Part shown: one piece after another, positions 1 through 64,000 of the stretch | How the letters are laid out: each line of letters opens with the position of its first letter | Position numbering within the stretch: the first letter of the stretch is position 1 | Source: Kiritimatiellia bacterium | GTDB taxonomy: Bacteria > Verrucomicrobiota > Kiritimatiellia > RFP12 > JAAYLN01 | Direction of reading: 5' to 3' | NCBI GenBank assembly: GCA_045627605.1 | Contig: JAZQOA010000072.1 | Span: 28,005 to 92,004, forward strand | DNA length: 64,000 bases | The notes under the pieces: model-generated | The model's input: only the letters and a program-made list of their open reading frames with translations | The model's database searches: none | What the model was told of the DNA's origin: nothing | Program-made: the position numbers and the translations under genes

Positions 1-390
1 GACATCGCGGTCTTCCTCGACATTCACAGCCCGTGGGTGCGCGGCGAGTGGAATGAGCGCGTGTACATGACGTATGGCCCGAGTGAAACCGGCAACGCCG
101 CGAAAAAGCGCTGGGGCGAAATTCTCGAACGGGTGCAGACCGGTTCGCTCGCCTACAAGGTGGCGGACAACTTCCCCTGGAACTTCGGTTGGAACGCGCC
201 GTCAAATGTCGCCGCGGGGCAGCGGAGCGCCGGTGGCTGGGCCTTCGACATCTTGAAACGCCCGCTTCTCGTCGGCACTTACGAAATCCCCTTCGCGAAA
301 GCCAACGGCAAGGTTGTGACGCCGCAGGCCTGCCGTGAATTCGGCGCCGACTCCGCGCGGGTCTTGCGCGAATTCATCGAAACGGCGTAG
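1..390 (+). CDS. hypothetical protein, C-terminal part (5' end outside window)
   Basis: Frame 1 is open from the window edge to TAG at 388-390 with coding-like composition. No family motif recognised beyond a weak FLDIHS string. Confidence 0.5.
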   Translation, partial: DIAVFLDIHSPWVRGEWNERVYMTYGPSETGNAAKKRWGEILERVQTGSLAYKVADNFPWNFGWNAPSNVAAGQRSAGGWAFDILKRPLLVGTYEIPFAKANGKVVTPQACREFGADSARVLREFIETA

Positions 391-463
391 ACGGTGGCAT
401 TTTTTTAAGTCGAATTTGGTATAGTATAGGGAAGTAAAAACTCCAATCGAAAGGAACTGCACG

Positions 464-1261
464 ATGAATCTCCTCGTTCGCACAACGCCTGTCCAGGGCT
501 ACAACAAGATTTTCGACGTGGGCGAATACGGCATGAAGCTCACGAAGTTTGGCCTTCTCCACCTCGCCAAGGGAACCGAGTTCAAGGATGACACGGGCGA
601 GATGGAAGTTGCGCTTGTCCTTGTCGGCGGCAACTTCGCCGCGAAAGGCGACGGGTGGGCGTTTGAGGTCGCGGACGGTCGCAAGAGCCCGTTCACGGGG
701 AAGCCCCATTGCCTCTATCTCCCGCGCCATACGGCCTACGCGATTTCCGCGACGACGGACGTCGAGCTCGCCTTCAACGCCTCGCCCGCGACGCGCGACA
801 CCGCCCGCCCGACGTTGATCAAGCCCGAGGACACCCGCCACATTGCGCTTGGCAAGGACAATTGGACGCGAACCTCCGAAATCATCCTCGACGAGAAGTT
901 CGACTCCGAGCACTTCTATATCGGCGAGGGCATGATCCCCTCCGGCAATTGGTCCGGCTACCCGAGCCACCGGCACGACGTCAACAATCCGCCGACTGAG
1001 CTCGACATGGAGGAGACCTACTTCTACCTCTTCGACCCGCCCTGTGGCTTCGGATTCCAAAGCGTGTACCAGCCCGACGGCTCGCTCAACGAAGCCTACC
1101 GGGTGCAGAACTACGACACCGTCGCGATTGCCCAGGGCTACCACCCGCTCGTCGGGGCGCCCGGCTACCAGATGTACTACCTCTGGACGATGGCCGGCGC
1201 ACAGGGGCGGGGGCTCATCTCGTCCATGGATCCCGCGCATGCGTGGGTGAAGAATGGTTAA
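464..1261 (+). CDS. iolB: 5-deoxy-glucuronate isomerase (IolB)
   Basis: 265 aa with an ATG start. The C-terminal half matches my recollection of B. subtilis IolB (GNWSGYPSHRHD, EETYFY, GYHP, YYLW, DPAHAW). The last codons and stop (AAT GGT TAA) lie inside the left TIR of the adjacent element. Confidence 0.85.
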   Translation: MNLLVRTTPVQGYNKIFDVGEYGMKLTKFGLLHLAKGTEFKDDTGEMEVALVLVGGNFAAKGDGWAFEVADGRKSPFTGKPHCLYLPRHTAYAISATTDVELAFNASPATRDTARPTLIKPEDTRHIALGKDNWTRTSEIILDEKFDSEHFYIGEGMIPSGNWSGYPSHRHDVNNPPTELDMEETYFYLFDPPCGFGFQSVYQPDGSLNEAYRVQNYDTVAIAQGYHPLVGAPGYQMYYLWTMAGAQGRGLISSMDPAHAWVKNG

Positions 1262-1774
1262 ATGGTTAAATGGTTAAATTGCGCAGAGCGCTTTAAATCG
1301 CGCAGGGTGCTTTAAGTTGCACAGAGTGCTTTAAGTTTTCGGGAGCGGGTGATGACGGACGTTGGAAGGGAGCTAAGCGCACGTAGTTTTGACTTTGCCT
1401 TGCGCATTGTGAAGTTGGCGCAGGACCTTTCCGGCGGGAAGGGTGAAAATGTGCTGTCGAGACAAGTTCTGCGAAGCGGGACGAGCATCGGGGCAAATTT
1501 GCGCGAATCGATTTTCGCCCAATCGACGGCGGATTTTGTCTCGAAGTTGAGCATTGCCTTGAAGGAAGCGTCTGAAACGCAGTATTGGCTTGAACTTCTT
1601 CATGCGGCTGGTTATCTTGAAGAGGGGGGAGTTCGTCTCGCTCAAGGACGATGTCGACTGGCTCGTTGGAACGCTCGTAAATGTTGTCAAGACCAACAAG
1701 CGCAAACTCAACCGCCAATAACCCTCAATTTAACCATTTAACCATTTAACTTTTTAACTTTTTAACCATTCAAC
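1256..1774. mobile_element. TIR-bounded AT-rich element carrying a four-helix-bundle protein gene (IVS-like cassette)
   Basis: GTTAAATGGTTAAATGGTTAAAT at 1257-1279 and its exact reverse complement at 1728-1750, followed by degenerate TTTTTAAC copies to 1774. Three internal 18-19-nt units (TGCGCAGAGCGCTTTAAA type) at 1280-1335. AT-rich relative to the flanks. Confidence 0.65.
1352..1721 (+). pseudogene. four-helix-bundle protein (PF05635/TIGR02436-like, '23S rRNA intervening sequence protein'), disrupted by a +1 frameshift at a G6 run
   Basis: ATG at 1352 preceded by GGGAG. The N-terminal 90 aa fit the family pattern (SIGANLRES, LKEASETQYWLELL). After GGGGGG (1624-1629) the family-typical C-terminus EGEFVSLKDDVDWLVGTLVNVVKTNKRKLNRQ* is read only if one G is removed, giving a stop at 1719-1721. 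The as-sequenced frame instead runs on to 1741. Confidence 0.75.
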
Positions 1775-1778
1775 TCCC

Positions 1779-3512
1779 ATGTACTTGCTTGGCATAGACT
1801 TTGGCACGGGCGGATGCAAGGTGACGGCCGTCGATTACGAGGGCCGCCTTGTCGGCGACGCCTCCGTTGAATACGCGACCTATCACGAGCATCCCGGCTG
1901 GAGCGAGCAGGAGCCTTCCGACTGGTACGCGGCGATGTGCCAGGCGCTCGCCAAACTCGCCGCCAAGGGCGTCCGTCTCTCCGAGGTCGCCGCGCTCGCG
2001 CTCGACGGCTCCACGCACAACGCCGTGCTTCTCGGCCGCGACATGCGCCCCCTCCGCCGCACGATCATGTGGACTGACCAGCGCAGCACCGGGGAGTGCG
2101 CCTGGCTCCGCCGTGAAAAGGGCGATGAAATTTTCGCGACCTGCTACCAGATGCCTGCTCCGACCTGGACCTTGCCGCAGCTCATGTGGCTCAAGGCGCA
2201 CGAGCCCGAAGTCCTGGAACAGACGGCGCACGTCCTCTTTGTCAAGGACTACGTCCGCTTCCTCCTGACGGGGCATGTGGCGACGGACTACATCGAGGCG
2301 CAAGGCACGTTGATGTGCGACGTTAAATGGTTAAATAGCCCTACGGGCATTAAATGGTTAAATGGCCCTTCGGGCGTTAAAGAGTTAAATGGCCCTACGG
2401 GCGTTAAAGAGTTAAATGCGGCTTCGCCGTTGAATTTAAAGGCCTCTGGCCGATTTAACAATTTAACCTCTTATTGGGATTCCGATCTTGTCCAATTGTC
2501 AGGCTTGAAGATGTCCGCCATGCCGGAAATCATCAGGCCGACAGACGTTGTCGGCGGAGTGACTGCCGCAGCTTCTGCACAAACGGGGATTCCCGAAGGG
2601 ACGCCGGTTGTCTGCGGCACCAGCGACAGCGCCGTCGAGGACTATGGCGCGGGCGCCGTCGAGCCGGGCGACCTCATCATCAAGCTCGCCACGGCCGGCA
2701 ATGTCAACTCAATGACCGCCGCGCCGCATCCGCATCCAAAGACGCTCACCTACGCCCATGTCGTGCCGGGGATGTGGTACAGTGTGAGCGCCACCAACGC
2801 CGCGGCGCTTTGCCAGCGCTGGATGCGCGACACTTTTTTTGTTAAATGGTTAAATGGCCCTACGGGCATTAAAGAGTTAAATAGCCCTACGGGCATTAAA
2901 GAGTTAAATGCGGCTTCGCCGTTGAATTTAAAGGCCGCAGGCCGATTTAACAATTTAAAGCAATGCGATTTAACTTCTTACGAGGTGATGGATGCCGAAG
3001 CCGCGCAGTCGCCCATTGGCGCGGGAGGGGTGATGTTCCACCCGTACCTCCAGGGCGAGCGCTGCCCGTATTGGGATGCTAATCTCCGCGCCTCGTTTAC
3101 GGGCGTTTCGATTTCGTCGTCGCGCGGCGATTTTTGCCGTGCGCTTCTCGAAGGCGTGGCCTTCTCGTTGCGCGACTGCTACGGCACCCTTGAGGAGATG
3201 GGGCTTCCCGTCTCGCGCATTTTCCTGATTGGCGGAGGCGCGAAGTCCGCGCTCTGGAGCGAGATCGTCTGCAACGTCTTTGGCAAGCCCGTCGCAGTGC
3301 CCGCGCCTGCCGACGCCTCATTTGGCGCGGCGCTTCTGGCGGGCGTTGGCACGGGCGTCTTCGCAGACGCCAAGGCCGCCGTCGCCCAGTGCCTGCACAT
3401 CGCGCGGCGCATCGAGCCGGTGGCGGAGTCCGTCCGGGCCTATGACGCGCTCTACGCCCGCTACAAGGCCGTGCACGATGCCCTCGCGCCGGTTTATTCC
3501 GAAAGCAAATGA
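1779..3512 (+). CDS. xylB: FGGY-family carbohydrate kinase (xylulokinase-like) carrying two in-frame repeat-element insertions
   Basis: 577 aa. N-terminus MYLLGIDFGTGGCKV, then PGWSEQEPSDWY, TDQRS, GTSDS and LIGGGAKS motifs of FGGY kinases. It is about 90 aa longer than typical family members because of two AT-rich insertions. Confidence 0.75.
   Translation: MYLLGIDFGTGGCKVTAVDYEGRLVGDASVEYATYHEHPGWSEQEPSDWYAAMCQALAKLAAKGVRLSEVAALALDGSTHNAVLLGRDMRPLRRTIMWTDQRSTGECAWLRREKGDEIFATCYQMPAPTWTLPQLMWLKAHEPEVLEQTAHVLFVKDYVRFLLTGHVATDYIEAQGTLMCDVKWLNSPTGIKWLNGPSGVKELNGPTGVKELNAASPLNLKASGRFNNLTSYWDSDLVQLSGLKMSAMPEIIRPTDVVGGVTAAASAQTGIPEGTPVVCGTSDSAVEDYGAGAVEPGDLIIKLATAGNVNSMTAAPHPHPKTLTYAHVVPGMWYSVSATNAAALCQRWMRDTFFVKWLNGPTGIKELNSPTGIKELNAASPLNLKAAGRFNNLKQCDLTSYEVMDAEAAQSPIGAGGVMFHPYLQGERCPYWDANLRASFTGVSISSSRGDFCRALLEGVAFSLRDCYGTLEEMGLPVSRIFLIGGGAKSALWSEIVCNVFGKPVAVPAPADASFGAALLAGVGTGVFADAKAAVAQCLHIARRIEPVAESVRAYDALYARYKAVHDALAPVYSESK
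2322..2474 (+). mobile_element. MITE-like (ORF-less) derivative A of the 1256-1774 element family, in frame inside the kinase gene
   Basis: Left end GTTAAATGGTTAAAT (2322-2336). Right end ATTTAACAATTTAAC (2453-2467) pairs with it at 14/15 positions as an inverted repeat. The interior is five roughly 23-27-nt units, each a TTAAA-type block plus an 11-nt GC mini-hairpin (GCCCTACGGGC and similar). Translated as VKWLNSPTG-IKWLNGPSG-VKELNGPTG... Boundaries are +/-10 nt. Confidence 0.7.
2841..2981 (+). mobile_element. MITE-like (ORF-less) derivative B of the same family, in frame inside the kinase gene
   Basis: Same left end GTTAAATGGTTAAAT (2841-2855) and same unit order as copy A, with one fewer GCCC hairpin unit. 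Right end ATTTAACAATTTAAA...ATTTAAC (2945-2974). Same orientation and codon phase as copy A. Confidence 0.7.
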
Positions 3513-3565
3513 CACACGCCGGTTCTGCCTGGGCGGCGCCGGAGCCAACTTCAAGGAGAAATGAG

Positions 3566-4957
3566 ATGAAATTCGCGGTCATGCTTGCCAACCGGGGCTT
3601 TTTCCCCGGGGAACTGATAGCCGGGGCTCGGGAAGACCTCCGCAAGGCGCTTGCCGCCTGTGGACACGAGGCGCTTTTCATGGAAGGCGCGGGGACGCGC
3701 TACGACGCCGTCGAGACGATGGAGGAGGGGCGCAAGTTCGCCGACTTTCTCGCCGCCCGCAAGGGCCAGTACGATGGCGTCATCCTTTCGCAGCCCAACT
3801 TCGGCGATGAAAACGGTGCTTTCGTGGCGCTCCGCGACGCCGGCGTGCCGATCCTCGTCCAGGCCTACCCCGACGAGGCGGGGCTCATGGACTTCGCCCA
3901 CCGCCGCGACGCGCTTTGCGGCAAGCTTGCCATGTGCAACGTGCTGCGCCAGGCCGGGATCAGGCACTCGCTTACGCGTCGCTTCTGCGTCAAGCCGGAC
4001 TCCGCCGACTTCGCCGAGGACTTGCGCCTCTTCGCCGCCACCTGCCGGGTGGCGAACGGCATGCGCCGCGTCAACGTCGGCGCAATTGGCGCGCGCACAA
4101 CGGCTTTCAAGACGGTGCGCTTCGACGAGGTCGCCTTTATGGGCGCCGGCATCAACGTCGAGACCATCGACCTCTCGCTCGTCTTCAAGCTCATGGACGA
4201 AGCCGATCCCGCCGCCGTTGCCGCCATGGGGAAACGCCATGCCGACTACGCGGATTTCGGCACGTGGCCGGAGGAGAAGGCCGAAAACCTCGCCCGCCTC
4301 GGCGTGGCGCTCGACATTGTCCGCGACCGCTTCGGTCTTGACGCCATGGCCATCCGATGCTGGGACGAGCTCCAGCTCCGCTACGGCATCGCCCCGTGCC
4401 TGGCGATGAGCATCCTCAACCAGGACGGCCTACCCGCCTCATGCGAGATGGATGTCGACAATGCGGTCATGATGCGCGCGATCAATCTTGCCTCCGGGGC
4501 TCCCGTCGCGGTTTTCGACGTCAACAACAACTTTGGCGACGCCGCAGACCGCTGCATCATGTTCCATTGTTCAGCGATGCCCGCCGGCATGATGGTCGGC
4601 AAGCCATCCGTCGGTGAACACGCCATGTTCAGGAAGGCTTACGGCGCCGGTTCCGGCGTCGGCATCCTCAACGCCCCCGTCGCGAAGTCGCCCCTTACCG
4701 TTGGCAGCCTCAAGACGGAGAACGGCAAGGTCTGCGCCTTCGTCACGGAAGGCGAAATCACAGACGACAAGATCGAGGAGGCCTTTTTCGGCACGGGCTT
4801 CGTCTTCCGCAAGGACGACGGAGATTGCGAGGCCATGCTCCGCTATATGGCGAGGAACGGCTACCGCCACCACGTTTCCTTTGCCGCCGGCAAGTGGGCG
4901 GCGGCCATCGCGGAAGCCTTCGGCACCTACCTCGGCTACGCTGTCGACAGAATTTAG
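3566..4957 (+). CDS. L-fucose/L-arabinose isomerase family protein
   Basis: 463 aa from the ATG at 3566, with AAGGAG at 3553-3558. The pattern QPNFGDENG...RRDALCGKLAMCNVLRQ resembles the FucI/AraA-family N-terminal and central region. The track start at 3509 is upstream of the SD. Confidence 0.7.
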   Translation: MKFAVMLANRGFFPGELIAGAREDLRKALAACGHEALFMEGAGTRYDAVETMEEGRKFADFLAARKGQYDGVILSQPNFGDENGAFVALRDAGVPILVQAYPDEAGLMDFAHRRDALCGKLAMCNVLRQAGIRHSLTRRFCVKPDSADFAEDLRLFAATCRVANGMRRVNVGAIGARTTAFKTVRFDEVAFMGAGINVETIDLSLVFKLMDEADPAAVAAMGKRHADYADFGTWPEEKAENLARLGVALDIVRDRFGLDAMAIRCWDELQLRYGIAPCLAMSILNQDGLPASCEMDVDNAVMMRAINLASGAPVAVFDVNNNFGDAADRCIMFHCSAMPAGMMVGKPSVGEHAMFRKAYGAGSGVGILNAPVAKSPLTVGSLKTENGKVCAFVTEGEITDDKIEEAFFGTGFVFRKDDGDCEAMLRYMARNGYRHHVSFAAGKWAAAIAEAFGTYLGYAVDRI

Positions 4958-4992
4958 ACGAGCCCGTCTTTTCGCGGAATAGTTATTGACCC

Positions 4993-6843
4993 ATGCAAGA
5001 TTTCATGTATTCGATCGTCGGCGTGCTTGCGCTTGTCATCCACGTCATCGTCAATCCGTCGCTGTTCAGGAGAAGCGGCGCGAACGGCAGGAAGTCCGGC
5101 GCGTATTCCTTCCTGATGCTCGCCATCTTCGCCTACTATGTCACGGACGCCTTCTGGGGGCTTTTCGCCGGGCTCAACAACATCCCGCTCCTCTTTGTCG
5201 ACACGACGATCTACTACGTCGCCATGGCCTCGGCCCTGGCCTGCTGGTCAAGCTACATCATCGAATACCTCGAGCTTGATAGTTTCACCAGCAAGGCGGT
5301 CAAGTACGTCGCCTGGACCTTCTTCTACGCCGAGATCACGGCGCTGGCGGTCAACTTCTTCTACCCCTGCTTCTTCTGGTTCGACGAAAACGACGCCTAC
5401 CAGGCGGGCGCCATCCGCCACGCGGCCCTCTGGATCCAGGTGGTGCTGTTCTTCTTCACCGTCCTCGTCACCGGCCAGAAGGCCCTGCACGTCAAGGGAA
5501 TCGTCCGGTCGCGGCACCTGGCCATCTTCTTCTTCAGCACCGTGATGATGCTGGCCAACTTCTTCCAGGCGCTCTACCCGCTCCTGCCGGTTTACGCGAT
5601 GGGCTGCCTGATTGGCTGCTGCATCCTCCACGTCTACGTCGTCGAGGACGAGCGCGAGGAGTACCGGAAGATCATCGCCGAGGAAAAGAACAGCGCGGAG
5701 GCGGCGAACCGGGCGAAGACGGCCTTCCTCTTCAGCATGTCGCACGACATCCGCACGCCGATGAACGCCATCCTCGGCTACGTGGCCATGGCCAGGAAAA
5801 AGTCCGCCGACCCCGTCGTCACCGACTACCTGAAGAAGGTCGACATCGCGGGAAACCAGCTTCTCGCCCTGGTCAACCAGGTCCTTGAAATGTCGCGCAT
5901 TGAGTCCGGGAGCATCGTCCTCCAGGAGCAGAAGATCAACGTCGAGGAAGGTGCGGAAGTCGTCCGCGCCGTGTATAGGGCGCAGGCAAGGGCCAAGGGA
6001 ATTTCGCTCGACGTCGAACTCCGCGGCGTGACCCACAAGCACCTGATTGGCGATGCCGACTGCATTTCCCGAATCACAAACAACCTGGTCGGAAACGCAA
6101 TCAAGTACACCCGCGAAGGCGGTTCCATCTGCTCCTGCGTGGAGGAGGAGCCCTGCGAAAAGCCCGGGTTCGTCATCTCGCGGTTGACGGTGGAGGACAC
6201 CGGCATTGGAATCAGCGAGGAATACCTCCCGCATATCTTCGAGGAGTTCTCGCGGGAAGATACGTCGACGGTCAGCCATATCCAGGGCTCGGGCCTGGGC
6301 ATGTCCATCGTCAAAAGGCTCGTGGACTTGATGGGCGGCACGATCGAGGTCACGTCAAAGCTCGGCGCGGGGTCGAAGTTCGTCGTGCGGGTTCCGCTGA
6401 AGATCGACACGGAATTTAAGGAGGAGGCCGCGGGCGAAGCCGCGCTGCAGGACGTCTCCCTTAAGGGAATGAAGATCCTCCTGGTCGAGGACAACGAGAT
6501 GAACCGCGAGATCGCGATGGACATCCTCGGCGACACCGGCGCGGAAATCGACGTGGCGGAAGACGGCGTGGTCGCCGTTGAAAAAGTGGCGAATTCCGCG
6601 CCGGGACGGTACGACGTGATTCTGATGGACGTCCAGATGCCGCGCATGGACGGCTACGAGGCCACCCGGCGGATTCGCGCCCTGGCGGACAAGGAGCGGG
6701 CCTCGGTCAAAATCTTCGCAATGACCGCGAACGCCTTTGCCGAAGACAAGCAGAACGCGCTGGACGCCGGAATGGACGGCCATTTGGCAAAGCCAATCGA
6801 CGTCCCGAAGTTGCTGGCCACCCTGTCGGGCTTGAAGAAGTAA
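4993..6843 (+). CDS. hybrid sensor histidine kinase (multi-TM N-terminus, HisKA, HATPase_c, receiver)
   Basis: 616 aa. Hydrophobic N-terminal third, H-box FSMSHDIRTPMNAILGY, G-boxes (DTGIGI, GSGLGMSIV) and C-terminal REC (ILLVEDNEMN...MDVQMPRMDG...AKP). Confidence 0.9.
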   Translation: MQDFMYSIVGVLALVIHVIVNPSLFRRSGANGRKSGAYSFLMLAIFAYYVTDAFWGLFAGLNNIPLLFVDTTIYYVAMASALACWSSYIIEYLELDSFTSKAVKYVAWTFFYAEITALAVNFFYPCFFWFDENDAYQAGAIRHAALWIQVVLFFFTVLVTGQKALHVKGIVRSRHLAIFFFSTVMMLANFFQALYPLLPVYAMGCLIGCCILHVYVVEDEREEYRKIIAEEKNSAEAANRAKTAFLFSMSHDIRTPMNAILGYVAMARKKSADPVVTDYLKKVDIAGNQLLALVNQVLEMSRIESGSIVLQEQKINVEEGAEVVRAVYRAQARAKGISLDVELRGVTHKHLIGDADCISRITNNLVGNAIKYTREGGSICSCVEEEPCEKPGFVISRLTVEDTGIGISEEYLPHIFEEFSREDTSTVSHIQGSGLGMSIVKRLVDLMGGTIEVTSKLGAGSKFVVRVPLKIDTEFKEEAAGEAALQDVSLKGMKILLVEDNEMNREIAMDILGDTGAEIDVAEDGVVAVEKVANSAPGRYDVILMDVQMPRMDGYEATRRIRALADKERASVKIFAMTANAFAEDKQNALDAGMDGHLAKPIDVPKLLATLSGLKK

Positions 6844-6851
6844 TCGGCGGA

Positions 6852-6917
6852 CTCGCGCTCTACGCCCGCTGCAAGGCCGTGCACGACGCCCTCGCACTGG
6901 TCTGTTCCGTCTTTTAG
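6852..6917 (+). pseudogene. orphan 3'-end fragment of a xylulokinase-like gene
   Basis: 6855-6895 matches 3447-3487 (the end of the intact kinase gene) at 39/41 nt by hand alignment, then 10/14, and ends at its own stop TAG (6915-6917). Reads ALYARCKAVHDALALVCSVF* versus ALYARYKAVHDALAPVYSESK*. Confidence 0.7.
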
Positions 6918-8056
6918 AGGCTTAACAGGAACTCAGTCACAGGCACAGCCGTGACATTCTCGGTGAGTTTCATTGCGCGTTCGCCCCGGTAAAGCAAGGT
7001 CAGTTCCGCTTCTGGGTAATCCTGATGAAAAGCCTCAAGGCCGGAGGCATCCGAGCGGTCGGCGCGTGTGGCGTTTTTGACCTCGATTGCGCGGAAGACA
7101 TTTTCCCCGTAGATGACGAAATCGACTTCCACGCCGCTTTTCGTTCGCCAGAAATAAAGTTGATTGGGTTCGCTCAGGTAATCATTCCACGCCCTGATTT
7201 GCTGATAGACCAGACCTTCAAGGCAGGCGCCCTCGATTTCCGTTGCCCGGTCAAGGGGGCCATGCGGGCGCAGGGCGCGGAAAACACCGGCGTCGAAGAA
7301 GTAGATTTTGTCATGGCCGATGAGCTGGCGTTTGGCCCGTTTGGAGAAAACGGGAAGGCGTGAGACAATCAGCATTTCCTCGAGGATTTCAAAGTAGGTG
7401 TCGACCGTTGATCGTTTGACTCCCGCTTCACGTGCGATTTCACTGGCTGACAGGACGCTCCCGTGCGAGAAACTGGCAATTTCCAGAAAGCGGAAAAATG
7501 AATCGACTTTTCGGATGACGCCTTCCGTGATGAGTTCTTCCTCAATGTAAAGGTCAAGATAGGTCTTCAGGATGTTCTCGCTTGAACCACTTTTCGGGAA
7601 ACGCACCAAGGGGAGCATGCCATATCGAAGTGCGTCTTCAAGGCAAAATGCCTCGCCGAGTTCCCTCGCGAGGAACGGGTGGCACATCCGCTTCGCCGCC
7701 CGACCGCCCAGAAGATCTGCATTCGCATTTCGCTTCAACTTGCGCGCGCTTGAACCCGTCATGATGAATCTGTACCCGTTTTCATTGTCCATCAGCTGAT
7801 GGACGACATCCAGAACTTCCGGCGCTCTTTGGATTTCATCGATGACGACAGTCCGCTTATTCGGTTTTGCATGAATGTAGTTTTTCAAGCGTTCCGGATA
7901 GGCGCGGAGTTCCCGTCGTGTCGCGGGATCAAGCAGGGAGATGATATGGGCTTTGGGGAAGTGTTCCTCAAGCCAGGTGCTCTTTCCCGTTCCTCGGGGA
8001 CCAAAGAGAAAGTAGCTTCCATCAATGTCGGGTAAGACTCTTTTTAAGCGTTTCAT
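6914..8056 (-). CDS. AAA+ ATPase, COG1373/DUF4143 family
   Basis: 380 aa. Walker A GPRGTGKST, Walker B VVIDEIQ, C-terminal region typical of DUF4143 proteins. Visibly lower GC than the surroundings. Confidence 0.8.
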   Translation of the reverse strand: MKRLKRVLPDIDGSYFLFGPRGTGKSTWLEEHFPKAHIISLLDPATRRELRAYPERLKNYIHAKPNKRTVVIDEIQRAPEVLDVVHQLMDNENGYRFIMTGSSARKLKRNANADLLGGRAAKRMCHPFLARELGEAFCLEDALRYGMLPLVRFPKSGSSENILKTYLDLYIEEELITEGVIRKVDSFFRFLEIASFSHGSVLSASEIAREAGVKRSTVDTYFEILEEMLIVSRLPVFSKRAKRQLIGHDKIYFFDAGVFRALRPHGPLDRATEIEGACLEGLVYQQIRAWNDYLSEPNQLYFWRTKSGVEVDFVIYGENVFRAIEVKNATRADRSDASGLEAFHQDYPEAELTLLYRGERAMKLTENVTAVPVTEFLLSL

Positions 8057-8074
8057 AGGTTTGGGGTTGCAGAC

Positions 8075-8103
8075 AATATACTCGTTTTCGGCTAAAGTGT
8101 CAA
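8075..8103 (-). promoter_or_regulatory. sigma70-like promoter of the ATPase gene (TTGACA-N17-TATATT on the minus strand)
   Basis: Reverse complement of 8098-8103 is TTGACA and of 8075-8080 is TATATT, with a 17-nt spacer. The -10 element ends 18 nt upstream of the ATG at 8056. Confidence 0.5.
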
Positions 8104-8104
8104 C

Positions 8105-8161
8105 TTTTTTCCATCGCTAATGTAAAAAGCGCAGCATTTTTTCCATTAGCAATGTAAAAAA
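8105..8161. promoter_or_regulatory. pair of 24-nt palindromic direct repeats (candidate operator sites)
   Basis: TTTTTTCCATCGCTAATGTAAAAA (8105-8128) and TTTTTTCCATTAGCAATGTAAAAAA (8137-8161). Each has the form TTTTT-CAT-N5-ATG-AAAAA, immediately upstream of the -35. Confidence 0.4.
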
Positions 8162-8345
8162 TGCGGTCATAGGCGTTTGGAATGGACGGCCATGTCGCCG
8201 CACTCAGTTTGTTGCACTACTTCGAAGTTCATCAATTCATCGCCGGAGCAATAGCGGAAAATGAGGGTTGGCGTGACAGTTTGTCTATGGACTTCGTCCG
8301 CAGATGGCGGAGTCGCGTCTGTCGACTGTCCTTTTTTTCAAAAAA

Positions 8346-8381
8346 GCCGCCGGACTTCCGTGGAAGTCCGGCGGCCTTTTG
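8346..8381 (-). terminator. rho-independent terminator downstream of blc (A/T runs on both sides, so possibly bidirectional)
   Basis: GCCGCCGGACTTCC-gtg-GGAAGTCCGGCGGC is a perfect 14-bp stem, flanked by TTTTTTT/AAAAAA (8332-8345) and TTTT (8378-8381). Confidence 0.8.
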
Positions 8382-8398
8382 CATGGCGCCTGCGGGAA

Positions 8399-8908
8399 TT
8401 ACGGGAATTCAAGTTCTTCGACTTTGAATCCCATGCCTTTTGCCATGTCGATCAGCGCGTCCCTTTGTTCGACCGGCAAATTCGGATTGCGCGAAAGGAG
8501 CCAGAGGCTCGAACGGTCGTTGCCCGTCACGAGCGAAAGGTCGTAGCCGGGTGAAAGCCACAGGATCTTGTAGTCGCCGTAGAAAGGGCGGAAGAACGAG
8601 ATCCTGAAGTGTCCGACATCGGAGTCGCCGGCGAAATGGCCGACGGCCTTTGCGACTTTCTCCTTGCCGTTCTTCGTCCCGCGGTTGACGATGCGCAGCG
8701 AATCCTTCTCCAGCGAGTAGGTCGCCGTCACGTCCTTGAGGTCGCGTTCGAACCACTGCGGCAGTCGCGCGACCTCGTGCCACGTCCCCATGTATTTGGC
8801 GGCGTCGAAGTTCTGCACGGCGGGCAAGTCACGTGAACTTTGCACCGTGGTGCATCCCGCTGCGGCGCACAATGTCGCCAGTCCCAGATATTGCATCAGT
8901 TTGTTCAT
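8399..8908 (-). CDS. blc: bacterial lipocalin (outer-membrane lipoprotein Blc)
   Basis: 169 aa. Lipoprotein signal ...LCAAAGC, then the lipocalin motif YMGTWHEVARLP and SLWLLSR. GGAGG SD upstream. Confidence 0.85.
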   Translation of the reverse strand: MNKLMQYLGLATLCAAAGCTTVQSSRDLPAVQNFDAAKYMGTWHEVARLPQWFERDLKDVTATYSLEKDSLRIVNRGTKNGKEKVAKAVGHFAGDSDVGHFRISFFRPFYGDYKILWLSPGYDLSLVTGNDRSSLWLLSRNPNLPVEQRDALIDMAKGMGFKVEELEFP

Positions 8909-9251
8909 CGCATACCTCCTTTTTTGTTGTTTCGTCGAACGGGCCCCTCCCGTTTGACGCCATCAATTATGGACTATTTCATTGGGAAATTTCGTTGGAT
9001 TTGCAACATCTCGAAAATTCTTGAAGGAGAGGGGGCAGGCCCCTTTGCATCGAAGTCGCAAAACGTCTCCGTGAGTTGGAAAATGGATATGGGTTGCCAC
9101 TTTCGGCAGTGCAAAAAGGCAATCGGCTACCGGAGCTTGGTCGGCAACATGGAAATTCACGGAGACTGTGATCCAGGACCGCCAAAATGTGCTGCAAAAG
9201 TTTTACTTAACTTTCATTAAGTTAACCGTCGTTAAGTTAACCGAGGTTTGT

Positions 9252-9647
9252 TTAGTGGCAGTGGTGGCCGCAGTGGCTGCAGCTGCCGCCGCAGGAATGG
9301 CCTTCGTCGTGCCGGCACGTGGCGGACGCCGTTGCCGCGAGTTTGCCGTCGATGAATTGCGCGACGGCGTCGTCGGCCTTGCCTTCGACTCCCGCGAGGA
9401 CCTTGATGCGGGCCGCCGCGAGCATGCCGAGCGCCCCGGGGCCGATGCCGCCGCAGATGACGGTGTCGACCTCGTTCTGGATGAGCCAGATGGCGAGAAG
9501 TTCGTGGCCTTCGCTGGCGGCGTCCGCGACTTCGCTGTCCGTGACCTTGCCGTCCGCGACGGTGTAGAGCTTGAAGAGTTCCGTCTTGCCGAAGTGTTGG
9601 AAGATTTCGCCGTCGGGCGAGTAGGGGATGGCGATTTTGCTGGTCAT
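9252..9647 (-). CDS. NifB/NifX-family (dinitrogenase FeMo-cofactor-binding domain) protein with Cys/His-rich tail
   Basis: 131 aa from the ATG at 9647, with GGAG upstream. HFG...F, VICGGIGPGA pattern. C-terminus CRHDEGHSCGGSCSHCGHHCH. Its start overlaps the upstream stop (ATGA). Confidence 0.7.
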   Translation of the reverse strand: MTSKIAIPYSPDGEIFQHFGKTELFKLYTVADGKVTDSEVADAASEGHELLAIWLIQNEVDTVICGGIGPGALGMLAAARIKVLAGVEGKADDAVAQFIDGKLAATASATCRHDEGHSCGGSCSHCGHHCH

Positions 9648-10477
9648 TTGAAGTCTCCGTTGAGCATGGGCCGGGCCTGGGGGAAGTCTTCGGCGAGGGT
9701 CTCCGTGAAGAAGGCGGGGTGGGCGAGGTTCCAGTCGTCCGTGAAGGCCCGTGGGAAGCGCTTGACGAGCGACAAGGTGTAGCGCGCGGCCAGGCGGGCG
9801 TCGAGGACCTTGCACAAGGCGTCGCCAAACCGGAACTCGGAGAGTGCCCCGAGGGCTCGGAAATGCGGTTCGAGGAGGTGGTAGAACTTGGAGTGGTCGC
9901 CGATGTGGCGGCGGGAGGGGACGGCATGCCGTGCGCCGTCGTAGCCGATGGAGACGAGTTGTTCCTTCGCGATGGAGAGGACTTCCTCCGCGCCGCCCCA
10001 TTCCTCGACGCCGTGGAGGAAGGTGTTGCAGCCGATCCCGGTGCCGAGAAACATGATCTTCGCGTTGGCGAGGAGAAGGCGGCGCCAGGGCGAGAAGGGG
10101 CCGGCGGGCGAGTCAAAGCGTTCGTGACCCTCGGTGAAGGCGTCCGCATTTCTCCCGTAGGCGGCGAGCGAATGCGTGGGGTGGAGCGAGCGCACGACGC
10201 CCTCGCGTTTCCTGAAGAGTTCCGGTAGCAGCCCCACGACGCTCTTGGTTTCGCGGACGTCGTAGATGGGCTGGGCGGCGTTGACGTTGCTCCACGTGAG
10301 GGTGGGCATGGCGAAGAGCCCGTCGTCGCGGAAGTAGTCCATGAAGACGTCGAGGACGGTGTCGGCGCGTCCTTCGACCTCCCCGATGGACTTCATCGAG
10401 GAGTGGACGAGCAGGGTGTCGCCGCGCTTGATGCCTGACTTCGCCAGGTCGTCGGCGAGGGATTCGTAGGTGTGCAT
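9644..10477 (-). CDS. AAC(3)-family N-acetyltransferase
   Basis: 277 aa from the ATG at 10477. LLVHSSMKSIG...ADTVLDVF...FAMPTLTW and SLHPTHS fit the aminoglycoside 3-N-acetyltransferase fold family. The Arg-rich extension in the track ORF is rejected. Confidence 0.75.
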   Translation of the reverse strand: MHTYESLADDLAKSGIKRGDTLLVHSSMKSIGEVEGRADTVLDVFMDYFRDDGLFAMPTLTWSNVNAAQPIYDVRETKSVVGLLPELFRKREGVVRSLHPTHSLAAYGRNADAFTEGHERFDSPAGPFSPWRRLLLANAKIMFLGTGIGCNTFLHGVEEWGGAEEVLSIAKEQLVSIGYDGARHAVPSRRHIGDHSKFYHLLEPHFRALGALSEFRFGDALCKVLDARLAARYTLSLVKRFPRAFTDDWNLAHPAFFTETLAEDFPQARPMLNGDFK

Positions 10478-10485
10478 GGCCGGAA

Positions 10486-11823
10486 TTAGTACTGGATGAT
10501 GCTGCCGCCAATGTATTCGCGGAGGATGGAGTAGCCCGGAATGCCCTCTTCGTCGCCGACTTTGAAATGGGTGAGCGAGCCGAGAAGCCGCCGCGCCTCG
10601 ATGTAGGCGGGCGACGCCGGGGAAATGGCCGAAAGCAGGGGCTCCGCGTAATGGCGGAGGACGCCGGGTTCGTAGGCGAGCGTCGTGTCGAAGGTCTCCG
10701 CCGCGTTGCCGGTGAAGGGGCGTATCCACTTTTCCTCGCCGTCGCAGACCGACTGCCACAGGCCGATGGTTTCCTCCGCGCCCCGCGAACGGTACTTGCT
10801 GTCGCGGATGATGCGGCGGATGAGGCGGCCGTCCGCCGGCTTTGAAAGCGGAATCTCGTCGTAGAGATTCGTCGCGGTGTCGGCGAAAATGAGGTGCTTT
10901 TGCGCGGCGGGAATGCTCGGTGTCAGTTCGGGGTTGAGGCTGTGGAGTCCCTCGATGACGATGACGGAGCCGTCGGGCAGGCGCTCTTCGTGGCCTTCCT
11001 TCGCGGGGGCGTGCGTGTGGAAGTCGAAGCGCGGCAGAACGGCGGGCCTGCCGGCGATGAGATCCCGGAGGTTGGCGCCGAGCTGGTCGAGGTCGATGGC
11101 CTTGATGTGCTCGTAGTCGAGGTTGCCGTTTTTATCGCGCGGGTTGAGGGCGTCGCCGACGAAGTAGTCGTCGGTCGAGATCACCAGCGTGCCGATGCCG
11201 TTGTTGTTGAGGTGGTGGGTGAGACGCTTCGCGAAGGTTGTCTTCCCGGCCGACGACGGCCCGCCGATGAGGACGAGCCGCGCGGTGGCGGCGTTTTCCC
11301 CGATGCCCCGGGCCATCGCCTCGATTTCCTCGCCGTGGAAACGCTCGGCAAGCATCTTGATCGAGCGTGTTTCGTGGGCGGAAAGTTTGGCGAGTTCCTC
11401 TTCGGGGAGGTGCGTCACGGATGGCGCAAAGGAGATTTTCACGCCTTTCAGCGCGCGCCGGAAGAGAAACTTGGCGCGGCCGACGTGGAAGTCGGAGGTG
11501 ACGATCGTGATGGCGTCGACCCCGGCGGTCTCGAGGATCGGTTTGGCGAGGGCGGCGTCCTCGACCGTGTTGCGGCTTTCCGCGTGGGGGAGGAACCGCG
11601 ACGCCGCGACGCCATGCTCGACGAGGTACTTGCGCGAGTAGAAGGCGTGGGGCTTGTCGGTGGTGTTGAAGTGGTCGCCCCAGCCGCCGGTCGGGAGGAC
11701 GAGCGCCCCGGGTTGCCGCGCGCATTCCTCGATGGCGCGGTTGGCGCGTTCGAGCGCGATTTGCGAAAGACCGCCGTTCTCGTCGTTGGGTGCGCCGAGA
11801 AGCACGATAGCCGTTTTCCCCAT
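10486..11823 (-). CDS. fusion protein: DUF218 (YdcF/ElyC-like) domain + uridine-kinase/PRK-family P-loop kinase domain
   Basis: 445 aa from the ATG at 11823, with GGAGGAG SD. N-terminus VLPTGGWG...SRNTVEDA (DUF218). C-terminal half has the P-loop GGPSSAGKTT and a Udk-like region. Confidence 0.7.
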   Translation of the reverse strand: MGKTAIVLLGAPNDENGGLSQIALERANRAIEECARQPGALVLPTGGWGDHFNTTDKPHAFYSRKYLVEHGVAASRFLPHAESRNTVEDAALAKPILETAGVDAITIVTSDFHVGRAKFLFRRALKGVKISFAPSVTHLPEEELAKLSAHETRSIKMLAERFHGEEIEAMARGIGENAATARLVLIGGPSSAGKTTFAKRLTHHLNNNGIGTLVISTDDYFVGDALNPRDKNGNLDYEHIKAIDLDQLGANLRDLIAGRPAVLPRFDFHTHAPAKEGHEERLPDGSVIVIEGLHSLNPELTPSIPAAQKHLIFADTATNLYDEIPLSKPADGRLIRRIIRDSKYRSRGAEETIGLWQSVCDGEEKWIRPFTGNAAETFDTTLAYEPGVLRHYAEPLLSAISPASPAYIEARRLLGSLTHFKVGDEEGIPGYSILREYIGGSIIQY

Positions 11824-11854
11824 TGCCTTCTCCTCCTTTTGGGCTTGCCGCCGG

Positions 11855-13177
11855 TTACTTCGCGAACTGCGGGAGGTAGTCCTTGTTGGCCTCGAACATT
11901 TCATCGACCATCGCGCGGATCTCGCGGAGCGAGCAGACCGCCGCGGTGAGCGGATCGTAGCAGATCGCCTGGTAGATCATCTCGCGGTCGCCGCGGAAGC
12001 TGCCCTCGACGGCCATTTCCTCGATCTGCGCGCTGGTGCCGCTGAGGAGCGCCAGCTGCGGCGGGAGCCGGCCGACGTGGATCGGTTCGAGACCGCGGCG
12101 GCTGGCGAGGACGGGCACCTCGACGCAGCATCCTTCGGGAAGGTTGTCCACGAGCCCGAAGTTGCGCACGTTGCCATTGAACTTGAACATCTCGCCGTCG
12201 CCGAAGACGGCGTTGAAGATCGAGGCGGCGTACTCCTGGCCGCGCTTCAGGTCGAGGGGCTGCTTGAACCAGTCCTCGATGTCCTTCTTCCACGAGGTTT
12301 CGCGCTTGCGGTATTCGTTGAGAATGTAGGCGTATTTGCCGGGGTTCCAGCCCGTACCGGGCAGGCAGTACTTCTTGATCAGGTCCTTGCGCTTGTGGAA
12401 CCAGGGGTTGTACTCGCTGTTGTGCCCCGACGACTCCGTGACGTAATAGCCGAGGGCGAGGAACATTTCGTTGCGGACGATCTCCCGCTTGTAGATTTCC
12501 TCGTTTTCGGTGATCGCCTTGCGGATCAGCGGGTAGGCGTCCTTGCCCTTCCACTTGAACTCTGTGTAGAAAGCCTGGTGGTTGATGCCCGCGCACGTGT
12601 AGGTGATCTCGTCCTCGGGGGCGCCGATCCAGCCGGCGAGCATGGCGGCCGTGCCCTGTACGCTGTGGCAGAGGCCGCTGGCCAGGATTTGCGGGTAGGC
12701 GCTTTGCACGGCGCGGCAGAGCATCGCCATCGGGTTGGTGTAGTTGAGGTAGACGGCGCCGGGGCAGTACCTGTCGATATCGCGCGCGATGTCGAGGATG
12801 GGGTTGACCGTGCGGAGGAAGCGGAAGATGCCGCTCGGGCCGCGCGTGTCGCCGACGTTGGTGTCGACGCCGTATTTCTTCGGGATGAGAATGTCGTGCT
12901 GCCAGATGTCGCAGTTGCCGTGGAGGATCGTGGTCACGACGCCGTCGGCGCCCTTGAGGGCCTTGCGGCGGTCCGTTGTCGCGAAGATTTTGGCGGGGTA
13001 CTTGCCTTCCTCGACGATGCGTCTGCAGGCGCGGTAGATGAAGTCGAGGCGCTCGGGGTCGATGTCCATCAGCGCGATTGTCGCGTCGGCAAACGCGGGG
13101 AAGGTGAGCAGGTCGCTGACGAGCTTGCGGGTGAAGCCGAAACTGCCGGCTCCGATGAATGCGATTTTGCGTGACAT
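11855..13177 (-). CDS. glycoside hydrolase family 4 (NAD/Mn-dependent alpha-glucosidase or alpha-galactosidase)
   Basis: 440 aa. [12 protein letters not shown] Rossmann N-terminus, NYTNPMA and GLCHSVQGT motifs typical of GH4. Confidence 0.85.
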
Positions 13178-13277
13178 GGTTGCCTTTGGGTTGGAGTTGT
13201 CGAAGACAATGCAAGTATAGCAAAATCCAGATGTTTTTTGTGGCGCATTTCGTAAAACCCCGTATACTTATTGGGTG

Positions 13278-16200
13278 ATGAAAATCAATTTCAATTTTTC
13301 GCAGCCGAACTGGGATGGGCTTGTCGCCGCCGTGCGCATGGGCGACAGGCGCGCCTTCGAGCGGCATTTCGGCGCCTGTCTCCCGATGGGCGGATTCCAG
13401 TCGCTTTGGTTCGGGGCGAAGTCCGGCAAGGCCTACCTCCTCCAGCGCATCGCCGACGAAATCGCGCCTGCGGGCCGCGGGTTCCCTCCCGACTTGAAGT
13501 ACGAATACCGCCGCATGCTGGCCCCGTACAAGCTCTACCGCGAATTTGTCTCGGGGCGCGATGTCGCGGAAGCCCTTGCGCAGGTTGCGGAGGCTTTCAT
13601 CCAGGGCGTCACGCCCGCCGATTTCGACGCGGTGCTTATGGCGGGCGCCATCTGCGTCTTTGCCGGCGACGCCGAAAGGCTGGCGACTTTGTCCGATTTG
13701 CGCGGGGTGCGCGCCGGCATCGGCGCCTCCGACTTCAGGACCTACACCGATGTCTTCGCCGCCTACCGGCTGCTTCTTGAGCGGGGCCCGTCGCAAGGCG
13801 TGCTGTCCCGGCTCGATCTGCTGGGCGATTCCTTTGGCGGCGCCGCCAGCTTCCTGCCGCAGATGCGCGGGAAGTTCCCGCTGACGCATCTCCGCCTTCC
13901 CTGTTTCGAGCTTTACGCCGCCGTGTGCGCGGCGCTTTACAAGGACGCTCCGCTTCGGTGCCTTTCAGTCGGCGTGACGGTGGATTCGCTTCTCCATGCG
14001 CTTGACGATGTTCGCGGCACGGTCGATTGCGCCTTGCTGGCGGATGTTTCCCGTATCCTTGCGGCGGTGGGCGAGGACGGCGGATCCTTCGGCTCGGAGG
14101 CCGTCCCCCCCGGTGCTTTCACGCCGCCTCCCCTGGCGTCGTTCAACCGCCTGCTGATGGCGCATGTCGCCGGGGGCGAAGGGGTGCTCGGGGGCGACGC
14201 CCGGCCGCATGTCGAGGCGGCGCGCGCCCTGGTTGACGCCGGGCAGCTTGTGCTTGGCGCCACGGCGGCGGGGTTCGCCATGGGCTGGCCGTCGGTTTCC
14301 GAGAGTGCCGGCGCCGTGGTTGCCGCGGCGGCGCATTGGGGCGTGAAGCCGCTTTTCAAGATGGATCCCCGTCTCCCGGCATGGCAGCTCGCGCTCGACG
14401 AGCTTGGGAAGTTCATCGACGGCGCGGATGCCGCCCCCGCGGCGGTGCGCGACCCGTTCTTCTGGCTTCTTACCCTTTCAAGGGTTGGGGGGCCCGAGAC
14501 CTTCAAGGTCGTCGATCTCGGCATTTGGCGCCGGCGCGTCCTGAAGAGCGGCAAGCTCGGCAAGGGCAAGGTCCACTCCGTCGGCGAGGCGGAGCGCATG
14601 GTCGGCGAACTCGAGACGCTGCCGCAGGACGACGCGGTCTTCGCGGCGCTTTGGCAGCTTAGCGGCGAATTTGGCTTTCCGCGTGGCTTCCGGTCCGTCG
14701 GGAATCCCGGGAAATTCGCCTGCCTTTTGCGCAGTCTCGTCGGGCATCCGCGTGTCGCCGCGATGGTCGATGGCGAAGATTTCGAGGCGACGCCGATCGA
14801 ACTTTCGGCCTACGCGCCGAAGATCGAGACTTCGCGGACGCCCGAAGGCGAACTTGTGCTGGAGCTTCCGCGCGAATTGCGCGAACTCGGCTCCGAAGCC
14901 GGTTCGGGACGCGCCTTGCTGCGCCTGGGCCCCGGCAAATACGGGGCGCTTCTCTGCGGCGCCGAACTGCAACGTGCCGCCGAGATCATCTTGAAGCGCG
15001 GCTCGGGCGGGAAGGTGGTGATTCCCGGGGCGGCGGCCGAAGACGCCGCCAACCGCATCGCGCAGGCGGCCAAGACCATCCCGATGCATGGCGTCATCAC
15101 GGAAGACGGCGACCTCTCGAAACTCCCGCGCGTCGCGGCGAGCCCCCTGCCGCACCTGCGCCTTTCACTTGAGGACGACGACGCGCTGGAAATCGCCCTT
15201 CGCGTCGTCGTGGACGAAGGCACGGGCAAGGTCGTTTACGCGCCGGGCTTCGGTCCCGGCGAAGTCGTCGCGCGCCAGGCGGGCGAGGCCGTTGCCGTTG
15301 TCCGCGACAAGTCCGCCGAGGAAGCCGCGGCGAAGCCCGTCCGCGACCTGCTGGCGGAATGCCCCGGCGTGAAGGCCATGGGCGTCGACGACTGGCGGGC
15401 CGAGGGCCTGGCGGAGATTCTCGGCGCCCTCGACGGCCTCCGTTCGCTGGGCGATGCCGTGGCCCTCGACTGGCTCGACCCCGACCGCGTCCTCAAGGTG
15501 GCGTCCGTGAGCGGCGCCGCGCTCGATGCCAGGCCCAAGGGCGCGGGCCATTGGTTCGGCGTCTCCGGCAACTTCGACCTCGACAACGGCAAAGTGCTCT
15601 CCTTCGAGGAAATGCTGAAGTCCATGCCCGCCAAGGTCGGCGGCTACGTCCGGCTTTCGGACGGCGAATACGTGCGGGTTTCGCGGAAGTTGCGCGAGAG
15701 GCTCGAAATGCTCGGCGCCGCAGGCGACATGCGCGACGGCGAGCTCGACGTGCCCGTCGCGGCCTTGCCCGCGATTGACGGCGCCTTTGGCGGCGCGGCG
15801 GAAAATGACGGTGCCGCCGCTTTTGCCCTGCCCGAGGCGATGGAGCGCCGCGCCACGCAAATCCGCGACGAGCTGGCGCGTGACGTCGCCGTGCCGGAGG
15901 GGCTTGCCGCCGAGTTGCGCCCCTACCAGCGCGAGGGCTTCGTTTGGCTCGACCATCTTGCCGGGTGCGGCATCGGCGCATGCCTGGCGGACGACATGGG
16001 CCTTGGGAAGACGCTCGAAATCATCGCCGTGCTGCTGGCCCGCGCCGCCGATGGCGCCTCCCTGGTTGTCGCCCCGACCTCGGTCTGCGGAAACTGGGAG
16101 TCCGAGATTCGGCGTTTCGCGCCGGGGCTTGTCCCGAAGCCGGTCGGTGCGCGCGAATCCGCCGCCGAAGTCGTGAAGACCGCGGGACGTGGCGACGTCG

Positions 16201-17264
16201 TCATCGCCAGCTACGGCCTTGCCGTCACCAAGGGCGACATCCTCGCCTCGCGCCATTGGAACGGCGTCGTCCTCGACGAGGCCCAGGCCATCAAGAACGC
16301 CGCCACGAAACGCGCCAAGGGCGTCAAGAAACTCGCCGCCCAGTTCCGCGTGGCCGCGACGGGCACGCCGGTCGAGAACCGCCTCAGCGAATTCTGGAGC
16401 CTCTTCGACTTCCTCAACCCCGGGATGCTGCTCTCGCAGGAGAAGTTCGTCGCCCGCTACACGCAGGACGGCATGGCGACCGCCGGGCTCAAGAAACTCG
16501 TCTCGCCGTTGGTTTTGCGCCGCCTGAAAAAAGACGTCCTCAAGGATTTGCCCCCCAAGACCGAGGTGAACCTCTTCGTCGAGCTGGAGTCGACCGAGCG
16601 CGCCGCCTACGAGGCCTGCCGCCGCCAGGCGCTTGAAGCGGTTGAGCAGGCGAAGGAGGCCGGCAAGGCCGCCTCGGCGGGAATGCTCGTCCTCCGTGAA
16701 CTCACGCGGCTCCGGCGCTTCTGCTGCCACCCGTCGCTTGTCCTCCCCGAACTTGTCGCCTCCGCGAAACTCGACGCGCTCGCCGATCTCCTGGCCGACC
16801 TCCGCGAGGGCGATCACCGCGCACTTGTCTTCAGCCAGTACACCGACTATCTCGCCATCGTCGGCAACATGGTCGGCAAAAACGGCTGGTCCTACCAGTA
16901 TCTCGACGGCTCCACGCCGAGGGACGAGCGGCTTGAACGGGTGGAGCGCTTCCAGAAGGGCGAAGGCGACTTCTTCCTCATCAGCCTCAAGGCGGGCGGC
17001 TTCGGCCTCAACCTTACCGCCGCCAACTACGTGATTCTCCTCGACCCCTGGTGGAACCCCGCCGTGGAGAACCAGGCGGCGGACCGCGTCCACCGCATCG
17101 GGCAGACGGAGCCGGTGACGGTTTACCGACTCGTCGCGAAGGACACCATCGAGGAACGCGTCGTCGCCCTCCACGCCGACAAGCTCAAGATCGCGGACGA
17201 CCTTCTGGAAGGCGCCGGCAGCGCCGCGCTCACGCTGAACGAGATGATGGGGCTGTTCAGCTGA
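13278..17264 (+). CDS. SNF2-family helicase with an approximately 870-aa N-terminal extension of unknown function
   Basis: ATG at 13278; the track start at 13275 is GTG. Motifs LRPYQREGFVWL, DDMGLGKT, VLDEAQAIKN, TGTPVENRL, SLKAGGFGLNLT, WWNPAVENQAADRVHRIGQ. Confidence 0.9.
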   Translation: MKINFNFSQPNWDGLVAAVRMGDRRAFERHFGACLPMGGFQSLWFGAKSGKAYLLQRIADEIAPAGRGFPPDLKYEYRRMLAPYKLYREFVSGRDVAEALAQVAEAFIQGVTPADFDAVLMAGAICVFAGDAERLATLSDLRGVRAGIGASDFRTYTDVFAAYRLLLERGPSQGVLSRLDLLGDSFGGAASFLPQMRGKFPLTHLRLPCFELYAAVCAALYKDAPLRCLSVGVTVDSLLHALDDVRGTVDCALLADVSRILAAVGEDGGSFGSEAVPPGAFTPPPLASFNRLLMAHVAGGEGVLGGDARPHVEAARALVDAGQLVLGATAAGFAMGWPSVSESAGAVVAAAAHWGVKPLFKMDPRLPAWQLALDELGKFIDGADAAPAAVRDPFFWLLTLSRVGGPETFKVVDLGIWRRRVLKSGKLGKGKVHSVGEAERMVGELETLPQDDAVFAALWQLSGEFGFPRGFRSVGNPGKFACLLRSLVGHPRVAAMVDGEDFEATPIELSAYAPKIETSRTPEGELVLELPRELRELGSEAGSGRALLRLGPGKYGALLCGAELQRAAEIILKRGSGGKVVIPGAAAEDAANRIAQAAKTIPMHGVITEDGDLSKLPRVAASPLPHLRLSLEDDDALEIALRVVVDEGTGKVVYAPGFGPGEVVARQAGEAVAVVRDKSAEEAAAKPVRDLLAECPGVKAMGVDDWRAEGLAEILGALDGLRSLGDAVALDWLDPDRVLKVASVSGAALDARPKGAGHWFGVSGNFDLDNGKVLSFEEMLKSMPAKVGGYVRLSDGEYVRVSRKLRERLEMLGAAGDMRDGELDVPVAALPAIDGAFGGAAENDGAAAFALPEAMERRATQIRDELARDVAVPEGLAAELRPYQREGFVWLDHLAGCGIGACLADDMGLGKTLEIIAVLLARAADGASLVVAPTSVCGNWESEIRRFAPGLVPKPVGARESAAEVVKTAGRGDVVIASYGLAVTKGDILASRHWNGVVLDEAQAIKNAATKRAKGVKKLAAQFRVAATGTPVENRLSEFWSLFDFLNPGMLLSQEKFVARYTQDGMATAGLKKLVSPLVLRRLKKDVLKDLPPKTEVNLFVELESTERAAYEACRRQALEAVEQAKEAGKAASAGMLVLRELTRLRRFCCHPSLVLPELVASAKLDALADLLADLREGDHRALVFSQYTDYLAIVGNMVGKNGWSYQYLDGSTPRDERLERVERFQKGEGDFFLISLKAGGFGLNLTAANYVILLDPWWNPAVENQAADRVHRIGQTEPVTVYRLVAKDTIEERVVALHADKLKIADDLLEGAGSAALTLNEMMGLFS

Positions 17265-17357
17265 GAGTTGGCAGAGGGGCGCGCTCCCGCGTGACCGCCG
17301 CGCTGGGAGTGCGGCGGGGAGTGGTGCGGGGGCCATGTGTTTCCCCCGGCCGCGTCT

Positions 17358-17406
17358 GTTGCAATTTCCCGTTGCATTTTCCCGTTGCTTTTTTGTTGCT
17401 TTTATC
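17358..17406 (+). promoter_or_regulatory. four tandem GTTGC-headed 11-13-nt direct repeats upstream of the Hpt/kinase genes
   Basis: GTTGCAATTTCCC, GTTGCATTTTCCC, GTTGCTTTTTT, GTTGCTTTTATC, ending 28 nt before the ATG at 17434. Confidence 0.35.
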
Positions 17407-17433
17407 ATGTGTTTTTGATAGGATTCAATCATC

Positions 17434-17817
17434 ATGATTAAAGACTCTAGTCAAATTTTCAGCCGTCTTGCTGCCATGGGCTGCAACATCGAGGAGACGC
17501 TGGAAGACACTTACATGGGCAACGAGGCGCTTTACCTGAAGCAACTTGTGCGCCTGGCCGGCTCCGATACGCCGCAGAAGATGCTCGCGGCTGTCCGGGG
17601 CGGCGATGTCGCGGAGTGTTTCGAGGCGGCGCACGAGCTGAAGGGACTCTACGCGACGATGGGGCTTGAGCCCTTGTATCGCTCGTGTTGCGTTATCGTC
17701 GAGGCGACGCGCGGCGAGCAGGGCCGTCTCGACGGCGTGCTTGAAAAAGCCGAGGCGCTCGCGGCCAGCCACGAGGCGGTGCTGGGGGAGATCAGGGGAT
17801 TCGGTGCGCCCGCCTGA
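17434..17817 (+). CDS. Hpt (histidine phosphotransfer) domain protein
   Basis: 127 aa containing the Hpt signature AAHELKG. Confidence 0.75.
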   Translation: MIKDSSQIFSRLAAMGCNIEETLEDTYMGNEALYLKQLVRLAGSDTPQKMLAAVRGGDVAECFEAAHELKGLYATMGLEPLYRSCCVIVEATRGEQGRLDGVLEKAEALAASHEAVLGEIRGFGAPA

Positions 17818-17842
17818 CGGGCGGGGAGGGAAAGGTTTGGCT

Positions 17843-20380
17843 ATGCAGGATTTTGAAAAGGCGGAAGGCTCCAAGGAACAGAAGATCGCGTCGAAAGGGT
17901 CGTCGAGCGACCAGATTCTTTCGGCTATCACGAGGATGCTTTATTCCTACAACTTGACCGTCGATCTCGAAACGGGCAAGTACACGATGATCGAAGGCAC
18001 GGGCCTGACGAATATGCGCGAACTCTTCCGCCGGACGGACGACTTGCGCCGGGCGAACGAAAGCGTTTTCAGAACCATCGAACCGAAGTTCGTGCCCAAG
18101 TTGCGCGAACTGGTGGGCCTCGACTACCTGCGCAACCGCACTGAGTCGGGATACGTCGGCACCTACGAGTACATGGAGCGCAACACCGACAACAACGCCG
18201 TCGACCACTGGGCCGAAGTGAATGTCTTCATCGGTCACGACGAAGACGGGGGGGTCGTGGCGAACATCCTCGGTCGTGACATCACGGAGTTCCACCACCG
18301 GCAGGAGGCGCGCGACAAGGAGCAGAAAGCCGCCGCGGCGAAGGATCAGCTGCTGTCGGAAATCACCCAGAAACTCTACGGCTTCAACGTCACCGTCGAC
18401 TTGCAGACGGGTCACTACTCGCTCATCGAGGGCACTGGCACTCCGGATTCGGTGAAGGCGTTCTCCGAGGGCGAGTTCTATCCCGACGTCATCGAGAAGT
18501 TGCTTGGCCACGTCGCCGGCTCGCACGAGAACGAGGTGCGCCGTCTCTTCGGGTTCGACTATCTCGTCAACCGCAAGAACGAGGAAGGCTATGGCGGCTA
18601 CATCGAGTACCCGATGGACTTCGGCGGCCGCCACCGCTGGCACGAGGCGAACCTCTTTTTCGGAACAAGCGCCACAGGGGAGCGCGTGGCGAACATCCTC
18701 GGCCGCGACGTGACCGAGGCCCACGAGCGCCAGGAAATCCGCGAACGGGAACTCAAGGCTGTCGCGACGAAGGACATGATCCTCTCCGACATCACGCAGC
18801 ACCTCTACGCCTACAACCAGACGGTCGACCTCGACAGCGGAAAGTACACGCTGATCACGGGAACGGGCATGGAGGAGGTGCGCGAGATCCTCTCACGGAC
18901 GGACGACTTCAAGACGAGCTTCAATGAATGCCGCAAGATCGTCGAGCCCGACCACTTGAAGGAGGTGGACGAACTGATTTCCCTGGAGGCCCTGCGCGCG
19001 CCGGGCGTGCCGGACGGCTTCGTGAACCGAATCGAGTATCCGGCGACGATCAACGGCAGCCGGCACTGGCACGAGGTCAATGTCTTCCGCGGCACCGGCG
19101 CATCGGGGCGGCCCGTCGCGAACGTTCTGGGCCGTGACGTGACCGAGGCCCACGAGCAAAGCGACACCGCCGCCCAGCTGGCGATCGCCCGCGCCGCAAA
19201 CAAGGCCAAGAGCGAGTTCCTTTCGAACATGTCGCACGACATCCGCACGCCGATGAACGCCATTCTCGGCATGACGACGATTGCGCAGACCTATATTTCG
19301 CAACGCACCGACGACGCAGTCTGCATCAAGCAGATTTCGGACTGCCTCGACAAGGTCCTCGTCGGCTCGCGCCACCTGCTCTCGCTCATCAACGACGTGC
19401 TCGACATGTCGCGCATGGAGTACGGGCGCCTCTCGATCAACGAGGCCCCGATCAAACTCGACGAAATCGTCAAGGGCGTCCTCTCGCTCATCCGCTCGCA
19501 GGGCGAGGACAAGGGCATTCTGGTGGAGTATTTCGAGGAGAAAATCATCCACCGCTCGCTGAAGGTCGACGCCATGCGCATCAACCAGATCTTCATCAAC
19601 ATCCTCGGCAACTCGGTCAAGTTCACGCCGAAGGGCGGCAAGATCACGTGGCGCATCAGCGAACAGCCGGGCGATCAGCCCGACGTCTCGGTTTTCCGTT
19701 TCGAATGCCGCGACACGGGCCGCGGTATGAGCGCGGAGTTCCTGCCCAAGCTCTTCGACCCGTTCGCGCAGGAGGGGCGCCAGTTCTCCGACACCTATGT
19801 CGGCACCGGTCTCGGCATGGCGATTACCAAGCAGATCGTCGAGCTGATGCACGGGTCGATCGTGGTCTCGAGCCGGCTGGGCGAAGGCACCACGTTTGTC
19901 GTCGAACTGCCGCTCAAGCACGCCGAAAAAATGACGGGCGACAAGGACGAGGCCAAAGCCTTGCCCAAGCCGGCGAGCACCAACATTGTCTCCGGCCGCT
20001 CCTTCCTCGTGGCCGAGGACGTTCCCTCCAACGCCGAGGTCATCACCCAGATGGTCGAGCTTTGCGGCGGGAAAATCGAGATCGCCGCCAACGGCCGCCT
20101 GGTCGTCGAGCGCTTCCGCCGTGCCAAGAAGGGCGAGTTCGACGCCATTTTCATGGACATCCGCATGCCCGAGATGAATGGCTACGAGGCCACCTCGGCA
20201 ATCCGCGCGCTCGACCGCGACGACGCGAAGACCATCCCGATCATCGCCATGAGTGCGGATGCCTTCGCCGAGGACATCGCCAGGGCCAAGCAGAGCGGCA
20301 TGAACGACCATGTGTCGAAGCCCATCCGCTTCAAGCAACTTTCCGCCACGCTTCAGAAAGTACTTCCCGAAAGGAAATGA
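17843..20380 (+). CDS. hybrid sensor histidine kinase with three tandem approximately 160-aa sensor repeats
   Basis: ATG at 17843 after GGGGAGGG. Three paralogous modules begin ILSAITRMLYSYNLTVDLETGKY, LLSEITQKLYGFNVTVDLQTGHY and ILSDITQHLYAYNQTVDLDSGKY. Then H-box SNMSHDIRTPMNAILGM, HATPase_c and REC (FMDIRMPEMNG...SKP). Confidence 0.9.
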   Translation: MQDFEKAEGSKEQKIASKGSSSDQILSAITRMLYSYNLTVDLETGKYTMIEGTGLTNMRELFRRTDDLRRANESVFRTIEPKFVPKLRELVGLDYLRNRTESGYVGTYEYMERNTDNNAVDHWAEVNVFIGHDEDGGVVANILGRDITEFHHRQEARDKEQKAAAAKDQLLSEITQKLYGFNVTVDLQTGHYSLIEGTGTPDSVKAFSEGEFYPDVIEKLLGHVAGSHENEVRRLFGFDYLVNRKNEEGYGGYIEYPMDFGGRHRWHEANLFFGTSATGERVANILGRDVTEAHERQEIRERELKAVATKDMILSDITQHLYAYNQTVDLDSGKYTLITGTGMEEVREILSRTDDFKTSFNECRKIVEPDHLKEVDELISLEALRAPGVPDGFVNRIEYPATINGSRHWHEVNVFRGTGASGRPVANVLGRDVTEAHEQSDTAAQLAIARAANKAKSEFLSNMSHDIRTPMNAILGMTTIAQTYISQRTDDAVCIKQISDCLDKVLVGSRHLLSLINDVLDMSRMEYGRLSINEAPIKLDEIVKGVLSLIRSQGEDKGILVEYFEEKIIHRSLKVDAMRINQIFINILGNSVKFTPKGGKITWRISEQPGDQPDVSVFRFECRDTGRGMSAEFLPKLFDPFAQEGRQFSDTYVGTGLGMAITKQIVELMHGSIVVSSRLGEGTTFVVELPLKHAEKMTGDKDEAKALPKPASTNIVSGRSFLVAEDVPSNAEVITQMVELCGGKIEIAANGRLVVERFRRAKKGEFDAIFMDIRMPEMNGYEATSAIRALDRDDAKTIPIIAMSADAFAEDIARAKQSGMNDHVSKPIRFKQLSATLQKVLPERK

Positions 20381-20384
20381 CGAG

Positions 20385-22835
20385 ATGATTACCGACTTGA
20401 ACGGCCGCAGCGCCGCGATAGCCTGTGCGAGCGACGAGGACTCCGAGCGCCTGGCCGGGGCCCTTGCCGAACTCGGCGTCGAGACCGATATCTACGCTGC
20501 GGACGCCTCTGGCGCCGTGTTGGCCATCGCGAGCGGCCGCCGCTACGACTTCGTGCTGGTGCACTGCACGGCCAAGACGCTGTCAGACCGCGTCATGTGC
20601 GAGACCTACCGTCTCGCCGGCGACATCGCCGCACGACACTTGGTCGCCATCACTTCCGACTGGTCGCATGTCGAGTCGCTTGCGCCGGGGCTTGGGTTCT
20701 GCGCCTATCTGCGCCCGAGCGCCGACCGCGACGAGGTGCGCCGCGTGATGGGGAAAATCCTCGCCGACGAAAAACGCGCTCTGGCAAAGACCGAGCACCC
20801 CGACCTTATGGGCAAGCACTTCCTCGTGGTGGACAACAACGTTTCCAACGTCGAGATCCTCAAAAACGCCATCGAGTGCTTTGGCGGCACCGTTGACGTG
20901 TCCAGCAGCGGGGAAGAGGCCATATCGAAGATGCTCAACGCGCCGGCATCGGGCGACGCCGCCTATTCGATGGTGCTGATGGACATCTACATGCCGCCGG
21001 GCATCGACGGCCTCGAAGCCACGCAGCGCTTCCGCAATTCGGCCCATCCGCTGGCGAAGACGCTGCCGATCGTCATCGTCTCGGGCGATGCCGACCCGTT
21101 GATCACCGTTCGCGAGCGCGAGGTCGGTGCCAGCGCCTTTCACCTGAAGCCGCTCACGCGCTCGGCCCTCGTCGAGATTCTCCGCCGCTTCCTCGATTTG
21201 CCGCCCCAGGCCGAAACCAACGTCGAGCTCACCAGGATCCGCCGCATTTCCGAGTTGAAGGAGGACAACCGCAAGCTTACGTCGTTCCTCAACACCCAGA
21301 AGGCCGCCAGCGCGTTCTTCAACCACATGTTCGACGCGCTTCCCCAGCCGGTCTTCCTCAAGGATGCGGCAAACTCCCAGTACCTGCGGTGCAACCCCGC
21401 GTTCGTCGAAGCCAACGGCCATACAAGCGAGCAGATTATCGGAATGTTCGACCGCGATATCTTCCCGGCCGAATTTGCCGAGGCGTTCGTCGCGCATGAC
21501 AAGGCCACCCTCGCCGCACCTGACGGGCGGTGCTTTTTCCCGACCCACGGCTGCGGTGCCGATGGCTGCGAACACCGCCTCTGGGACAAGTGGCAGGTCG
21601 TTATCGACGGCCAGGATGGGCGGCGCTACATTCTGGGCGCACTCAGTGAGGTCACGAAGCGCGTCGAGGACGCGAATCGCATCCTCCAGCAGGAGCGCCA
21701 GATCAACGAGGCCGTCAAGAAGGAGCGCGACGTGGCCGTCGCCGCCGAAAAGGCGAAGAGTTTCTTCTTCTCCGCGATCAGCCACGACATCCGAACGCCG
21801 CTCAACTCGGTGATAGGTTTCGTCGACATGCTCGAGCGCGAGGACGACCCCGCGCTGCGCCAGGAGTACATCCGAAACATCAAGTCCAGCGGCCGCGACC
21901 TCATGCGCCTCGTCGACGACATGATCGACCTCGTCAAGTACGACAATGGTGGCGCGGCTGTCTTGGCCGAGCCTTTCCAGGTCGGCGATCTCGCCCGGGA
22001 GTGCAGGGACGCGCTGAAGGGCGCCGTCGAGGCGAAGGGCCTTGAGTTCACGCTCGACCTCCCCGACGACATGCCCTTGCTGGTCGTCGATCGCCGCCAT
22101 TTCCGCCAGATCCTGATGAATCTCGTCGACAACGCCGTCAAGTTCACCGAAAAGGGTTCTGTGAAGGTGTCGCTGTCGTATGTGTCGGAGGTACTCACAC
22201 TGCGTGTGAAGGACACGGGCTGCGGCATCGCGCGAGACGACCTGGAGCGCATCCTGAAGCCCTACGTGAAGGTTGAAAACCGGACGCAGACGGGCGGCAC
22301 GGGCATCGGATTGGCAATCGTCAACCTTCTTGTCGAACGCATGGGTGGCAAACTCTCGGTGCAGAGCCTCGTCGGGGTGGGGTCTGAATTCTCGGTCGTC
22401 GTGCCTGACGTGAAGGTCGGGAAGATAAAGGCCGCCGACACCGGACTGAAGGCGTCAAAGCTCCTGCCTTTCGACGGCAAGCGCCTGCTGTTGGTGGACG
22501 ACGTGAAGCTCAACCTGATGGTGCTGTCGTCGTATTGCCGCAAGCTTGGCGCGGCGAAATGCCTGATGGCTTCCTGCGGGGAGGAGGCGCTGCAGGTGCT
22601 GGCGAAGGAACCGGTCGACATGGTACTGACCGACATCCTGATGCCGGGCATGGGCGGCGTGGGCCTCGTGAAGGAAATCCGCGCCAACAAGGATTATGAA
22701 AAAATGCCCGTCCATGCCGTGACGGCTGATGTCGAGTTCGCCAAGAATGGCGACACGCGGAACTTCGACGGCGTGATCATGAAGCCGCTTACGCTCGACA
22801 GCCTCAGCCGCCACTTTGCGAAATACACCCCTTGA
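20385..22835 (+). CDS. hybrid sensor kinase/response regulator (pseudo-REC, REC, PAS-like, HisKA, HATPase_c, REC)
   Basis: ATG at 20385, 4 nt after the upstream stop. REC LVVDNNVSN...LMDIYMPPGIDG, H-box SAISHDIRTPLNSVIGF, DTGCGI and GTGIGLAIV, C-terminal REC LLVDDVKLN...TDILMPGMGG. Confidence 0.85.
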   Translation: MITDLNGRSAAIACASDEDSERLAGALAELGVETDIYAADASGAVLAIASGRRYDFVLVHCTAKTLSDRVMCETYRLAGDIAARHLVAITSDWSHVESLAPGLGFCAYLRPSADRDEVRRVMGKILADEKRALAKTEHPDLMGKHFLVVDNNVSNVEILKNAIECFGGTVDVSSSGEEAISKMLNAPASGDAAYSMVLMDIYMPPGIDGLEATQRFRNSAHPLAKTLPIVIVSGDADPLITVREREVGASAFHLKPLTRSALVEILRRFLDLPPQAETNVELTRIRRISELKEDNRKLTSFLNTQKAASAFFNHMFDALPQPVFLKDAANSQYLRCNPAFVEANGHTSEQIIGMFDRDIFPAEFAEAFVAHDKATLAAPDGRCFFPTHGCGADGCEHRLWDKWQVVIDGQDGRRYILGALSEVTKRVEDANRILQQERQINEAVKKERDVAVAAEKAKSFFFSAISHDIRTPLNSVIGFVDMLEREDDPALRQEYIRNIKSSGRDLMRLVDDMIDLVKYDNGGAAVLAEPFQVGDLARECRDALKGAVEAKGLEFTLDLPDDMPLLVVDRRHFRQILMNLVDNAVKFTEKGSVKVSLSYVSEVLTLRVKDTGCGIARDDLERILKPYVKVENRTQTGGTGIGLAIVNLLVERMGGKLSVQSLVGVGSEFSVVVPDVKVGKIKAADTGLKASKLLPFDGKRLLLVDDVKLNLMVLSSYCRKLGAAKCLMASCGEEALQVLAKEPVDMVLTDILMPGMGGVGLVKEIRANKDYEKMPVHAVTADVEFAKNGDTRNFDGVIMKPLTLDSLSRHFAKYTP

Positions 22836-22845
22836 TTTGAGGCCT

Positions 22846-22907
22846 GAAGGCGACTTCCTTCTTGTCAGCCTCAAGGCGGGCGGCTTCGGTCTCAACCTTG
22901 CCGCCGC
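22846..22907 (+). pseudogene. orphan fragment of an SNF2-helicase paralogue (helicase-C motif region)
   Basis: 56/62 nt identical by hand alignment to 16962-17023 of the intact SNF2 gene. Encodes EGDFLLVSLKAGGFGLNLAAA versus EGDFFLISLKAGGFGLNLTAA. Starts 10 nt after the kinase stop. Confidence 0.65.
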
Positions 22908-22955
22908 GTCCTTCTGGGAAACGACGCATTGCAATATCCCGCCCGCGTCAGGGGA

Positions 22956-23015
22956 GGTTGTAGGTTGAAGGTTGTAGGTTGAAGGTTGGAGGTTGAAGGT
23001 TGAAGGTTGGAGGTG
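22956..23015. repeat. heptamer tandem array (GGTTGNA) x ~8.5
   Basis: GGTTGTA GGTTGAA GGTTGTA GGTTGAA GGTTGGA GGTTGAA GGTTGAA GGTTGGA GGTG. Confidence 0.9.
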
Positions 23016-23585
23016 CGAGTGGGGAGTAGGCATCGGTACCGCCGCGCAAAACATCGGTGCTTCTCGTCTCATGTCTCTCGTCTCATGTCTCACGCCCTCG
23101 CTCATCACATGAGGACACGAGACAAGAGACACGAGACGCAAAAGGTTCGCGCCCGGTGCCCCGCAAGAGCCAGTAGGCATCGGTACCGCCGCGCAAAACA
23201 TCGGTGCTTCTCGTCTCTTGTCTCATGTCTCACGCCCTCGCTCATCACATGAGGACACGAGACAAGAGACACGAGACGCGAAAGGTTCGCGCCCGGTGCC
23301 CCGCAAGAGCCGGTAGGCATCGGTACCGCCGCGCAAAACATCGGTGCTTCTCGTTTCTTGTCTCATGTCTCACGCCCTTGCTCATCACATGAGGACACGA
23401 GACAAGAGACACGAGACGCGAAAGGTTCCCGCCCGGTGCCCCGCAAGAGCCGGTAGGCATCGGTACCGCCGCGCAAAACATCGGTGCTTCTCGTCTCATG
23501 TCTCTCGTCTCTTGTCTCACGCCCTTGCTCATCACATGAGGACACGAGACAAGAGACACGAGACGCGAAAGGTTCGCGCCAGCTT
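23016..23585. repeat. four tandem copies of a ~140-bp unit, each with a long heptad-built hairpin
   Basis: The GTAGGCATCGGTACC landmark occurs at 23025, 23173, 23313 and 23453, giving periods of 148, 140 and 140. Units are near-identical. The example stem 23212-23231 / 23259-23278 pairs at 18/20 positions with a 27-nt loop. The last unit ends about 6 nt from the hemW stop. Confidence 0.9.
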
Positions 23586-24725
23586 TCACGCGAGCAGTTC
23601 CGCGATGGCGGCGTCCGCGACTTCGCGTCCGCGCCGCGTGAGCGCCCAGCGCCCGGGGCGGATTTCCTGCGTGATGCCGTGCGTGGCGAGACGCCTTAGC
23701 GTCGATTCCCATTCGGCGACGCGCACCGCGGCGGCGGGGTGGGTCTTGGCGAAGGCCGCGGGCGAAGCGCCTTCCGCCATGCGCAGCGCGTAGGCAAAGC
23801 GTTCCTCGGCGTCGTCCGCCGGCGAAAGCGTCTCGTCGTTCTCGGCGGGCGGAAGCGAGCCGGCGCCGAGCGCCGCCCGCCATTTCGCGACGTCGGGCGC
23901 GATGGTGCGGCGCGTTAGCCCAAGGCGCGAGGCCGCGGCGGGGCCGAGCCCCAGGTAGTCCTCTCCGCGCCAGCAGGCGAGGTTGTGGCGGCATTCGAAG
24001 CCGGGAAGCGCGTAGTTGGAGATTTCGTAGCGAACAAAACCGGCGGCGGCGAGGATGTCCTCCGTCCGCGCCAGAAGGTCCATTTGCGCGTCGTCCGCCA
24101 GGGGGGCGAGCCTGCCGGCGGCGATGTCGCGGCCCAACGCCGTTCCGGACTCGACAATCAGGCCGTAGACCGAGAGGTGGCGGGGGGCGAGCGCCAGCGC
24201 CTTTGCAAGCGTCTTTTCCCAGGCGGGGGCTTCGACACCGGGGTAGCCCGCGATGAGATCGAAGCCGACATTGCCGAAGCCGTGTGCGCGGGCGAGCGCA
24301 AGGGCGTCTGCCACGTCGCGCGCCGTGTGGCGGCGGCCCATGGCCTTGAGGACGGCGTCGTCAAGCGACTGCGCGCCGAAACTAAGGCGGTTGACGCCGA
24401 GGGCGCGGAGCGCGTCGAGAAGGGCGGGGGTCGTGATTTCCGGCGAGGGATTGAGCTCGACGGTCCATTCCGTCGCGCGGGAAATGTCAATGCCCGCGGC
24501 GGCGAGTTCCGCCACGGTTTCGCGGAGGCCGTCGGACCCGAGCAATCCGGGTGTGCCGCCGCCGAAATAGATGGTCCCGGGGGCGAGATGGCCGCCTGCG
24601 CGGAGTGCGCATTCGCGCCCGATGCGCCTTGGGAAGTCGCGGGCGCCCTCCAAGCCGGCAATGGAATAGAGTGCGCAGTAGCGGCACTTCGAGAGGCAGA
24701 AGGGGACGTGGAGGTAGAGGTTCAT
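23586..24725 (-). CDS. hemW: radical SAM family heme chaperone / oxygen-independent coproporphyrinogen oxidase-like (HemW/HemN family)
   Basis: 379 aa from the ATG at 24725. LYLHVPFCLSKCRYCALYS (CX3CX2C), YFGGGTP and a HemN C-terminal-like region. Confidence 0.8.
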   Translation of the reverse strand: MNLYLHVPFCLSKCRYCALYSIAGLEGARDFPRRIGRECALRAGGHLAPGTIYFGGGTPGLLGSDGLRETVAELAAAGIDISRATEWTVELNPSPEITTPALLDALRALGVNRLSFGAQSLDDAVLKAMGRRHTARDVADALALARAHGFGNVGFDLIAGYPGVEAPAWEKTLAKALALAPRHLSVYGLIVESGTALGRDIAAGRLAPLADDAQMDLLARTEDILAAAGFVRYEISNYALPGFECRHNLACWRGEDYLGLGPAAASRLGLTRRTIAPDVAKWRAALGAGSLPPAENDETLSPADDAEERFAYALRMAEGASPAAFAKTHPAAAVRVAEWESTLRRLATHGITQEIRPGRWALTRRGREVADAAIAELLA

Positions 24726-24751
24726 CGCGGCGGGGGCGCGGGCGGCGGGGG

Positions 24752-25357
24752 TCACTCGTCTTCTTCGAGGATGATTTCGGGAAGCCGCTCCTCCTTCGAC
24801 TTCCAGCCGTTGGTCCAGTCCGTCCCCGGGTCGAAGAACTCCTCGCCGGGGCGGAGGTCGTCCTTCGTGTCGGGGCGTCCGTCCGGCCCGCATGAGAAGA
24901 GGACGGGCAGGGCGTTGGTTCCCCGTTCGTAGAAGTAGGGGCGGCCCCAGGGGTCTTCCATCAGCTGGACGAGGTAGGGGCCGTCCCAGCCGGGTTCGCC
25001 GAGGTCCTTGTTGAGCGCGGCGAGGCCCTGCTCCGTTTCGGGGAAGCGCCCCACGTGCATTTTGTAGCGGCCGAGGGCGGTGGCGAGGACATCGAGCGAC
25101 TTGACCGCCGTGAGGTGCGGGATGGGGCGGTCGGAGTTGTCGCGGACAGTGCGCCCCACCTTGCCGATGAGGAGCCCGCCGACAATGGCGAGGATGAAAA
25201 TCGCCGCGAAGATGACGCGCGGGGCGTAGATTTCGCGCAGCGTGGGCGTCGCCGAAATCCCGGCAAGACGGCGTTCCGCCTCGCGCCTGATCTGGAGCTT
25301 GCGCCGTCTGCGGCGCGCGGCGTCGCCGGGGTTGTGTTTCGCGGGGCCTTGCTGCAT
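24752..25357 (-). CDS. GspG-like (type II secretion pseudopilin C-terminal domain) membrane protein
   Basis: 201 aa. Arg-rich N-terminus, one TM (VIFAAIFILAIVGGLLIG), then ...GRFPETEQGLAAL...WDGPYL...DPWGRPYFY...SCGPDGRPDTKDD, typical of the GspG C-terminal domain. No G/FTLIE prepilin motif seen. Confidence 0.65.
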   Translation of the reverse strand: MQQGPAKHNPGDAARRRRRKLQIRREAERRLAGISATPTLREIYAPRVIFAAIFILAIVGGLLIGKVGRTVRDNSDRPIPHLTAVKSLDVLATALGRYKMHVGRFPETEQGLAALNKDLGEPGWDGPYLVQLMEDPWGRPYFYERGTNALPVLFSCGPDGRPDTKDDLRPGEEFFDPGTDWTNGWKSKEERLPEIILEEDE

Positions 25358-25364
25358 GGCGGGT

Positions 25365-26045
25365 TTAGTCCAGCTTCGTCCAGGCGCCGTCCTTGCGGAC
25401 GTACCGGTGCGGCGAGGTGCCTTCGGCGAAGATTTTGACCGAGGGCTTTTCGTTGCGGAAGACGACCATGGCGCCGTCTTCGAGGGCCCAGGCTTTCGAG
25501 GGCGTGCCCGGATAGGTTTCCCTTGCGAGGCGCTTGTCGAAGCCTTTCCAGGGGGCTCCCTGGTAGTGGGGGCAGAAGAAGACGGGAAGCATGCCCATGC
25601 CGGCGATGAAGTCGTAGCGGCCGTCGGTGAAGTCGTTGTAGCCGGCGTGCGAAAGGATGATGCAGCCCGCGCTGGTGCCCGTCATCACCGTGCCGCGGCG
25701 ATAGGCCTCGCGGAAGGTGTCCGCCAGGTGGTAGAAGGAGATCTTGTCCGCCAGCCTCTCGGTCATGCCGCCCGAAAACCAGACGATGTCGCTGGACAGG
25801 ATCTTTTTCCTCAGCGCGGCGACGCTCTTCGGCTGCTCCTCCCAGATTTTGACGACATCGATTTTGCGCGTCGCGACGTGAAAGGCCTCCACGATCGGGC
25901 CGGTGACCTCGGGGTTGTCGCGCGCGGCCGTGGCGAAGACCAGCACCTTCGGGGATTTTTTCCCGGACAGTTCGCAGATGAACTTGACCTGGTCGCCGTA
26001 GCCGGAGGCGAAGACGGCCTTGCGGATTGGTTTTTCGCCGGCCAT
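25365..26045 (-). CDS. peptidase S51 / type 1 glutamine-amidotransferase-like (dipeptidase E or cyanophycinase family)
   Basis: 226 aa. FSGGMTERL and GTSAGCII motifs resemble the S51 GGGNT and SAG nucleophile regions. Confidence 0.65.
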   Translation of the reverse strand: MAGEKPIRKAVFASGYGDQVKFICELSGKKSPKVLVFATAARDNPEVTGPIVEAFHVATRKIDVVKIWEEQPKSVAALRKKILSSDIVWFSGGMTERLADKISFYHLADTFREAYRRGTVMTGTSAGCIILSHAGYNDFTDGRYDFIAGMGMLPVFFCPHYQGAPWKGFDKRLARETYPGTPSKAWALEDGAMVVFRNEKPSVKIFAEGTSPHRYVRKDGAWTKLD

Positions 26046-26048
26046 GCC

Positions 26049-26861
26049 CTACCTCCCCGCCGTTGCCGCGAACGCCGCCTCCTTGATGGCGTCGGCTCGT
26101 TTGCCGTCCAGCCCCTGCGGCACGAAACCGCAGGCGCGCGGATCCCTGCCGAAGAGCGTCGCCGCCCAGACCAGCGCCTGGAGGTATTCGCCGTCTTCGT
26201 TGAGATGGAAGACGTCGCAGTCGGGGAGGGGCTTGCCGCCTTTGCCGCCGACGACGTCGCCGCCAAAGGAGTCCGCCGCGTACCTTACCGGCAGGGCCTT
26301 GCGGAAGACCTGGACCGCCGCGCCCGTCGGGATGACGCGGAAGCCGTAGCCGGCGGCGAACAAGCCGTAGGCGGCGTGGAGCTTCGCGTACATTTCGTCG
26401 GGCGTGAGGCCCCAGTCCGCGAGGCGCCTGTCGAAGGGCGTGTAGCTCCAGGTCTCCTGGACGACGATCTCGGCCTGGGGCGCGAGACGGCGGATCGTTT
26501 CGACCAGCTTGTCGCCGAAGGGATGGTAGGAGTCGGGGACCCACGAAAGGTGCGAGGCCTGCTGGATGGTCACGACGTCCCACTTCGCGAGGCCGAGCGC
26601 CGTGGCGATGTCTTCTTCGCCGATGACCCGCCCGCCGCCGCGGGTTTCGCGGTCCGAGCGGTAGGGCTTGAGCGACGGGTCGGCCGCGCAAAGCTCGAGG
26701 TTCTGGCAGTGCTTTTCCAGCGGGAACCCGCCGATGTAGAGCGACATGAGGTCGAGGTCGACGCCGAAGTCGGCGGCGACCTTCGGGAGGTAGGTCATGC
26801 AGCTGATCGAAAAACTGTTGCCGATCATCAGCACGTTCATCGCGGGGGGCTTTCCTGTCAT
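26049..26861 (-). CDS. DUF4886/SGNH-like hydrolase family protein
   Basis: 270 aa from the ATG at 26861 (alternative start at 26840). The N-terminal block NVLMIGNSFS is typical of this family. The Arg-rich upstream extension in the track ORF is rejected. Confidence 0.6.
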   Translation of the reverse strand: MTGKPPAMNVLMIGNSFSISCMTYLPKVAADFGVDLDLMSLYIGGFPLEKHCQNLELCAADPSLKPYRSDRETRGGGRVIGEEDIATALGLAKWDVVTIQQASHLSWVPDSYHPFGDKLVETIRRLAPQAEIVVQETWSYTPFDRRLADWGLTPDEMYAKLHAAYGLFAAGYGFRVIPTGAAVQVFRKALPVRYAADSFGGDVVGGKGGKPLPDCDVFHLNEDGEYLQALVWAATLFGRDPRACGFVPQGLDGKRADAIKEAAFAATAGR

Positions 26862-26899
26862 GCGGGGACGCTCTCTTTCTGTCTGGTGCGGGGGCGGTT

Positions 26900-28144
26900 T
26901 TATTCGGCGGGGGTGCGGCCGAAGTCGAAGACCTTGACGATTTCGCCGTCCTTTTGCGCCGACTTGTGCGCGGCGACGCCCATCGCCATGTAGGACGAGG
27001 CCTTCCAGATGTCGATCGCGGGGCGGCGGCGCTCGTAGACCGACGTGACGAATTCGTTGGCGAGGTAGGGGTGCGAGCCGCCGTGGCCCTGCGGGACGAA
27101 GTCGTCGCCGGGCTTGGCGTCGGGCTGGAGCACCTTCTTGTAGGCGGCGGCGACTTCCGGCGGCAGCGGATCGCGCATTTCGGCGTCGGAAACATCCTTC
27201 TCGACGACGGCCTTCTTTTCGGTGTTGAACTCGACGCGCCCGTTGTCGCCCCACTTGTTGTAGGCGTAGGCGCCGCGGGTGCCGTACATGCGGAAGTCTT
27301 CGTCGCGCAACCCGATGCCCGGGCAGATTTCGCGCAGTTCGGCGACGCGGAAGGGAACGCCGTTCGCGAGCTGGAAGAGCGCGACGATGCTCGAGAAGTC
27401 CATGTGCGCGAAGTGCGGGTCGGCCGCGCCGAACTGGTTGGCGATGCCGTAGGCCGAGACTTTGAGCGCGTAGGTGTCGCCCATCACGCTGAGGGGGCCC
27501 GAGACGGAGTGCGTCGGGTAGTTCATCGGGTGGCTCTTGAGGCCGCGGTCATAGTAGGGCTTGAGTTTCGCGGCAAGCTGCGAACCGATGACGCCCGTGT
27601 TGCGGGATTTCGAGACCTCGCGGAGGGAGCAGCCGAAGCAATCGACGTCGTGCGCGTATTCCGCGGCGGCGTAAACGACCTTGCCGAACTCGCCGGCCTT
27701 GAACTTGCGGCGGCAGAACATCGTCTGCGGCCGGTAGTAGGTCGTCTCCCCGAGCATGTAGTGCTTGCCCGTGGCCAGTGTCGTGTCGATGATCTTCCCG
27801 CACCAGTCGAGCATTTCCTCGTCGTCGGGGAGGCAGATGACCGGGACGGCGCTGTAGACGTCCTTGCCGCACTTCATCGCCTGAATCGCCTGCGGGGCAT
27901 GGAGCATGGGCTGGGTGATGATCGCCAGCGCGTCGCAGTCGGAGTTGCAGATGTCGTCAAACGATTCATAGACGTCCCTGTCGGCGACTTTCCCGGAATA
28001 GGCAAGCCACTGTTTCCAGTTGGCGAGTTTTTCCGGCTGCGCGTCGCACAAGGCGACCGCGTCGACAAGCGGGTGCGAGGTGAAGAGGTGGGCGAAACAA
28101 CCGCCAAACGAACCAAGGCCGACAAGGCCGATTTTGATACCCAT
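26900..28144 (-). CDS. Gfo/Idh/MocA family oxidoreductase
   Basis: 414 aa from the ATG at 28144. N-terminal Rossmann IKIGLVGLGSFGG and the conserved layout of the family. Confidence 0.8.
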   Translation of the reverse strand: MGIKIGLVGLGSFGGCFAHLFTSHPLVDAVALCDAQPEKLANWKQWLAYSGKVADRDVYESFDDICNSDCDALAIITQPMLHAPQAIQAMKCGKDVYSAVPVICLPDDEEMLDWCGKIIDTTLATGKHYMLGETTYYRPQTMFCRRKFKAGEFGKVVYAAAEYAHDVDCFGCSLREVSKSRNTGVIGSQLAAKLKPYYDRGLKSHPMNYPTHSVSGPLSVMGDTYALKVSAYGIANQFGAADPHFAHMDFSSIVALFQLANGVPFRVAELREICPGIGLRDEDFRMYGTRGAYAYNKWGDNGRVEFNTEKKAVVEKDVSDAEMRDPLPPEVAAAYKKVLQPDAKPGDDFVPQGHGGSHPYLANEFVTSVYERRRPAIDIWKASSYMAMGVAAHKSAQKDGEIVKVFDFGRTPAE

Positions 28145-28331
28145 GGTTAAGCTCCGGGCCCGCGCGGTCCGCGGCGGATTCGCCGCGCCTAAACCGCGCT
28201 GGGCATTTGAATGATTATAGCACAATGAAAGACGGGGCGTTGCGCGGCGTTTCGTGCGCCATGCGTACCGGACGCCAAGACAGTAATCAAAACATCCTGA
28301 TTTCGTGCGGCTTTCGTTCCGCGAAACCGCG

Positions 28332-28360
28332 TTGACAATGAAATCGCGTTGTGTTAGATT
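28332..28360 (+). promoter_or_regulatory. sigma70-like promoter TTGACA-N17-TAGATT placed for a leaderless transcript
   Basis: TTGACA at 28332-28337, 17-nt spacer, TAGATT at 28355-28360. The ATG at 28367 is 7 nt after the -10 and there is no SD. Confidence 0.4.
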
Positions 28361-28366
28361 TGGCGC

Positions 28367-30673
28367 ATGTCATTCAATGAAGCAAATTCCGGGGGCCCCT
28401 CGGCGGATGAAGGGGATGCAAGAGGGCAACGCGCCCACCCGGCGCCACCGGCGGCGTCCTTCAGGGACGGCGACACGGTTGTCTTTTTCGGCGATTCGCT
28501 CACGCACGGCGGGTTCTACCACGAGTATCTGGCCGACTTCTACCGCACGCGCTTCCCGGAGGCGGACATCCGCTTTGTCAATTCCGGCATCGGCGGCGAC
28601 ACGGCCGCAGGCGCGATGCCGCGCATTCCCGTCGACGTGGCCGAGTACCGGCCGACATGGGTCTTCTACCATTTCGGCATGAACGACGTGAACCGCGGCG
28701 CCTACGTCCCGAACCCGACACCGGAGCAAGTGAAGCGGGCGGCGGATGCCGCCGGGGCGTTTAGGCGCAACTTCGCCGCGCTTGCCGAGGGGGTGCGCGC
28801 AGCGGTGCCGGGCGTCCGCGAGATGTTCGCGACGCCGACGATCTACGACGAGACGGCCGTGGTCGACGACATTCCGCCGGACGCGGCGGAATGGGCGACC
28901 GTCAACCAGGTCGGCCGCCACGCGGCGCTCCGTCGTCTCCGCGAGTTCGTGAAGAACTATGCCGCCGAAAGGAACGCCCCGGTTGTAGACTGGCACGCGC
29001 CGCTCGACGAATTCGTGAACCGCCGCCGCCGCGCGGGGGATGCGCATTTCAGGGTGACCCGGTTTGACCGCGTCCATCCCGGCGTCGTCGGGCACGCGAT
29101 CATGTCGTGGGAGTTCCTGAAGGCCCAGGGCGTTTCGGCGACGGTTTCCGACATTGAAATCGACGCGGCGTCGGGGCGGGCCGTCCGCGCGGAGAACGCA
29201 ACGGTCGGCGAGGTCGTCCGCCAGGAAGACGGCCTTGCCTGCACGGTGCTGGAGAAGTCGCTGCCGTTTCCCGTGCCGGACGAGGCGCGGGAATTCCTCG
29301 GGGAGTTCGGCGTCGAGGAGGCGCTGAACCGCGAGGTTTTCGCCGTGAAGGGGCTGCCGGAGGGAAACTACGCGCTCCTGATCGACGGCGTTGAGGTGGC
29401 ATGCGGCAGTGCCGCCACTTTCGCGGAGGGGCTGCGCCTTGGCTTCAACCCGAAGACGCCGCAATACGCGCAGGCGAGGGCCTTTTTCGAGCGCAACGCC
29501 GAACTCGCCGCCCGCGAACGCCTAATGCGCAACGCGCATTCGGGGCGCTGGTTCTACGGACAGCGGGGGGCGCCGGTGGACGACGTGGCCGCCTTCGCCG
29601 CGTGGTTCGAGCAAAACGAGAAGGACAAGTCCGCCTATTTCGCCGGTTTCGTGCCCGCCTACCTCAAGTACTGGCCGACCTACCGTGAGTCCCGCGCGGC
29701 GCTCCTTGCCGACCAGCAGGCCGCGCGCGCACTCGTGAAGCCCGTCCCGCACAGGTATGAGGTGAGGCGCCTGACGGCCGATCCGAACCTGTCGGTCTTC
29801 GTCTCCGACATCCACATCAGCGGCCCGGAGGTCATGACGGCCTGGGGCACCCAGCCGACCTACCAGAACGCCTATTTCAAGCGGACGGTGGACGATATCC
29901 TCGCGATGCGTCCGCGCCCGGCGCGCGTCGTGTGCTTCGGCGACGTCGCGCTTTGGTTCGGCTTCCACCAGGACTACGAAACGGCGTTGCCGCTGCTCCG
30001 GCGGCTTACGGATGCCGGCATCGAGGTTTTCGTCACCACCGGCAACCACGACCACCGCGATTCAATGGCCCGGTATTTCCCGCGGCAGGCCGCCGCCTCG
30101 CCGGTTCCGGGGCGCTTCGTTTCGGTCATCGACCTTGGCGCGGCCGACCTCATCCTGCTGGATACGCTCTGGGAGAACGAGGATGGCGAGGGCTCCAACA
30201 ACAATGTCGGCGGGAAGCTCGACGAGGCCCAGTGGCAATGGCTTCGGAAACGTGCCGGGGAGGCGGAAAGACCATTCTTCGTCGGGGCTCATCATCCGTC
30301 CGACGACGTCGGGATCGGCGACCGCGGGATTGTCGAGGCGCTCGCCGACAACGCGATGTTCGCGGGCTACATCTACGGGCACAAGCACCGTTGGAACAGG
30401 TACTGGCACTTCGCCGACTATTCGACGCGCCGGCTGAAGCGGTCGGCCGGTCTGCCGTCCACCGGCTGGAACGGCGACATCGGCTATGCCACGATGCGGA
30501 CGTTTTCGGACCGCGCCGAACTGGCGCTCTTTCAGACGGACTATTTCTGGCCCATCCCCCTCAAGGACGGCGAAACGCGCCCCCGCGACTGGGATGTGAT
30601 CATTTCCGAGAACCGCGCCAGTTCCCGCGTGACGTTCCCGTACCGAGAGTCAAGACGAGACTCCCAACTCTGA
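28367..30673 (+). CDS. fusion protein: SGNH/GDSL hydrolase domain + calcineurin-like metallophosphoesterase domain
   Basis: 768 aa. VVFFGDSLTHGG, GINDV-like block and DRVHP (SGNH blocks I, III, V). C-terminal VFVSDIHISG, FGDVA, TTGNHDH, GAHHP and GHKHRW (MPE motifs). Confidence 0.8.
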   Translation: MSFNEANSGGPSADEGDARGQRAHPAPPAASFRDGDTVVFFGDSLTHGGFYHEYLADFYRTRFPEADIRFVNSGIGGDTAAGAMPRIPVDVAEYRPTWVFYHFGMNDVNRGAYVPNPTPEQVKRAADAAGAFRRNFAALAEGVRAAVPGVREMFATPTIYDETAVVDDIPPDAAEWATVNQVGRHAALRRLREFVKNYAAERNAPVVDWHAPLDEFVNRRRRAGDAHFRVTRFDRVHPGVVGHAIMSWEFLKAQGVSATVSDIEIDAASGRAVRAENATVGEVVRQEDGLACTVLEKSLPFPVPDEAREFLGEFGVEEALNREVFAVKGLPEGNYALLIDGVEVACGSAATFAEGLRLGFNPKTPQYAQARAFFERNAELAARERLMRNAHSGRWFYGQRGAPVDDVAAFAAWFEQNEKDKSAYFAGFVPAYLKYWPTYRESRAALLADQQAARALVKPVPHRYEVRRLTADPNLSVFVSDIHISGPEVMTAWGTQPTYQNAYFKRTVDDILAMRPRPARVVCFGDVALWFGFHQDYETALPLLRRLTDAGIEVFVTTGNHDHRDSMARYFPRQAAASPVPGRFVSVIDLGAADLILLDTLWENEDGEGSNNNVGGKLDEAQWQWLRKRAGEAERPFFVGAHHPSDDVGIGDRGIVEALADNAMFAGYIYGHKHRWNRYWHFADYSTRRLKRSAGLPSTGWNGDIGYATMRTFSDRAELALFQTDYFWPIPLKDGETRPRDWDVIISENRASSRVTFPYRESRRDSQL

Positions 30674-30688
30674 ACTCACCACTCTCAA

Positions 30689-31969
30689 CTAAAAAAAGGC
30701 TTCGTCGTCGAGTTCGATGGCGTTGCCTCCGGCGTCGATGGAGTCGAAGTCGCCAGGGTCGATGGCGGCTTTCCTTGGCGCGGCCTTCTTTTCGGGAACC
30801 TTGACTTCGCGGCCGAGGAAGCGGTCGAGCAGGTACTGGCGGCGGAGTTGGGCGATGTCGTCGCGCACGGAGTAGAGGCGTTTGATTTCGGAAGAGAAGA
30901 ACCGGTCTTTTTCATCGACGGGCCAGTCGAGGGCTTTGGCGCCTTTTTCGGGCGTGTAGGCGAGGGCGTCGATCATCTTGGCGTTGCCGTCGAAAAACGG
31001 CTGGAGCCGCGCGTTGAGGAAGAGCGTGTCGGAATCGGCTTCGCGCGGCTGGAAGGTGTCGGCCTTGAGGAAGCCGTAGGCGGACTCCTTCGGCGAAATG
31101 CGCCAGTATTCCCTTGCGTTACCCGTGACGGACGCCCCGGCCCCGCCGATCCCGTCGATGATCAGCTGCCGGTAGATGGCGACGCGGGTATCCTGGCCAA
31201 AGCGGGGCCATTTCATCGTGCCGTAGCCGGAGAAGGGGATGTCGTCCGTCCCCCAGGTGTATTTTGCGCCGCCGGGGGCGTGGCGGACGATCTTGAGCCG
31301 CCATTTGGCGCCGCGTTCGCTGTTCGGCTGGAAGAAGGGGAGTTCAAGCGCGAAGCAGGGCCAGGAGAGGAAGACGGAGACGTACCAGCATTTCCGGGCC
31401 TTGCTCCACTGGACGTTGAACTTCCTGTTCAGGGGGCCGGTCGGCCCAGGCCCGCACGCGGCCGCGTCCTCGGTCATGTAGCGGCGGGTGCGGTCGGGGC
31501 GTTCGCGTTCCTCGACCGGGACGCACGCGCCGGAGTATTCGGGGACCATCTTGACCGCCGCGGCCTCCGGGGCGTGGATCGTGAAGTGGCGAACGGGGGT
31601 GCGCGCGGCGGCGGCCGAGGCGTCCGTGCCAAGGTAGAACTCGATGTCGCCGCCGGGATCAGCTTCGCCTTCGTGCCCGTCGAACTTGAGGAGGATCAGG
31701 ACGCCGGTCGTGTTGTAGACGGCCGTCACGGCATGGCCGGTTTCGGCGGGCGCGGCCGGGTTGCCGGAGGCTATGAAGCCGGTGCCGAGGCTTTCGGCGT
31801 AAGTGGTGGCCGTCGTGTCGAGGAAATCGACCGAGCCCGCCTGCAGGAGGCACATCCAGTGGCCCGACGGGGCGGGCTGGACCTGGAATTCGGCCGCGGG
31901 GAGCGGGGCGGCGCAAAAGAGGACGAGGGCGGCCGCGAGAAGGGCGGCGGGGATGCGGCGGGGATTCAT
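30689..31969 (-). CDS. secreted hypothetical protein
   Basis: 426 aa from the ATG at 31969. Signal peptide MNPRRIPAALLAAALVLFCAAPLPAAE. Its start overlaps the upstream stop (TAATG). No family recognised. Confidence 0.6.
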   Translation of the reverse strand: MNPRRIPAALLAAALVLFCAAPLPAAEFQVQPAPSGHWMCLLQAGSVDFLDTTATTYAESLGTGFIASGNPAAPAETGHAVTAVYNTTGVLILLKFDGHEGEADPGGDIEFYLGTDASAAAARTPVRHFTIHAPEAAAVKMVPEYSGACVPVEERERPDRTRRYMTEDAAACGPGPTGPLNRKFNVQWSKARKCWYVSVFLSWPCFALELPFFQPNSERGAKWRLKIVRHAPGGAKYTWGTDDIPFSGYGTMKWPRFGQDTRVAIYRQLIIDGIGGAGASVTGNAREYWRISPKESAYGFLKADTFQPREADSDTLFLNARLQPFFDGNAKMIDALAYTPEKGAKALDWPVDEKDRFFSSEIKRLYSVRDDIAQLRRQYLLDRFLGREVKVPEKKAAPRKAAIDPGDFDSIDAGGNAIELDDEAFF

Positions 31970-33318
31970 TACCGGGCCTCCATTTCTGAAATCTTGAGCA
32001 GGCGGTCGGCCCAGGCGATGGCGTCGAGCCTCGTGGTTTCGGGGGCGGACGTGTCCCTTTGGGCGTCCGTGAGCCAGGCGAGGGCGCGGCGTCCTTCGAC
32101 GACCTTGAGGTGGTCTTCGGATTCGAGGAGTTTCCTTGCCAGTTCGTTGACGAGGCTGAGGAGGCAGACGTCCCCGTAGGCCTGGCGCAGGGCGAAGTCG
32201 GCGAGCGTGGGGATGTAGCCGCCGTCCGCGAGCGGGTAGCGGAAGGTGGCGGAACGGAGCCGCCCGTGGTCGTCGCTCCACGGGTTTTCCTTTTCGGCCG
32301 GGGCCGGCACGGCGACGCCCGCGTAGCCGGCGAGGAAGGGGGCGATGCCCTTGTTGACGCGCCAGACCCAGGGGTTCTCAATGGCGGCGACGGCTGGGAA
32401 GTCGCAGATCGAGGCGGCGCCGATGGCGCGGCGGGCCTGGAGCTGGCGCGGGGTGGCGGAGGCCGTGAAAACATGGTAGTGCCTTGACGCGGCTTTCCGG
32501 ATGTCTTCCCGGTCCGCGTCCACCACGTAGGAGTCCTCCGCGAAGGCGGCGGGGTCGAGGCGCGTCAGGAAGGCGTCCGCCGGCTTTGCCGCGGCCGTGT
32601 CGCCGGAGAGGAAGAGATAGTCGCCTTTTTCGTAGCGTCGCCGCGGGGCCCTGAGGGAGAAGGGCATGACGCGCAGGGCGATGTCGAGTTTGCCGGCCGC
32701 GGCGCCGTCCGCGACGAATTCGAGCGCGCCCTTGTAGAGCCCGGGCGCGGTGCCTTCGGGCAGGGCGATGGCGACGACGAGCTGGCGGGCGCAGTTCGCT
32801 TTGAGCGGGAAGGGAAGGAGGCGCGGGGCGTCGGCGTCCGGGAGCGTGCCCGAATCGGCGGGGACGTACCGTCCCTTGGCGCGGATCGTGTTGGCGGAGG
32901 TCTTGTCATCCGTGGCGACGAGGGCGTCGTCGTGGAGCAGGAGTTCGGGAACGAGGGTGCGGCCGGAGGCGTCGCGCCATTCGCAGAACCAGGCGTTGCC
33001 GGCCTGGTACCAGCACTTCACGACGCGGATGTCGATCGCGCCGGCGGGAATTGCGCCCGCGTCGGATTTGAGCCCGTCGCATTGGGCGAGGAAGGCCTTG
33101 ACATCGGCGGGCGACTTGACCACGGCCGAGAGCACGGCGGTGGAATTGCCGGCGGCAACGGCATCGAGGCATGCGTTGCCTTTTTCCACCTCGGCGTCGG
33201 GCAGGATGCGCACCGGGGAGAAGGGGTCCGCCGGGGCGTAGGAGAGGGCGGCGAAGCCTGCGGGCGCAAGCAGGGCGAGAAGGAGGGAGGCGAGACCCGC
33301 TGTTTTTGCGAAGTTCAT
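31969..33318 (-). CDS. secreted hypothetical protein, shares a domain with the adjacent 1171-aa protein
   Basis: 449 aa. Signal peptide ...LLAPAGFAA. The segment IDIRVVKCWYQAGNAW...LLLHDDALVATDD parallels DIRLVKCWYTPFGVW...ILLHDDSLIVADK in the 33331-36846 product. Confidence 0.6.
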   Translation of the reverse strand: MNFAKTAGLASLLLALLAPAGFAALSYAPADPFSPVRILPDAEVEKGNACLDAVAAGNSTAVLSAVVKSPADVKAFLAQCDGLKSDAGAIPAGAIDIRVVKCWYQAGNAWFCEWRDASGRTLVPELLLHDDALVATDDKTSANTIRAKGRYVPADSGTLPDADAPRLLPFPLKANCARQLVVAIALPEGTAPGLYKGALEFVADGAAAGKLDIALRVMPFSLRAPRRRYEKGDYLFLSGDTAAAKPADAFLTRLDPAAFAEDSYVVDADREDIRKAASRHYHVFTASATPRQLQARRAIGAASICDFPAVAAIENPWVWRVNKGIAPFLAGYAGVAVPAPAEKENPWSDDHGRLRSATFRYPLADGGYIPTLADFALRQAYGDVCLLSLVNELARKLLESEDHLKVVEGRRALAWLTDAQRDTSAPETTRLDAIAWADRLLKISEMEAR

Positions 33319-33330
33319 TTCGGGGGCATC

Positions 33331-36300
33331 CTATTCGTCGAGGGAGAGGTCGCCGAAGTCCGATTCGGCTTCGAGGTCGAGCGAGGCGGCGGCGTCGGTC
33401 TTGGTGGATTTCCGCGTCGCCTTGGTGAGGGAGACGACGATGCGGGAGATGCGGTTGTAGAGGTCCTTGCCCTCCTCCTTGTCGATCATCGGGATCATGT
33501 CGGCGTAGGCCTGCTGGGCGCGGCGGAAGTTTTTGGCGAGGCGGGCGCTGTCGCCGGTCTTCTCGAGGATTTTCATGCGGTTGTAGCCGGCGTCGTCGAT
33601 GCTGTCGTAGGATTTCACGGCCCTGGCGTATTCCCCGAGCTTGACGAGGGCGTCGCCGCGGCGCTCGAGGACGGGGTAGGTGACGGGGCCTTTGAGCTGT
33701 TTGGGCGTGCCGAAGGCGAGGAAGTCGTCGCAGAGCTGGACGAACCGGGCGGCGCGTCCGCCGCGGAGCATGCCGTCGGCGAGGGCGCAGAGGAGGTCGG
33801 CGCGCGCCTTGGTCGCGAAGCGCCTTTCCCCAAGGGCCTCGCCGTAGAGTTTTTCCGCGGCGTCGAGCGCGGCCGGCGTGGGCGACCAGTCGAATTCAGA
33901 GGGGGCGACGATGGTCCGCATGAGACCGAGGTAGGCCTTGGCCTTGACATCGGCGGAGGCGCGTGGATCGGCGACGATGCCGCGGAAGACCTGGGCCGCG
34001 CTTTCGTCGTCGAGGAGCAGGCGGCGGATGTCCGCGAGCTCGAACTGGGCGTCGCGGAGCTTGCCCTCCTCGACGTCGGGCATTGCGACGGCGCGTTCGA
34101 GGAGTGGGAGGGCGAGGTCGCACATGTGCCTCGACTTCAGTTTCGCGGCCTCGTCGACGAGGGCGTCGAAGGACGCCGGTTCGGGGAGTTCCGCGACGAA
34201 CATCCCGGCGGCGGGGGGCGGCGGGGCGATGGTCTTCGCCTTGGGCGCGGTTTCGGCGGGGGCGGCGGGAAACTGGGCGATGCGCGCCGCCATTTCGGCG
34301 CGGAAGGCATCGAGGTCCATGGTTTCGGGATCGCATGTGTCAAGCCAGAAGAGGCTTTCCCGGGCGGACTGCGCGATGGCCTTGTCGGCGGATTTCATGG
34401 CGTTTTCGCAGCGCATGCGGAGGAGCGTGGCGTAGCGGATGTCGTCGAAGCCCTCGCGCATGCCTTCCCAGGCGACGGTGTCGAGGACGCCGTCGGCGGT
34501 CGGGTATACGATGTTGAAGTTCTTGTAGCGTCCGGGCAGGATGTTGTCGTTCCAGATGTCGAAGCCCTCGTACCAGACGTATTCGGCGATTCCGTCGTAA
34601 TTGGCCACGTACATGCGCATGCCCTTGTTGCGGCGCCAGGTCTCGGGATTCTTCGGACCCGTGAAGGGCGCCGCATAGCTGAACATAAGTGCGTTGGCGT
34701 CGTGCCACTCGGCGGCAACCGACCCCCGGATCGAGGCGGCGAAGTCGTTGCAGTCGACCGCGAAGTTGGCGTACGGGGCGACGCCCGAGGTGATGAAGGA
34801 CTTGAAGCCGTACTTGCCGAGGATGCTGAAAAAGGGAAATTCCTCGCGGTCAGTCGCCGGCCCGGCCTCGTCCCATCCGTAGAAGGTGGCGTTGCGGTGG
34901 TCGAGGACTTCGTCGTAGCGTTTGGCGACGTACTGCACGGTCTTCTCGTACTTGGCCTTGCAGCGTTCGAGCTTTTCGGGCGTGTTGTTTTTCGCGGGAT
35001 CGCCGCCGCAGGTGATTTCCCCGATCCAGTCCTGCTCGAAGGCCGCGCCGCCGCCGAACATGAAGCCGAGGTCGCCGCCCGCGTTGCCGAGGAGCCTGTA
35101 CTCGCGTTCGGCGAGCTTGTCCGCGACCGGGTCGGTCTGCGAGAAGGAGGCGACGAAGGGGTGGAGGATGTTGTGTTCGGCCATGTTCCTCATTTCGGCC
35201 GAGAAGCGCTTTTCGGCGAGGACGAGCGAATGGCCCATTTCAAGCTGGATTGAGAGTCCGCAGTGGTTCATCATGCCGCCGATGTACTCGCGGCCCAGGT
35301 CGTATCGCGTGGCGGCGCGGGGAAGCTTGAAGGGGAGGATTTCGACTTCGAGCGGGATCGAACCCGCGGGAGCGCCGTCCGCGGCGAACGCGATGGAAGT
35401 CCTGTAGAGGCCGGGGGCGGCTTCGGCGGGGGCGTGGACCGTGATCCAGAACTGCTTGTTCTCGCCAAAGGCGAGCGAGACGTTCGCGGGCATCGGGCCC
35501 TTGGTGTCCGCGACGGGCGAGTTGACATAGTTGAAGGGCGTCGTTTTGGACTGGACGCCGGGCTTTGAGATGTCTACGTAGCGCGAGCCGCTCTTGTAGT
35601 CGACGCGGAGGAAATTCCTGCGCTTCGCCTTGTCCGCGACGATCAGCGAGTCGTCATGCAGGAGGATTTCCGATGCAAGGGTGTTGAATTCGGAGCCGAC
35701 GTGGAAATAGGAGTTCCAGACGCCGAAGGGGGTGTACCAGCATTTCACGAGGCGGATGTCGAGTGCGTCCCGTGGGAGTTCCGCGCCATTGCCGGAGACC
35801 GGGGGCCTGGCTTCGACCGCGAGGTCGCGGATGTCGCCGAGCGGGTGGAGCATGAAGGTGGCGGACTCGAACTCGCCTTGCGCGAGAATGAGTCGGAGCT
35901 TTGCGGTGGGCGCGGCGTCGGCGGGCAGGACGAAGGGCAGGCGTTTTTCGGCGGAATAGGGATAGAAGGTCGAGGCGACGAACTTGTCGCCCGTGCCGTT
36001 TGCCGCGTCCGCGAGCTTGGCGAGGGCGGGGAGGTCGCGGGCGACGCGCGCGTAGGCCTGCCAGTCGCGAATGTCGGCGGGCTTGTCCGCGAGGGCTGCG
36101 ATTTTGTCCGCGAGGGCAGAGCAGGCCGCGCCGAATTTGGCGTTGCCCGCCTGCTTTTGGGCGGCGTATTTCGCGGCGAGCGCGGTGGCCGCGGCCTTCG
36201 CGGGCGCGAACCGAAGGAGCTCGTCGCGCGTGAGGGCGCGGTTCCAGACGCGGGGCGAGGCGACTGCGCCCTTGAAGCCTTTGGCACCGAATGGCGCGAA

Positions 36301-36846
36301 AAGGCTCTTCAAGTCAATTGGCGACGGCAGGTCGGCGTCGATGGATTTCGCCGCCATTTGCTCCTGGCCGTCGAAATAGACGGAGTAGGCGAGGTTCGAG
36401 AGCGAGAAGACATAGGCGAGGTGGTGCCATTCGCCAGGCGCGACGCGGTGCTCGATGTGCGACCACGCCTCGAAGACGCCGAAGTCGGTCGGGTTGGTCT
36501 TGAGGTTGAGGCGCACGGGCGCGAAGTCGTAGGGCGGCTTGACCGTCTTGAAGCCGAAAGCGACATCGGCCTCGGACGGGGCGTCCATCCTGAACCAAAA
36601 GGAGGCGGAAACCTCCTCGCCCGACATCTTGGACGCCTTGTCGCCCAAGGCGGGTGCGGCGCCCTTGGCGGACGTCCCGTCGAAGACGAGTGCGTCGGCG
36701 CCGTCTGGCGCGGCGGCCTTGGCGACGGTCATGCCGTCCGCCACGAGCGGGGTGAGATCCCGCGGCGCGAAGACGGGGGGCGTGTCCGCAGGCATTGGTG
36801 CGGCAAGGAGGCCTGCCGCGATGAAAAATGGAATGGTGGGCTTCAT
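33331..36846 (-). CDS. large secreted protein: LamG-like lectin domain + DUF4091-like putative glycoside-hydrolase region + C-terminal TPR-like repeats
   Basis: 1171 aa from the ATG at 36846 with a signal peptide. FWFRMD...PRVWNRALTRDELL (LamG-like), AWEGMREGFDDIRYATLL (DUF4091-like), helical repeat C-terminus. Confidence 0.65.
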   Translation of the reverse strand: MKPTIPFFIAAGLLAAPMPADTPPVFAPRDLTPLVADGMTVAKAAAPDGADALVFDGTSAKGAAPALGDKASKMSGEEVSASFWFRMDAPSEADVAFGFKTVKPPYDFAPVRLNLKTNPTDFGVFEAWSHIEHRVAPGEWHHLAYVFSLSNLAYSVYFDGQEQMAAKSIDADLPSPIDLKSLFAPFGAKGFKGAVASPRVWNRALTRDELLRFAPAKAAATALAAKYAAQKQAGNAKFGAACSALADKIAALADKPADIRDWQAYARVARDLPALAKLADAANGTGDKFVASTFYPYSAEKRLPFVLPADAAPTAKLRLILAQGEFESATFMLHPLGDIRDLAVEARPPVSGNGAELPRDALDIRLVKCWYTPFGVWNSYFHVGSEFNTLASEILLHDDSLIVADKAKRRNFLRVDYKSGSRYVDISKPGVQSKTTPFNYVNSPVADTKGPMPANVSLAFGENKQFWITVHAPAEAAPGLYRTSIAFAADGAPAGSIPLEVEILPFKLPRAATRYDLGREYIGGMMNHCGLSIQLEMGHSLVLAEKRFSAEMRNMAEHNILHPFVASFSQTDPVADKLAEREYRLLGNAGGDLGFMFGGGAAFEQDWIGEITCGGDPAKNNTPEKLERCKAKYEKTVQYVAKRYDEVLDHRNATFYGWDEAGPATDREEFPFFSILGKYGFKSFITSGVAPYANFAVDCNDFAASIRGSVAAEWHDANALMFSYAAPFTGPKNPETWRRNKGMRMYVANYDGIAEYVWYEGFDIWNDNILPGRYKNFNIVYPTADGVLDTVAWEGMREGFDDIRYATLLRMRCENAMKSADKAIAQSARESLFWLDTCDPETMDLDAFRAEMAARIAQFPAAPAETAPKAKTIAPPPPAAGMFVAELPEPASFDALVDEAAKLKSRHMCDLALPLLERAVAMPDVEEGKLRDAQFELADIRRLLLDDESAAQVFRGIVADPRASADVKAKAYLGLMRTIVAPSEFDWSPTPAALDAAEKLYGEALGERRFATKARADLLCALADGMLRGGRAARFVQLCDDFLAFGTPKQLKGPVTYPVLERRGDALVKLGEYARAVKSYDSIDDAGYNRMKILEKTGDSARLAKNFRRAQQAYADMIPMIDKEEGKDLYNRISRIVVSLTKATRKSTKTDAAASLDLEAESDFGDLSLDE

Positions 36847-37045
36847 AAGCTGCGCCTTGGTTTTGTTCGGGCATCCACGGGGATTGCCCGGTGATGCCGG
36901 TGTCCGATCATTGTGCAAACTGCCGAACGGACCGTGCCGTTGGACTTGCCGGCATTGATCCCTTCTTCAAGTTCGCCTGGGGCTCAAGTCCCCGGTTTCA
37001 CAAGGGGCGCCCACCTGTGGCGTGGACGTCGCGGCGGATGCCCGC

Positions 37046-38227
37046 CTACTTGAACATGCGGAGGGCGTATTCGATTGCGAGCATGGAGTAGGAGGTGCAG
37101 AGCACGGGGTCGTTTTCCCAGAAGCGGTTGTTGTCATTGGCCCAGGAGCCGTCTTCCTTTTGGAGCGCGACCACCTTTTCAAGGAGTTCGTCGCGCCACT
37201 TCACGGCGGGCTGGCCTTCCTTGGCCGAGGGCAGTTCATTGACGTCGAGGAGCGAGAGGGCGCGGGCCATGATCGTGTAGTAGTAGTAGAGCCCCTGGGC
37301 GCCCATGCCGGGATTCTCGTCGACCGTCCAGTGGCGGCGGGTGTAGTCGACGGCCGAAACGACGCGCGGGTCGTCGCGCCCGAGTTGGGCGAAGATCATG
37401 GCCTCGAGTCCGGAGTAGGTGATGCTGCCGTACGAGCGGAGGGGCGGACGCTTCCCCGGCGACGCGGCCGCTGCGCCTTCGGGGCGTTTGCCCTTCATGC
37501 CTTCGGGCGGGGCCGGTGGCTTGCCCGATTCACGCTTGTAGAGGAAGCCGCCCTTGTCGTCGGGATCGGCGCCCTTTTCGCCGTCCTTGATCTGCATCTT
37601 CTCGACGAAGGAGAGGGCGGCGTCCCAGTCGATGTCGACCTTTTTCTCGCCGGCGGGGCGCTGCTCCTCGACGTCCTGCGTGACGCGCATGGCGGCGATG
37701 CACCAGGCGGAGTTGTTGAGGTCTGCGTACCCGCCCGGGGAGTTTTTCTCGTAGCCGAAGCCGCCGGCGGTTGCGGCGCCGTCGTCGCCGGTGAGCTGCG
37801 TCGCGGCGACATACTCGCGCGCCTTCTGGATGATGCGCGTGGAGCCGGCGTTGTCGGCGTAGTGCAGGGCGGTCATGCAGATCGCGGTGTTGTAGGTGCC
37901 GAGCGCACCGCCGCGGCGACCGGGGACGGTGACGTAGATGCCGCCGTCGGGCTGGCTGCAGGCGCGGACGAATTCAGCCGCCTTGGCGACGGCATCCTTG
38001 TTGGCGCCCGTGCCGGAAAGCGCCCAGGCGGGCAGCGCGGTGAGGGCGGGGAAGGTCGGGTTTGACCACACGCCGTTGGTGCCCTGTTGCGCGACGAGCC
38101 ATGCCGCGCCCTTGGCGAGGCTGGCCTTGGCCCGTGCTTCAAGGGGGGCGGGTTGCGTGGCGTCCGCCGCCAAGAGCGAAGAGGCGGCGAGCATCGCCGC
38201 CGCAAAAGCGAAATGTTGTTTCCTCAT
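37046..38227 (-). CDS. secreted prenyltransferase/squalene-oxidase-repeat (alpha/alpha-toroid) protein
   Basis: 393 aa from the ATG at 38227, with GGAGGA SD and a signal peptide. Repeats QQGTNGVWS, QPDGGIY, GGFGY and QKEDGSWAND. Confidence 0.7.
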   Translation of the reverse strand: MRKQHFAFAAAMLAASSLLAADATQPAPLEARAKASLAKGAAWLVAQQGTNGVWSNPTFPALTALPAWALSGTGANKDAVAKAAEFVRACSQPDGGIYVTVPGRRGGALGTYNTAICMTALHYADNAGSTRIIQKAREYVAATQLTGDDGAATAGGFGYEKNSPGGYADLNNSAWCIAAMRVTQDVEEQRPAGEKKVDIDWDAALSFVEKMQIKDGEKGADPDDKGGFLYKRESGKPPAPPEGMKGKRPEGAAAASPGKRPPLRSYGSITYSGLEAMIFAQLGRDDPRVVSAVDYTRRHWTVDENPGMGAQGLYYYYTIMARALSLLDVNELPSAKEGQPAVKWRDELLEKVVALQKEDGSWANDNNRFWENDPVLCTSYSMLAIEYALRMFK

Positions 38228-38289
38228 GTTTCCTCCTGTTGTCCGCGGATTGCGGGAAGTGAATGTTTTCCTTCCATTATAAACGAATT

Positions 38290-39342
38290 TTATCCCTCGA
38301 GGCTTGAGAAGCGGTATTCCGTCACGGTGCGGTAGGTCTCGCCGGGGCGGAGCGTGGTGGTGGGGAAGTCCGGGCGGTTGGGCGTGTTCGGGTAGTGCTG
38401 CGTTTCGAGCGCGAGGTAACTGCGGCGGGCGAGGGGAAGCCCGTTCTTCATCGTCCAGCCATCCTTGATGAAGTTGCCGGCGTAGAACTGTACGCCGACT
38501 TGGTCGGACCACACTTCCATCGCGACTTTTTCACCGCGCATTTCCGCGATTTTCCGGAACCCCGAGCCGTTGAGGCACCAGTTGTGGTCGTAGCCGGGGC
38601 CGAACTGCAGCACGGGATCGGGATCGTCGATGCGTTCACCGACCTTGTGGAAGGCGCGGAAGTCGAAGGGCGTGCCCGCGACGGGGCGCGGGTCGCCGAC
38701 GGGTTTGAGGTTGGCGTCGACGGCGAGGAAGGTGTCGGCGTCGATCATCAGCTCCTGGTCGAGGATTGTGCCGGCGCCATTCATGTTGAAGTAGGCGTGC
38801 TGGGTCATGTTGATTGGGGTGGGCTTGGTCGTTGTCGCCTCGTATTCAATGCGCCAGGCGTTGCCCGCCGTCACGGTGTAGGTGACTTTGGCGTCGATGG
38901 CGCCGGGATAGCCCTCCTCGCCATCGGGAAAGGACTTCGAGAAAACGATGCCGACGTCGTCGCCGCGTGAGAAAGGGGCGGCGTCCCAGACGTATTTGTC
39001 CCAGCCGCGGCGTCCGCCATGAAGGGAGGCGCAGTGTTTGGCGTCGTTGCAGAAAAGTGTGTAGTCCTTGCCGTCGAGCGAGAACTTGCCGTTTGCAATG
39101 CGGTTGCCGAAACGCCCGATGATGGCGCCGAAGAAGGCGTCGGAGTTTTCCCAGCCGGCGGGGGAGTCAAAACCGACAGTGACATCCGTGGACTTGCCGT
39201 CCTTGCCCGGTACGAGCAGGCGGTTGATTCGCCCGCCGTAGTTGGTGACCTCGAGCACGAGGCCGCCTTTCCCGCGAAGGGTCCAGATCGACGCCTTCTC
39301 GCCGAATTTCGTTGTGCCAAATGGTTTTTCTGAGAAGTCCAT
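38290..39342 (-). CDS. galM: aldose 1-epimerase (galactose mutarotase)
   Basis: 350 aa. NRIANGKF, LHGG..GWDK.VW, HAYFN and ETQHYPN motifs of the mutarotase family. Confidence 0.85.
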   Translation of the reverse strand: MDFSEKPFGTTKFGEKASIWTLRGKGGLVLEVTNYGGRINRLLVPGKDGKSTDVTVGFDSPAGWENSDAFFGAIIGRFGNRIANGKFSLDGKDYTLFCNDAKHCASLHGGRRGWDKYVWDAAPFSRGDDVGIVFSKSFPDGEEGYPGAIDAKVTYTVTAGNAWRIEYEATTTKPTPINMTQHAYFNMNGAGTILDQELMIDADTFLAVDANLKPVGDPRPVAGTPFDFRAFHKVGERIDDPDPVLQFGPGYDHNWCLNGSGFRKIAEMRGEKVAMEVWSDQVGVQFYAGNFIKDGWTMKNGLPLARRSYLALETQHYPNTPNRPDFPTTTLRPGETYRTVTEYRFSSLEG

Positions 39343-39432
39343 GGATGAGGTTCCTTTTTGCTAATTGGATGAAACGCCGAAAATGATTATAGCATTTTTC
39401 AGGACGCACGCCGAGAGGCTTCGCTTCGGCTC

Positions 39433-39502
39433 GATGCTCAGATGCTCGGATGCTCGATGTTCGGATGCTCTGATGCTCGATGTTCGGATGCTCGGATGCT
39501 CT
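39433..39502. repeat. 7-8-nt tandem array (GATGCTCN) x 9 in a divergent promoter region
   Basis: GATGCTCA GATGCTCG GATGCTC GATGTTCG GATGCTCT GATGCTC GATGTTCG GATGCTCG GATGCTCT, between galM (start 39342, minus) and the SGNH gene (start 39583, plus). Confidence 0.85.
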
Positions 39503-39582
39503 GCGACCGCGGGCGTTGACATGATTTGTGAAGTTTGCCATAATTTTCAAAAATCCATTTTTGCAGCAAAGGGAGCGGAACA

Positions 39583-40455
39583 ATGAAAATGCATCATGTA
39601 GTGGCCGCGGCAGTTTTCCTGGCGGCGTTTGCGGCGCAGGCGGAATTCATCGTCAAGAGCGGTGATGTACTCGCCTTTCTGGGCGATTCGATCACCCAGC
39701 AAGGGCAGGGATTGCCTGTCGGGTACGTCAACCTCGTGTTGCATTCGCTCACGAAGGAAGGGGTCGATGTGAAACCCGTCAAGGCTGGCATTTCCGGGCA
39801 CAAGTCCGACAACATGCTCGGGCGGCTTGATCGCGATGTCCTTGGCAAGGGCGCGAAGGTCATGACGTTGTCGTGCGGCGTCAACGACGTGTGGCACCAG
39901 GACGGCGGGCGCGGCGTCCTGCTCGACGCCTTCAAGACGAACGTGACCGCGATCCTCGACAAGTGCGCCGCCTCCAACTGCACGGTGGTGGTGATGACGG
40001 CGTCGATGTTCCAGTACCACGGCTGGGAAAAGGACCCCCACAACGTGAAGCTCGCGCCCTACAACGACTTCCTGCGCGAAATCGCCGCCGCGCGCAAGCT
40101 CCCGCTTGCGGACGTCAACAAGGCGATGTGGGAAGCCTATGCCGCCGATCCCGAGGGACGGCTCACGGCGGATGGCGTCCACATGAACTGGTCGGGCAAT
40201 TTCCTGATGGCGAAATGCGTCCTCGCCGCGCTTGGGGCCGACGCCGCGAAGCTTGCGGCCTATGAGCGCGATTGGCGCGCAATTATTGGCGGCTCGGAAC
40301 TGAAAATTCCGCTTTCAATCGACGAGATGGACAAGCTCAAGGCCGCTGCCGGCCAAATGGGCGAATCCAGTCAGGTTGCCGACTTCGTCCGTGTGCGCTG
40401 TGGACTCACGGATGGCCGCGGTTCGCATGCCCCGATGCCGGAGCCTGTCAAGTGA
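39583..40455 (+). CDS. secreted SGNH/GDSL hydrolase
   Basis: 290 aa with a signal peptide. LAFLGDSITQQG, CGVNDV and DGVHMN blocks. Confidence 0.8.
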   Translation: MKMHHVVAAAVFLAAFAAQAEFIVKSGDVLAFLGDSITQQGQGLPVGYVNLVLHSLTKEGVDVKPVKAGISGHKSDNMLGRLDRDVLGKGAKVMTLSCGVNDVWHQDGGRGVLLDAFKTNVTAILDKCAASNCTVVVMTASMFQYHGWEKDPHNVKLAPYNDFLREIAAARKLPLADVNKAMWEAYAADPEGRLTADGVHMNWSGNFLMAKCVLAALGADAAKLAAYERDWRAIIGGSELKIPLSIDEMDKLKAAAGQMGESSQVADFVRVRCGLTDGRGSHAPMPEPVK

Positions 40456-40499
40456 GTTCCGCCTTGCCCCCGGCAGAATTTGGAAAGAGTCTGTCGTCA

Positions 40500-42419
40500 A
40501 TGCGTACCCGTTTTCTGGCGTGTGCCGCCCTTGCCGTTGCCGTCCCCGTCCTGGTCTTTGGCAAGGCCTCGTTTTTTTACGTTTCGACCAACGACATCCA
40601 CGCGGTCGAGGGCTCTGATCTCGGCTGGGGCACGTACGTGACGGATGACGGCGTCGCGCATGACGCCTACACGAACCTGCAGCAGGTGATCCAGTACTGC
40701 AACGACAATGGCTTCGGCGGCAGCACGATCTGGATCGAGGACGGCTTCGTTGTTTCGGAAGGCGGCTCCGGCGGGTATCGCATCAGGTGCATCGGCTGGA
40801 GCGAGTCGCTCACGCTCCGCAGCCGGTCCGGCGACTGGCGCACGGGCGCGGAGATCCGCGGGGACGCGGCGACAAGGTGCGTGTACGGACAGGGGTCAGA
40901 CACCTTCATCGGGTTGCGCATCGTCGGGGGAACGGCGACGGACGGTGACGGTGGCGGCATCAACGTCACGGGCTCATACGGCGTCAACCTCGTGAACTGC
41001 CTGGTGGCGGACTGCACGGCGAACGGCAATGGCGGAGGCTATTTCTGCAAGTCCTCGGGTAGGACGATCACCAACTGCGTCTTCACCAACAATGTCTGCA
41101 TCGGCGGCAGCGGGGCCTGCCTGAGCGGCGTCCATAACGTCTATGACAGCACATTCGATGATTGCCACGCGTCCGGTTCGGGGTGGAGCAACGGGAACGC
41201 TGGCGGAATCTCCGGCGCGAAGGTCGTGAGCAACTGCACGTTCACCGCCTGCACGGCGAGCAACCCCTCGCAGATCAACCACGCCTCGCACCAGGCGGGC
41301 GGCGGCGGTGCGCTTGACAACTGCACACTGGTGATGGACTGCGCCTTCACAAACTGCACGGCGAGCGCGGGTGGCGGGGCGCTTGCGCGTTGCGGCGGCG
41401 GCTTCGGCCTCTCGATCTACAAGTGCCAGTCGGGCCGCGGCGGGGGCGGCATTTCGGGCGGCAGCTGGGCGGACTGCTCGATCATCAGCTGCGGCGACAC
41501 GAACCAGCCTGCCGCCGCGAAGTGGACCGCCGGTGGCGTGGAGTCCCTGACGTTCGGCGAGCGGCTGGTTATCTCGAACTGCTTCACGAAGAGCTATGGC
41601 GGCGGGGCGTACAATTCGACGCTTGTGGATTCGCTCATCGTCGGCAATGTCGCCAGCAATTCCGCAGTTACGACATCGGGCGGCGGTCTTCACACCTGCA
41701 CGGCCACGAACTGCTGGATCATCTGCAATCGGGCGATGGGGTCGCTCGCGCAGCGCGGCGACGCGACGCATGGCGGGGCGGGCGGCGCCCACAACTCGAC
41801 GCTGGTCGGGTGTCTCGTCTCCAACAACGTGGCGTTCGCCCGCGGCGGCGGCATGGCGGGCGGGACGGCGCGGAACTGCATGATCGTCGACAACTACGCC
41901 TACGGGCAGGGCGGCGGGGCGTCGGAGAGCACGGCGTTCTACAACACGCTGATCGCGCGAAATACGGCGTCCGCCCAGGGCGGCATCTTCGCCTACGGCG
42001 TCGATAGCGTCCAGCTGGTCAACTCGACGGTAACGGCGAACACGAACCTGCAGACGACCGTGCAGTCGATCGTCAGCAAGGTCGCGATGACCAATTCCGT
42101 CGTATACGGCAACAAAATCACGGCGAGCAGCACGGAGGTCTCCAGTCTCATAGGCGCGGCCTGTTCGTGCTATCCGACCGCCATTGAAGGCGAGAACGGC
42201 AATACGGCCAGGGATCCTCGGCTCTGTACCTTTGAAGGCAAGGAATATGCCGCGACGGCACCGTGGTGCAAGGGCGACGGCATTGAACTCGCCTGGATGA
42301 CCGACCCATTGGACGCCCTCTCCAGGGACTGGTATGGTGACGCGCGTATTCGCGGATCGCACCCCGACATGGGGTGGGTTTCGTTGCGGAAAATCGCAAC
42401 GATCCTGCTCGTCAGGTAG
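40500..42419 (+). CDS. secreted right-handed parallel beta-helix repeat protein
   Basis: 639 aa from the ATG at 40500 with a signal peptide. Many N-C-x-F/V-x-x-N/C...GGG repeats of PbH1 type. Confidence 0.65.
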   Translation: MRTRFLACAALAVAVPVLVFGKASFFYVSTNDIHAVEGSDLGWGTYVTDDGVAHDAYTNLQQVIQYCNDNGFGGSTIWIEDGFVVSEGGSGGYRIRCIGWSESLTLRSRSGDWRTGAEIRGDAATRCVYGQGSDTFIGLRIVGGTATDGDGGGINVTGSYGVNLVNCLVADCTANGNGGGYFCKSSGRTITNCVFTNNVCIGGSGACLSGVHNVYDSTFDDCHASGSGWSNGNAGGISGAKVVSNCTFTACTASNPSQINHASHQAGGGGALDNCTLVMDCAFTNCTASAGGGALARCGGGFGLSIYKCQSGRGGGGISGGSWADCSIISCGDTNQPAAAKWTAGGVESLTFGERLVISNCFTKSYGGGAYNSTLVDSLIVGNVASNSAVTTSGGGLHTCTATNCWIICNRAMGSLAQRGDATHGGAGGAHNSTLVGCLVSNNVAFARGGGMAGGTARNCMIVDNYAYGQGGGASESTAFYNTLIARNTASAQGGIFAYGVDSVQLVNSTVTANTNLQTTVQSIVSKVAMTNSVVYGNKITASSTEVSSLIGAACSCYPTAIEGENGNTARDPRLCTFEGKEYAATAPWCKGDGIELAWMTDPLDALSRDWYGDARIRGSHPDMGWVSLRKIATILLVR

Positions 42420-42448
42420 GCGGACGCCAGATGGGCTTCGAGGCTTGA

Positions 42449-44059
42449 ATGCCGGTCTTCCCAAGGATGAAATCGGACTTGTGTTCAGCCGCCAATGTCG
42501 CGGCGGCGATTGAAAAACCTTCGGCGGCGTCGCCGAACTATTGGTGCACCTGGTGCACGCAGAGTACTTGCCTTGCGCAAACGAAGGCGCGGCTTGCCCC
42601 GCTTTTCATCGGCGACCAAGGGCAGCCGGGCGTCCGTGACGGCCTTTGCGAAGAGGTGCTTTTCGGCAAGGGCGGATGGGTGGACTTCTACCCCCGCGTA
42701 CGCTCCGACCTCGTCTTCCTGCTCGATGACGGCTGGGATGTGCCCTACGGCGCGGGCCGCCTGCCCGAGTTGATGAAGTGGCCTTTTGGATCAATGGAGC
42801 TCGACCCCGTGCGTTTCCCGTCTTTCCGCGGCTCGCCCGGCGCGAAACTTGCGGAGCTGACCCGCCGCGTCAAGGACAAGGGCTGGCGCGGTTCGGGACT
42901 GTGGGTCGCCATCCAGAGCCAGGCGGAACTTGGCGTTGCCAAATGGGCGGGGTTCACGCGGCGCGAGGAGTGGAAGCGCAAGTTGGATTGGTGCGCCGAG
43001 GGCGGCGTCTCGTATCTCAAGGTGGACTGGGGCGAGTGCAGCGGCGACATTGCCTTCCGCCAGATGTTGACCGATCTCAAGAATGAAATCGCGCCCCATG
43101 TCGTCGTCGAGCACTGCCATTGCCAACTGCCGGTGAACGGGATGCGCGAGGACGGCACGGGTGGCGGACGCCGTCTTTTCGGCCCCGAGGACGAGGACCT
43201 GCGCCAGTGGGAGAGGCTGGCGATGAAGTGCTCCGACGCCTGGCGCATCTACGACTGGATCGACCCGCTGGCCATGCCGCAGGGCATTGACCGCACGGTC
43301 ACGGACATCAAGATCGCCGAAGAGACGGGATCGCGGACTGTGGTCTCCACCGAGGACGGCCTCTACATAGGCGCCGCATTGGGTTGCGCCTTTGGCATCA
43401 TGCGCTCCGGGGCGCGGACTGCCGACAGTCGCCGGTGGCCGTCCCTTCCAAGCCGGCGGCTCGCCGAGGTTGACCGTGCCGTGCGGTGGGAGCGGATCGC
43501 CCCCGCCTATGCGCCGCGGCCCGGCTATGCGATTGCCTATTCCGACGATGCGCTTTTCGACAGCTGGCACTTTGAAAAAGGCGAGTTCTGGCATGAGCCG
43601 CTTTGTGGACGCGACATCCGCCAGGGTGCCCCGGCGCGCGTTTCGCGCGGGATGCCGTTGCCGGAGGTCGTTGCCGACGGGGAAATGCCCTATGTGCTGT
43701 GCGCGCGCAATCCGAGCGGCGCGATCTCCGTCGCCGCGCAGCCGCGCGTTTCGGGCGGGAAATACGTGACGCCCCTCGCGGACGTCCGGCTTGACGCCGC
43801 GCTCTCCCCTGCGTCGCCGCTGGGCGTCTTTGGCTCGTTCAGGTCGGTGACGATCCGTTGCGCCCCGGGCGTGGCGGTTTTCGCCCGGGATTTGGCGGGC
43901 GGTGTCGTCCGCGACATCACGGCGTCGGTCTGTTTCGCCGGCGGTGTCGCAACGCTCCCCGGGGATTTGCTTGCGCGGATCGGAAAAGAGGCCGACGACG
44001 ACGACTCGATGCCAGGAGTGCTCGTGTGGTGTGAAAAGGAGGAAGATGAAGGTCGTTGA
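42449..44059 (+). CDS. putative glycoside hydrolase, clan GH-D-like (alpha-galactosidase-like TIM barrel)
   Basis: 536 aa (alternative ATG at 42467). NYWCTW, LLDDGW, DPVRFPSF, KGWRGSGLWVA and SYLKVDW mirror the GH27/GH36 motif order (GWNSW, DDGW, FP.G, GLK.GIW, DY.K.D). Confidence 0.5.
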   Translation: MPVFPRMKSDLCSAANVAAAIEKPSAASPNYWCTWCTQSTCLAQTKARLAPLFIGDQGQPGVRDGLCEEVLFGKGGWVDFYPRVRSDLVFLLDDGWDVPYGAGRLPELMKWPFGSMELDPVRFPSFRGSPGAKLAELTRRVKDKGWRGSGLWVAIQSQAELGVAKWAGFTRREEWKRKLDWCAEGGVSYLKVDWGECSGDIAFRQMLTDLKNEIAPHVVVEHCHCQLPVNGMREDGTGGGRRLFGPEDEDLRQWERLAMKCSDAWRIYDWIDPLAMPQGIDRTVTDIKIAEETGSRTVVSTEDGLYIGAALGCAFGIMRSGARTADSRRWPSLPSRRLAEVDRAVRWERIAPAYAPRPGYAIAYSDDALFDSWHFEKGEFWHEPLCGRDIRQGAPARVSRGMPLPEVVADGEMPYVLCARNPSGAISVAAQPRVSGGKYVTPLADVRLDAALSPASPLGVFGSFRSVTIRCAPGVAVFARDLAGGVVRDITASVCFAGGVATLPGDLLARIGKEADDDDSMPGVLVWCEKEEDEGR

Positions 44060-46688
44060 CTTGCGTTGCGAGTTCGAGAAGAACCCGCTTGGGATAGGCG
44101 AGGTGAAGCCGCGCCTTTCGTGGCGGATGGAGGACGGTCGCAAGGGCGCGCGCCAGTCGGCCTGGCAGGTGCGGGCGCATTTCGTGCGTCCCGATGGCAG
44201 TTCCGGGGCCTTGGCCTGGGATTCGGGCCGTGTCGAGGGATGGGAGTCGCTCGACCACGAATACGCGGGGCGTCCGCTGAAGTCCCGTTCGCGTGTGGCG
44301 TGGCAAGTGCGCATCTGGGATGACAAGGGCGAGGCGTCCGGCTGGAGTGAAACCGCCATCTTCGAGCTCGGGCTTCTCAAGGCGCGCGACTGGCGGGGCA
44401 CGTGGATCGCCCGTCCCGCCCGGTTCAGCGAGGCGGATGGCCAGCCGTCGCCCTATCTCCGCCGCGAATTCACGCTCCCCGCCCAACCGGTCTCGGCGCG
44501 TCTCCACGTCTCGGCGCTTGGCCTTTTCGAAATGCGCCTTAACGGCGCCAAAGTCGGCCGCGACGTCTTCGCGCCGGGCTGGACCTATTTCGACAAGCGC
44601 GTCCAGGCGCTGACCTACGACGTCGCCGCGCAGCTCCGAAAGGGGCGCAATGTGATCGGCGGCTTTCTCGGGGCGGGGCAGTATGCCGGGCTGATGCCCT
44701 ACAACACCGTGATCCCGCACCGCCAGCTTGCGCTGCTCGCCCAGCTTGAGGTTGTCTTCGCGGACGGTTCCCGGCAGATGATCGCCACGGACGAGTCGTG
44801 GCGGACATCCTTCGGCCCGATTCTCTCGTCGGAGTTCTGGCACGGCGAACTTTATGACGCGCGGCTTGAAATGCCGGGCTGGGATTCGCCGGGCTTCGTC
44901 GACGCGGGGTGGGAGCCCGCCGTGCGGGTTTCCCCGCCGACAAAAATCTCTGTCGATCCCGCGCGGTCGCTTCCCGTGCGCCGCCAGATCGAGCTTGCCG
45001 CCGTCGCGCAGACGGAACCCGCGCCCGGCACTTTCATCTTCGACATGGGGCAGAACATGGTCGGCTGGGCGCGGATCAAGGTACGCGCACCGCGCGGCAC
45101 GCGCATCACGGTGCGCTTCGGCGAGATGCTCAACCCCGACGGATCGCTTTACCGCGGCAACCTCACCCACGCCAAGTGTACCGACGCTTACATCTGCAAG
45201 GGCGGCGGCGAGGAAATCTTCGAGCCGACCTTCACCTACCGCGGCTTCAGGTTCGCCGAACTCACGGGGCTCGCCGAACGGCCGGATTTGGGCGATGTCA
45301 CCGGCGTTGTCGTCTTCTCCGAAATGGAGGAACGGTCCGCCTTCCGGTGTTCCAACCCGCTTGTCAACAAGCTGCACGAGAACATCCGCTGGGGGATGCG
45401 CGGCAATTTCCTCGACGTGCCGACGGACTGCCCCCAGCGCGGCGAGCGCCTCGGCTGGACGGGCGACGCGCAGATTTTCGCCCGCACCGCGATGACGCTC
45501 TACGGCTCCGCCGGCTTCTTCACGAAGTGGAACCAGGACATCCTCGACTCGCAGTCGCCCAAGGGCGCCTTCCCGGACAACGCCCCAAACATTTTCCTCG
45601 TCGCCGGCGGGTGGAGCGAGTCCGAGAAGGAATATCCCGGCGGCAATTCGGGATGGGGCGACGCCGGCGTGATCTGCCCCTGGATGCAATACCTTTGCCA
45701 TGGCGACCGGCGTCTTCTTGAACGCCACTACGCGTCGATGGCGAAGTGGATCGCCTGGCAGGAGGCGAAGAGCGACAAGCTCATCCTCAACTCGTCCCTC
45801 TACGGCGACTGGCTCGCGCTCGACGTCTGCTCCTTCAAGCCGGCCTATGAGAAGTCGCTGACGCCGCGCAACCTGATTTCCACGGCCTATTTCGCGCGGA
45901 CGACGGCATTGATGCGCGACATCGCCGCGGCACTGGGAAAGGCGGACGACGCCCGCCGTTACGGCGCGCTTTTCCGGCGCATTAAGGCGGCCTTCGCGAA
46001 GGAGTTCGTGACGCCTTCGGGCCGCGTGGCTTCCGAGACGCAGTCGGCCTATGCGCTTGCCTTGGGTTTCGGCCTCGTGCCGGAAAAACGTGTTGCCGCC
46101 GCCGGCGCGCATCTCGTCCGGCGCATCCATGACTACGGCGACCATCTTTCAACGGGCTTCCTCGGCACGCCGCTCCTGTGCCCCGTGCTGACGCGGCTTG
46201 GCTACGGCGACCTCGCCTACAAGCTTCTGCTCAACCGCGATTTCCCCGGTTGGCTCTATCCCGTGACGATGGGGGCGACGACGGTCTGGGAGAATTGGAA
46301 CGGCTACACGAAGGAACTTGGCTACGGCTTCGGCAGCAAGGGAACGGGTTCCTTCAACCACTACGCCTTCGGCGCCGTCGCCGAGTGGCTCTACGCCTCC
46401 GTGCTCGGCATCGATGTCGACCCGGCGGATCCCGCCTACCACAATGTCGTGCTTCGCCCGTGTCTGCCGCCGGTCTCCGCGGCCGGGAAGCCGGCGGCGG
46501 AGGGGTTGGCCTGGGCCGAAGGCCATGTCGACACACGCTACGGCAGGGTTGCGTGCCGCTGGGAGCGGCGGGATGATGGCCGGGCGCGCTATTCGGTTTC
46601 GCTTCCCGCCAACACGTCCGCCACGCTTCTCCTGCCCGGGCGGCGGGCGAGGCGGCTCAAGTCCGGCGAATATTCGTTTGTGGTATAA
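44046..46688 (+). CDS. alpha-L-rhamnosidase (GH78)
   Basis: 880 aa from the ATG at 44046 after AGGAGGAAG, overlapping the upstream gene by 14 nt. The N-terminus LRCEFEKNPLGIGEVKPRLSWRM is the canonical GH78 opening, and DCPQRGERLGWTGDAQ is also typical. Confidence 0.9.
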   Translation: MKVVDLRCEFEKNPLGIGEVKPRLSWRMEDGRKGARQSAWQVRAHFVRPDGSSGALAWDSGRVEGWESLDHEYAGRPLKSRSRVAWQVRIWDDKGEASGWSETAIFELGLLKARDWRGTWIARPARFSEADGQPSPYLRREFTLPAQPVSARLHVSALGLFEMRLNGAKVGRDVFAPGWTYFDKRVQALTYDVAAQLRKGRNVIGGFLGAGQYAGLMPYNTVIPHRQLALLAQLEVVFADGSRQMIATDESWRTSFGPILSSEFWHGELYDARLEMPGWDSPGFVDAGWEPAVRVSPPTKISVDPARSLPVRRQIELAAVAQTEPAPGTFIFDMGQNMVGWARIKVRAPRGTRITVRFGEMLNPDGSLYRGNLTHAKCTDAYICKGGGEEIFEPTFTYRGFRFAELTGLAERPDLGDVTGVVVFSEMEERSAFRCSNPLVNKLHENIRWGMRGNFLDVPTDCPQRGERLGWTGDAQIFARTAMTLYGSAGFFTKWNQDILDSQSPKGAFPDNAPNIFLVAGGWSESEKEYPGGNSGWGDAGVICPWMQYLCHGDRRLLERHYASMAKWIAWQEAKSDKLILNSSLYGDWLALDVCSFKPAYEKSLTPRNLISTAYFARTTALMRDIAAALGKADDARRYGALFRRIKAAFAKEFVTPSGRVASETQSAYALALGFGLVPEKRVAAAGAHLVRRIHDYGDHLSTGFLGTPLLCPVLTRLGYGDLAYKLLLNRDFPGWLYPVTMGATTVWENWNGYTKELGYGFGSKGTGSFNHYAFGAVAEWLYASVLGIDVDPADPAYHNVVLRPCLPPVSAAGKPAAEGLAWAEGHVDTRYGRVACRWERRDDGRARYSVSLPANTSATLLLPGRRARRLKSGEYSFVV

Positions 46689-46714
46689 TAATAGGTCATC
46701 TCCGCAAGGCCCTT

Positions 46715-48160
46715 ATGCTTGTTTTCCACATAGACTTGAACACCGTGGCGTTGAGGCGCGAGACAATCTCGGCGCTTCTCCGCTTCGTTGCGGCGTGCGG
46801 GTACGATTCCGTCCTCTGGGAGGTCGAGGACAAGGTGCGTTGGGAAACCTGCCCCGAATGCGCACATCCCGATGCCTTCACCAAGGAGGAGTTCCGCGAG
46901 ATTCTCGACGAGGCGAAGTCCCTTGGGCTCGCCCCGATCCCGCTTCTCCAGACCTTCGGCCACGCCGAGTATGTGCTTTCGCACGAAAAATACCGCGCCT
47001 GGCGCGAACTCCCCGAAAAAAAGGACTGCTACTGCGTCTCCCGCGCCGATGTCCGCGACTTCCTCCGGGCCTGGCTGCACGAGTATCTCGAGCTCTTCGG
47101 CGACGGCGTGAGGTTCTTCCACCTCGGCGGCGACGAAGCCTATTCCTTCGGCAAGTGCCCGGTCTGCGCCGTGCGCGACCGCATGGAGCTCTACGCCGAG
47201 CATCTCAAGGCCGTCGCGGGCGAACTCCTTGAAAAGGGGATTCGCCCGGGCTGCTGGTGCGACATGCTCCTCGCCGGCGACGATGAGCAGGCCGTCGCCC
47301 AAATCCCCGCCGATTTCGTCATCTGGCACTGGGACTATTACTACGGCTGCCGCAACAGGCCCGTGAGCAGATGGTCCGACAAAACCCGTTTCCTCCAGGC
47401 GCACGGCTACGATGTCGTCTTCTGCGGCGCGTCGCAGTGCGGCGGCGAAGACCCCTTTCTCCCGCGGTACGAGTGGCACTCGCAAAACCTTGCCGCTTCG
47501 GCGAAACTCGTGAACGGCGACGGGTTGCTCGGGCTTTGCGTGACTTCGTGGTCGATACGCGGCTCGCTCAAGGCCGAGCAATACCCGCTTATCGACTATG
47601 CGGCGCGGTGCTTTAGGAACCCCGGGCTCGATGCCGAAGCAGAATTCTCCGCCGTTTGCCGCCGCTTCTTTGGCGACGTCACGCCGGCGCAGCTCTTCGA
47701 CCTCACCGACTGGGACCATTTTTACCTGGCGGGGATTGAAGGCCGCAGCTGGAACGCCTACAAGGACGCCTCCGTGCCGATGAAAGGCCAGTTCGCCTAT
47801 GTTCTCGCCACGCAGGGGAGGGAGGCGCCGGATTTCGCGGAGAGGCGGCTTGAAACCGTCGCGGCGCTCCTGCGGCGCACCGAGGCGGCGGCGTCCGCGA
47901 TGCGCCAGGCGCGGGGTGGAACGGCGCTTCTGGACGTTCTTCTCCAAGGCGCCGACTTGCGCATCCGCCTTTTTGGCACCCTCCTTGCGGCTCTCCGCGG
48001 GGAAAAAACGCCGCCCGCGCCTTACCTCGCCTCCGCCGCCTACTACGGCCTGGAGCAGACCGATTGGTCGGCATTCAATTTCGCGCGAATCGTCTGGGCC
48101 GTGCTCGACGAACGTTACGCCGAGCCCTTCGACGGCACACAGCTTTTCACACCCCGGTGA
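46715..48160 (+). CDS. GH20-like glycoside hydrolase (beta-N-acetylhexosaminidase catalytic-domain-like)
   Basis: 481 aa. PLLQTFGHAEY and FFHLGGDEAY resemble the GH20 catalytic H-x-G-G-D-E region. Confidence 0.5.
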   Translation: MLVFHIDLNTVALRRETISALLRFVAACGYDSVLWEVEDKVRWETCPECAHPDAFTKEEFREILDEAKSLGLAPIPLLQTFGHAEYVLSHEKYRAWRELPEKKDCYCVSRADVRDFLRAWLHEYLELFGDGVRFFHLGGDEAYSFGKCPVCAVRDRMELYAEHLKAVAGELLEKGIRPGCWCDMLLAGDDEQAVAQIPADFVIWHWDYYYGCRNRPVSRWSDKTRFLQAHGYDVVFCGASQCGGEDPFLPRYEWHSQNLAASAKLVNGDGLLGLCVTSWSIRGSLKAEQYPLIDYAARCFRNPGLDAEAEFSAVCRRFFGDVTPAQLFDLTDWDHFYLAGIEGRSWNAYKDASVPMKGQFAYVLATQGREAPDFAERRLETVAALLRRTEAAASAMRQARGGTALLDVLLQGADLRIRLFGTLLAALRGEKTPPAPYLASAAYYGLEQTDWSAFNFARIVWAVLDERYAEPFDGTQLFTPR

Positions 48161-48181
48161 AAGCCGGGAAAGGACATTCAA

Positions 48182-49681
48182 ATGGAAGCAAAAGACCAGT
48201 ATCCTTCAAACAACGCCCTCCTCGCCAAGATGATCAAGCGCGACGAAATCGACCGCTACTGCAGGAACGGCCGCGATTTCATCGACGACGACGCCATCAA
48301 GGCCGAAATCAAGGCCAATGCCAAGCCCGAGAAGCAGCGCGTCCGCGACATCATCCAGAAGTCGCTCGCCATCCAGACCCTCTCCGGTCCCGAAGTCGCG
48401 GCGCTCCTCGCCGTGGACGACCCCGAACTTCTCGCCGAGATGGCCGAGGCCGCCTGGTCGGTCAAGCACAAGGTCTACGACAACCGCGTCGTCACCTTCG
48501 CGCCGATGTACATCTCCAACTTCTGCGTCAACCGCTGCCGCTACTGCGGTTTCAGCGCCGACAACCCCCACGAAAAGCGCCGCTGCATGACGATGGAGGA
48601 GATCAAGCGCGAGGCCGAGGCGATGATCAAGATCGGCCACAAACGCGTGATGGCGGTCTACGGCGAGCACCCGATGACGGGCGCGCAGTTCATCGCCGAC
48701 TCCCTCCGGAGCATCTACTCGGCCAGCGTCAAGATGCGCAAGGGCGTCTGCAACGTCCGCCGCATCAATGTCAACGCCGCCCCCATGTCGATCGACGACC
48801 TCAAGGTCGTCCACGAGGCCGGCATCGGCACCTTCCAGGTCTTCCAGGAGTCCTACGACCACAAGTTCTACGCCACCATGCACCCGGCGGACACCGTGAA
48901 GGGCGACTACGGGTGGCGCGTCACCTGCATGCACCGCGCCTTTGACGCCGGCATCGACGACGTCGGCCTCGGCGTTCTCTTCGGCCTCAACCCCGACTGG
49001 AAGTACGAGGTTGCCGCGATGTGCTGCCATGCCCGCGAACTCGAACGCTTCGTCGGCATCGGCCCCCACACCTTCTCGGTGCCGCGCATGCACGCGGCTT
49101 CGGGCTCCGAGGTCGCCAACGCCAGGAACGCGTTCACGGACGACGACTTCTTCAAGGCGGTGCTCGTGCTCCGCCTCGCGGTCCCCTACACGGGCCTCAT
49201 CGTCACGGCGCGCGAAAGCAAGGAGCTCCGCGACCGCTGCCTGCGGATCGGCTCGACGCAGATGGACGCCGGGACGCGCATCGACATCGGCGGCTACAGC
49301 GCGGCCAACGTCGACCAGAAACTCGACGAGCAGCAGTTTTTGCTCGGCGACACCCGCTCGCTCGAGCAGATGATCGTCGACCTCGCCAAGCAGGGGGTCA
49401 TCACGTCGTTCTGCACGGCGGGCTACCGCTGCGGGCGCACGGGCGGCTGCATCATGGATGCGCTGAAGACCGGCAAGGAGGGGACCTTCTGCAAGATCAA
49501 CGCCGTGCTCACCTACCGCGAGTGGCTTGACGACTTCGCCTCGCCGGAAAGCATCAAGGCCTGCGAACCCGTCATCCAGGCGGAGCTTGACGCGATCAAG
49601 GAGACGTACCCGAAGTTCTTCCCGGTCGTCATGGACCGCTACAACCGCATTGCCGCCGGCGAACGCGACCTCTATTTCTAA
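48182..49681 (+). CDS. hydG: HydG-like radical SAM enzyme (ThiH/HydG family)
   Basis: 499 aa. CVNRCRYCGF (CX3CX2C) after a HydG-like N-terminal region (FIDDDAI...VVTFAPMYISN). C-terminal Cys-containing region SFCTAGYRCGRTGGCIMD...FCKINAV. Confidence 0.65.
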   Translation: MEAKDQYPSNNALLAKMIKRDEIDRYCRNGRDFIDDDAIKAEIKANAKPEKQRVRDIIQKSLAIQTLSGPEVAALLAVDDPELLAEMAEAAWSVKHKVYDNRVVTFAPMYISNFCVNRCRYCGFSADNPHEKRRCMTMEEIKREAEAMIKIGHKRVMAVYGEHPMTGAQFIADSLRSIYSASVKMRKGVCNVRRINVNAAPMSIDDLKVVHEAGIGTFQVFQESYDHKFYATMHPADTVKGDYGWRVTCMHRAFDAGIDDVGLGVLFGLNPDWKYEVAAMCCHARELERFVGIGPHTFSVPRMHAASGSEVANARNAFTDDDFFKAVLVLRLAVPYTGLIVTARESKELRDRCLRIGSTQMDAGTRIDIGGYSAANVDQKLDEQQFLLGDTRSLEQMIVDLAKQGVITSFCTAGYRCGRTGGCIMDALKTGKEGTFCKINAVLTYREWLDDFASPESIKACEPVIQAELDAIKETYPKFFPVVMDRYNRIAAGERDLYF

Positions 49682-49699
49682 GCCAATGTGGTGGATGGC

Positions 49700-51367
49700 A
49701 TGAGGTGGATGGCAATTGGTTCCGGGGCACCGGAAAAGGCAATGGGGATTGCCGGAAAGATTTTTCTGACAGTTTTCGTTCTTCTTTGGGCGGGTTTGCC
49801 TGCGACCATGCTGGTCACGGAGCTCCCAGACCTCATCGGCGGATTCAAGGCGCGCGGCTGGCGTGAAACGCCCTGCACCATTCTCTCTTCCGAGGCCAGG
49901 CCCGAGAAGAGTTCCTTCCGGCTTGACGTCAAGTACGCCTACTCGTTTGACGGCGGCAGCTTTGAGTCTTCGCGTTTCAACTATTCCGGCGACAGCCGGA
50001 AGTTCTCCAAAATCTCCGAAAGGGCCCCGCTTCTTGAAAAATACGGGAAGGGCAAGTCCGGCATCTGCTTCGTCAACCCGGCGAACCCCTCTGAGGCGAT
50101 TCTGGAGAGGCCTGGCTGGGGGGGCGTGGCCCCCGTTGCCATCCCCCTTGTCTTTGTCGTCGTTGGCGTCACCATCCTCGTCAACACCTGGCGGGGGCGG
50201 AAGCCCCGGCGCAGACCGTCCGCCCCCCCGTCTTACGCCCCAGGAACCCCGGTCAAGCCCTGGGCCCGGCTCGACGCCCCGTGGATTCCGCTTGTCTTTG
50301 GCGGAATTTTCCTCGGCATCGGGATTTTCATCGGTTCTCTGCTTTTACGCAAGTTCATTGCCGATGCGGGATCGTGGGCGTCGACGGAGGGAACGGTGAT
50401 TTCAACCGCCATCCGCGTCACCCACGGAAAGCACGGGTCGAGCTCGTCGCCGTATGTCTCGTATTCGTATTCCGTCAATGGCCTTGAATACGAAAACGAC
50501 GATTTTTCGACATTCGACATTTCAAGCTCCAGTCGCGACGCCGGCGGCAGGCTCGCGCCCTATCGTCCCGGGGGGAAGGCCACGGTCTACTACAAGCCCG
50601 GCAATCCGGCGCACAGCGTCCTCGAAGTCCGGACGTCGCCGCTCGACTACCTGATCCTGATCTTCCCGCTCCTATTCATCCTCGTCGGTGGCGGTGTTTT
50701 CCTCGGCTGCCTGAAGGGGATGCTGGGCGACGGCGCCGCGCGGGAAGAGGAATACGCCGTTGTCGCGGGGCTTAAGCTCAAGCGCCAGATGGGCGATTTC
50801 GGCGGCAAGCTCATCTTCGCGGTGATCTGGAACCTTTTCTGCCTGATGTTCGTCTCGATTTGGTTCAGGGCGTCGGGGAATTTTTCATGGACGCGGGCGT
50901 TCTGGACGTTCGACAAGTTTTTCGTACTGGTCTTCCCCCTCGTTGGCGTCGGTCTCATCGTGTCGTGCCTGGTGACGGCGGCGAGGCGCCTTGCTGTCGC
51001 CGGCCATTACGAAGTGGTGGCGGCGGCGGACAGGCTGGTTCCCGGCGCACGCGTCCAGGTGAACTACGTTTTCAAGGGAAATGCCGGGCGGCTCCCGTGG
51101 GTTGCCTTCTCGGTTGTCCAGCGCGACATGGGGGTTCGCACCTCGTCGCGCGGCGGAGTAGGGGAATCTTCCGCGGCGGCCTACGAGAAGGAGGATGACG
51201 TGTGGGACACCGACAATCCGCTTCAAGCGGGGGCGGGGTCGTTTGTCTTCACGTTGCCCGAGGCCATCAACTCCCCGCGCATCGACTGGTCCCTCAAGGT
51301 GCGCTACGGGAAGCTCTCCGACACCTTCAAGCTGCCAGTCGCCAAGGCTGGTCCGGGTATGGCGTAG
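49700..51367 (+). CDS. membrane protein with two DUF3592-like domains
   Basis: About 555 aa. The start is uncertain: GTG 49688, ATG 49700, 49709 or 49742. It contains two TM-flanked modules of the form W..T.G.V.....Y.Y.V.G..Y. Confidence 0.6.
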   Translation: MRWMAIGSGAPEKAMGIAGKIFLTVFVLLWAGLPATMLVTELPDLIGGFKARGWRETPCTILSSEARPEKSSFRLDVKYAYSFDGGSFESSRFNYSGDSRKFSKISERAPLLEKYGKGKSGICFVNPANPSEAILERPGWGGVAPVAIPLVFVVVGVTILVNTWRGRKPRRRPSAPPSYAPGTPVKPWARLDAPWIPLVFGGIFLGIGIFIGSLLLRKFIADAGSWASTEGTVISTAIRVTHGKHGSSSSPYVSYSYSVNGLEYENDDFSTFDISSSSRDAGGRLAPYRPGGKATVYYKPGNPAHSVLEVRTSPLDYLILIFPLLFILVGGGVFLGCLKGMLGDGAAREEEYAVVAGLKLKRQMGDFGGKLIFAVIWNLFCLMFVSIWFRASGNFSWTRAFWTFDKFFVLVFPLVGVGLIVSCLVTAARRLAVAGHYEVVAAADRLVPGARVQVNYVFKGNAGRLPWVAFSVVQRDMGVRTSSRGGVGESSAAAYEKEDDVWDTDNPLQAGAGSFVFTLPEAINSPRIDWSLKVRYGKLSDTFKLPVAKAGPGMA

Positions 51368-51407
51368 CCGGTCGTCGATGGTTCCGGGAATTGGCGGGCA
51401 GAGTCAA

Positions 51408-52241
51408 ATGGATGTTTTTGGATTTACGGCGAATTGGCATAGCCATACGTTTCGCTGCAAGCATGCGGCCGGGGACGTGGCAGACTACTGCGCCGAAGCC
51501 GCCAAGGCGGGCATCAAGGTCCTGGGGATTTCCGACCACATGCCAACGAGGGACGGGCGCTGGGACCGCGTCCGCATGGACTATGCCTCCATGCCTTCCT
51601 ACATCGAGGCGATTGAGAAGGCACGGCGCGAATATCCCCGGCTGACGCTTTTCAAGGGGCTTGAATGCGAATGGTGCCCGGAGTTCGGCAGGGGATACTA
51701 CGAGGACGAGCTCAATGGAAAATTCGGGCTCGACTTCATTGGCGCCGCGCCGCATTCCTTCAAAATGGACTGGGGAGATGAAAAATGGCTCAACTCCTTT
51801 GCCCGCGGCGACTGGATCGACCAGAAAAACTGGTTGGTCGGCTATGCAAAATGCGTCGTCGACACTGTCGGCACGGGACTTTTCAATTACCTGGCCCATC
51901 CCGACTTGATCGGTTGCTTCTGCACGAAGTGGACGGCCGAGGCGGAGGCCGCGTCGCGCGCCATCGTCCAGGCCGCGCGCGACGCGCACATGCCCATCGA
52001 AATCAATACATCGGGTTTTCGCAAGCCGTGGATCGACGACGAGGACGGGACTCGCCGCGCCCAATACCCTTGGAAACCCTTCTGGCAGATTGCCGCCGAG
52101 GAAGGGGCGACGGCCATCATCGGAACCGACGCCCATTCACCGGAACTCATCGGCGCGACCGTTGACAGGGCCCTGGACTTGGTTCGCGACACCGGCGTCA
52201 AAGTCATTGTGCCGCAGTCCGTGGCCGAAATGCGCGTATAG
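51408..52241 (+). CDS. PHP-family phosphatase (histidinol-phosphatase HisJ/HisK-like)
   Basis: 277 aa from the ATG at 51408. WHSHTFRCKHA, ISDHMP, AHPD and GTDAHS metal-ligand motifs. Confidence 0.75.
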   Translation: MDVFGFTANWHSHTFRCKHAAGDVADYCAEAAKAGIKVLGISDHMPTRDGRWDRVRMDYASMPSYIEAIEKARREYPRLTLFKGLECEWCPEFGRGYYEDELNGKFGLDFIGAAPHSFKMDWGDEKWLNSFARGDWIDQKNWLVGYAKCVVDTVGTGLFNYLAHPDLIGCFCTKWTAEAEAASRAIVQAARDAHMPIEINTSGFRKPWIDDEDGTRRAQYPWKPFWQIAAEEGATAIIGTDAHSPELIGATVDRALDLVRDTGVKVIVPQSVAEMRV

Positions 52242-52249
52242 GTTTCGGA

Positions 52250-52834
52250 CTATTCGGCGAGGAGCTTGAAGAAGATCCCGGCGCAGGCCATGGTGTCGTC
52301 CAGCGCGTCGTGACTGTTGCAGCCTTCGATGCCGAGGGCGGGGATGAGGTTGCAGAGCCTGTAGCTGTCGAGTCCCGGGCGAAGGTGCCGGGCGAGCGCA
52401 AGCGTGTCGCATGTTTCGACAAGTTCCGGCTCGAAGTCGAGGTCGAATTTCCTGCACATGTTCTGCACCATGCCCATGTCGAAGCGCAGGTTGTGGGCGA
52501 CGAGGAGTGTGCGGTCTCCGACAAAGCCGAAGAACTGCCGCATGGCCTCTTCGGGGGCGATTCCGTTGACCTGGAGGAAGTCCATGGAAAGCCCGTGGAT
52601 GCTCTCCGCCCACGGATTCATGTCGCACGTGGGGCAAAGGTAGGTGTTCATCGTCCTTGAAAAGGTGCCCGCGACATATTCGGCGGCGGCGATCTGGCAG
52701 ATTTCGTCGTCTTTCGTCCCGCCCGTGGTTTCGGTGTCGAAGACCACGACGCGGCCGTTCCGCGCGAATTCGCGAATTGCCCCGATTGTGTTTTTACAGA
52801 CTCTCATTTTGCCGTTGATAAGGGGACAGTCCAT
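52250..52834 (-). CDS. DEDDh 3'-5' exonuclease (DNA polymerase III epsilon-like)
   Basis: 194 aa (alternative ATG at 52807). FDTETTG, HNLRFDMGM and HDALDD motifs. Confidence 0.85.
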   Translation of the reverse strand: MDCPLINGKMRVCKNTIGAIREFARNGRVVVFDTETTGGTKDDEICQIAAAEYVAGTFSRTMNTYLCPTCDMNPWAESIHGLSMDFLQVNGIAPEEAMRQFFGFVGDRTLLVAHNLRFDMGMVQNMCRKFDLDFEPELVETCDTLALARHLRPGLDSYRLCNLIPALGIEGCNSHDALDDTMACAGIFFKLLAE

Positions 52835-52883
52835 TAATGTAGTGTTGTTAAAACATTATGGCTAAGAAAATTGTCGAGTTTTA

Positions 52884-55800
52884 TCAAAGGGCGATTTCCT
52901 TGACGGGGGCGTCCGCGAAATCAAGGGTGAGGTCGCGGACGCCGCCGCCCCGGGCAATGGTGAAGGTACACTTGCCGTAGCCCTGGACGGTGGCGGAACT
53001 GTCCGCGAGGGCGAGGACTTCGGCTTCCTCCGAATGGGGCCAGACGGCCGTGCCGCCGCGGACGGCGGCTTTGACGAGGGTGCCGAACGGGAAGGCGACG
53101 TCGTATGTGCGCTCGCCGGCGCGGAGCGTCGCGTGGCGGAGGGGGACGGGGTCGCGGTACCAGTCGGTGGCAAGGAAATAGACGTGCGACGAACCGTCGT
53201 CCTGCGCGTAGACGGCGAATTCGACATCGTCGCCGCAGGCGCACCAGACGGGTTCCCGCTCCGTTTCGCCTTTCAGAAGGGCGCGCAGTTGTTCCTCGTA
53301 GAGGTCGCGCAGCGCGGGGGCGGCGGGATAGGAGAGGGCGTTGACGAGGATGACTTCCCCTTTGCCACAGGCGTAGCGGCAGACGAGGGGGAGTCCGTCG
53401 TCCGTGACGGCGAGGATGGCCTGGGGCGTCTGGATGTTTTCGCAGACGGCGACGGGATGTCCCTTGACCGTGGATTGCCTTAGGCGCGGCGCGCCGCAGG
53501 CGAAGCCGAGGGGATGCCCGATTTCGGCGAGGCGACCTGCGGCAATGTCGGCATACGAAGTCGTATTGGCGAGGTGCGCCCGCGTGAGCAGCAGCTTGCC
53601 TCCGCCACGCACCGCTTCGAGCAATCGGTCGAGATCCGCGGCCTCGGCGCAGTTGTAGCCCACGAAGGCGAGGGCTCCGTAGCCGCGGAGTTGTCCGGCC
53701 CCCGCCTCGACCGGGATGACGTCGATGCCGCCGTGCGGAGTTCCCGTGAAGAAGCCGACTTCGTAGTCGTCGGGGCAGTAGTGGCAGTAGGCGGGCTTGC
53801 CGGGCGTGGCGAGAGGATAGAAGACCTTGAGCAGGCCCCAGCTTTTTTCGGCGTCGGTGGACTCGACTTCCTGAATGCCCCAGGGATGGCGCAGGCCGAA
53901 GCCATGCCAACCGTCGAAGCGCCCGTGGAGAAGGGCGAGGGGCGTGCGGAAGGTGCCTGGCCGCGAGTGCGTCCGCACATAGCGGAAAAAGTCCTGCTGC
54001 TGGCGCAGGTGGTTTTGGCAGGTTTCGCCGAAGCGGTTGAATCCGGCGTAGTACTCCTCGATGTGCCAGAGGCCCTCTTCGGTGTTGATTTCGCAAGCGC
54101 CCTGGATGTAGGCGGAGTAAAGGGCGAGGCGGTAGCGGCGGACATGCTCGGGGACGTCGTAGGGCGACGAAGACCACTGCATGGCGTGGTGGACGCCCGG
54201 CCGCGCAACTCCGCCGAAGCGCGCCGCACCGCGCAGGAAGGCCATGTAGAGTTCGATGGCCCCATACATCGACTCGTAGCCGACCCACTTGTAACCAGCC
54301 TCGAAGAAATACTTGAACATCACCGTCGGGCCGGTGTGGCGGGTGGCGGCGTCTTTGCGGATTTCGGCGAGATGGGCGATTTGGCGGTCGTGGGCGAGCC
54401 GTGTGTCGGGAGGCGTGACGGGATGGCGGTGCCAGTACATCTCGCCGTCTATCTGGAAGTAGTTCTCGTGGCAGTACTGCGGGTTGACGTGGGGGGCGTC
54501 CTCGTCGTAGACGCGTTGTTGCATCTCCCACAGCTGCTGGAGGAATTTCGAGCGGTTGCTTGCGCGCACGCCCCAGTAGAAGCAGGCGCCGTCGCGTTCG
54601 TGCGTTTGGCCGCCGCGGAACCCCGGGCCGGAGAGAAGCGCGGCATCGGGGTTGGTGTTCTGTCCGGGAAGTTCGCGGCCGTCCCACATGTGCACGTATT
54701 CCATGCCGAGCTCGTTCAGGACGCGGGCGAAGTCGCGCCAGGACTCCGCGTCGAGCTGCCGCGAGCCGCTCCAGCGGTAGGTGGGGCGCGCCGTGACGAG
54801 ATCGCCGACTTCATTTTCGAGATACCACTTCAGATATTCGCGGAAACTGTCGGGGTCCTGGTGGACGTAGACCATGTCGCCCGTCCCGGTGGCGACGCCG
54901 TCATTTGCGCGGAAGACGATCCGTTCGATTTCGCCAACGGTCTTTTTGCCTCCGCAGTCCACCTCGAAGGGAATGTGGGCGCCGGGTTCGCCACAGGCGA
55001 GCCGAACGCCGTGCAGTCCCGCCTTTTCGAAATGGAAAACCCCGCCCGTGAGGCGCGGGTCGGGCGACGAGACAGTCACGTCGACGACGTCTTCCTCCGT
55101 TTCGAAGAGCAGGCGCGCCATTCCGCCCGCGGGGGCGATTTTGGCGGCCGCGACAAGGACGGCGCAGCCGGCCGGTTCGGAGACGAGCCCAACTTCGTGG
55201 AGCGCGTAGGGCAGGGCGTCGTGGTAGTCCGAGACGAGGCGGACTTTCAGTTCGTTGTCCGCGAGGAGCGCGCCGGCGGGGAGCGGCAGCTCCCATTCCG
55301 AATTGGTGTGGCAGCGTTCGAAGACTTCGCCTTCGAAGACAACCGCGCCGTTAAGCTCGACGTGGAACCGGGGCCATTCCTTCCGGCTGAGATACTGCGC
55401 CGTCCAGTCGAACTGCTGCTTGTCGGGGACTGGCACGGAGAAGTCGGGAAGCAGGTTCCAGCCCAGCGCCGTCTCAAGCGAAGGCTTCTCCACGAAGACA
55501 TCGCCGGAATAACGCGCCCCCTCGACGAGGACTGCGATGTGTGCGACATCGTTGGCCGGCACCTTGCACGCCTTCGACAGCTCGATCCATTTTCCGCCCG
55601 TGTTTTGGGCGAGGTCGATGGCGAAGACGAGATCCGGCGGAAGCGCGACGGAGTCTGGATTGACGCCGTCCTTGCGCAGGCGGACCTCGAATAGCATCCG
55701 CAGGAATCCCCCGGGTTCGAGGGCGAGGTTCTCGGAGCGGAGTCGGATTCCAAGGCGGAGGTCGTCCGTCGGCGGCGACCACAGATAGGAGAGGGACGGG

Positions 55801-56105
55801 GGCCAGGCGACCTTGCGGTAGGCGCGGCGCGTGTATTCGGCGGGCGTTTTCGATGAGAAGTCGAGGCAGTACTGCGATTTCCCGGCGTGGGTGGTGTCGA
55901 GCGCGTCCGTCACCGTGTGGTACTGCCACTGGAAGTCGGGTTCGTTTTTCCAGAACTTGGAGATCGCGGACTCCCCGGCGAAGAACAGGCGGTATTTTCG
56001 GTTCGCCTCCGGTGCCGCATTGAAGGCAAACGAAGCGGCTTCACCGCCCGCGCGGAGAAGCGCCCCTTCCTTCATGTCGTTGTAGATGCGTTGGAATTTT
56101 GTCAT
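52884..56105 (-). CDS. large cytoplasmic hypothetical protein (1073 aa)
   Basis: Long uninterrupted ORF with coding-like composition. ATG at 56105 is preferred over the TTG at 56153. No signal peptide and no motif I can assign. Confidence 0.6.
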   Translation of the reverse strand: MTKFQRIYNDMKEGALLRAGGEAASFAFNAAPEANRKYRLFFAGESAISKFWKNEPDFQWQYHTVTDALDTTHAGKSQYCLDFSSKTPAEYTRRAYRKVAWPPSLSYLWSPPTDDLRLGIRLRSENLALEPGGFLRMLFEVRLRKDGVNPDSVALPPDLVFAIDLAQNTGGKWIELSKACKVPANDVAHIAVLVEGARYSGDVFVEKPSLETALGWNLLPDFSVPVPDKQQFDWTAQYLSRKEWPRFHVELNGAVVFEGEVFERCHTNSEWELPLPAGALLADNELKVRLVSDYHDALPYALHEVGLVSEPAGCAVLVAAAKIAPAGGMARLLFETEEDVVDVTVSSPDPRLTGGVFHFEKAGLHGVRLACGEPGAHIPFEVDCGGKKTVGEIERIVFRANDGVATGTGDMVYVHQDPDSFREYLKWYLENEVGDLVTARPTYRWSGSRQLDAESWRDFARVLNELGMEYVHMWDGRELPGQNTNPDAALLSGPGFRGGQTHERDGACFYWGVRASNRSKFLQQLWEMQQRVYDEDAPHVNPQYCHENYFQIDGEMYWHRHPVTPPDTRLAHDRQIAHLAEIRKDAATRHTGPTVMFKYFFEAGYKWVGYESMYGAIELYMAFLRGAARFGGVARPGVHHAMQWSSSPYDVPEHVRRYRLALYSAYIQGACEINTEEGLWHIEEYYAGFNRFGETCQNHLRQQQDFFRYVRTHSRPGTFRTPLALLHGRFDGWHGFGLRHPWGIQEVESTDAEKSWGLLKVFYPLATPGKPAYCHYCPDDYEVGFFTGTPHGGIDVIPVEAGAGQLRGYGALAFVGYNCAEAADLDRLLEAVRGGGKLLLTRAHLANTTSYADIAAGRLAEIGHPLGFACGAPRLRQSTVKGHPVAVCENIQTPQAILAVTDDGLPLVCRYACGKGEVILVNALSYPAAPALRDLYEEQLRALLKGETEREPVWCACGDDVEFAVYAQDDGSSHVYFLATDWYRDPVPLRHATLRAGERTYDVAFPFGTLVKAAVRGGTAVWPHSEEAEVLALADSSATVQGYGKCTFTIARGGGVRDLTLDFADAPVKEIAL

Positions 56106-56288
56106 GTTGGCTGCCTTTTTCAAAATCCTACCATCGGGAACCGGGAATGTCAATCCAAAAAGAGCGCTGGAGAGGGAGGGGTTCTTGAAATTTTCCCTTG
56201 CGGGAAAAATGAATAAACACTAAAATAGTAGCAATGCTTTTCACTTGCCGGGGGGACCGGCTTTCACGCATTCAGGAGTAACACCAAC

Positions 56289-59906
<3,618 letters not shown>

Positions 59907-59930
59907 GTCCCTGGTGGCTTCTAGCAAAAA

Positions 59931-59962
59931 GGCGCGACGGCGAAAGCCGCCGCGCCTTTTTT
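59931..59962 (+). terminator. rho-independent terminator of nifJ
   Basis: GGCGCGACGGC-gaaa-GCCGCCGCGCC followed by TTTTTT. Confidence 0.85.
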
Positions 59963-59976
59963 AATTGCCGTAGCGA

Positions 59977-60005
59977 TTGCGAGCAGGCGTTAAAAATGAT
60001 ATACT
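59977..60005 (+). promoter_or_regulatory. candidate sigma70-like promoter of the second ATPase gene (TTGCGA-N17-TATACT)
   Basis: TTGCGA at 59977-59982, 17-nt spacer, TATACT at 60000-60005, about 40 nt upstream of the ATG at 60046. Confidence 0.35.
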
Positions 60006-60045
60006 ATACGGCAAAGTTGGTTAACAAAAAGAGTGAGTTTGCCGC

Positions 60046-61383
60046 ATGAAGGTTGTCAGAGAACGATATTTGAAGCAATTGCGCGAACGGATGCATAACG
60101 GTTTGGTGAAAATCATCACAGGCATTCGACGTTGCGGGAAGTCTTATCTTCTTGGGGTTCTTTTCAAGGAGTATCTTGAGTCCATCGGCGTCGATCAGGC
60201 GCACATCATCGAGGTTGCTCTTGACAAAGATGAATTTCGCGGAATTCGCGACGCGATTCGACTGGGCGAGTACATTCGTACGCGGATTGTGGATGACGGC
60301 AAGTGGACGTATGTCTTCGTGGATGAGGTACAGCTAGCGAAAAAGGTCTTGCCGGACGGTGTGGACATCAGCCGTTATGCGCCTGAAGACCGAGATGAGG
60401 CTTATGTCACTTTTTACGATGTCCTCAACGGCATCAGACAAATGAAGAATGTGGACGTGTATGTCACGGGATCGAATTCAAAAACACTTTCCAAGGACAT
60501 CGACACCAATTTCGCAGACCGTGGCTATCAGATTCGCATGCACCCATTTTCCTTTTCGGAATACTGCCAGGCACTTCAGCCGGAAGACAAGGCAGAGGCG
60601 TTCAGCCGCTATCTGACTTGGGGAGGGATGCCGCTGGCCGTGGCGGAGACAACGGATGACGGTCGGGCTCGCTACCTGAAAGGATTGTTTTCGGAAGTGT
60701 ATTTGAAGGATATCAAATTGCGGTATGAACTGAGAAATGACTTTGTCCTTGGAAAATTGATTGATGTGCTTTCCAGTGCCACGGGGAGTTTGACGAATCC
60801 GCACAAGCTGCGGGACATGCTTGAGTCAACGTTGAAGATCAAGGCGGGTGATCATACGATTGTCAATTACATCGAGTACCTCATAGACGCATTCCTGTTT
60901 TCGGAATCCAAGCGCTGGGACGTAAAGGGAAAGTCGTATTTCGACTATCCGGTTAAGTATTATGCCGAAGACACGGGGCTGCGAAACGCCCGGCTTGAAT
61001 TCCGCGATGTGGAACCGTCGCATTCGATGGAGAATGTCATTTACAACGAACTGGTTCGCAGGGGGTGTTCGGTGGATGTCGGGGTCGTTCAGATTTCCGG
61101 CAGGGGTGAAAATGGGAAACAGTTCCTGCGGCAGCACGAGATTGATTTTGTGGTAAATCGGGCGCCAGGAAAGATCTACATTCAGTCTGCATGGCGACTG
61201 CCTTCGGAAGAAAAGCTCCAGCAGGAACTTTTGCCCCTGCGCCGTAGCGGCGATTTCTTCAAGAAGATCATCGTATCGGAAGGGTATGCGCGGCCGATGC
61301 AAGATGAATTCGGCATCGTACACATCGGCGTGATTCCGTTTTTGCTTGACGAGTGTTTTCTGGAAGATGCCCTTTTGAAATGA
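60046..61383 (+). CDS. AAA+ ATPase, COG1373/DUF4143 family (second copy)
   Basis: 445 aa. Walker A GIRRCGKSY, Walker B VFVDEVQ and a DUF4143-like C-terminal half. Lower GC than the flanks. Confidence 0.8.
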   Translation: MKVVRERYLKQLRERMHNGLVKIITGIRRCGKSYLLGVLFKEYLESIGVDQAHIIEVALDKDEFRGIRDAIRLGEYIRTRIVDDGKWTYVFVDEVQLAKKVLPDGVDISRYAPEDRDEAYVTFYDVLNGIRQMKNVDVYVTGSNSKTLSKDIDTNFADRGYQIRMHPFSFSEYCQALQPEDKAEAFSRYLTWGGMPLAVAETTDDGRARYLKGLFSEVYLKDIKLRYELRNDFVLGKLIDVLSSATGSLTNPHKLRDMLESTLKIKAGDHTIVNYIEYLIDAFLFSESKRWDVKGKSYFDYPVKYYAEDTGLRNARLEFRDVEPSHSMENVIYNELVRRGCSVDVGVVQISGRGENGKQFLRQHEIDFVVNRAPGKIYIQSAWRLPSEEKLQQELLPLRRSGDFFKKIIVSEGYARPMQDEFGIVHIGVIPFLLDECFLEDALLK

Positions 61384-61412
61384 GTTTTCGACAGCCTACT
61401 CATAGCAAATAG

Positions 61413-61466
61413 GAGGAAGGCTTCAAGGAGAACTACGCTCTCCTCAAGAAGCTCTCCGAGATGTAA
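61413..61466 (+). pseudogene. orphan duplicate of the nifJ 3' end
   Basis: 52/54 nt identical to 59853-59906, including the stop. Reads ...GFKENYALLKKLSEM*. Confidence 0.8.
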
Positions 61467-61489
61467 TCGGAAGACGCTTCAGGCGAAAC

Positions 61490-61523
61490 GGCGCGACGGC
61501 GAAAGCCGCCGCGCCGTTTTTTA
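61490..61523 (+). terminator. second copy of the nifJ terminator hairpin
   Basis: The 26-nt hairpin is identical to 59931-59956 and is followed by GTTTTTTA. Confidence 0.75.
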
Positions 61524-61683
61524 TCGAAAATCCGCTTGTTTTTGCGCTGACGGTGTGCTATGATATTTGCGCTTTGAAGTTGTGCTTTGCGCGGGAGCGT
61601 AAGGCGTCGCCGGATGTCTGGATATTCAGCGATGTAAAAACGGAAAAGTCTATTGCTGTTTGTCAAACGCCGCAAGGGGTGCT

Positions 61684-61947
61684 ATGCCAGTAATTGAAAG
61701 AACAGTCCGCCCGAGGAGAAACAGGGTGTCTGTCGAGGTGCCCCGCGAATTCAGTGCATATTCCTGCAGGGTGATAGTCATTCCGCTTCAAGAGGTTGTG
61801 CAAAGTCGTAGTCAGGATGCGGAATGGCGCGGTCAGATGCGAATTGGTTCCATGAAGGATGAAATCAGTCTGCCGGAGAATTTTGAACAGGAATTTAGTG
61901 GATTGGATGCTCAAGTTTCCGAGATGTTCGAGGGAGCGATGCCGTGA
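61684..61947 (+). CDS. type II antitoxin (DUF2281/VapB-like)
   Basis: 87 aa from the ATG at 61684 after AAGGGG. The C-terminal GSMKDEISLPENFEQEF resembles the DUF2281 antitoxin motif. Its stop overlaps the GTG start of the PIN gene (GTGA). Confidence 0.6.
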   Translation: MPVIERTVRPRRNRVSVEVPREFSAYSCRVIVIPLQEVVQSRSQDAEWRGQMRIGSMKDEISLPENFEQEFSGLDAQVSEMFEGAMP

Positions 61948-62318
61948 GATTCCTTCTCGACACGCAGATTGTCATTTGGGCGATGGTTGGAAGTCCGCGC
62001 CTCTCTCCTTGTGCGCGAGAGATTCTGGAGAATCCAGATAACGAGTTTTGCGTTAGTGCTGTGTCGGTCTGGGAAACGGCGATTAAACATTCCATCAAGC
62101 CAGAGGCGATACCAGTCACAGCGGAACAGATGGTTCGGTTCTGCCATGAGTCGGGTGTCGATGAACTTCGCATAGGATTTGATCATTCTCAACGCGCCGA
62201 TACTCTGCCAAGACATCACAATGATCCTTTTGATCGGATGCTGGTTGCGCAAGCGCAAGTGGAAGGTCTTTATTTGCTTTCGCATGATGGCAAATTGCCG
62301 CTTGCCGCCTTACGGTGA
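61944..62318 (+). CDS. vapC: PIN-domain toxin, VapC family
   Basis: 124 aa. N-terminal FLLDTQIVIW, SAVSVWE and HHNDPFDRMLVAQA motifs (PIN acidic residues). Confidence 0.8.
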   Translation: MRFLLDTQIVIWAMVGSPRLSPCAREILENPDNEFCVSAVSVWETAIKHSIKPEAIPVTAEQMVRFCHESGVDELRIGFDHSQRADTLPRHHNDPFDRMLVAQAQVEGLYLLSHDGKLPLAALR

Positions 62319-62413
62319 TTTCGTTGTTCATGTGTGATTGATCTTTGACATGCCGCCCGACGGTTGTTCGGGCGGGCCGTCGGCACCGCGCAAGCGGGAG
62401 ACTGGCATGACCT

Positions 62414-62433
62414 CCGGCCTCGGGTGAGGCCGG
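62414..62433. terminator. perfect 8-bp GC hairpin between vapC and pncC (weak terminator candidate, no U-run)
   Basis: CCGGCCTC-gggt-GAGGCCGG. Confidence 0.25.
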
Positions 62434-62517
62434 ACAGTCAAAACAACTTAGCGGGCATATGGGCAGGGAGACTCGTTACAGGATCAAGGACAACTACGTC
62501 CGTTTGTTTCCCCAAGC

Positions 62518-63000
62518 CTATATGGCTTCTGCCGCTGCCAGCAGCAGGTTGAGCGCTTTTTCGACGGTCGCCTCGCGGACGGCGCCGCGGTCGCCGGGAA
62601 AGAGGTTGCGCGTCACCTGGGTGCCGGTTGGGGAGGCGACGGCGATGTAGACGAGCCCGACGGGCTTCGTCGGCGTACCGCCGTCCGGGCCGGCGATGCC
62701 GGTGACGGCGACGGCGCAGTCGGCGCCGAATTTCATTCGCGCCCCTTCGGCCATCTTTGCCGCGCATTCGGGGCTGACGGCGCCGACGGTGCGCAAGATT
62801 TCCTCCGGAACGCCGAGGAGGTCGCGCTTGACCTCGTTGGCGTAGGAAACGGCTCCGCCGGGGTAGCAGGCCGAAACGCCGGGCTCGGCGGTGATTGCAC
62901 CGCCAATGAGCCCGCCCGTGCATGATTCCGCCGTGGCGAAGGAAAGCCCCTTCGCGAGGCAGGTTTCCTTGAGTTTGCGAACCGTTTCAGCTGTTGTCAT
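62518..63000 (-). CDS. pncC: nicotinamide-nucleotide amidohydrolase (CinA C-terminal domain, PncC)
   Basis: 160 aa. ATAESCTGGL, VSYANEVK and VAVTGIAGPDGG motifs. Confidence 0.85.
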   Translation of the reverse strand: MTTAETVRKLKETCLAKGLSFATAESCTGGLIGGAITAEPGVSACYPGGAVSYANEVKRDLLGVPEEILRTVGAVSPECAAKMAEGARMKFGADCAVAVTGIAGPDGGTPTKPVGLVYIAVASPTGTQVTRNLFPGDRGAVREATVEKALNLLLAAAEAI

Positions 63001-63024
63001 TTTTGCCTCACCTTGACAAACGAA

Positions 63025-63054
63025 GGCCGGCGACCTGAAGGCAAGTCGCCGGCC
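63025..63054 (-). terminator. 10-bp GC hairpin 24 nt upstream of the pncC start (terminator or attenuator candidate)
   Basis: GGCCGGCGAC-N10-GTCGCCGGCC, followed on the minus strand by TTCGTTTGT. Confidence 0.3.
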
Positions 63055-63297
63055 CGTGAAGAGAAACCCCGCCCGGTCGTAATGCCGGAAGTCTACCTGT
63101 TCTTTTTAAATCCAGGTGGGAGACGTAGTCCGCAGGTCCGGTATGCCACGGAGGCGTGCCTTCTCTAACGGCGTTCTTTCTCCCCAAGCGAAATGTAGAA
63201 CGGAGATTTGAAGCGTGTCCGCGATGCGGGCAGGGCCAATTTCAGTACCACATTCCCTGCGGACGGACTGTGATCCGCCCGCGGGAGTCCAGTGAAC

Positions 63298-64000
63298 TCA
63301 GTTTGCCCGGACTTCGGCGCCGAGCGTGTTTTTCAGCACGGTCATGATCTTTTCGCATGCCGCGTTGACTTCGTCGTCGGTGAGCGTCCGTTCGGGCGAA
63401 CGGAATTCCAGCGAATACGCCAGGGAGCGCTTGGCGCCGTCCAGCGTTTTCGGTTTAAAGATATCAAAAAGCTTGATTCCCGTCAAGGTCTTGGGCCCGG
63501 CCTTGGTGATTGCCTTCACGATGTCGCCGTGCGCAAGCGTCTCGGGGACGACAAGCGCGATGTCGCGGATGACCGCCGGGAAGGCGGGCACGGGCTTGAG
63601 CGCGCGGTGCGTGCCGAAGTTCATCAGCAGCGGCGCCGTGGCGATTTCGGCGACGGCCATCGGCGTGTTGACGCGCCAGGAATGGCGAAGCGCCTGCTTC
63701 ACGAGGCCCATGCGGCCTGCGGTGCCCTTGCCGATCTTGATGGCGACGGACCAGCCCTTCTCGAAGGCGGCGAAGTCTTCGAGTTCGAAGCGGGGCGTCG
63801 GGGCGTGGAGCGTGGCGCAGAGGTTTTCGACGAGCCCCTTGAGCCAGAGCATCGCCTCCTCGTTGGAGACGGCGGCGCGGCGCTGGAGCGCACCGCGTCC
63901 GAAGGGACCGCAGAAGCCCATCGAGAGACGCTTCTCCTCGCCGAAGGCGTCGCCGTCGCGCCAGAAGACGCGGCCAATCTCGAAGAGCGCGGGCGCCTCG
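63298..64000 (-). CDS. pheT: phenylalanine--tRNA ligase beta subunit, C-terminal part (5' end outside window)
   Basis: The frame is open to the window edge. The B5-to-FDX-ACB C-terminal region FPAVIRDIALVV...FDIFKPK...KRSLAYSLEFRSPERTLTDDEVN is typical of PheT. Confidence 0.85.
   Translation of the reverse strand, partial: EAPALFEIGRVFWRDGDAFGEEKRLSMGFCGPFGRGALQRRAAVSNEEAMLWLKGLVENLCATLHAPTPRFELEDFAAFEKGWSVAIKIGKGTAGRMGLVKQALRHSWRVNTPMAVAEIATAPLLMNFGTHRALKPVPAFPAVIRDIALVVPETLAHGDIVKAITKAGPKTLTGIKLFDIFKPKTLDGAKRSLAYSLEFRSPERTLTDDEVNAACEKIMTVLKNTLGAEVRAN

Follow-up and report, generated by a model that had tools for sequence, protein, structure and literature searches.

The DNA between iolB and the downstream FGGY-family kinase gene is probably an IVS-type, hairpin-bounded gene cassette that sits precisely where these two cistrons of a sugar-catabolic operon meet and is read in the same direction as they are. 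It would consist of a promoterless PF05635 gene in the loop of a long stem, with both arms of the stem built of tandem 8-nt repeats. The window, i.e., the whole stretch of 64 kb that was analyzed, contains the following features in this region:

464..1261, + strand: iolB, 5-deoxy-glucuronate isomerase (TIGR04378, 217 bits; PF04962)
1256..1281, + strand: left arm, (GGTTAAAT)x3 plus TG, with a 25-nt perfect inverted repeat at 1257-1281
1280..1335, + strand: three tandem 18-19-nt mini-hairpin units, from reading the sequence
1341..1345, + strand: Shine-Dalgarno-like GGGAG, 6 nt ahead of the ATG at 1352, read off the sequence
1352..1721, + strand: PF05635/TIGR02436 four-helix-bundle gene ('23S rRNA IVS protein', S23 family), from profile matches; frameshifted
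1726..1774, + strand: right arm, about six copies of (ATTTAACC/TTTTAACT), with the perfect left-arm partner at 1726-1750
1779..3512, + strand: FGGY-family kinase (XylB-like) with two in-frame ORF-less palindromic elements (TIGR01312, 380.7 bits in three stretches)
2322..2468, + strand: kinase insert 1, in frame, from its repeat layout
2841..2974, + strand: kinase insert 2, in frame, of the same family as insert 1

The cassette is an AT-rich island with a GC content of 48.4%, compared to 63.2% for the 64-kb window, and the GC3 of the four-helix-bundle gene is 0.57, compared to 0.85 in iolB and in the kinase. The terminal codons of iolB, AAT GGT TAA (1253-1261), fall in the first left-arm repeat units, and the left arm holds TAA in all three reading frames. 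At the other end, U-rich surplus copies of the right-arm unit stop 5 nt short of the kinase ATG at 1779. The island, the GGGAG followed by the four-helix-bundle gene, the iolB stop supplied by the left repeat and the position of the kinase start had all been described in the original prediction, and all were confirmed. Given that the kinase has no Shine-Dalgarno site downstream of the cassette, the cassette may harm expression of the kinase rather than be neutral. A promoter scan found no promoter-like sites, terminator-like sites occurred at chance level, and an Rfam search of window positions 1-4000 at a permissive threshold matched no RNA family.

The two arms form a perfect inverted repeat in which 1257-1281 pairs with 1726-1750 (25/25), and the 23/23 repeat reported earlier is therefore real but understated in length. 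An imperfect extension covers 36 nt at 81% (1244-1279 and 1744-1779). Within the arms, (GGTTAAAT)x3 spans 1256-1279, and the degenerate (ATTTAACC/TTTTAACT) run ends at 1774. The terminal 15-mer GTTAAATGGTTAAAT (<=2 mismatches) occurs 13 times in the 64 kb with 0 copies expected, and all 13 are inside 1257-2959; the cassette and the two kinase elements are three elements with this same terminal 15-mer within 1.7 kb. The proposed relationship between the three was supported in that an 8-mer arm motif is common to all of them. For an (AGGTTGW)n array at 22955-23014, we looked for an inverted partner and found none. The mini-hairpin units lie at 1280-1297, 1298-1316 and 1317-1335 and have the 4-bp stem and 3-nt loop that had been read from the sequence, with TTTAAR after each hairpin. 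Their stems are GCGC/GCGC, GCGC/GTGC (one G.T) and GCAC/GTGC (both sides changed), i.e., the stems are preserved through G.T and double changes. The predicted stem in an iolB-kinase co-transcript was recovered in the computed minimum-free-energy fold, in which the arm stem closes the cassette (z = -4.0).

The four-helix-bundle gene scored 72.9 bits against PF05635 (cut-off 33.8) and 85.0 bits against TIGR02436 (cut-off 24), which is above the curated cut-offs. The family assignment made earlier was thus upheld, but a frameshift in the window had been overlooked. A +1 shift in the G6 run at 1624-1629 breaks the ORF and leaves helix 4 out of frame; the profile matches break off at position 88 of 106 (Pfam) and 83 of 109 (TIGRFAM), tblastn recovers the gene in two pieces, 1352-1627 and 1617-1718, and the true stop is TAA at 1719-1721. 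The frameshifted window copy does not give a complete four-helix protein of ~110-130 aa, and four near-identical metagenome contigs (L001-L004) have G5 and an intact protein of 122 aa. The window copy may be a pseudogene, or the sixth G may be an assembly error. PF05635 is among the large bacterial families of unknown function. An AF2 model of the intact protein has four helices, a pLDDT of 94.6 and a TM-score of 0.89/0.96 to 2RLD, the solved structure of its relative BT_0352 of B. thetaiotaomicron. A profile search of the PDB matched 2RLD and 2GSC only, and the intact protein as query gave no matches in PADLOC and PHROGs. Compared with the related locus L136, the gene has a dN/dS of 0.065, and this substitution pattern shows that the protein is under strong purifying selection.

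The fold is also that of Avd, the accessory protein of diversity-generating retroelements (DGRs). Both are four-helix bundles, with TM-scores to 4DWL of 0.67-0.73 (query-normalised) and 0.75-0.81 (target-normalised), and the Avd chain of 8UB7 gave 0.73/0.80 to the cassette protein model. Unlike the fold, the sequence of the cassette protein had no match to Avd in the PDB profile search. In L001, the Pfam labels of the genes called over ~10 kb to either side of the cassette include no reverse transcriptase; the Pfam scan of the window itself covered six ORFs in 37-4954. Avd was matched at fold level only; on the genes covered, we judged a DGR unlikely.

Among five near-identical strains the flanks are 99.3-99.9% identical, yet every repeat block varies in copy number. 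The left block measures 79/117/87/78/106 nt and the right arm 52/76/84/44/60 nt, with 3-4 left-arm units and 4-9 right-arm units. The mini-hairpin units number 3-5 with the unit types shuffled, and both the 8-nt and the 19-nt units are strain-variable. These alignments show that arm and hairpin units win and lose copies rapidly. The arm stem is retained in all five strains: its perfect runs measure 25/22/33/15/31 nt, and its duplex energies lie between -35 and -53 kcal/mol; in four of the five, the perfect stem of 22-33 bp has a length compatible with an RNase III substrate.

The original prediction called for comparison of the junction in relatives, and an empty site was found. In L151 the junction reads GCTAATGTCC, iolB ends in ...HAWVKGS*, and its stop overlaps the kinase start (TAATG). 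The alignment shows that, measured against a related genome, the cassette is an insertion. No bases were duplicated between the filled (window) and empty (L151) junctions, i.e., there is no target-site duplication, and neither recent transposition nor a mobility enzyme was seen, with no transposase in the loci read. In L136, whose four-helix-bundle protein is 79% identical, the cassette occupies the identical iolB|kinase junction, and the comparison places it there through dS > 1. The nearest relatives after L136 are found at a GlcD|GlcF-like junction (L234, 77%) and behind an AP_endonuc_2 gene (L233, 74%), both with TTAAA-type arms. Related gene-carrying units had been expected elsewhere, and these closest paralogues at other operon junctions agree with that expectation. 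Two further loci, L137 and L162, have common GGTTAAGC arms and genes that are 75% identical, while both flanks are non-homologous. A second candidate empty site (L232) was dropped as its upstream gene is not iolB, and a candidate insertion within an ORF (L127) was dropped as the element lies at an uncertain N-terminus.

The wider survey shows that the cassette belongs to a large population of similarly built cassettes inside operons. A flanking inverted repeat with z > 4 surrounds 57 of 74 sampled homologues, compared to 1 of 64 control ORFs, while 17 of the 74 have no significant flanking repeat. Because the same architecture recurs in these 57 homologous loci and in five independent assemblies, we rejected chance or assembly artefact as the source of the repeats. 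Among 60 cassettes, 30 have an arm period of 7 (including 6 that scored with a 14-nt period), 10 have a period of 8 and 20 show no clear period; periods of 6 or 9 never occur, and the median arm length is 30 nt. Left arms have stops in all three frames in 40 of the 60, against 24% of shuffled arms. With units of 7 or 8 nt that contain many stop codons, the arms close all three frames on both strands. None of 20 tested loci was located in rRNA. Both neighbors are co-directional with the gene in 35 of 40 loci and the upstream neighbor in 39 of 40, GC3 is about 0.3 under that of both neighbors in 22 of 23 loci, and the host operons show great diversity and no functional relationship to one another.

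Different cassettes of one contig carry different arm units. At 15 orthologous GlcD|GlcF-like sites, the arm motifs are TTAAAT, TTAAGT, TGAAAT, CTAAGTG and GGATTAAG, and the motif is always mirrored in the right arm. This covariation shows that the two arms co-evolve, with complementarity kept while the sequence drifts, and on this evidence the pairing is the selected feature of the arms. The covariation would be accounted for equally well if the stem formed in DNA, as a cruciform or single-stranded hairpin.

Among the closest known systems are the 23S rRNA IVSs with an S23p/PF05635 ORF in Leptospira, Coxiella burnetii and Xanthomonas (PMC4990558). In Coxiella, RNase III cleaves the 28-bp stem of the IVS, the S23p ORF occupies the loop, and tandem heptamers, GACAGAT in two to three copies, differ in number from strain to strain (PMC4990558). 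Like these IVSs, the cassette has complementary arms giving a stem of ~25-28 bp, a PF05635 ORF in the loop, sense orientation within the host transcription unit, a size of about 0.45-0.5 kb and strain-variable tandem heptamer or octamer units adjoining the ORF. However, its host is a protein-coding operon and not helix 25 or 45 of the 23S rRNA, and its arms give a stop codon to the upstream gene and probably a leader to the downstream gene. While the Coxiella S23p is apparently untranslated and decaying, the cassette ORF has a good Shine-Dalgarno site and bears the mark of purifying selection. RNase III excision is known for the rRNA IVSs, and here it is proposed by analogy. The cassette had been called an IVS-type selfish element without a described family. 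The IVS anatomy holds, transferred to an mRNA operon, whereas selfishness is not established given the low dN/dS and the long residence at the junction. The claim to a new architecture falls, as it is described for rRNA IVSs (PMC4990558); for the operon context and its generality, we found no description in the literature.

For the stem and the ORF-less copies, the best functional analogue is the Correia element, a Neisseria MITE whose inverted repeats are cleaved by RNase III within mRNAs (PMC10969869). Correia elements are likewise bounded by inverted repeats and co-transcribed with adjacent genes, as the cassette presumably is. Unlike the cassette, they carry no gene, share a single repeat sequence across the family, duplicate a TA target and are not made of tandem 7-8-nt units. 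In the 5'-UTR of hmw1A in H. influenzae, a heptamer repeat is the arm of a hairpin cut by RNase III, and both the hairpin and RNase III are required for the repeat number to change (PMC12721329), a mechanistic precedent in which stem, RNase III and repeat instability are connected. The two systems have in common a transcribed tandem heptamer array in a long hairpin arm with a varying repeat number; hmw1A differs in being a single adhesin locus, with a G-rich partner arm in place of a mirrored array and no gene inside the hairpin.

Combining these precedents with the architecture of the locus, we propose that the cassette is co-transcribed with the operon and that its arms pair in RNA into a stem of at least 22 bp, which RNase III would cut as in rRNA IVSs and Correia elements. 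Cleavage would separate the iolB message from that of the kinase and free a four-helix-bundle mRNA with paired ends. The upstream gene would take its stop from the left arm, and the surplus U/A-rich part of the right arm, which stays unpaired, would serve as leader of the downstream gene. Copy-number slippage might tune the length of the stem. New copies would arise rarely, by a route that carries gene and arms together, and ORF-less palindromic derivatives would persist, inside genes only as frame-keeping versions.

A classical DNA transposon or MITE, in which the repeats bind a transposase encoded elsewhere, with the four-helix-bundle gene carried along as a passenger and the kinase inserts as non-autonomous copies, is quite improbable. 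Terminal inverted repeats, an AT-rich island, an empty site and three elements with one 15-mer in 1.7 kb are what such an element would produce, and ORF-less palindromic copies with the same motif are found in several Kiritimatiellae MAGs. It nevertheless fits poorly because arms differ between cassettes of one genome: they differ within one contig and also between orthologous sites, and one transposase could not recognise all of them. The arm units vary where family-wide conserved terminal inverted repeats would be expected, and the arms are variable-number tandem 7-8-nt repeats and not fixed ends. The absence of a target duplication at the filled-versus-empty junction, the lack of a transposase in the loci read and the strict sense orientation (39/40 upstream neighbors co-directional) also argue against it. 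Conservation of structure despite varying sequence would suit a structure-specific DNA recombination cassette of the integron attC type, whose arms, folded as single-stranded DNA, would be recognised by their shape, as would a promoterless gene co-oriented with host transcription and the single-stranded DNA fold of an ORF-less element, which beats shuffles (z = -2.4). However, arms are present on both sides of the gene and not as one 3' site, and the cassettes are solitary at operon junctions, with no arrays beside an integrase. On the sense strand, left arms contain many purines and little C (C 8.9% vs G 19.8%), a strand asymmetry indicating RNA or translation over DNA, and the documented rRNA relatives work at the RNA level. 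We regard this type of cassette as very improbable indeed.

It is rather unlikely that the unit is a resident regulatory module, with the four-helix-bundle protein as a host factor, the repeat stem as a tunable, phase-variable RNA switch setting upstream:downstream expression, and the other copies as old gene duplications. This overlaps with the IVS-type cassette on mechanism and differs only in who benefits. The strong purifying selection (dN/dS 0.065), the occupied site in a relative with dS > 1 and the conservation of the cassette at 15 GlcD|GlcF-like sites point towards a module with a role for the host. Hypervariable copy numbers among strains in units that are not multiples of 3 would also suit a switch, and the hmw1A heptamer repeat with its hairpin and RNase III control is a precedent (PMC12721329). 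Yet the host operons are very diverse and unrelated in function, and the gene remains a compositional island with GC3 about 0.3 below both neighbors in 22/23 loci. The family also has rRNA IVS members, among which Coxiella S23p is apparently untranslated and decaying (PMC4990558), and the frameshifted window copy suggests a dispensable gene.

A broader form of the IVS-type reading can be offered tentatively, as a possibility that we hold at somewhat under even chances. PF05635 genes in general could be the cargo of distinct, uncatalogued RNA-hairpin-bounded cassettes with self-renewing tandem 7-8-nt arms, which colonise intercistronic junctions of ordinary operons across phyla, and of which the 23S rRNA IVSs would be just the special case that was noticed first. 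By acting on the stem, the pentameric four-helix-bundle protein and RNase III might then maintain or tune the cassette, or help it to propagate. Ribosomal RNA intervening sequences and S23p/PF05635 ORFs have been known since the early 1990s; to our knowledge, they have no accepted origin or function. If the hairpin-plus-gene unit is routine in mRNA operons, the question can be put to the test in gut Bacteroidota, which are tractable. Such a routine presence would also account for the scattering of PF05635 genes as compositional islands, on short, broken contigs, and would add both a widespread built-in mRNA processing site in operons and a source of repeat-driven strain variation, which current genome annotation ignores.

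The ORF-less inserts in the kinase vary between strains as well. The layout of insert 1 is GTTAAATGGTTAAAT, then 27-nt units in which a 15-nt AT block is joined to a GCCC-N3-GGGC hairpin, then a centre and finally ATTTAACAATTTAACC. Among four strains, insert 1 measures 147/294/189/216 nt (all 0 mod 3) and insert 2 134/176/161/188 nt (differences in multiples of 3), with copy numbers of kinase repeats >141 nt coming from short-read assemblies that may be partly misassembled; the kinase has 577/640/600/618 aa. There are no stops within the inserts, and their arms hold at most two consecutive 8-mers, where a third would create TAA. The AF2 pLDDT is < 50 at residues 198-228 (insert 1) and 363-396 (insert 2), and the inserts are predicted to be disordered loops. 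The kinase has a dN/dS of 0.20. Insert 1 is missing from the L151 kinase, and inserts related to insert 2 occupy the same position in many homologues. The inserts are old, as a kinase with 73% identity and other neighboring genes also has them, and their borders are eroded in the target-duplication comparison. The ORF-less palindromic copies in MAGs are often at contig ends; the MAG genomes were scanned with a pattern stricter than the plain 15-mer, and a plain 15-mer scan of viral contigs gave, among the matches listed, single chance matches. Rickettsia palindromic elements are ~150 bp long, lie in frame in enzyme genes and are translated as extra loops (PMC10969869). The kinase inserts resemble them as in-frame palindromic repeats in a protein gene, but they occur in a different phylum with a different sequence, are strain-variable modular arrays of 27-, 42- and 15-nt units, and have their terminal motif in common with a gene-carrying cassette. 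As copy-number-variable, in-frame inserts, they take the phenomenon of palindromic elements inside proteins beyond Rickettsia.

The hairpin-bounded cassette between iolB and the FGGY kinase gene is confirmed. The repeats, units, GGGAG, gene and AT-rich island described in the original prediction were all recovered, arranged as follows:

464-1261: iolB (TIGR04378, 217 bits)
1256-1279: left arm, (GGTTAAAT)x3
1280-1335: three 18-19-nt units, each a 4-bp GC stem with a 3-nt loop plus TTTAAR
1341-1345: GGGAG
1352: ATG of the PF05635/TIGR02436 gene
1726-1774: right arm, about six ATTTAACC/TTTTAACT units
1779-3512: FGGY kinase (XylB-like)

The arms are complementary without a mismatch for 25 nt (1257-1281/1726-1750), and in an RNA fold of 1245-1785 their stem closes the cassette (z = -4.0 vs shuffles). 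The 15-mer GTTAAATGGTTAAAT occurs 13 times in the 64-kb window at up to 2 mismatches, compared with 0 expected, and all copies are confined to 1257-2959. GC content is 48% in the cassette and 63% in the window, while GC3 is 0.57 for the four-helix-bundle (4HB) gene and 0.85 for iolB and the kinase alike. The original description is correct but overlooked that the gene is broken by a G6 run at 1624-1629. This frameshift explains why profile matches stop short of helix 4 and why tblastn splits the gene into two pieces. The G6 run could be a genuine pseudogene allele or, alternatively, an error of assembly.

In four metagenome contigs (L001-L004), the iolB protein is identical to that of the window and the flanking DNA is 99.3-99.9% identical; each contig has G5 and a complete 122-aa 4HB protein. 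The intact protein is modeled as a four-helix bundle (pLDDT 94.6) that superposes on 2RLD (BT_0352, S23 family; TM 0.89/0.96, 46% identity) and also on 2GSC (XCC0516), while the DGR accessory protein Avd (4DWL, 8UB7) is a fold-level match only (E 0.1-0.3). None of the repeat blocks keeps a constant length across the five sequences. Arrays that exceed the assembler's 141-mer may contain some misassembly, but the intergenic blocks, being short, can be trusted.

Repeat block lengths in the window and near-identical strains
Left block: 79 / 117 / 87 / 78 / 106 nt
Right arm: 52 / 76 / 84 / 44 / 60 nt
Kinase insert 1: 147 / 294 / 189 / 216 nt
Kinase insert 2: 134 / 176 / 161 / 188 nt

Length differences in the kinase are always divisible by three (unit sizes 27, 42, 15 and 6 nt), and its ORF remains open at 577, 640, 600 and 618 aa. 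The intergenic blocks vary by 8- and 19-nt units, with length modulo 3 unconstrained. Three consecutive GGTTAAAT units place TAA in all frames; kinase copies have at most two in a row, compared with 3-4 in the left and 4-9 in the right intergenic arm. All five strains retain the arm stem, with uninterrupted pairing over 25/22/33/15/31 nt and a duplex energy between -35 and -53 kcal/mol. Mini-hairpin stems, 73 across strains in about ten types, are preserved despite G.T and double changes. In a pig-gut organism (L137-L146, 3370-3450), the right arm of a cassette between moxR and DUF58 holds 3-8 GCTTAACC copies, depending on the sample (ten samples, all with an identical 4HB protein).

This anatomy is common among the homologues sampled. 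We took 80 loci with homologues 49-70% identical; flanks were long enough in 74. In 57 of these, an inverted repeat links the 150-nt upstream and downstream flanks (z > 4 vs shuffles), compared with 1 of 64 non-adjacent control ORFs from the same loci. Across 60 positive cassettes, reference loci included, the median arm length is 30 nt and the arm period is 7 in 30 (6 scored as 14), 8 in 10, unclear in 20 and never 6 or 9. Left arms contain three-frame stops in 40 of 60 cases vs 24% after shuffling and are poor in C (8.9% C vs 19.8% G), with right arms mirroring this bias. Both neighbors are co-directional with the 4HB gene in 35/40 loci, with gaps of tens of bases, and none of the 20 cassette loci tested lies in an rRNA gene. 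GC3 of the 4HB gene is below both neighbors in 22/23 loci (mean gap 0.31). That it is low even in old cassettes (L001/L136) points to what may be a cassette-specific compositional regime.

At an orthologous GlcD|GlcF-like junction common to 15 loci, the arms use TTAAAT, TTAAGT, TGAAAT, CTAAGTG or GGATTAAG as their motif, in many cases alternating with GC mini-hairpins, and the right arm is the reverse complement of the left motif in 15/15. Heptamers differ even between cassettes on one contig (three in L185, two in L218). Such mirrored but divergent motifs speak against a shared protein-binding site or transposase end and argue for intramolecular pairing, not arm sequence, as the probable conserved feature. 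The three PF05635 cassettes of L185 lie within 3.4 kb (1-3378), each with its own heptamer.

Comparing the iolB|kinase junction among relatives, as originally suggested, revealed an empty site in contig L151, where the iolB TAA overlaps the kinase ATG (GCTAATGTCC; iolB 82% identical to the window, kinase about 70% over aligned residues). The target duplication also sought there is not visible between the filled and empty junctions. In contig L136 the same junction is filled, with fewer repeats and a 79% identical 4HB protein. Because dS exceeds 1 between L001 and L136 and dN/dS is 0.065 for 4HB (iolB 0.10, kinase 0.20), the cassette is old at this site and its protein under selection. The next-closest 4HB proteins occupy other junctions with TTAAA-type arms, between GlcD-like and GlcF-like genes (L234, 77%) and downstream of an AP_endonuc_2 gene (L233, 74%), and L137 and L162 share GGTTAAGC arms and 75% identical 4HB genes in unrelated operons. 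Gene and arms thus seem to travel as one, but rarely. L136 also carries a small PDDEXK_3 (PF13366) gene between PfkB and iolB (4660-5142), whose start and stop overlap its neighbors and which is without repeat arms; this is another small operon-junction insertion, different in style from the cassette.

The two ORF-less kinase inserts (2322-2468 and 2841-2974) have the cassette's terminal 15-mer and its general palindromic layout. Both positions are hot spots for insertion in a set of 120 kinase homologues (489-639 aa). FNNLK/LNLKA, translated from TTTAACAATTTAAAG, appears in many of these inserts. A 73% identical kinase in another gene context has the same inserts, combining GTTAAATGGTTAAAT with GCCCTWCGGGC, at both positions, and the L151 kinase has insert 2 and lacks insert 1. 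AlphaFold models the core confidently (pTM 0.80) and both inserts as loops without structure (pLDDT < 50). These translated palindromic arrays, noted in the window, L001-L003 and L232, vary in copy number and are predicted to be disordered loops. The orthologous L136 kinase (6428-8128) contains a different repeat family (peptides RRDAEAQRE...SLRLCG), present both at hot spot 1 and at the C-terminus, so several palindromic families share these tolerant sites. Several MAGs of gut Kiritimatiellae also have ORF-less palindromes with the cassette motif at operon junctions, and such palindromes occur in one Bacteroidetes, one Acidiferrales and one Pirellulales MAG. In a Bacteroidetes MAG (L125, 440-670), an ORF-less hairpin has arms of about 100 nt of GGTTAAAT/GGCTGAAT octamers and a 36-nt loop.

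In the Coxiella 23S intervening sequence (IVS), RNase III cuts a terminal stem of 28 bp, the loop contains an S23p ORF, and GACAGAT heptamers are repeated in tandem in strain-dependent number (PMC4990558). The window cassette is built in the same way, so the architecture as such was already known. Searches of the literature on the PF05635 family and IVS elements turned up no account of such cassettes within mRNA operons, and none of how general they are or of the rule that arm units span 7 or 8 nt. Anatomy and comparative evidence support the original IVS-type reading well. How the RNA is processed, whether the benefit is selfish or to the host, and how the cassette moves are inferences. Correia elements are inverted repeats in mRNA cleaved by RNase III, and Rickettsia has palindromic inserts in frame (PMC10969869). 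In H. influenzae, a transcribed heptamer array forms a hairpin cut by RNase III, and repeat-number changes require both hairpin and enzyme (PMC12721329).

The window holds further repeat arrays. An (AGGTTGW)x8.6 array at 22955-23014, for which no inverted partner exists, is followed at 23025-23580 by 3.9 copies of a 140-nt unit that includes a hairpin with tandem-heptamer arms (TCTCGTC/TCATGTC vs GACACGA/GACAAGA). An octamer array, (GCTCGGAT)x9.5, occupies 39429-39501, in the space between two divergent genes, one on the minus strand that ends at 39342 and one on the plus strand that starts at 39583.

Follow-up and report, generated by a model that had tools for sequence, protein, structure and literature searches.

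Palindromic repeat inserts in frame within an FGGY-family kinase gene and their S23p-bearing neighbour

The kinase gene and its two inserts

We analysed a 64-kb stretch of DNA (the window) that carries, on the forward strand, a KduI/IolB-family gene (464-1261), a cassette built like a ribosomal intervening sequence (1254-1774) and a gene encoding an FGGY-family xylulokinase (1779-3512). A fucose-isomerase-like gene lies downstream of the kinase, and this neighbourhood is retained. The kinase matches Pfam FGGY_N (3.3e-47) and FGGY_C (1.6e-31) and, in the PDB, the xylulokinases 5VM1 and 2ITM. It has 577 amino acids with two inserts, A and B, in place, and its ORF runs uninterrupted through both; insert-free orthologues have about 490-500 amino acids.

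Insert A (2322-2474, forward strand) is a 153-nt palindromic element without an ORF of its own, forming 51 codons between D181 and W233 of the kinase. Its boundaries were set by codon alignment with the insert-free orthologue L003. The GC content is 0.42-0.47 over 2300-2500, against 0.60-0.73 in the flanking kinase DNA and 0.63 in the whole window. We found GTTAAATGGTTAAAT at the left end (2322-2336) and its reverse complement, with one mismatch, at 2453-2467, which bears out the original prediction of an AT-rich insert whose inverted ends pair at 14 of 15 positions. With up to two mismatches allowed, this end motif occurs 13 times in the window, always within 1257-2959, and 0 times in 100 dinucleotide-preserving shuffles.

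The insert begins with three full 27-nt units (2322-2348, 2349-2375, 2376-2402), each made up of two TTAAA-type 8-mers and one 11-nt GC mini-hairpin. Next come a fourth pair of left words together with the central hairpin CGGCTTCGCCG (2403-2429), and a right arm (2430-2467) reading TTGAATTTAAAG-GGCCTCTGGCC-GATTTAACAATTTAAC; the tail, CTCTTAT, occupies 2468-2474. Tandem Repeats Finder reported a period of 27 over 2321-2418 (3.6 copies, 90% matches). Five regularly spaced all-GC hairpins, with a 4-bp stem and a 3-nt loop, lie within 2338-2451, and elsewhere in the 64 kb such a cluster occurs in the sister copy B only. The words alternating with four mini-hairpins described earlier keep their grammar, and the third hairpin is corrected to CGGCTTCGCCG (2419-2429), one base to the right. 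The units read in the kinase frame as VKWLNSPTG IKWLNGPSG VKELNGPTG VKELNAASP..., after which the host frame resumes at SYWDSDLV, as predicted and as the ORF at 1779-3512 confirms. Candidate peptides of the inserts are WLNSPTGIK, ELNGPTGVK, ELNAASPLNLK and FNNLTSYWDSDLVQLSGLK.

Insert B (2841-2981, forward strand), the sister copy, comprises 141 nt, or 47 codons, between F354 and E402 of the kinase. It is built from two 27-nt units, the central hairpin of insert A, and a right arm that includes one additional module, AATTTAAAGCAATGCGATTTAAC. The two inserts are 95% identical over 117 nt.

Alignment of orthologues revealed insert-free kinases with GC-normal DNA at the site, in agreement with the claim of an insertion. 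At site 1 these orthologues (e.g., P0010/L003) have GTLFFDMKASRWSDEL, five codons of GC-normal DNA, and at site 2 they have 11 codons, also GC-normal. Insert A thus contributes 51 codons, close to the roughly 50 residues first estimated, for a net gain of 46 aa since it replaces five orthologue codons; the net gain from insert B is 36 aa (47 codons replace 11).

The insertion points are equivalent to residues 179-184 and 301-307 of E. coli XylB. Both sites are length-variable loops among 120 orthologues, at least 33-34 of which (about a third) have extra residues at the two positions, coming from several unrelated palindromic families. In the AlphaFold2 model (pTM 0.80) the core is predicted with confidence, and pLDDT is below 50 (31-42), with no secondary structure, at 192-228 and in much of 370-390. 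The inserts are probably disordered and may lie at the surface. Across many lineages, palindromic inserts recur in at least four loops of the kinase.

The insert-bearing host gene shows purifying selection. Between the window and strain L001, seven synonymous and 0 non-synonymous differences were found over 479 host codons, and the FGGY motifs are invariant in the insert-bearing kinase. The full-length ORF is retained in at least eight insert-bearing lineages, within an orthologue set that was collected by protein search and would thus under-sample broken genes. The kinase adjoins the KduI/IolB gene in L001 and L094.

The S23p cassette and the dispersed family

The cassette between the KduI/IolB and kinase genes (1254-1774, forward strand) is an ORF-bearing relative of the inserts. 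Its left array consists of GGTTAAAT words (1254-1279), three 19-nt units, each a word plus a GCGC-AGA-GCGC-type hairpin, span 1274-1334, and the right array consists of ATTTAACC and TTTTTAAC words (1726-1774). A perfect 25-nt inverted repeat connects 1257-1281 with 1726-1750, and Tandem Repeats Finder gave periods of 8 and 19. The last codons and TAA stop of the KduI/IolB gene (..GTG AAG AAT GGT TAA) fall in the first word of the cassette. The insert-free junction, seen in L011, reads GTGAAGAA|CTCCTGATG. The left end of insert A is identical to the terminal words of this element, so the match claimed for the element at 1256-1774 is correct.

Inside the cassette (1352-1721, forward strand) lies a gene of the PF05635 family (S23p, 23S rRNA intervening-sequence protein; Pfam 2.8e-20), encoding a four-helix bundle. 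It is broken in the window by one extra G in the G-run at 1624-1629 and intact (122 aa) in strain L001 (L001 1084-1452). The neighbour predicted to have its ends in common with the inserts is therefore a PF05635/S23p cassette; it encodes S23p only, and a transposase domain is absent. Like ends flank S23p genes elsewhere, namely in the cassette orthologue of L094 and around an S23p gene of 64% identity that has other gene neighbours (L106/L108/L112), and the number of words varies among strains in L096-L101. A phmmer search for S23p homologues in 90 kinase and element loci returned the window and L001 only, indicating that the cassette is not generally linked to the kinase or to the ORF-less copies. 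Many S23p homologues lie on contigs shorter than 2 kb.

Within the window the family is confined to 1.8 kb around the kinase, and it is dispersed in metagenomes. The 25-nt right-arm module TTTAAAGGCCNNNGGCCRATTTAAC was found exactly at 22 unrelated metagenome loci, mostly intergenic, where it is surrounded by GGTTAAAT words and hairpins with GAA, GCA or TTC loops. Up to three family copies occur per 6.7 kb, in gaps between genes of a Mu-like prophage. One further in-frame host, an FGE-sulfatase protein, has the element upstream of its sulfatase domain in two diverged contigs. A scan of species-representative genome contigs for the left-unit pattern GTTAAATRGCCCTWCGGGCRTTAAA gave 0 matches, which suggests that the source genome and its close relatives are not among the representatives scanned, and a scan of viral contigs for the right-arm pattern also gave 0. 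With the 47-aa insert-B peptide, a word-indexed protein search was uninformative, returning no candidate and not even the kinase itself. HMMER against 1.84 billion cluster representatives gave four weak, unrelated matches (LVIVD-like and eukaryotic repeat proteins) and is not decisive, as this set holds one representative per 50% cluster. We found no literature on such elements in Kiritimatiellae.

Like MITEs, the inserts are small, occur in multiple copies, have inverted repeats at their termini and encode no product of their own. A target-site duplication was not found, the flanks of A (TGCGAC / TGGGAT) and B (TTTTTT / GAGGTG) having no common direct repeat; the terminal CTCTTAT of A and TTCTTAC of B look like degenerate last words, not duplications. 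With neither such a duplication nor a transposase at hand, we infer mobility from the distribution of the family, not from a mechanism.

Frame, conservation and origin of the inserts

The seven sequenced kinase copies measure 153, 141, 222, 195, 111, 114 and 93 nt, and 7/7 are multiples of three. Each strand of the element has one stop-free frame, the remaining frames having 5-7 stops each, and copies A and B both use the open sense frame. Among the metagenome word clusters, 18/33 are without any open frame. Whole 9-aa units and one duplicated right-arm module account for most of the differences among the strain variants P0001-P0004, with few point substitutions, and the number of units differs between near-identical strains. 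This preservation of the reading frame suggests that the inserts are translated.

To compare codon positions, we aligned the window with L002, in which the host protein is 77% identical. Identity at codon positions 1/2/3 was 0.82/0.84/0.87 in the insert and 0.80/0.85/0.56 in the host. Because identity is flat in the insert while that of host third positions is 0.56, the constraint lies on the DNA and not on the peptide. The insert sequence is most likely kept at the nucleotide level, either because its words and hairpins are constrained or because copies exchange sequence, rather than by selection on the peptide. Global identity was 0.93 for paralogous pairs and 0.88-0.93 for orthologous pairs, an overlap that leaves homogenisation, strong DNA constraint and repeated site-specific insertion inseparable. 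Lineage-specific right-arm variants are common to both sites within a genome. Clear concerted evolution, with paralogues closer than orthologues, was rejected, since only the right-arm variants fit it and the global identities do not.

Taken together, we consider it likely that inserts A and B represent a non-autonomous, MITE/RPE-like form of a dispersed palindromic family, translated in tolerant loops of the kinase. This family belongs to Kiritimatiellae-type gut and rumen bacteria and consists of TTAAA-type words of 7-8 nt alternating with 11-nt GC mini-hairpins, the left half being the inverse of the right half. Its full-length form holds a PF05635/S23p four-helix-bundle gene between the common ends and so has the layout of a 23S rRNA intervening sequence (IVS) with an ORF, and its ORF-less form consists of these ends brought together. 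The kinase copies sit in two indel-tolerant loops and would persist through their phasing, as 8+8+11 = 27 nt makes nine codons in the only stop-free sense frame. With the unit phased in this way, the ribosome would read through the insert, and the kinase produced would gain two loops of ~50 aa each, both probably disordered. Slippage or recombination would let the unit number drift in 27-nt steps. The arrival route of the element and any role of the S23p protein are presumptive.

A broader proposal, which we make tentatively and regard as rather doubtful, is that S23p-type intervening sequences are one face of a widespread class of mobile cassettes. In these, arrays of GGTTAA-type words in inverted orientation would enclose a PF05635 gene; the cassettes and their ORF-less derivatives would spread wherever an additional hairpin or loop is tolerated, in rRNA helices, intergenic spacers and protein surface loops, and the Avd-like S23p protein would recognise the word arrays. 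In a bolder variant of this proposal, the cell would process such inserts out of some transcripts.

The original prediction also raised the alternative that the insert is removed or neutralised in the RNA. Possible routes would be RNase III cleavage of the stem formed by the inverted ends, followed by ligation, or ribosomal bypassing, either of which would give a protein without the loop. Such removal would suit a relative of the ORF-bearing cassette, which is built like the 23S rRNA IVSs that RNase III excises (PMC4990558). Folding of the insert RNA is also more stable than that of shuffled sequences (z = -2.5), and animals have a system in which inverted repeats trigger excision from mRNA (PMC12779559). 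However, the two termini are unpaired with each other in minimum-free-energy folds, the mRNA would be lost if RNase III cut it and no ligation followed, and the insert contains neither a stop codon nor the take-off and landing codons known from T4 gene 60. Rfam at E <= 1 gave no match on 1000-3700, rRNA included. Removal also leaves unexplained why 7/7 copies, from 93 to 222 nt, are multiples of three, in the sole stop-free frame and with 27-nt steps. With frame and length so strictly kept, we find this alternative quite improbable. A self-splicing intron was rejected on the same Rfam result. An intein was rejected as well, since the C/S/T nucleophiles at the first intein and first downstream extein positions and the terminal HN are all absent: A starts with V and ends with Y before W, and B starts with V and ends with Y before E.

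A genuine protein repeat domain, i.e., a nonapeptide loop selected for kinase function in DNA that is only incidentally repetitive, would account for the regular 9-aa period of the peptide and for the shared position of both inserts in orthologues as distant as ~70% identity. This reading is largely refuted, and we see almost no prospect for it, because the insert lacks the third-position divergence of its host, like DNA is common in intergenic spacers, and the AT-rich palindromic DNA has an open frame on the opposite strand too. Moreover, near-identical strains vary in unit number, the AlphaFold2 model shows no secondary structure there (pLDDT 31-42), and unrelated palindromes occupy the same loops in other lineages. 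The contrary case named in the original prediction was a nonapeptide repeat encoded by GC-normal, non-palindromic DNA in unrelated orthologues; we found the opposite, and the claim of an element holds. That the kinase is a decaying pseudogene, disrupted by the inserts and open by luck, is about equally hard to credit: two AT-rich insertions in one gene and the frameshift in the neighbouring S23p gene point that way, but the absence of non-synonymous differences from L001 over 479 host codons, the full-length ORF across insert-bearing lineages, the retained invariant FGGY residues and the conserved gene neighbours argue against it. Local copying, in which gene conversion or template switching across 0.5-1.6 kb takes sequence from the neighbouring cassette and slippage then lengthens it, would dispense with a mobile family. 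All three window copies are clustered in 1.8 kb, with no copy in the remaining 62 kb, the unit-number changes are clearly slippage-like, and the two sites have right-arm variants in common within a genome. We nevertheless hold local copying to be very unlikely, as L002 has both kinase inserts and no cassette upstream, the family is dispersed in unrelated contexts, and the GGCC-NNN-GGCC right-arm hairpins occur in the inserts and in distant copies but not in the neighbouring cassette. DGR-type templated diversification was considered because the S23p protein is Avd-like. It was rejected, since the genes called on either side of the cassette and kinase include no reverse transcriptase, and the variation is gain and loss of units, not adenine-specific substitution.

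Significance and comparison with known systems

These observations extend the in-frame palindrome phenomenon from Rickettsia to PVC-group bacteria of gut and rumen, which are free-living and GC-rich. The visible trail from a fresh AT-rich element to a GC-normal loop is a natural record of repeat DNA becoming protein sequence. The origin of the 23S rRNA IVS and the role of its S23p ORF are still described as unclear (PMC4990558). S23p cassettes with word-array ends outside rRNA, together with ORF-less derivatives, make the hypothesis that the IVS is a mobile element directly testable. In addition, the inserts inflate and fragment gene calls and assemblies.

To our knowledge, in-frame selfish palindromes are textbook only for Rickettsia, whose palindromic elements (RPE) were reportedly described by Ogata et al. 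in 2000. Like the inserts of 153 and 141 nt, RPE are palindromes of ~100-150 nt lying in frame in coding genes with the host ORF intact; they have an open frame in both orientations and are thought to add a peptide segment in loops. RPE, which are also discussed in a further paper (PMC1779305), have intergenic copies too, as does the present family. The hosts belong to different phyla, and here an AT-rich element sits in a GC-rich host. Unlike RPE, the inserts are composed of word-plus-mini-hairpin modules, have a 27-nt unit of strain-variable number, and possess an ORF-bearing relative, the S23p cassette. We therefore claim the inserts as an analogue of RPE, likened by build and not by sequence, rather than as a member of that family.

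ORF-containing 23S rRNA IVSs with S23p/PF05635 are known from Leptospira, Coxiella and Xanthomonas. The cassette at 1254-1774 resembles them in its S23p gene, in flanking inverted repeats able to form a stem, and in tandem 7-8-nt repeats before the ORF in strain-variable number; the Coxiella IVS has GACAGAT in 2-3 copies (PMC4990558). Short ORF-less forms also exist among IVSs. In contrast to them, the cassette lies between protein-coding genes and not in rRNA (helix 25 or 45), and the ORF-less inserts lie inside coding sequence, where their reading frame implies translation in place of excision.

BOX elements of Streptococcus pneumoniae have no known transposase and are intergenic. Like the inserts, they are non-autonomous and modular, with a left module, variable internal units and a right module pairing with the left; no sequence relationship is expected, and in the inserts the units keep step with the codons. 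REP/BIME/REPIN elements with RAYT (PMC3733652) likewise form clusters of small GC-rich hairpins in alternating orientation, mostly intergenic, and include a gene flanked by its own repeats, as in the cassette. The hairpins of the present family, however, are without a conserved GTAG/CGTC tag (CTAC appears only in some loops) and are spaced by TTAAA words, and the gene flanked by repeats in the cassette encodes a four-helix-bundle protein, not a Y1 transposase. The enterobacterial sequences RU-1/2/3 and ERIC (PMC2759123, PMC2229807) are MITE-like with open frames and sometimes intragenic, adding peptide as the inserts appear to do. The inserts differ from them in sequence, build and host, and in that several families occupy the same loops of one enzyme in many lineages.

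Two inserts in an FGGY kinase

The ORF at 1779-3512 encodes a 577-aa FGGY carbohydrate kinase (FGGY_N, 3.3e-47; FGGY_C, 1.6e-31), and its nearest solved structures are the xylulokinases 5VM1 and 2ITM. The GC content of the whole window is 0.63, and we found two AT-rich breaks in this ORF with a GC content of 0.42-0.47, copy A (2322-2474) and copy B (2841-2981). The left end of copy A is GTTAAATGGTTAAAT, and its inverse lies at 2453-2467 with one mismatch. Allowing up to two mismatches, this 15-mer has 13 matches in the window, all between 1257 and 2959, and none in 100 shuffles. Tandem Repeats Finder assigns copy A a period of 27 nt (90% matches over 3.6 copies), each unit consisting of two 8-nt TTAAA-type words and one 11-nt hairpin with an all-GC 4-bp stem and a 3-nt loop. 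Scanning the whole 64 kb revealed regular clusters of such hairpins only in copies A (five) and B (four), which are 95% identical across 117 nt. The inverted ends, the period, the hairpin clusters, and the match between the copies confirm the AT-rich repeat insert of the original prediction. The mini-hairpins listed there for copy A are present, with the third differing slightly (CGGCTTCGCCG at 2419-2429).

We compared the kinase with its 120 best homologues, Kiritimatiellae-type xylulokinases of 489-639 aa. An insert-free kinase (P0010, locus L003) reads GTLFFD-MKASR-WSDEL at site 1, the position of copy A, and RDTFF-KDISAPDGRNL-YNVMD at site 2, the position of copy B, in GC-normal DNA. Site 1 has 5 codons in insert-free kinases and 51 in the window, and site 2 has 11 and 47; these sites correspond to residues 179-184 and 301-307 of E. 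coli XylB. Extra residues (8 or more) were found at site 1 in 33/120 orthologues, at site 2 in at least 34/120, and in 11/120 at a third site, close to residue 85. In an AlphaFold2 model built on 71 orthologues, the kinase core is confident (pTM 0.80), residues 192-228 have a pLDDT of 31-42 without secondary structure, and residues 370-390 have a low pLDDT. Together with the length variability, this model suggests that both sites are tolerant loops. Between the kinase and its counterpart in strain L001, 7 codons differ synonymously and none non-synonymously, indicating that the gene is under purifying selection while carrying the inserts.

Reading frame and nucleotide-level conservation

Each element strand has exactly one stop-free frame, with 5-7 stops in the others, and copies A and B both sit in the open sense frame. 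The lengths of seven sequenced kinase copies (153, 141, 222, 195, 111, 114, and 93 nt) are all multiples of three. Of the 33 word clusters in metagenome loci, by comparison, 18 lack any open frame. Differences between near-identical strains mostly involve whole 27-nt units and a single duplicated right-arm module, with few point substitutions. The kinase copies end in ACC TCT TAT or ACT TCT TAC, which looks like the terminal word ACTTTTTAAC minus its in-frame TAA. This indirect evidence is consistent with translation of the inserts. The alternative, that the insert is taken out at the RNA level, is unlikely, being both unsupported and unnecessary: the insert had no Rfam match, and features of an intein or of ribosomal bypassing are absent.

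In L002, a more distant insert-bearing orthologue, the host protein has 77% identity to that of the window. Identity at codon positions 1/2/3 is 0.80/0.85/0.56 in the host, and 0.82/0.84/0.87 in the inserts (55 alignable codons). Such an even profile, in which third positions are much better conserved than in the host, is the sequence signature of inserts constrained or homogenised as nucleotide sequence, and not selected as peptide. The two sites of any one genome share right-arm variants, those of L002 (GAA loop, CAATTTAACG, CGAAGCG) differing from those of the window (GCA/TCT, CGATTTAACA, CAATGCG); global identities did not separate paralogous from orthologous insert pairs.

Related repeats and the S23p cassette

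The kinase inserts fall into several families of common build, which combines a 7-8-nt word with an 11-nt hairpin (loop GAA, GCA, or TTC), the left half being inverted relative to the right. Examples are CACTTAG plus CCGCGAAGCGG in 18-nt units (L052), GTTCAAAG words (L004), and a RRDAEAQR...SLRLCGS palindrome at site 1 of the L094 kinase (P0013, 5428-7128). A second copy of this palindrome forms the C-terminal extension of P0013 (ending RRRDAERVHGEKLCGSASLCDAN before the stop), which also has the TTAAAT family at site 2 and an S23p cassette upstream. Some inserts are AT-rich as in the window, and others are near host GC. GC-rich tandem units (APHSQIP x4, RPASEV x3) occupy a fourth site, around residue 113, in L027 (10325-10549) and L006 (10325-10402), so in-frame repeats are not always AT-rich.

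Public metagenome contigs were scanned for the right-arm module TTTAAAGGCCNNNGGCCRATTTAAC, and it was found at 22 loci, always embedded in GGTTAAAT words and GCCGC-TTC-GCGGC or GGCC-GAA-GGCC hairpins. On inspection, the majority lie in intergenic gaps. Three of them share one 6.7-kb stretch of Mu-like prophage structural genes (L085; 816-932, 1598-1699, 3367-3449), in gaps between genes such as Portal_Mu and phage cement protein. In two diverged contigs (L081, 2-1261, reverse strand; L080, 1-1020), an in-frame reading of the element (MVKSPP...DLKAEGRFNNLT) immediately precedes an FGE-sulfatase domain, making this ORF a candidate second host protein of the TTAAAT family. These matches indicate that the window inserts belong to a dispersed element family.

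In the ORF-bearing relative (1254-1774), the same words make up a perfect 25-nt inverted repeat, and three 19-nt word-plus-hairpin units precede the ORF. The gene encodes a PF05635 "23S rRNA intervening sequence protein" (S23p, four-helix bundle). It is intact in L001 and frameshifted in the window (six-G run at 1624-1629, five G in L001), which leaves the ORF in two frames, 1349-1741 and 1590-1721, through either real decay or sequencing error. L011 has this junction without an insert (GTGAAGAA/CTCCTGATG), and comparison with it identifies the cassette as inserted DNA. The KduI/IolB-family gene upstream takes its stop codon from the cassette, ending in WVKNG at 1247-1261 with its TAA within the first GGTTAAAT word; in L011 this gene ends in WVKNS and overlaps the start of the kinase. 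At this junction, L006 carries four words of the CTCAACTT type.

S23p homologues often lie on very short contigs, as expected of repeat-flanked genes. Those with readable context have inverted arrays of GGTTAA-type 7-8-nt words on both sides, in unrelated contexts, as in L095 (2870-3476; GGTTAAA/TTTAACC) and L096-L105 (about 1400-1960). The S23p stop codon falls in the first downstream word, and the word count varies from 3 to 7 between strains, as with the downstream copies in L096-L101 (GGTTAAGC/GCTTAACC). In L106, L108, and L112, an S23p gene beside an FAD-oxidase gene is bounded by the very ends of this family, TTAAAT plus hairpin. The ORF-less copies are in effect both cassette ends joined.

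The window holds other repeats. AGGTTGA heptamers (8.6 copies), then 3.9 copies of a 140-nt unit, occupy 22955-23580, which appears to be a further word-array family with a different word; the 140-nt unit is a palindrome of GTCTCAT/GACACGA heptamers, and the region is flanked by ORFs 20310-22835 (+) and 23586-24893 (-), which converge on it. About 9.5 copies of a GCTCGGAT-type 8-mer form an intergenic array (39429-39501) upstream of a small ORF starting near 39584. Operators or additional small repeats may account for AT-rich stretches at 9153-9268 (TTAAGTTAAC words) and 17358-17393 (13-mer GTTGCATTTTCCC, 2.8 copies).

Comparison with known systems

A literature search turned up no account of such elements from Kiritimatiellae. 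Unlike MITEs, the kinase inserts have no target-site duplication, and their partner with the same ends (1254-1774) encodes S23p with no transposase domain. A REP/RAYT identity was rejected because the hairpins lack the tag and the gene between the repeats is PF05635, not a Y1 transposase. In function, the inserts are an analogue of Rickettsia palindromic elements and, less closely, of intragenic enterobacterial repeats; membership in the Rickettsia or enterobacterial families is not claimed. The feature is real, and the original reading of an in-frame palindromic element in the kinase is supported; the phenomenon is already known in kind. The full-length relative at 1254-1774 has the structure of an S23p-type intervening sequence (IVS), except for an rRNA location. 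The Coxiella 23S IVS shares the word arrays of the S23p genes above, with tandem GACAGAT heptamers in strain-variable number ahead of its S23p ORF; its authors cite a long-standing suggestion that IVSs are mobile (PMC4990558). This link of an in-frame palindromic repeat to IVS-type S23p cassettes was unexpected and is worth following up.

Follow-up and report, generated by a model that had tools for sequence, protein, structure and literature searches.

The window, by which we mean the whole 64-kb stretch of DNA analysed here, carries near its start three genes on the plus strand: a member of the iolB/KduI family (464..1261, Pfam PF04962), a gene for a four-helix-bundle protein of the 23S_rRNA_IVP family (TIGR02436; 1349..1741, Pfam PF05635; referred to as the IVP gene), and an intact gene for a xylulokinase-like FGGY carbohydrate kinase of 577 amino acids (1779..3512). 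The Pfam search of the kinase returned FGGY_N and FGGY_C only, neither an intein nor a Hint domain, and the open reading frame barely attains the cut-off of the XylB model TIGR01312, the match to which is split into three stretches. An exact look-up of the kinase protein gave no record; the homologue search returned an identical protein (P0001), and as the nearest named homologues are from Kiritimatiellae, the host is Kiritimatiellia-like.

Within the single kinase reading frame lie two gene-less palindromic repeats, which we refer to as copies A and B. Copy A (2322..2474, plus strand, in frame, residues 182-232) comprises four units of 27 nt together with a 3' module and, at 2453-2467, an inverted terminus; its final 7 nt (TCTTAT) perhaps belong to the host. 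Copy B (2841..2981, plus strand, residues 355-401) is the same element, oriented like copy A and sharing its codon phase, as the preliminary description had stated; with three 27-nt units it is one unit shorter, and besides the 3' module it carries an additional GCAATGC-GATTTAAC module, its core ending at 2974. Each 27-nt unit combines a 15-nt AT-rich part with a 12-nt hairpin, and TRF reports a period of 27 repeated 3.6 times in copy A and 2.6 times in copy B. Earlier observations on their architecture hold true: GTTAAATGGTTAAAT opens copy B at 2841-2855 exactly as it opens copy A at 2322-2336, and the order of units is shared, with one GCCC hairpin fewer in B (two, as opposed to three in A). 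Downstream of the GCCC units both copies continue with CGGC-TTC-GCCG, TTGAATTTAAA, a GGCC hairpin and GATTTAACAATTTAA, to which copy B adds AGCAATGCGATTTAAC; overall the two are 95% identical over 117 nt (94.4% by global alignment). The reverse complement of the 5' end GTTAAATGGTTAAAT recurs at 2453-2467 with one mismatch and at 2945-2959 with two, giving both copies inverted termini. The element measures 146-153 nt in A and 134-141 nt in B, and a transposase gene is absent. Counting the trailing TCTTAY, A measures 153 nt and B 141 nt, both divisible by 3, as had been noted, but this trailing NTCTTAY is missing from the intergenic copies described below and is therefore no general part of the element; at site 2 the codons TCTTAC encode S-Y, the Y being conserved in the host (NLY, SAY or TSY in insert-free orthologues).

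The phase relations reported earlier are likewise borne out by the sequence. Copies A and B begin 543 and 1062 nt from the kinase start codon, each on a codon boundary, and exactly one phase per orientation is stop-free; open frames across the copies comprise the host frame and short antisense frames only. We found no direct repeat indicative of a target-site duplication at the borders of A, B, the upstream cassette or orthologous copies. A TTAA target duplication was considered and discarded, as the two TTAA tetranucleotides are 140 nt apart, a distance that is not divisible by 3 and contradicts the preserved frame. An Rfam search of positions 1100-3200 gave no match at E <= 1, and no promoter- or terminator-like sites were detected in the inserts. 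The predicted RNA folds of A and B are modestly more stable than those of shuffled sequences (z -1.8 and -2.2); a whole-element RNA hairpin was rejected, since this advantage over the shuffles is only modest.

A related array lies upstream of the kinase gene. The stop codon of iolB had been placed inside a repeat, and this is indeed where it falls: the last codon GGT and the stop TAA (1259-1261) sit in the first GGTTAAAT unit of the array, and the array-free orthologue of L142, equal in length (265 aa), ends AAC GCC TAA (...VKNA*). The array forms the left arm (1256..1345, plus strand) of a cassette around the IVP gene and is composed of (GGTTAAAT)x3 followed by three 19-nt units, each a GC hairpin with TTTAAAT/TTTAAGT; TRF assigns it periods of 8 and 19, no open frame spans it, and the 8-mer number by strain is 3, 3 and 4. 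The right arm (1726..1775, plus strand) is built of ATTTAACC / TTTTTAAC 8-mers, inverted relative to those of the left arm and likewise differing in count among strains, and it stops 4 nt short of the kinase start codon. The arms contain a perfect inverted repeat of 25 nt (1257-1281 and 1726-1750, 100% complementary). Between them, the IVP gene of the window is frameshifted at a G-run near 1625-1630 (G6, compared with G5 in L019 and L020), and the intact L019 protein of 122 aa matches TIGR02436. Array-flanked IVP genes occur in the window and in L019, L020, L063 and L142, at differing genomic positions, and the gene-bearing relatives found on these contigs carry this four-helix-bundle gene and no transposase. 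A diversity-generating retroelement, suggested by the Avd-like nature of the IVP protein, was rejected because the neighbouring genes do not include a reverse transcriptase. Cassette, copy A and copy B are the three elements within the window, all inside 1.7 kb: when up to 2 mismatches are allowed, the GTTAAATGGTTAAAT 15-mer matches 13 times in the 64 kb where 0 are expected, and GGTTAAAT matches 9 times where 0.5 are expected, all of them between 1256 and 2974 with the other 62 kb empty. Clusters of GC hairpins in the window are limited to A and B.

Comparison of the kinase with its relatives identifies both copies as true insertions that solved xylulokinases and many orthologues do not have. 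The alignment to xylulokinase 5VM1 is interrupted exactly at the two inserts, kinase residues 182-231 (copy A) standing against 4 residues of 5VM1 and residues 350-402 (copy B) against 9; orthologues without inserts are numerous (P0010, P0022, P0024 and P0080 among them). Across 119 orthologues, internal insertions of at least 15 aa are confined to two sites, those of A and B. AlphaFold assigns pLDDT values below 50 to residues 186-229 and 359-396, in copies A and B respectively, and elsewhere in the kinase to two short loops only, with confidence in the core retained. The inserts thus occupy loops that the fold tolerates, and the extra peptide is predicted to be disordered or floppy. With the inserts left out, 479 of 479 host codons specify the same amino acid as in L019 and L020, with no non-synonymous and six to seven synonymous changes, all at third positions. 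The kinase gene is evidently under purifying selection and still functional.

To place the inserts within a wider family, we scanned a genome collection with the terminus plus the next unit as query (18 matches, 3 of them relevant) and metagenomes (at least 120 loci, mostly chance matches in AT-rich DNA). Related intergenic arrays were found in a Kiritimatiellia MAG, Horse_feces188 (L004, L008), and, among the matches listed, on about 15 metagenome contigs. The repeat family is, as these sequences show it, dispersed DNA. Its hairpins are 11-17 nt long, with perfect 4-7-bp stems, and adjoin a conserved motif TTTAAAT/GATTTAAC; 2.9 kb of family sequence contains 62 perfect GC hairpins, compared with 4.3 in shuffles. 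These 62 comprise 24 different stems, which covary across the family, and in 53 of them the loop is GAA, GCA, GTA or a complement. GNA loops of three bases typically mark stable hairpins of DNA rather than of RNA. Array periods are 8, 19 or 25 nt between genes, and the intragenic copies are built of 27-nt and 42-nt units; arrays of the intergenic type with at least 3 units are closed in every frame. Long open frames crossing arrays at L119, L096, L131, L121, L039 and L063 proved to be GC-rich non-coding sequence or to have the array just upstream of the start codon.

The kinase is the one host gene with in-frame copies in the genomes and metagenomes searched, and none of the about 15-20 family members listed is an in-frame intragenic copy elsewhere. 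At L003, the linker of an FGE-sulfatase, normally one protein, contains a copy that is off by 1 nt, and the gene is split; this out-of-phase copy implies that insertion is not inherently in phase. A profile of 11 insert peptides searched against 1.84 billion cluster representatives found no other host protein, a weak null because insert-bearing proteins seldom represent their cluster; its sole matches, TPR-repeat proteins (GKAEVLKAQGRFEEAL), were false positives. The insert peptide also returned nothing from an index of 5.8 billion proteins, an artefact of the index given that the identical P0001 is in the collection.

Both copies vary among close relatives. In four near-identical strains copy A ranges from 45 to 77 aa and copy B from 45 to 63 aa, and the differences consist of whole 27-nt or 42-nt units only. 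All eight copies from these four strains (an A and a B in each), as well as the orthologous copies, have a length divisible by 3 and are read in the stop-free phase, which is kept despite about ten TTAAA motifs per copy. The L021 orthologue, with a host amino acid identity of 76.6%, has inserts at the identical two sites. Third-position identity to L021 is 55% in the host part, 74% in copy A and 89.5% in copy B (A and B combined versus host, Fisher p = 7e-6), the excess ends at the insert borders, and substitutions within the inserts fall at first codon positions in hairpin loops. A recent transfer of a large insert-bearing gene segment was rejected on the grounds that third-position identity drops to background at the insert borders. 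Within a genome A and B are 94% and 92% identical, and between genomes 88-90%, whichever sites are paired; copy A of L019 holds a 3' module with a GCA loop that is otherwise B-typical. A and B evidently evolve in concert. This family is found at one site only in P0009 and P0013 (site 2) and in P0012 (site 1), and other orthologues have unrelated repeat families in the same two kinase loops, which have therefore been colonised more than once. As a separate observation, the kinase region of residues 161-286 shows mosaic affinity.

We consider it probable that A and B are members of a modular palindromic repeat family, gene-less and arm-like, that are read in frame, filtered by phase and remodelled in place. 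They belong to a family dispersed in Kiritimatiellia, each module of which pairs a short GC hairpin, three bases in its loop, with an AT-rich TTAAAT/ATTTAAC spacer, the modules of the left half being the reverse complement of those of the right. Like arrays form both arms of the upstream four-helix-bundle cassette, from which A and B may descend; they look like gene-less fusions of cassette arms and hence MITE-like or REP-like. Lodged in the two loops of the kinase that tolerate long insertions, they would be transcribed and translated in their sole stop-free phase and so lengthen the protein by about 50 and 47 residues. Frame compatibility would come from selection rather than from targeted insertion, with frame-breaking copies or unit changes lost or, where tolerated, leaving split genes. 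After insertion, the arrays may gain and lose whole units of 27 nt (9 codons) and 42 nt (14 codons), and gene conversion, mutual or with the family, may keep A and B alike. The lack of target-site duplications together with the GNA-type loops hints at spread via single-stranded DNA or recombination. Neither a transposase nor any other mobility gene was identified in linkage with A and B, and with no visible target-site duplication either, active transposition is not demonstrated.

The preliminary description had interpreted the copies as survivors of selection on insertion phase and their pairing as a sign of local hopping or target preference. The former is plausible and gains from the out-of-phase copy at L003; an open phase in an intact gene is, however, true by necessity. 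The latter is not shown: the same loops are occupied in other species, including by unrelated families, A and B resemble each other more within than between genomes, and unit numbers vary among near-identical strains. The paired copies are explained at least as well by loops that tolerate inserts, expansion in place and gene conversion as by hopping. Internal duplication of a host protein repeat had been named as an origin that would refute the earlier reading; the repeat is instead one at the DNA level, absent from many orthologues and from solved xylulokinases and related to intergenic arrays.

A possible but less likely history, in partial overlap with the favoured one, starts from one old insertion or occupied loop that was copied within the gene by non-allelic conversion or duplication and then expanded in place, so that the two hits would be uninformative on hopping or target preference. 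The greater likeness of A and B within a genome than of orthologous copies between genomes, the B-typical module with its GCA loop in copy A of L019 and the fast in-place change of unit numbers all speak for it, as does the shared T-S-Y ending, which is host sequence at site 2 and absent at site 1 in insert-free orthologues. It is less easily reconciled with orthologues that have the family at one site only (P0009 and P0013 at site 2, P0012 at site 1) or with the unrelated repeat families that other lineages hold in the same loops. The conservation of third positions, 74-90% in the inserts and 55% in the host up to the insert borders, raises another alternative, namely that the insert sequence itself, besides its frame, is under selection, for instance as a structured stretch of mRNA or DNA that adjusts how the iolB-kinase-isomerase transcript is stabilised, processed or translated. 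Strong conservation of synonymous sites and sites shared across species would fit a selected function of the inserts, and so would the family-wide covariation of hairpin stems and the somewhat greater stability of the predicted RNA folds relative to shuffled sequences (z -1.8 and -2.2). We nevertheless judge this unlikely: those z-scores are modest and GNA loops are typical of DNA rather than RNA, unit number varies among near-identical strains, many orthologues are insert-free or have unrelated inserts, and neither an Rfam match nor a promoter- or terminator-like site was found.

Two further explanations concern the gene product. Were the inserts a 9-residue repeat selected for protein function, with the likeness to intergenic DNA secondary, the periodicity of KWLNGPTGI / KELNGPTGV and the frame kept in all strains would follow. 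This is very improbable, and largely refuted by the intergenic copies, given that these very modules are found in intergenic DNA and on either side of an unrelated gene, that synonymous sites are conserved above the protein sequence with substitutions at first codon positions in hairpin loops, that the segments are predicted to be disordered, that insert-free orthologues are common and that the peptide is in no other protein by the profile search of cluster representatives, a weak negative. Least credible of all is removal of the inserts before the mature protein is formed, as an intron, intein or excised intervening sequence, which would make the open frame irrelevant. The thought arises from the relation of the family to the arms of the IVP cassette, as the namesake of that cassette resides in the intervening sequences of 23S rRNA that are cut out of the rRNA; yet no intron or other RNA family (Rfam) and no intein or Hint domain (Pfam) was matched, and the in-frame, stop-free state of all eight strain copies and the orthologous copies would be unneeded if the inserts were removed.

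More speculatively, and quite improbably in our estimation, the observations might be read jointly as an undescribed mobile class centred on the IVP cassette. It would unite the TTAAAT-hairpin arrays and their relatives, each with its own 7-9-nt terminal repeat, around an IVP/Avd-like four-helix-bundle gene in place of a transposase; its spread would proceed via GNA-looped hairpins of single-stranded DNA, the two loops of this kinase family would be its active target or would capture it again and again across Kiritimatiellia, and the 27-nt (9-codon) module would be a form adapted to living and varying inside genes. On the favoured reading of a phase-filtered palindromic family, the case brings protein-coding palindromic repeats, best known in Rickettsia, into a free-living, GC-rich phylum of gut or rumen. 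It makes several forces visible at once, namely a host gene under purifying selection, codon-compatible unit changes between near-identical strains and insert DNA conserved above host synonymous sites, and sets them beside an out-of-phase relative that splits another gene. Broader leads are that one enzyme has, in many lineages, its same two loops filled by differing repeat families, and that these repeats are tied to a poorly understood four-helix-bundle cassette; with complete genomes, both could reveal the way in which such DNA moves and whether insertions into loops regularly vary protein length. Inserts of this kind also inflate protein length, fragment domain matches, as for XylB here, and can mislead annotation.

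Among known systems, REP/BIME arrays are moved by RAYT proteins (IS200/IS605-like Y1 transposases) and have as their unit an imperfect palindrome of 20-40 nt with a 5' GTAG. The family described here resembles them in its short GC-rich hairpin arrays with a conserved adjoining motif, its oppositely oriented halves, its many differing but perfectly paired stems and the lack of target-site duplications; it differs in its shorter hairpins (11-17 nt), which flank TTTAAAT/GATTTAAC rather than a GTAG, and in the intragenic position of A and B. The cassette at 1256-1775 recalls 23S rRNA intervening sequences with an IVP reading frame in that a PF05635 gene lies between inverted repeats (25 nt, perfect), but it is located between iolB and the kinase gene and not in an rRNA gene (no Rfam match), its arms are composed of arrayed 8-mers together with hairpin modules, and A and B have no reading frame of their own. 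Bacterial MITEs are about 50-500 bp long, have no transposase gene and are bounded by terminal inverted repeats and a target-site duplication; A and B agree with them in size, in the lack of a transposase gene and in their terminal inverted repeats and depart from them in the target-site duplication, and no cognate autonomous element with a transposase sharing their ends was among the gene-bearing relatives found.

MITE-type repeats that overlap reading frames include QMITE1 and QMITE2 of Coxiella burnetii and intragenic ERIC/BOX elements (PMC5896051; PMC10969869). They share terminal inverted repeats with A and B and donate stop codons or C-terminal residues, occasionally lying in frame within genes, which the iolB stop fits; QMITEs, however, have direct-repeat target duplications, none of which are seen here, and are not built as modular 27-nt arrays; A and B show no promoter-like site. 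Both in-frame and stop-donating insertions are documented for Rickettsia palindromic elements (RPEs) and QMITEs (PMC10969869; PMC5896051). The closest analogue is the RPEs, palindromic repeats lying in frame in Rickettsia genes (Ogata et al., 2000, 2002, as summarised in PMC10969869). Both are palindromic repeats of about 100-150 bp without a transposase, and both sit in frame in ordinary metabolic genes at positions compatible with the fold, are read as extra peptide and have further copies between genes. In contrast to RPEs, A and B come from another phylum (Kiritimatiellia) with unrelated sequence, consist of tandem hairpin-plus-spacer modules whose number varies among strains, have one in-frame host gene found here as against dozens for RPEs, and belong to a family linked to a four-helix-bundle gene cassette. 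As the host is Kiritimatiellia-like, we take the relation as analogy and make no claim of membership. Selfish DNA of this kind residing in genes has precedents in Rickettsia and in other bacteria, which makes the kinase inserts a new example of it, not a new principle.

The open reading frame at 1779-3512 encodes an FGGY carbohydrate kinase of 577 amino acids with FGGY_N and FGGY_C domains, which barely reaches the XylB model TIGR01312 and does so split over three stretches. Within this gene lie two palindromic repeat copies, A (2322-2474) and B (2841-2981). A motif scan places GTTAAATGGTTAAAT exactly at 2322-2336 and at 2841-2855, followed in both copies by tandem 27-nt units made up of a 15-nt AT-rich spacer and a 12-nt GC hairpin (TRF: period 27, 3.6 copies in A and 2.6 in B). 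Each copy terminates in GATTTAACAATTTAA(C/A), the inverse of the element start, with minus-strand matches at 2453-2467 and 2945-2959. The copies are 95% identical over 117 nt and 94.4% identical overall; A contains three GCCC hairpins and B two, and B carries an additional GCAATGC-GATTTAAC module. Including the trailing TCTTAY, A measures 153 nt and B 141 nt, at offsets of 543 nt and 1062 nt from the kinase ATG, and exactly one phase per orientation is free of stops. Coordinates, unit order, lengths and the single open phase bear out the preliminary description, which had identified B as an in-frame copy in the same gene, orientation and phase as A. Its assignment of NTCTTAY to the element does not hold in general, as intergenic copies occur without this motif and the tyrosine at site 2, the kinase loop holding B, is conserved in the host. 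The repeat motif gives 13 matches against 0 expected, all located within 1256-2974 of the 64-kb window.

A and B have been inserted into a conserved enzyme. Aligned by phmmer with the solved xylulokinase 5VM1, the kinase falls into three blocks that break exactly at A and B, with 4 residues of 5VM1 opposite query residues 182-231 and 9 opposite 350-402. Neither insert is present in many of 120 homologues (61-100% identity; those with names are Kiritimatiellae), for example the proteins P0010, P0022, P0024 and P0080. When referenced to the shortest orthologue, internal insertions of at least 15 amino acids occur at two places only in 119 sequences, namely site 1, the loop holding A (16 sequences), and site 2 (50 sequences). 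A third, smaller variable site is seen in orthologous kinases near NAVLL|..RRTIMW. The AlphaFold model retains the kinase core, and the inserts are probably disordered loops, because pLDDT is below 50 at residues 186-229 and 359-396. One homologue of 639 amino acids, P0005, contains about 140 N-terminal residues twice and may be an assembly chimera.

The copies are repeats of DNA rather than of protein. Their modules also make up the arms of a cassette that lies directly upstream of the kinase gene: the left arm (1256-1345) consists of (GGTTAAAT)x3 and three 19-nt hairpin/TTTAAAT units, the right arm (1726-1775) of (ATTTAACC)-type 8-mers, and between them lies a four-helix-bundle gene of the 23S-rRNA-IVP family (IVP; PF05635/TIGR02436; 1349-1741). 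Over 25 nt the two arms are perfect inverted repeats of each other. As had been proposed, the repeat terminates iolB, the stop codon at 1259-1261 being the TAA of the first GGTTAAAT in the upstream array; in an orthologue without the array, an iolB product of equal length ends in AAC GCC TAA. The IVP genes of four related loci (L019, L020, L063 and L142) are surrounded by the same array architecture at differing genomic positions, and related arrays without a gene are intergenic in a Kiritimatiellia MAG from horse faeces (L004, L008) and also occur on about 15 metagenome contigs. The 8-mer copy number of the arms (1256-1279 and 1726-1775) varies between near-identical strains (the window, L019 and L020), with 3, 3 and 4 copies on the left and about 6, 5 and 10 on the right. 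At a G-run near 1625-1630 the IVP gene of the window has G6 instead of the G5 of two near-identical strains and its C-terminus is therefore frameshifted, reflecting a genuine pseudogene or else a mistake in the assembly. IVP cassettes with arms of this type were not described in any open-access paper reached by a limited literature search.

In 2.9 kb of family sequence we counted 62 perfect GC hairpins, with 24 different stems, versus 4.3 in shuffles. Of these 62, 53 have a loop reading GAA, GCA or GTA on either strand, which makes it a GNA triloop with C-G as the closing pair (window, L003-L008, L021, L039-L143). The left-half hairpins of A and B have the GNA triloop on the bottom strand, while the right-half GGCC hairpin has it on the top strand in B (GCA loop) and shows a non-GNA loop (TCT) in A. 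Among DNA mini-hairpins, C-GNA-G triloops have the greatest stability, and for this reason they hint at a single-stranded-DNA stage of the repeat family, which they do not prove. An Rfam search of the insert region returned no match, no promoter- or terminator-like sites were found in A and B, and the RNA fold z-scores of the inserts against shuffles are modest (-1.8 and -2.2).

Three further near-identical assemblies (P0002/L019, P0003/L020 and P0004) allowed a comparison between strains. The insert-bearing kinase gene is under purifying selection: in L019 and L020 its 479 host codons encode an identical protein, and the 6-7 changes are confined to third positions. The inserts range from 45 to 77 amino acids (A) and from 45 to 63 (B); their length differences correspond to whole 27-nt units or one 42-nt module, and the few substitutions lie in hairpin loops. 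A methyltransferase and RE_MjaI restriction gene pair at L019 9692-11715 is missing from the equivalent place in L020. An orthologue further removed (L021/P0006; host amino acid identity 76.6%) carries the same repeat family at both sites. Third-codon-position identity to it is 55% for the host, 74% for A and 89.5% for B (Fisher's test on A and B combined, p = 7e-6), and the excess stops at the insert borders. Within a genome A and B are 94% and 92% identical, versus 88-90% for any between-genome pair, where orthologous inserts are no closer than non-orthologous ones. As this third-position excess and within-genome likeness show, the inserts keep to a family consensus and do not evolve like ordinary coding sequence that is inherited with the kinase gene. 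Conversion, re-insertion or constraint on the motif itself could produce this pattern.

Every frame is closed by at least three 8-mers or by 19- or 25-nt units, such as intergenic arrays show; in the intragenic arrays A and B each terminus has two 8-mers and the units measure 27 or 42 nt. In the rumen MAG RUG11483 (L003 7440-7580) a TTAAAT-family element stands in place of the inter-domain linker of an FGE-sulfatase. Orthologues have this enzyme as one unbroken chain, with P0130 and P0132-P0135 spanning 99-100% of the joined N- and C-terminal parts. The two flanking frames are offset by 1 nt; a stop within the element ends the upstream ORF, and the downstream ORF starts from an ATG inside the element (P0131, a 49-sequence cluster). 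Insertion of TTAAAT-family elements is thus not intrinsically in phase, as this copy shifts the frame and splits the sulfatase. The single open phase per orientation, the unit periods and the out-of-phase copy are consistent with the phase-filtered survival suggested earlier. An open phase is, however, bound to be seen in any intact gene, and the in-frame host known here is one gene.

The two kinase loops are recurrently occupied by repeats. TTAAAT-type inserts are patchy on a neighbour-joining tree of insert-masked kinase proteins: P0010, which is nearest to the window clade, is without one, and in some homologues the family is confined to one site. Other repeats occupy the same two loops in orthologous kinase genes of other lineages (L142 6968-7127; L143 5316-5473). 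L142 has a 9-nt tandem repeat at site 1 and the TTAAAT family, as in the window, at site 2; L143 carries a GGGTTAAGT/hairpin family, L144 REP-like hairpins, and L145 a 17-nt inverted repeat of GTTGAA-type 7-mers at site 2. Other 7-8-mer arrays in the window are intergenic, among them (AGGTTGA)x8.6 at 22955-23014, four tandem 140-nt units with inverted 7-mer arrays (TCTCGTC... / ...GACACGA) at 23025-23580, and (GCTCGGAT)x9.5 between two divergently oriented genes at 39429-39501. The simplest reading is that a high repeat flux meets very few permissive places in the kinase, while the repeats may also target the two loops actively. Kinase residues 161-286, around site 1, are closer to the P0006-P0008 clade (75-80% identity) than to P0010 (45-62%), and the remainder is closer to P0010, suggesting from sequence comparison that the gene is recombinant or mosaic. 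Two independent local hops, as previously put forward, do not follow from these observations, which are better accounted for by permissive loops together with conversion and changes of unit number in place.

Taken as a whole, the preliminary interpretation is partly supported: A and B are mobile-type repeat DNA tolerated in frame. Two leads could raise the value of the finding, namely its tie to the four-helix-bundle cassette and the presence, time and again, of different repeat families in the same two loops. The element differs from a classical MITE, with no target-site duplication seen and no transposase partner known, from REPs in missing the GTAG motif and having shorter hairpins, and from rRNA intervening sequences in lying outside rRNA and in that neither A nor B has an ORF. 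Small palindromic repeat insertions that are in frame or donate stops have been documented as Rickettsia RPEs, Coxiella QMITEs and intragenic ERIC/BOX elements (PMC10969869; PMC5896051). In-frame palindromic repeats are therefore already known as a kind, to which the kinase element, working like a Rickettsia RPE, adds another example.

Follow-up and report, generated by a model that had tools for sequence, protein, structure and literature searches.

The window, a 64-kb stretch of DNA (64,000 nt) from an uncultured member of the Kiritimatiellia, a gut or rumen bacterium with a genome of 2.9 Mb, holds three gene blocks, each flanked on both sides by a copy of a short segment of the upstream gene. 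All three fragment pairs claimed in the original prediction were recovered by BLAST and local alignment, each in direct orientation: 3446-3501 and 6854-6909 in case 1 (56 nt, 50/56 or 89% identical, E 1.6e-14 within the window, with 40 of the first 42 nt identical), 16962-17023 and 22846-22907 in case 2 (62 nt, 56/62 or 90% identical, E 8e-17), and 59853-59963 and 61413-61523 in case 3 (111 nt, 87% identical, E 8e-24). Within the 64-kb window, the only strong match of each fragment is its pair partner. Pfam bears out the predicted genes (FGGY kinase, isomerase, hybrid kinases, SNF2, Hpt and DUF4143 ATPase) and, again as predicted, reveals no integrase or transposase among the genes of any block; nor does it detect another recombinase or mobility gene in or beside the inserts, which measure 1.4-5.8 kb, i.e. 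less than 20 kb. The structures were seen again in independent assemblies (six for case 1, two for case 3 and one for case 2) and are therefore not assembly artefacts.

In case 1 the resident gene encodes an FGGY sugar kinase, xylulokinase-like (1779-3512, plus strand; Pfam FGGY_N/FGGY_C), with orthologues at 61-64% identity that lie beside KduI in five other species. The upstream repeat copy (3446-3501) is in the tail of this gene and ends 11 nt before its stop codon. The block proper (3502-6853, 3352 nt, as defined by Pfam, GC3 and strain gene calls) comprises the last three FGGY codons and the stop, a fucose-isomerase-like gene of 463 aa (about 3566-4957) and a hybrid histidine kinase gene (4993-6843), all on the plus strand and with a native-like GC3 of 0.83-0.87; the isomerase starts near 3566 and, contrary to what had been thought, does not overlap the FGGY stop. 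The downstream copy (6854-6909, plus strand) is an orphan FGGY tail that begins exactly 10 nt after the kinase stop codon, the same distance as in case 2 and in line with the roughly 10 nt predicted, although homology stops at 6909 and not at 6917. Its six differences include three non-conservative ones at conserved residues (Y>C, P>L, Y>C) and it is unchanged in seven block-carrying strains; judged by these substitutions, it looks like a decaying relic. A second DUF4143 gene adjoins this fragment (6914-8056, minus strand; AAA_14 plus DUF4143 ATPase-nuclease, defence candidate PDC-S01, PADLOC PDLC04790, E 1e-58), convergent with FGGY and with a GC3 of 0.61. On the empty-site contig L026 the case 1 block is absent: the FGGY tail, whose single repeat copy is identical to the upstream copy of the window, is joined straight to the sequence from 6910 onward, and at this junction the stop codons of FGGY and the DUF4143 gene overlap.

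The resident gene of case 3 is nifJ, named as in the original prediction (pyruvate:ferredoxin oxidoreductase; 56289-59906, plus strand), an open reading frame with a GC3 of 0.94 in a region that relatives match at 73-88% DNA identity. Its upstream repeat copy (59853-59963) comprises the final 54 nt of nifJ, then a linker of 24 nt and a terminator made up of a hairpin and a T-run. The insert that follows (59964-61412, 1449 nt) carries one AAA_14 plus DUF4143 ATPase gene (60046-61383, plus strand; defence candidate PDC-S01, PADLOC PDLC04787, E 2e-102) with a GC3 of 0.60, far below that of nifJ; both DUF4143 genes of the window match PDC-S01 family HMMs over their full length. The downstream copy (61413-61523, plus strand) is an orphan nifJ tail with its terminator. 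The insert is present in contigs L054 and L055 and absent from the empty-site contig L011, in which nifJ and a single repeat copy are followed by the sequence from 61524 onward. The downstream copy equals this empty-site allele except at 61418; the upstream copy equals it at positions 1-26 and differs from it at 13 places within positions 27-111. Compared with each other, the two copies are identical at 52/54 coding positions and at 26/26 positions of the stem-loop, with about 11 differences in the 24-nt linker. Differences so strongly uneven (2/54, 0/26 and 11/24; p about 0.002 under a drift model) are not predicted by duplication followed by drift.

Case 2 involves an SNF2-family helicase gene (13275-17264, plus strand; Pfam SNF2-rel_dom and Helicase_C). 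The repeated piece had been taken for a 3' fragment; its upstream copy (16962-17023, by local alignment) is internal to SNF2, lies 241 nt before the stop and spans helicase motif V. The interval between the copies (17024-22845, 5822 nt), delineated by Pfam, the gene calls of contig L040 and REP matches, holds the SNF2 3' end, a REP-like piece (17274-17317), Hpt (17434-17817) and two hybrid kinases (17843-20380 and 20385-22835), all on the plus strand. The orphan SNF2 fragment (22846-22907, plus strand) retains a lineage-specific GGFG motif and shows derived F>L, I>V and T>A changes, the last in the invariant motif V. A dispersed REP-like element starts within its end (22897-22957, plus strand); at least eight copies of this element, starting CTTACCGCCGC/GTCCTTCCGGGAAACG, lie on other contigs, and its first 11 nt (CTTGCCGCCGC) overlap the fragment end, forming a microhomology junction. 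SNF2 orthologues in relatives (54-61% identity) have no Hpt or kinase within 1.5 kb downstream, and the sole SNF2 paralogue in the genome is 41% identical. No polymorphism was seen at case 2, the arrangement being unchanged in L040, the only other strain found. Case 2 probably arose differently from cases 1 and 3, and is best read as a decaying 62-nt relic of the lineage's own SNF2 whose right edge is the 11-nt microhomology junction; from its sequence it may be what is left of a tandem duplication after most of it had been deleted, or may stem from the repair of a truncated SNF2.

The recurrence beyond chance that had been predicted is evident from a screen of the whole genome for local short repeats 1-10 kb apart, which returned 55 direct as against 4 inverted pairs. 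About 8 of the direct pairs in the 2.9-Mb genome enclose isolated blocks located at terminators or gene 3' ends; repeats at C38, C56, C59, C62 and C148 are 40-130 nt long, and the inserts at C56, C59 and C38, together with that of case 3, are compositionally foreign. Unrelated causes of the kind that the original prediction had set against a common mechanism do apply to other local pairs (a DGR template/variable repeat, RHS tips, paralogous promoters, signal peptides, tandem paralogues and promoter/operator motifs), and not to cases 1 and 3. For these two cases, and not for case 2, comparison of close strains also upholds the predicted insertion of blocks as units: in metagenome contigs of strains at about 99% identity the repeat is present as one copy and the block is missing, and the sequence across each empty-site junction is new and cannot be produced by shared 31-mers. 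A block at C59, built like cases 1 and 3, is likewise empty in contigs L071 and L072. Cases 1 and 3 are gain/loss units delimited by their repeats. Since any empty site necessarily combines the left part of copy 1 with the right part of copy 2, it gives the same picture for ancestral absence as for later precise excision, and the same for insertion by duplication as for single-crossover integration. The same strains hold islets without duplication in which a small stretch (47 nt and 232 nt) has been replaced, as expected if joint positions vary. The three tyrosine recombinases of the genome lie only on C41, C58 and C101, which are not block contigs, and C21 encodes a predicted component of the DNA-uptake machinery, ComEC (PF03772, E 7e-49).

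The cargo of these blocks consists mostly of orphan ATPase-nuclease defence candidates, with DUF4143 corresponding to PDC-S01 and ATPase_2 to PDC-S27; strong matches to the two models are found in the cargo of case 3, C56, C38 and C148, and also in the neighbour of case 1. The names PDC-S01/COG1373 (AAA_14 plus DUF4143) and PDC-S27 (ATPase_2) describe the cargo only and not the insertion process, and defence is a candidate function. Other cargo includes an AlbA_2 ATPase, a RelB/YafQ toxin-antitoxin pair, the sugar isomerase with its hybrid kinase and possibly Hpt with two kinases. In this genome, 5 of 27 orphan ATPase genes are bracketed by repeats versus 1 of 198 control genes (p = 1e-4), the flanking repeat being absent from the other 22. 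Across many phyla the number of bracketed DUF4143 genes is 14 out of 69, versus 1/117 for neighbouring segments and 1/69 for the inverted orientation (p = 4e-6); for other cargo it is 2/23 (ATPase_2), 3/26 (AlbA_2) and 2/25 (Fic), and none of 25 methyltransferase genes of the class had repeats within 500 nt. The footprint is the same around nuclease-free cargo (isomerase plus kinase; Fic), and the isomerase and hybrid kinase among the cargo indicate that the mechanism is probably independent of what is carried.

We favour the reading, with a probability of roughly 60%, that cases 1 and 3, together with five or more other loci in the genome, are insertions with long target duplication. Such a block would come to lie between two direct copies (40-130 nt) of its landing sequence, namely the final codons of the upstream gene, its terminator or both, and the duplication would be made by host break repair or recombination and not by a block-encoded enzyme. 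The event could proceed through two illegitimate joints staggered on the target, or through DNA uptake followed by one homologous and one illegitimate joint (homology-facilitated illegitimate recombination); by the latter route the copies would differ from the outset, as case 3 suggests. Selection may account for the location at 3' ends, because an insertion into a gene tail survives only where the tail is duplicated and not deleted. The repeats would permit precise loss, as the presence and absence that they delimit suggests, and ordinary recombination in the flanks would spread a block from strain to strain; the cargo would be whatever is gained, here for the most part single-gene defence candidates along with the isomerase and hybrid kinase. 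The direction of change appears to be gain, since KduI-FGGY is retained in other species, where neither an isomerase nor a kinase follows it, and the GC3 of the insert is low (0.60 versus 0.94). The predicted restoration of the interrupted gene by an imported copy fits case 3 only, in which divergence is much greater in the linker than in the coding part; the downstream copies of cases 1 and 2 appear to be decaying, with Y>C, P>L and Y>C in one and T>A in motif V in the other. A limited sampling brought up no donor arrangement, neither FGGY-isomerase-kinase nor nifJ-DUF4143 in another lineage; the closest isomerase relatives (68-70% identity) lie in a different gene context, and in relatives from the genus the isomerase precedes FGGY and the kinase is 25% identical.

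Were all three pairs scars of local tandem duplication, the second copy mostly deleted later and no DNA imported, the internal fragment, own-lineage GGFG and deletion-type right edge of case 2 would be accounted for, as would the native composition of blocks 1 and 2. As an explanation of the whole set this is nevertheless unlikely: deletion must remake the exact empty-site junction every time, block 1 is missing behind FGGY in other species, and the inserts of case 3, C56, C59 and C38 are foreign. Both the empty sites and the composition speak against it for cases 1 and 3. Chance similarity or motifs shared by paralogues, the cause of many other local pairs in the genome (paralogues, signal peptides, promoters, RHS and DGR), is very improbable for pairs with E values of 1e-14 to 1e-24 whose second copies lie in non-coding DNA and whose similarity ends sharply, the more so given the distance of the only SNF2 paralogue and the empty sites bounded by repeats; for cases 1 and 3 it is refuted.

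There is no sign of the "unrecognised site-specific system" proposed in the original prediction, as the repeats are without a shared motif and range from 40 to 130 nt, the insert ends are unconserved and cargo orientation is variable; a DNA transposon was rejected given the long and variable duplications, the lack of conserved or inverted ends and the lack of a transposase. A circular element bearing a diverged copy of the target's 3' end as an attP mimic could have integrated by single crossover with a recombinase acting in trans, for which e14 and phage 21 at icd and integrase-less islands mobilised by a related element are precedents. This idea gains from case 3, in which the left side of copy 1 is native and its right side diverged, copy 2 is native on the right with a single diverged base on its left, and the coding part and terminator stem are conserved and the linker is not, as if the mimic were kept functional; three tyrosine recombinases are also available elsewhere in the genome. 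Excision, however, yields the same mosaic equally well, and a replacement 3' end carried by the element fits case 3, the second copies of cases 1 and 2 being degenerate. Moreover, each block has its own target and repeat, no common att core was found among 7 repeat pairs here and 14 in other genomes (unrelated in sequence, 26-346 nt long), the smallest blocks are one ORF plus 33 nt, and repeats across phyla come from the target and not the element; DUF4143 cargo largely fits the picture of one cargo at numerous unrelated sites, every one with a local duplication of its own. At least four att specificities for tiny integrase-less islets in one genome would be needed, and we regard the attP mimic as improbable. 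It is also quite doubtful that DUF4143/PDC-S01 and ATPase_2/PDC-S27 are recombinase-free selfish elements, whose PD-(D/E)XK nuclease and AAA ATPase would cut staggered breaks at terminators or gene tails, giving long variable duplications and turning the landing site into a hot spot that captures, for example, the case 1 block. Staggered breaks of this kind were proposed by Kobayashi's group for restriction enzymes. Genes of this kind occur in 5 of about 8 repeat-bounded blocks, with case 1 as a sixth that abuts one; DUF4143 genes are bracketed at twenty per cent across many phyla, the family is very large and often on very short contigs, and DUF4143 and DUF234 are classed as PD-(D/E)XK nucleases (PMC3424549). 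Yet the case 1 cargo is without a nuclease, the rates for Fic (2/25) and AlbA_2 (3/26) are not significantly lower (p = 0.10), the majority of DUF4143 copies are without a repeat, and the gene occurs in either orientation at varying distances from the repeats; such genes may simply be the commonest recently gained cargo.

Bacterial gene gain is mostly credited to phages, plasmids, transposons and integrase-driven islands. Since 2000 a route without a recombinase, insertion with long target duplication, has been seen only around restriction-modification genes, and the footprint itself is already known for such genes (PMC2853133). New here are natural before/after pairs in one population, whose strains share about 99% identity and carry the site either filled or empty; repeats that mark units gained and lost precisely; and cargo that may consist of ordinary metabolic and sensor genes besides defence candidates, which points to a host-driven, cargo-independent process. 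If this process is general, the footprint would be a cheap marker of recent gene gain in uncultured genomes, and would help account for the spread of single-gene defence systems without mobile-element genes.

Among known systems, e14 and phage 21 at E. coli icd show an intact gene, the element and a displaced, diverged 3'-end fragment, the element supplying the new tail. Such elements, and those that integrate at gene 3' ends in general, span many kilobases, carry an integrase gene and recombine at a single fixed att core. The window has the same gene-element-fragment layout, and case 3 suggests that a replacement tail was supplied, but its blocks are without an integrase, each site has its own repeat, and one gene may make up a whole insert. 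Homology-facilitated illegitimate recombination during natural transformation, which de Vries and Wackernagel, and Prudhomme et al., are said to have described in 2002, joins foreign DNA by one homologous and one microhomology end with no cargo recombinase, and usually results in deletion of recipient DNA, not duplication. It fits copies that differ from birth (case 3) and the small replacements elsewhere, whereas the window shows duplication, and no donor with the required gene order was found in the limited sampling. The closest likeness is to insertion with long target duplication as described for restriction-modification gene complexes by Nobusato et al. 2000 (as cited in PMC2853133). Furuta, Abe and Kobayashi (2010; PMC2853133) reported inserts of <20 kb with no mobility genes and with direct repeats >30 bp of variable length, the repeat being single in the empty-site genome and often overlapping the 3' end of the flanking gene; their cases were mostly in naturally competent species and the mechanism was left unresolved. 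Our blocks share the direct repeats (56, 62 and 111 nt in the window, 40-130 nt elsewhere), the lack of a mobility gene, the insert size and, for case 3 (L011), case 1 (L026) and C59 (L071, L072), the single repeat without insert in an empty-site genome. The idea that cargo-made double-strand breaks drive insertion (PMC2853133) is counted against by cargo without a nuclease. The survey of Furuta et al. selected cargo with restriction and modification genes (PMC2853133); the cargo here is of another kind, and we take that difference to be a limit of the survey and not a feature of the mechanism. The same footprint is seen here in an uncultured Kiritimatiellia host, around defence candidates and an isomerase with its kinase.

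The original prediction held that an intact gene, an accessory block and a diverged fragment of the same gene follow one another three times in this stretch, and three pairs of direct repeats do exist, each fragment having no other strong match in the window. At the FGGY kinase gene (1779-3512; case 1), 3446-3501 recurs at 6854-6909 (56 nt, 50/56 identical); at the SNF2 gene (13275-17264; case 2), 16962-17023 recurs at 22846-22907 (62 nt, 56/62 identical); and at nifJ (case 3), 59853-59963 recurs at 61413-61523 (111 nt, 87% identical). The case 1 fragment had been drawn as far as 6917; homology already ends at 6909. Pfam upholds the gene assignments: FGGY kinase, SNF2, and between the repeat copies a fucose-isomerase-like gene (starting at about 3566) and a hybrid kinase (4993-6843) in case 1, Hpt and two hybrid kinases in case 2, and a DUF4143 ATPase (60046-61383) in case 3. 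A second DUF4143 gene (6914-8056, minus strand) adjoins the case 1 fragment, and both DUF4143 genes are compositionally foreign, with GC3 of 0.60-0.61 against 0.83-0.94 in their neighbours. Other strains show these structures in assemblies made independently, which rules out an assembly artefact. The FGGY kinase gene also contains in-frame, AT-rich elements built of a 27-nt repeat unit (2322-2466 and 2842-2958), and its product varies in length between strains (577, 600 or 618 aa).

Contigs of close strains (roughly 99% identical) were located by exact-sequence look-up of small flanking proteins in metagenomes; the same look-up gave no matches for the case 3 DUF4143 protein, Hpt or a HemN-like gene. 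At case 3 one strain contig, L011, has an empty site, in which nifJ (identical to the window's over 956 nt) is followed by a single copy of the tail and terminator and then by sequence corresponding to 61524 onward; the insert is present in L054 and L055. At case 1 the FGGY tail of L026 is fused directly to 6910 onward and the convergent DUF4143 gene, and the block is present in six further strains, whose downstream copies are identical. A repeat-bounded block elsewhere in the genome, on contig C59, is empty in L071 and L072 and filled in L069 and L070. All three blocks that could be tested (case 1, case 3 and C59) vary between strains in presence and absence, with the repeats as their exact boundaries. 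The single copy at the empty site consists in each case of the left part of the upstream copy and the right part of the downstream copy, the switch falling between positions 6 and 27 of the 111-nt repeat in case 3 and beyond position 51 of the 56-nt repeat in case 1. Single-crossover integration and later precise excision via the repeats would both yield such a site. The empty sites thus prove that the unit has the repeats as its limits, and are silent on the direction of change and on the enzyme.

Other evidence bears on history. Other species retain the KduI-FGGY arrangement with no isomerase or kinase downstream, and orthologues of SNF2 are not followed by Hpt or a kinase, so blocks 1 and 2 are lineage-specific additions. 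In case 3, two strains that carry the insert are 0.21% apart within it, against 0.77% in nifJ and 1.72% across the right flank, and the window shares its nifJ tail, without a difference, with the empty-site strain; presence of the islet therefore does not track relatedness of its flanks, which means that within the population it moves or gets lost.

The strain contigs vary in other ways as well. In the empty-site form of case 1 the FGGY frame runs through 6910-6917 to end ...SVF* at a TAG (6915-6917) that overlaps the convergent DUF4143 stop (6914-6916), which indicates that the C-terminus of FGGY was altered by the earlier insertion of the DUF4143 gene itself. The hybrid kinase of L021, L023 and L024 is about 10% diverged from the window over 5200-6760, with both flanks less than 0.5% different, which marks a tract of allelic replacement across the sensor and kinase core. 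At 8235, between the DUF4143 and lipocalin genes, L018, L019, L022 and L026 have about 177 extra bases.

The proposed screen for short fragments was carried out as a self-BLAST of the whole 2.9-Mb, 158-contig genome (repeats of 35-300 nt, at least 80% identical, 1-10 kb apart), and returned 55 direct against 4 inverted pairs (p = 2e-12). Ordinary causes account for many of the direct pairs: tandem paralogues, repeat proteins, signal peptides or promoter regions present in duplicate (C46, C119, C86, C98), RHS tips and a diversity-generating retroelement. About eight are isolated blocks whose repeats coincide with the 3' end or the terminator of a gene, three of them in the window; others carry DUF4143 with RelB/YafQ (C56; 130 nt, 94%), an AlbA_2 ATPase (C59; 94 nt, 99%), an ATPase_2 gene between copies of the pnp terminator (C38; 53 nt, 96%) or three genes including an ATPase_2 gene (C148; 87 nt, 95%), and one more lies on C62 (40 nt, 90%). 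The RHS pair, at C114:9286-11622, consists of an RHS/YD-repeat gene with an orphan core fragment behind it that bears another tip (256-nt direct repeat, 89%), the well-known arrangement of a displaced RHS tip. The diversity-generating retroelement lies at C135:466-3800, where a template repeat (466-601) and a variable repeat (1370-1505, the 3' end of a Ser/Thr-kinase/FGE-sulfatase-domain gene) have 15 of their 20 differences at template adenines and enclose a 201-aa ORF with a YMDD motif. Such an element accounts for the C135 pair and was rejected as the origin of the three window pairs, whose differences do not fall at adenines and which have no reverse transcriptase.

An orphan ATPase gene (DUF4143, ATPase_2 or AlbA_2) is present in five of the approximately eight blocks, and within this genome 5/27 orphan ATPase genes are bracketed by repeats, compared with 1/198 control genes (p = 1e-4). 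PADLOC places the cargo ATPases among putative single-gene defence candidates (PDC-S01 and PDC-S27), and DUF4143 and DUF234 have been classed as PD-(D/E)XK nucleases (PMC3424549). Across phyla, 14/69 DUF4143 relatives lie between target-derived direct repeats of 26-157 nt that start no more than 500 nt away (one reaching 346 nt if aligned beyond the 500-nt zone), often the neighbour's 3' end or terminator; the controls gave 1/117 for neighbouring segments and 1/69 for inverted orientation (p = 4e-6). The DUF4143 rate is not significantly higher than that of other accessory families (p = 0.10), which within Kiritimatiellia are bracketed in 2/23 (ATPase_2), 3/26 (AlbA_2), 2/25 (Fic) and 0/25 (methyltransferases) instances. 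This result and the lack of a nuclease in the case 1 cargo point to a process independent of cargo.

Further islets lack flanking repeats. A 2.7-kb islet (an MjaI-like restriction enzyme and an N6/N4 methyltransferase) replaces 9020-9252 (232 nt) in L018 and L022, and a 4-kb islet adjoining cinA, with a 477-aa ATPase_2 gene and ORFs of 96, 502 and 87 aa, replaces 62454-62500 (47 nt) in L011 and L054, independently of the DUF4143 insert 1 kb away; such repeat-free replacements are what one would expect if either joint can lie to the left of the other. L056 (3050-5050) and L057 (290-2280) have in common a 1.95-kb unit made up of a terminator hairpin, a DUF4143 gene with 89-90% identity to that of the window, a palindrome resembling an operator, and 17 nt from the start of the following ORF; since the neighbouring genes are wholly different, the cassette travelled with pieces of its flanks attached. 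A 77-nt direct repeat around a DUF4143 relative in L056 was discarded as a target duplication, being a palindromic operator common to two stress promoters.

The original prediction offered an unrecognised site-specific system as one mechanism, and its observation that the blocks lack an integrase or transposase is confirmed: no block gene is a recombinase, and the genome's three tyrosine recombinases all lie on other contigs. A common motif was sought at the repeat and insert ends and none was seen, the insert ends are unconserved, and repeat length and cargo orientation vary, all of which argues against such a system. The alternative offered was recombination after DNA uptake; the genome encodes ComEC, and Ku was not found in this 85%-complete assembly. 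A literature search on duplications in homology-facilitated illegitimate recombination was unproductive. Whether one copy was imported, as proposed, is answered differently by the individual cases. In case 3 the differences are very unevenly spread, affecting 2/54 coding positions, 0/26 positions of the terminator stem and about 11/24 of the linker, with p ~0.002 under duplication followed by drift; the favoured reading is a copy shaped as a functional end of nifJ by evolution in another lineage. The downstream copies of cases 1 and 2 look like decaying relics: at positions that orthologues conserve, the case 1 copy has the non-conservative substitutions Y>C, P>L and Y>C, and the case 2 copy has T>A within motif V. 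Over the coding repeats, about 10 synonymous and 11 non-synonymous differences fit duplication with drift and import equally. Among the relatives of the isomerase and of the DUF4143 gene, a search for a donor met no lineage with the predicted gene order.

Case 2 departs from the others and probably has a history of its own. Its fragment is internal to SNF2, spanning motif V 241 nt upstream of the stop, and its right edge is the start of a dispersed REP-like element, with an 11-nt microhomology (CTT[A/G]CCGCCGC); to judge from this junction sequence, the right edge was made by illegitimate recombination. The fragment carries the GGFG variant of its own lineage and so derives from the resident SNF2. 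An "empty" form would be a truncated SNF2. Two two-step histories fit the data: 16962-22845 may have been duplicated in tandem and most of the second copy deleted, or SNF2 may have been truncated and then restored by homology-guided repair. Look-ups with SNF2 and the kinases yielded one other strain contig, with an identical arrangement, and a scan of JGI metagenomes for the pattern of both SNF2 copies gave no match. The REP-like family (CTTACCGCCGC GTCCTTCCGGGAAACGACGC...TTGCAA.ATCTCGCCCG) occurs in the window at 22897-23660 and 17274-17317 and on C128, C80, C137, C141, C136, C52 and C139, and about four tandem 140-nt hairpin units adjoin the element.

The observation is confirmed and the interpretation upheld in part: what stands is a recurrent, recombinase-free architecture of insertion and loss, neither a new site-specific system nor a single process for all three cases. 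Its footprint agrees with insertion with long target duplication, a pattern reported around restriction-modification genes (Nobusato 2000; Furuta 2010, PMC2853133), in which variable repeats of >30 bp that overlap gene 3' ends accompany a one-copy empty site, with no mobility genes and mostly in competent species (PMC2853133). The blocks described here differ in that their cargo includes non-defence, nuclease-free genes, and in that they form filled and empty pairs at the population level in a different host lineage.
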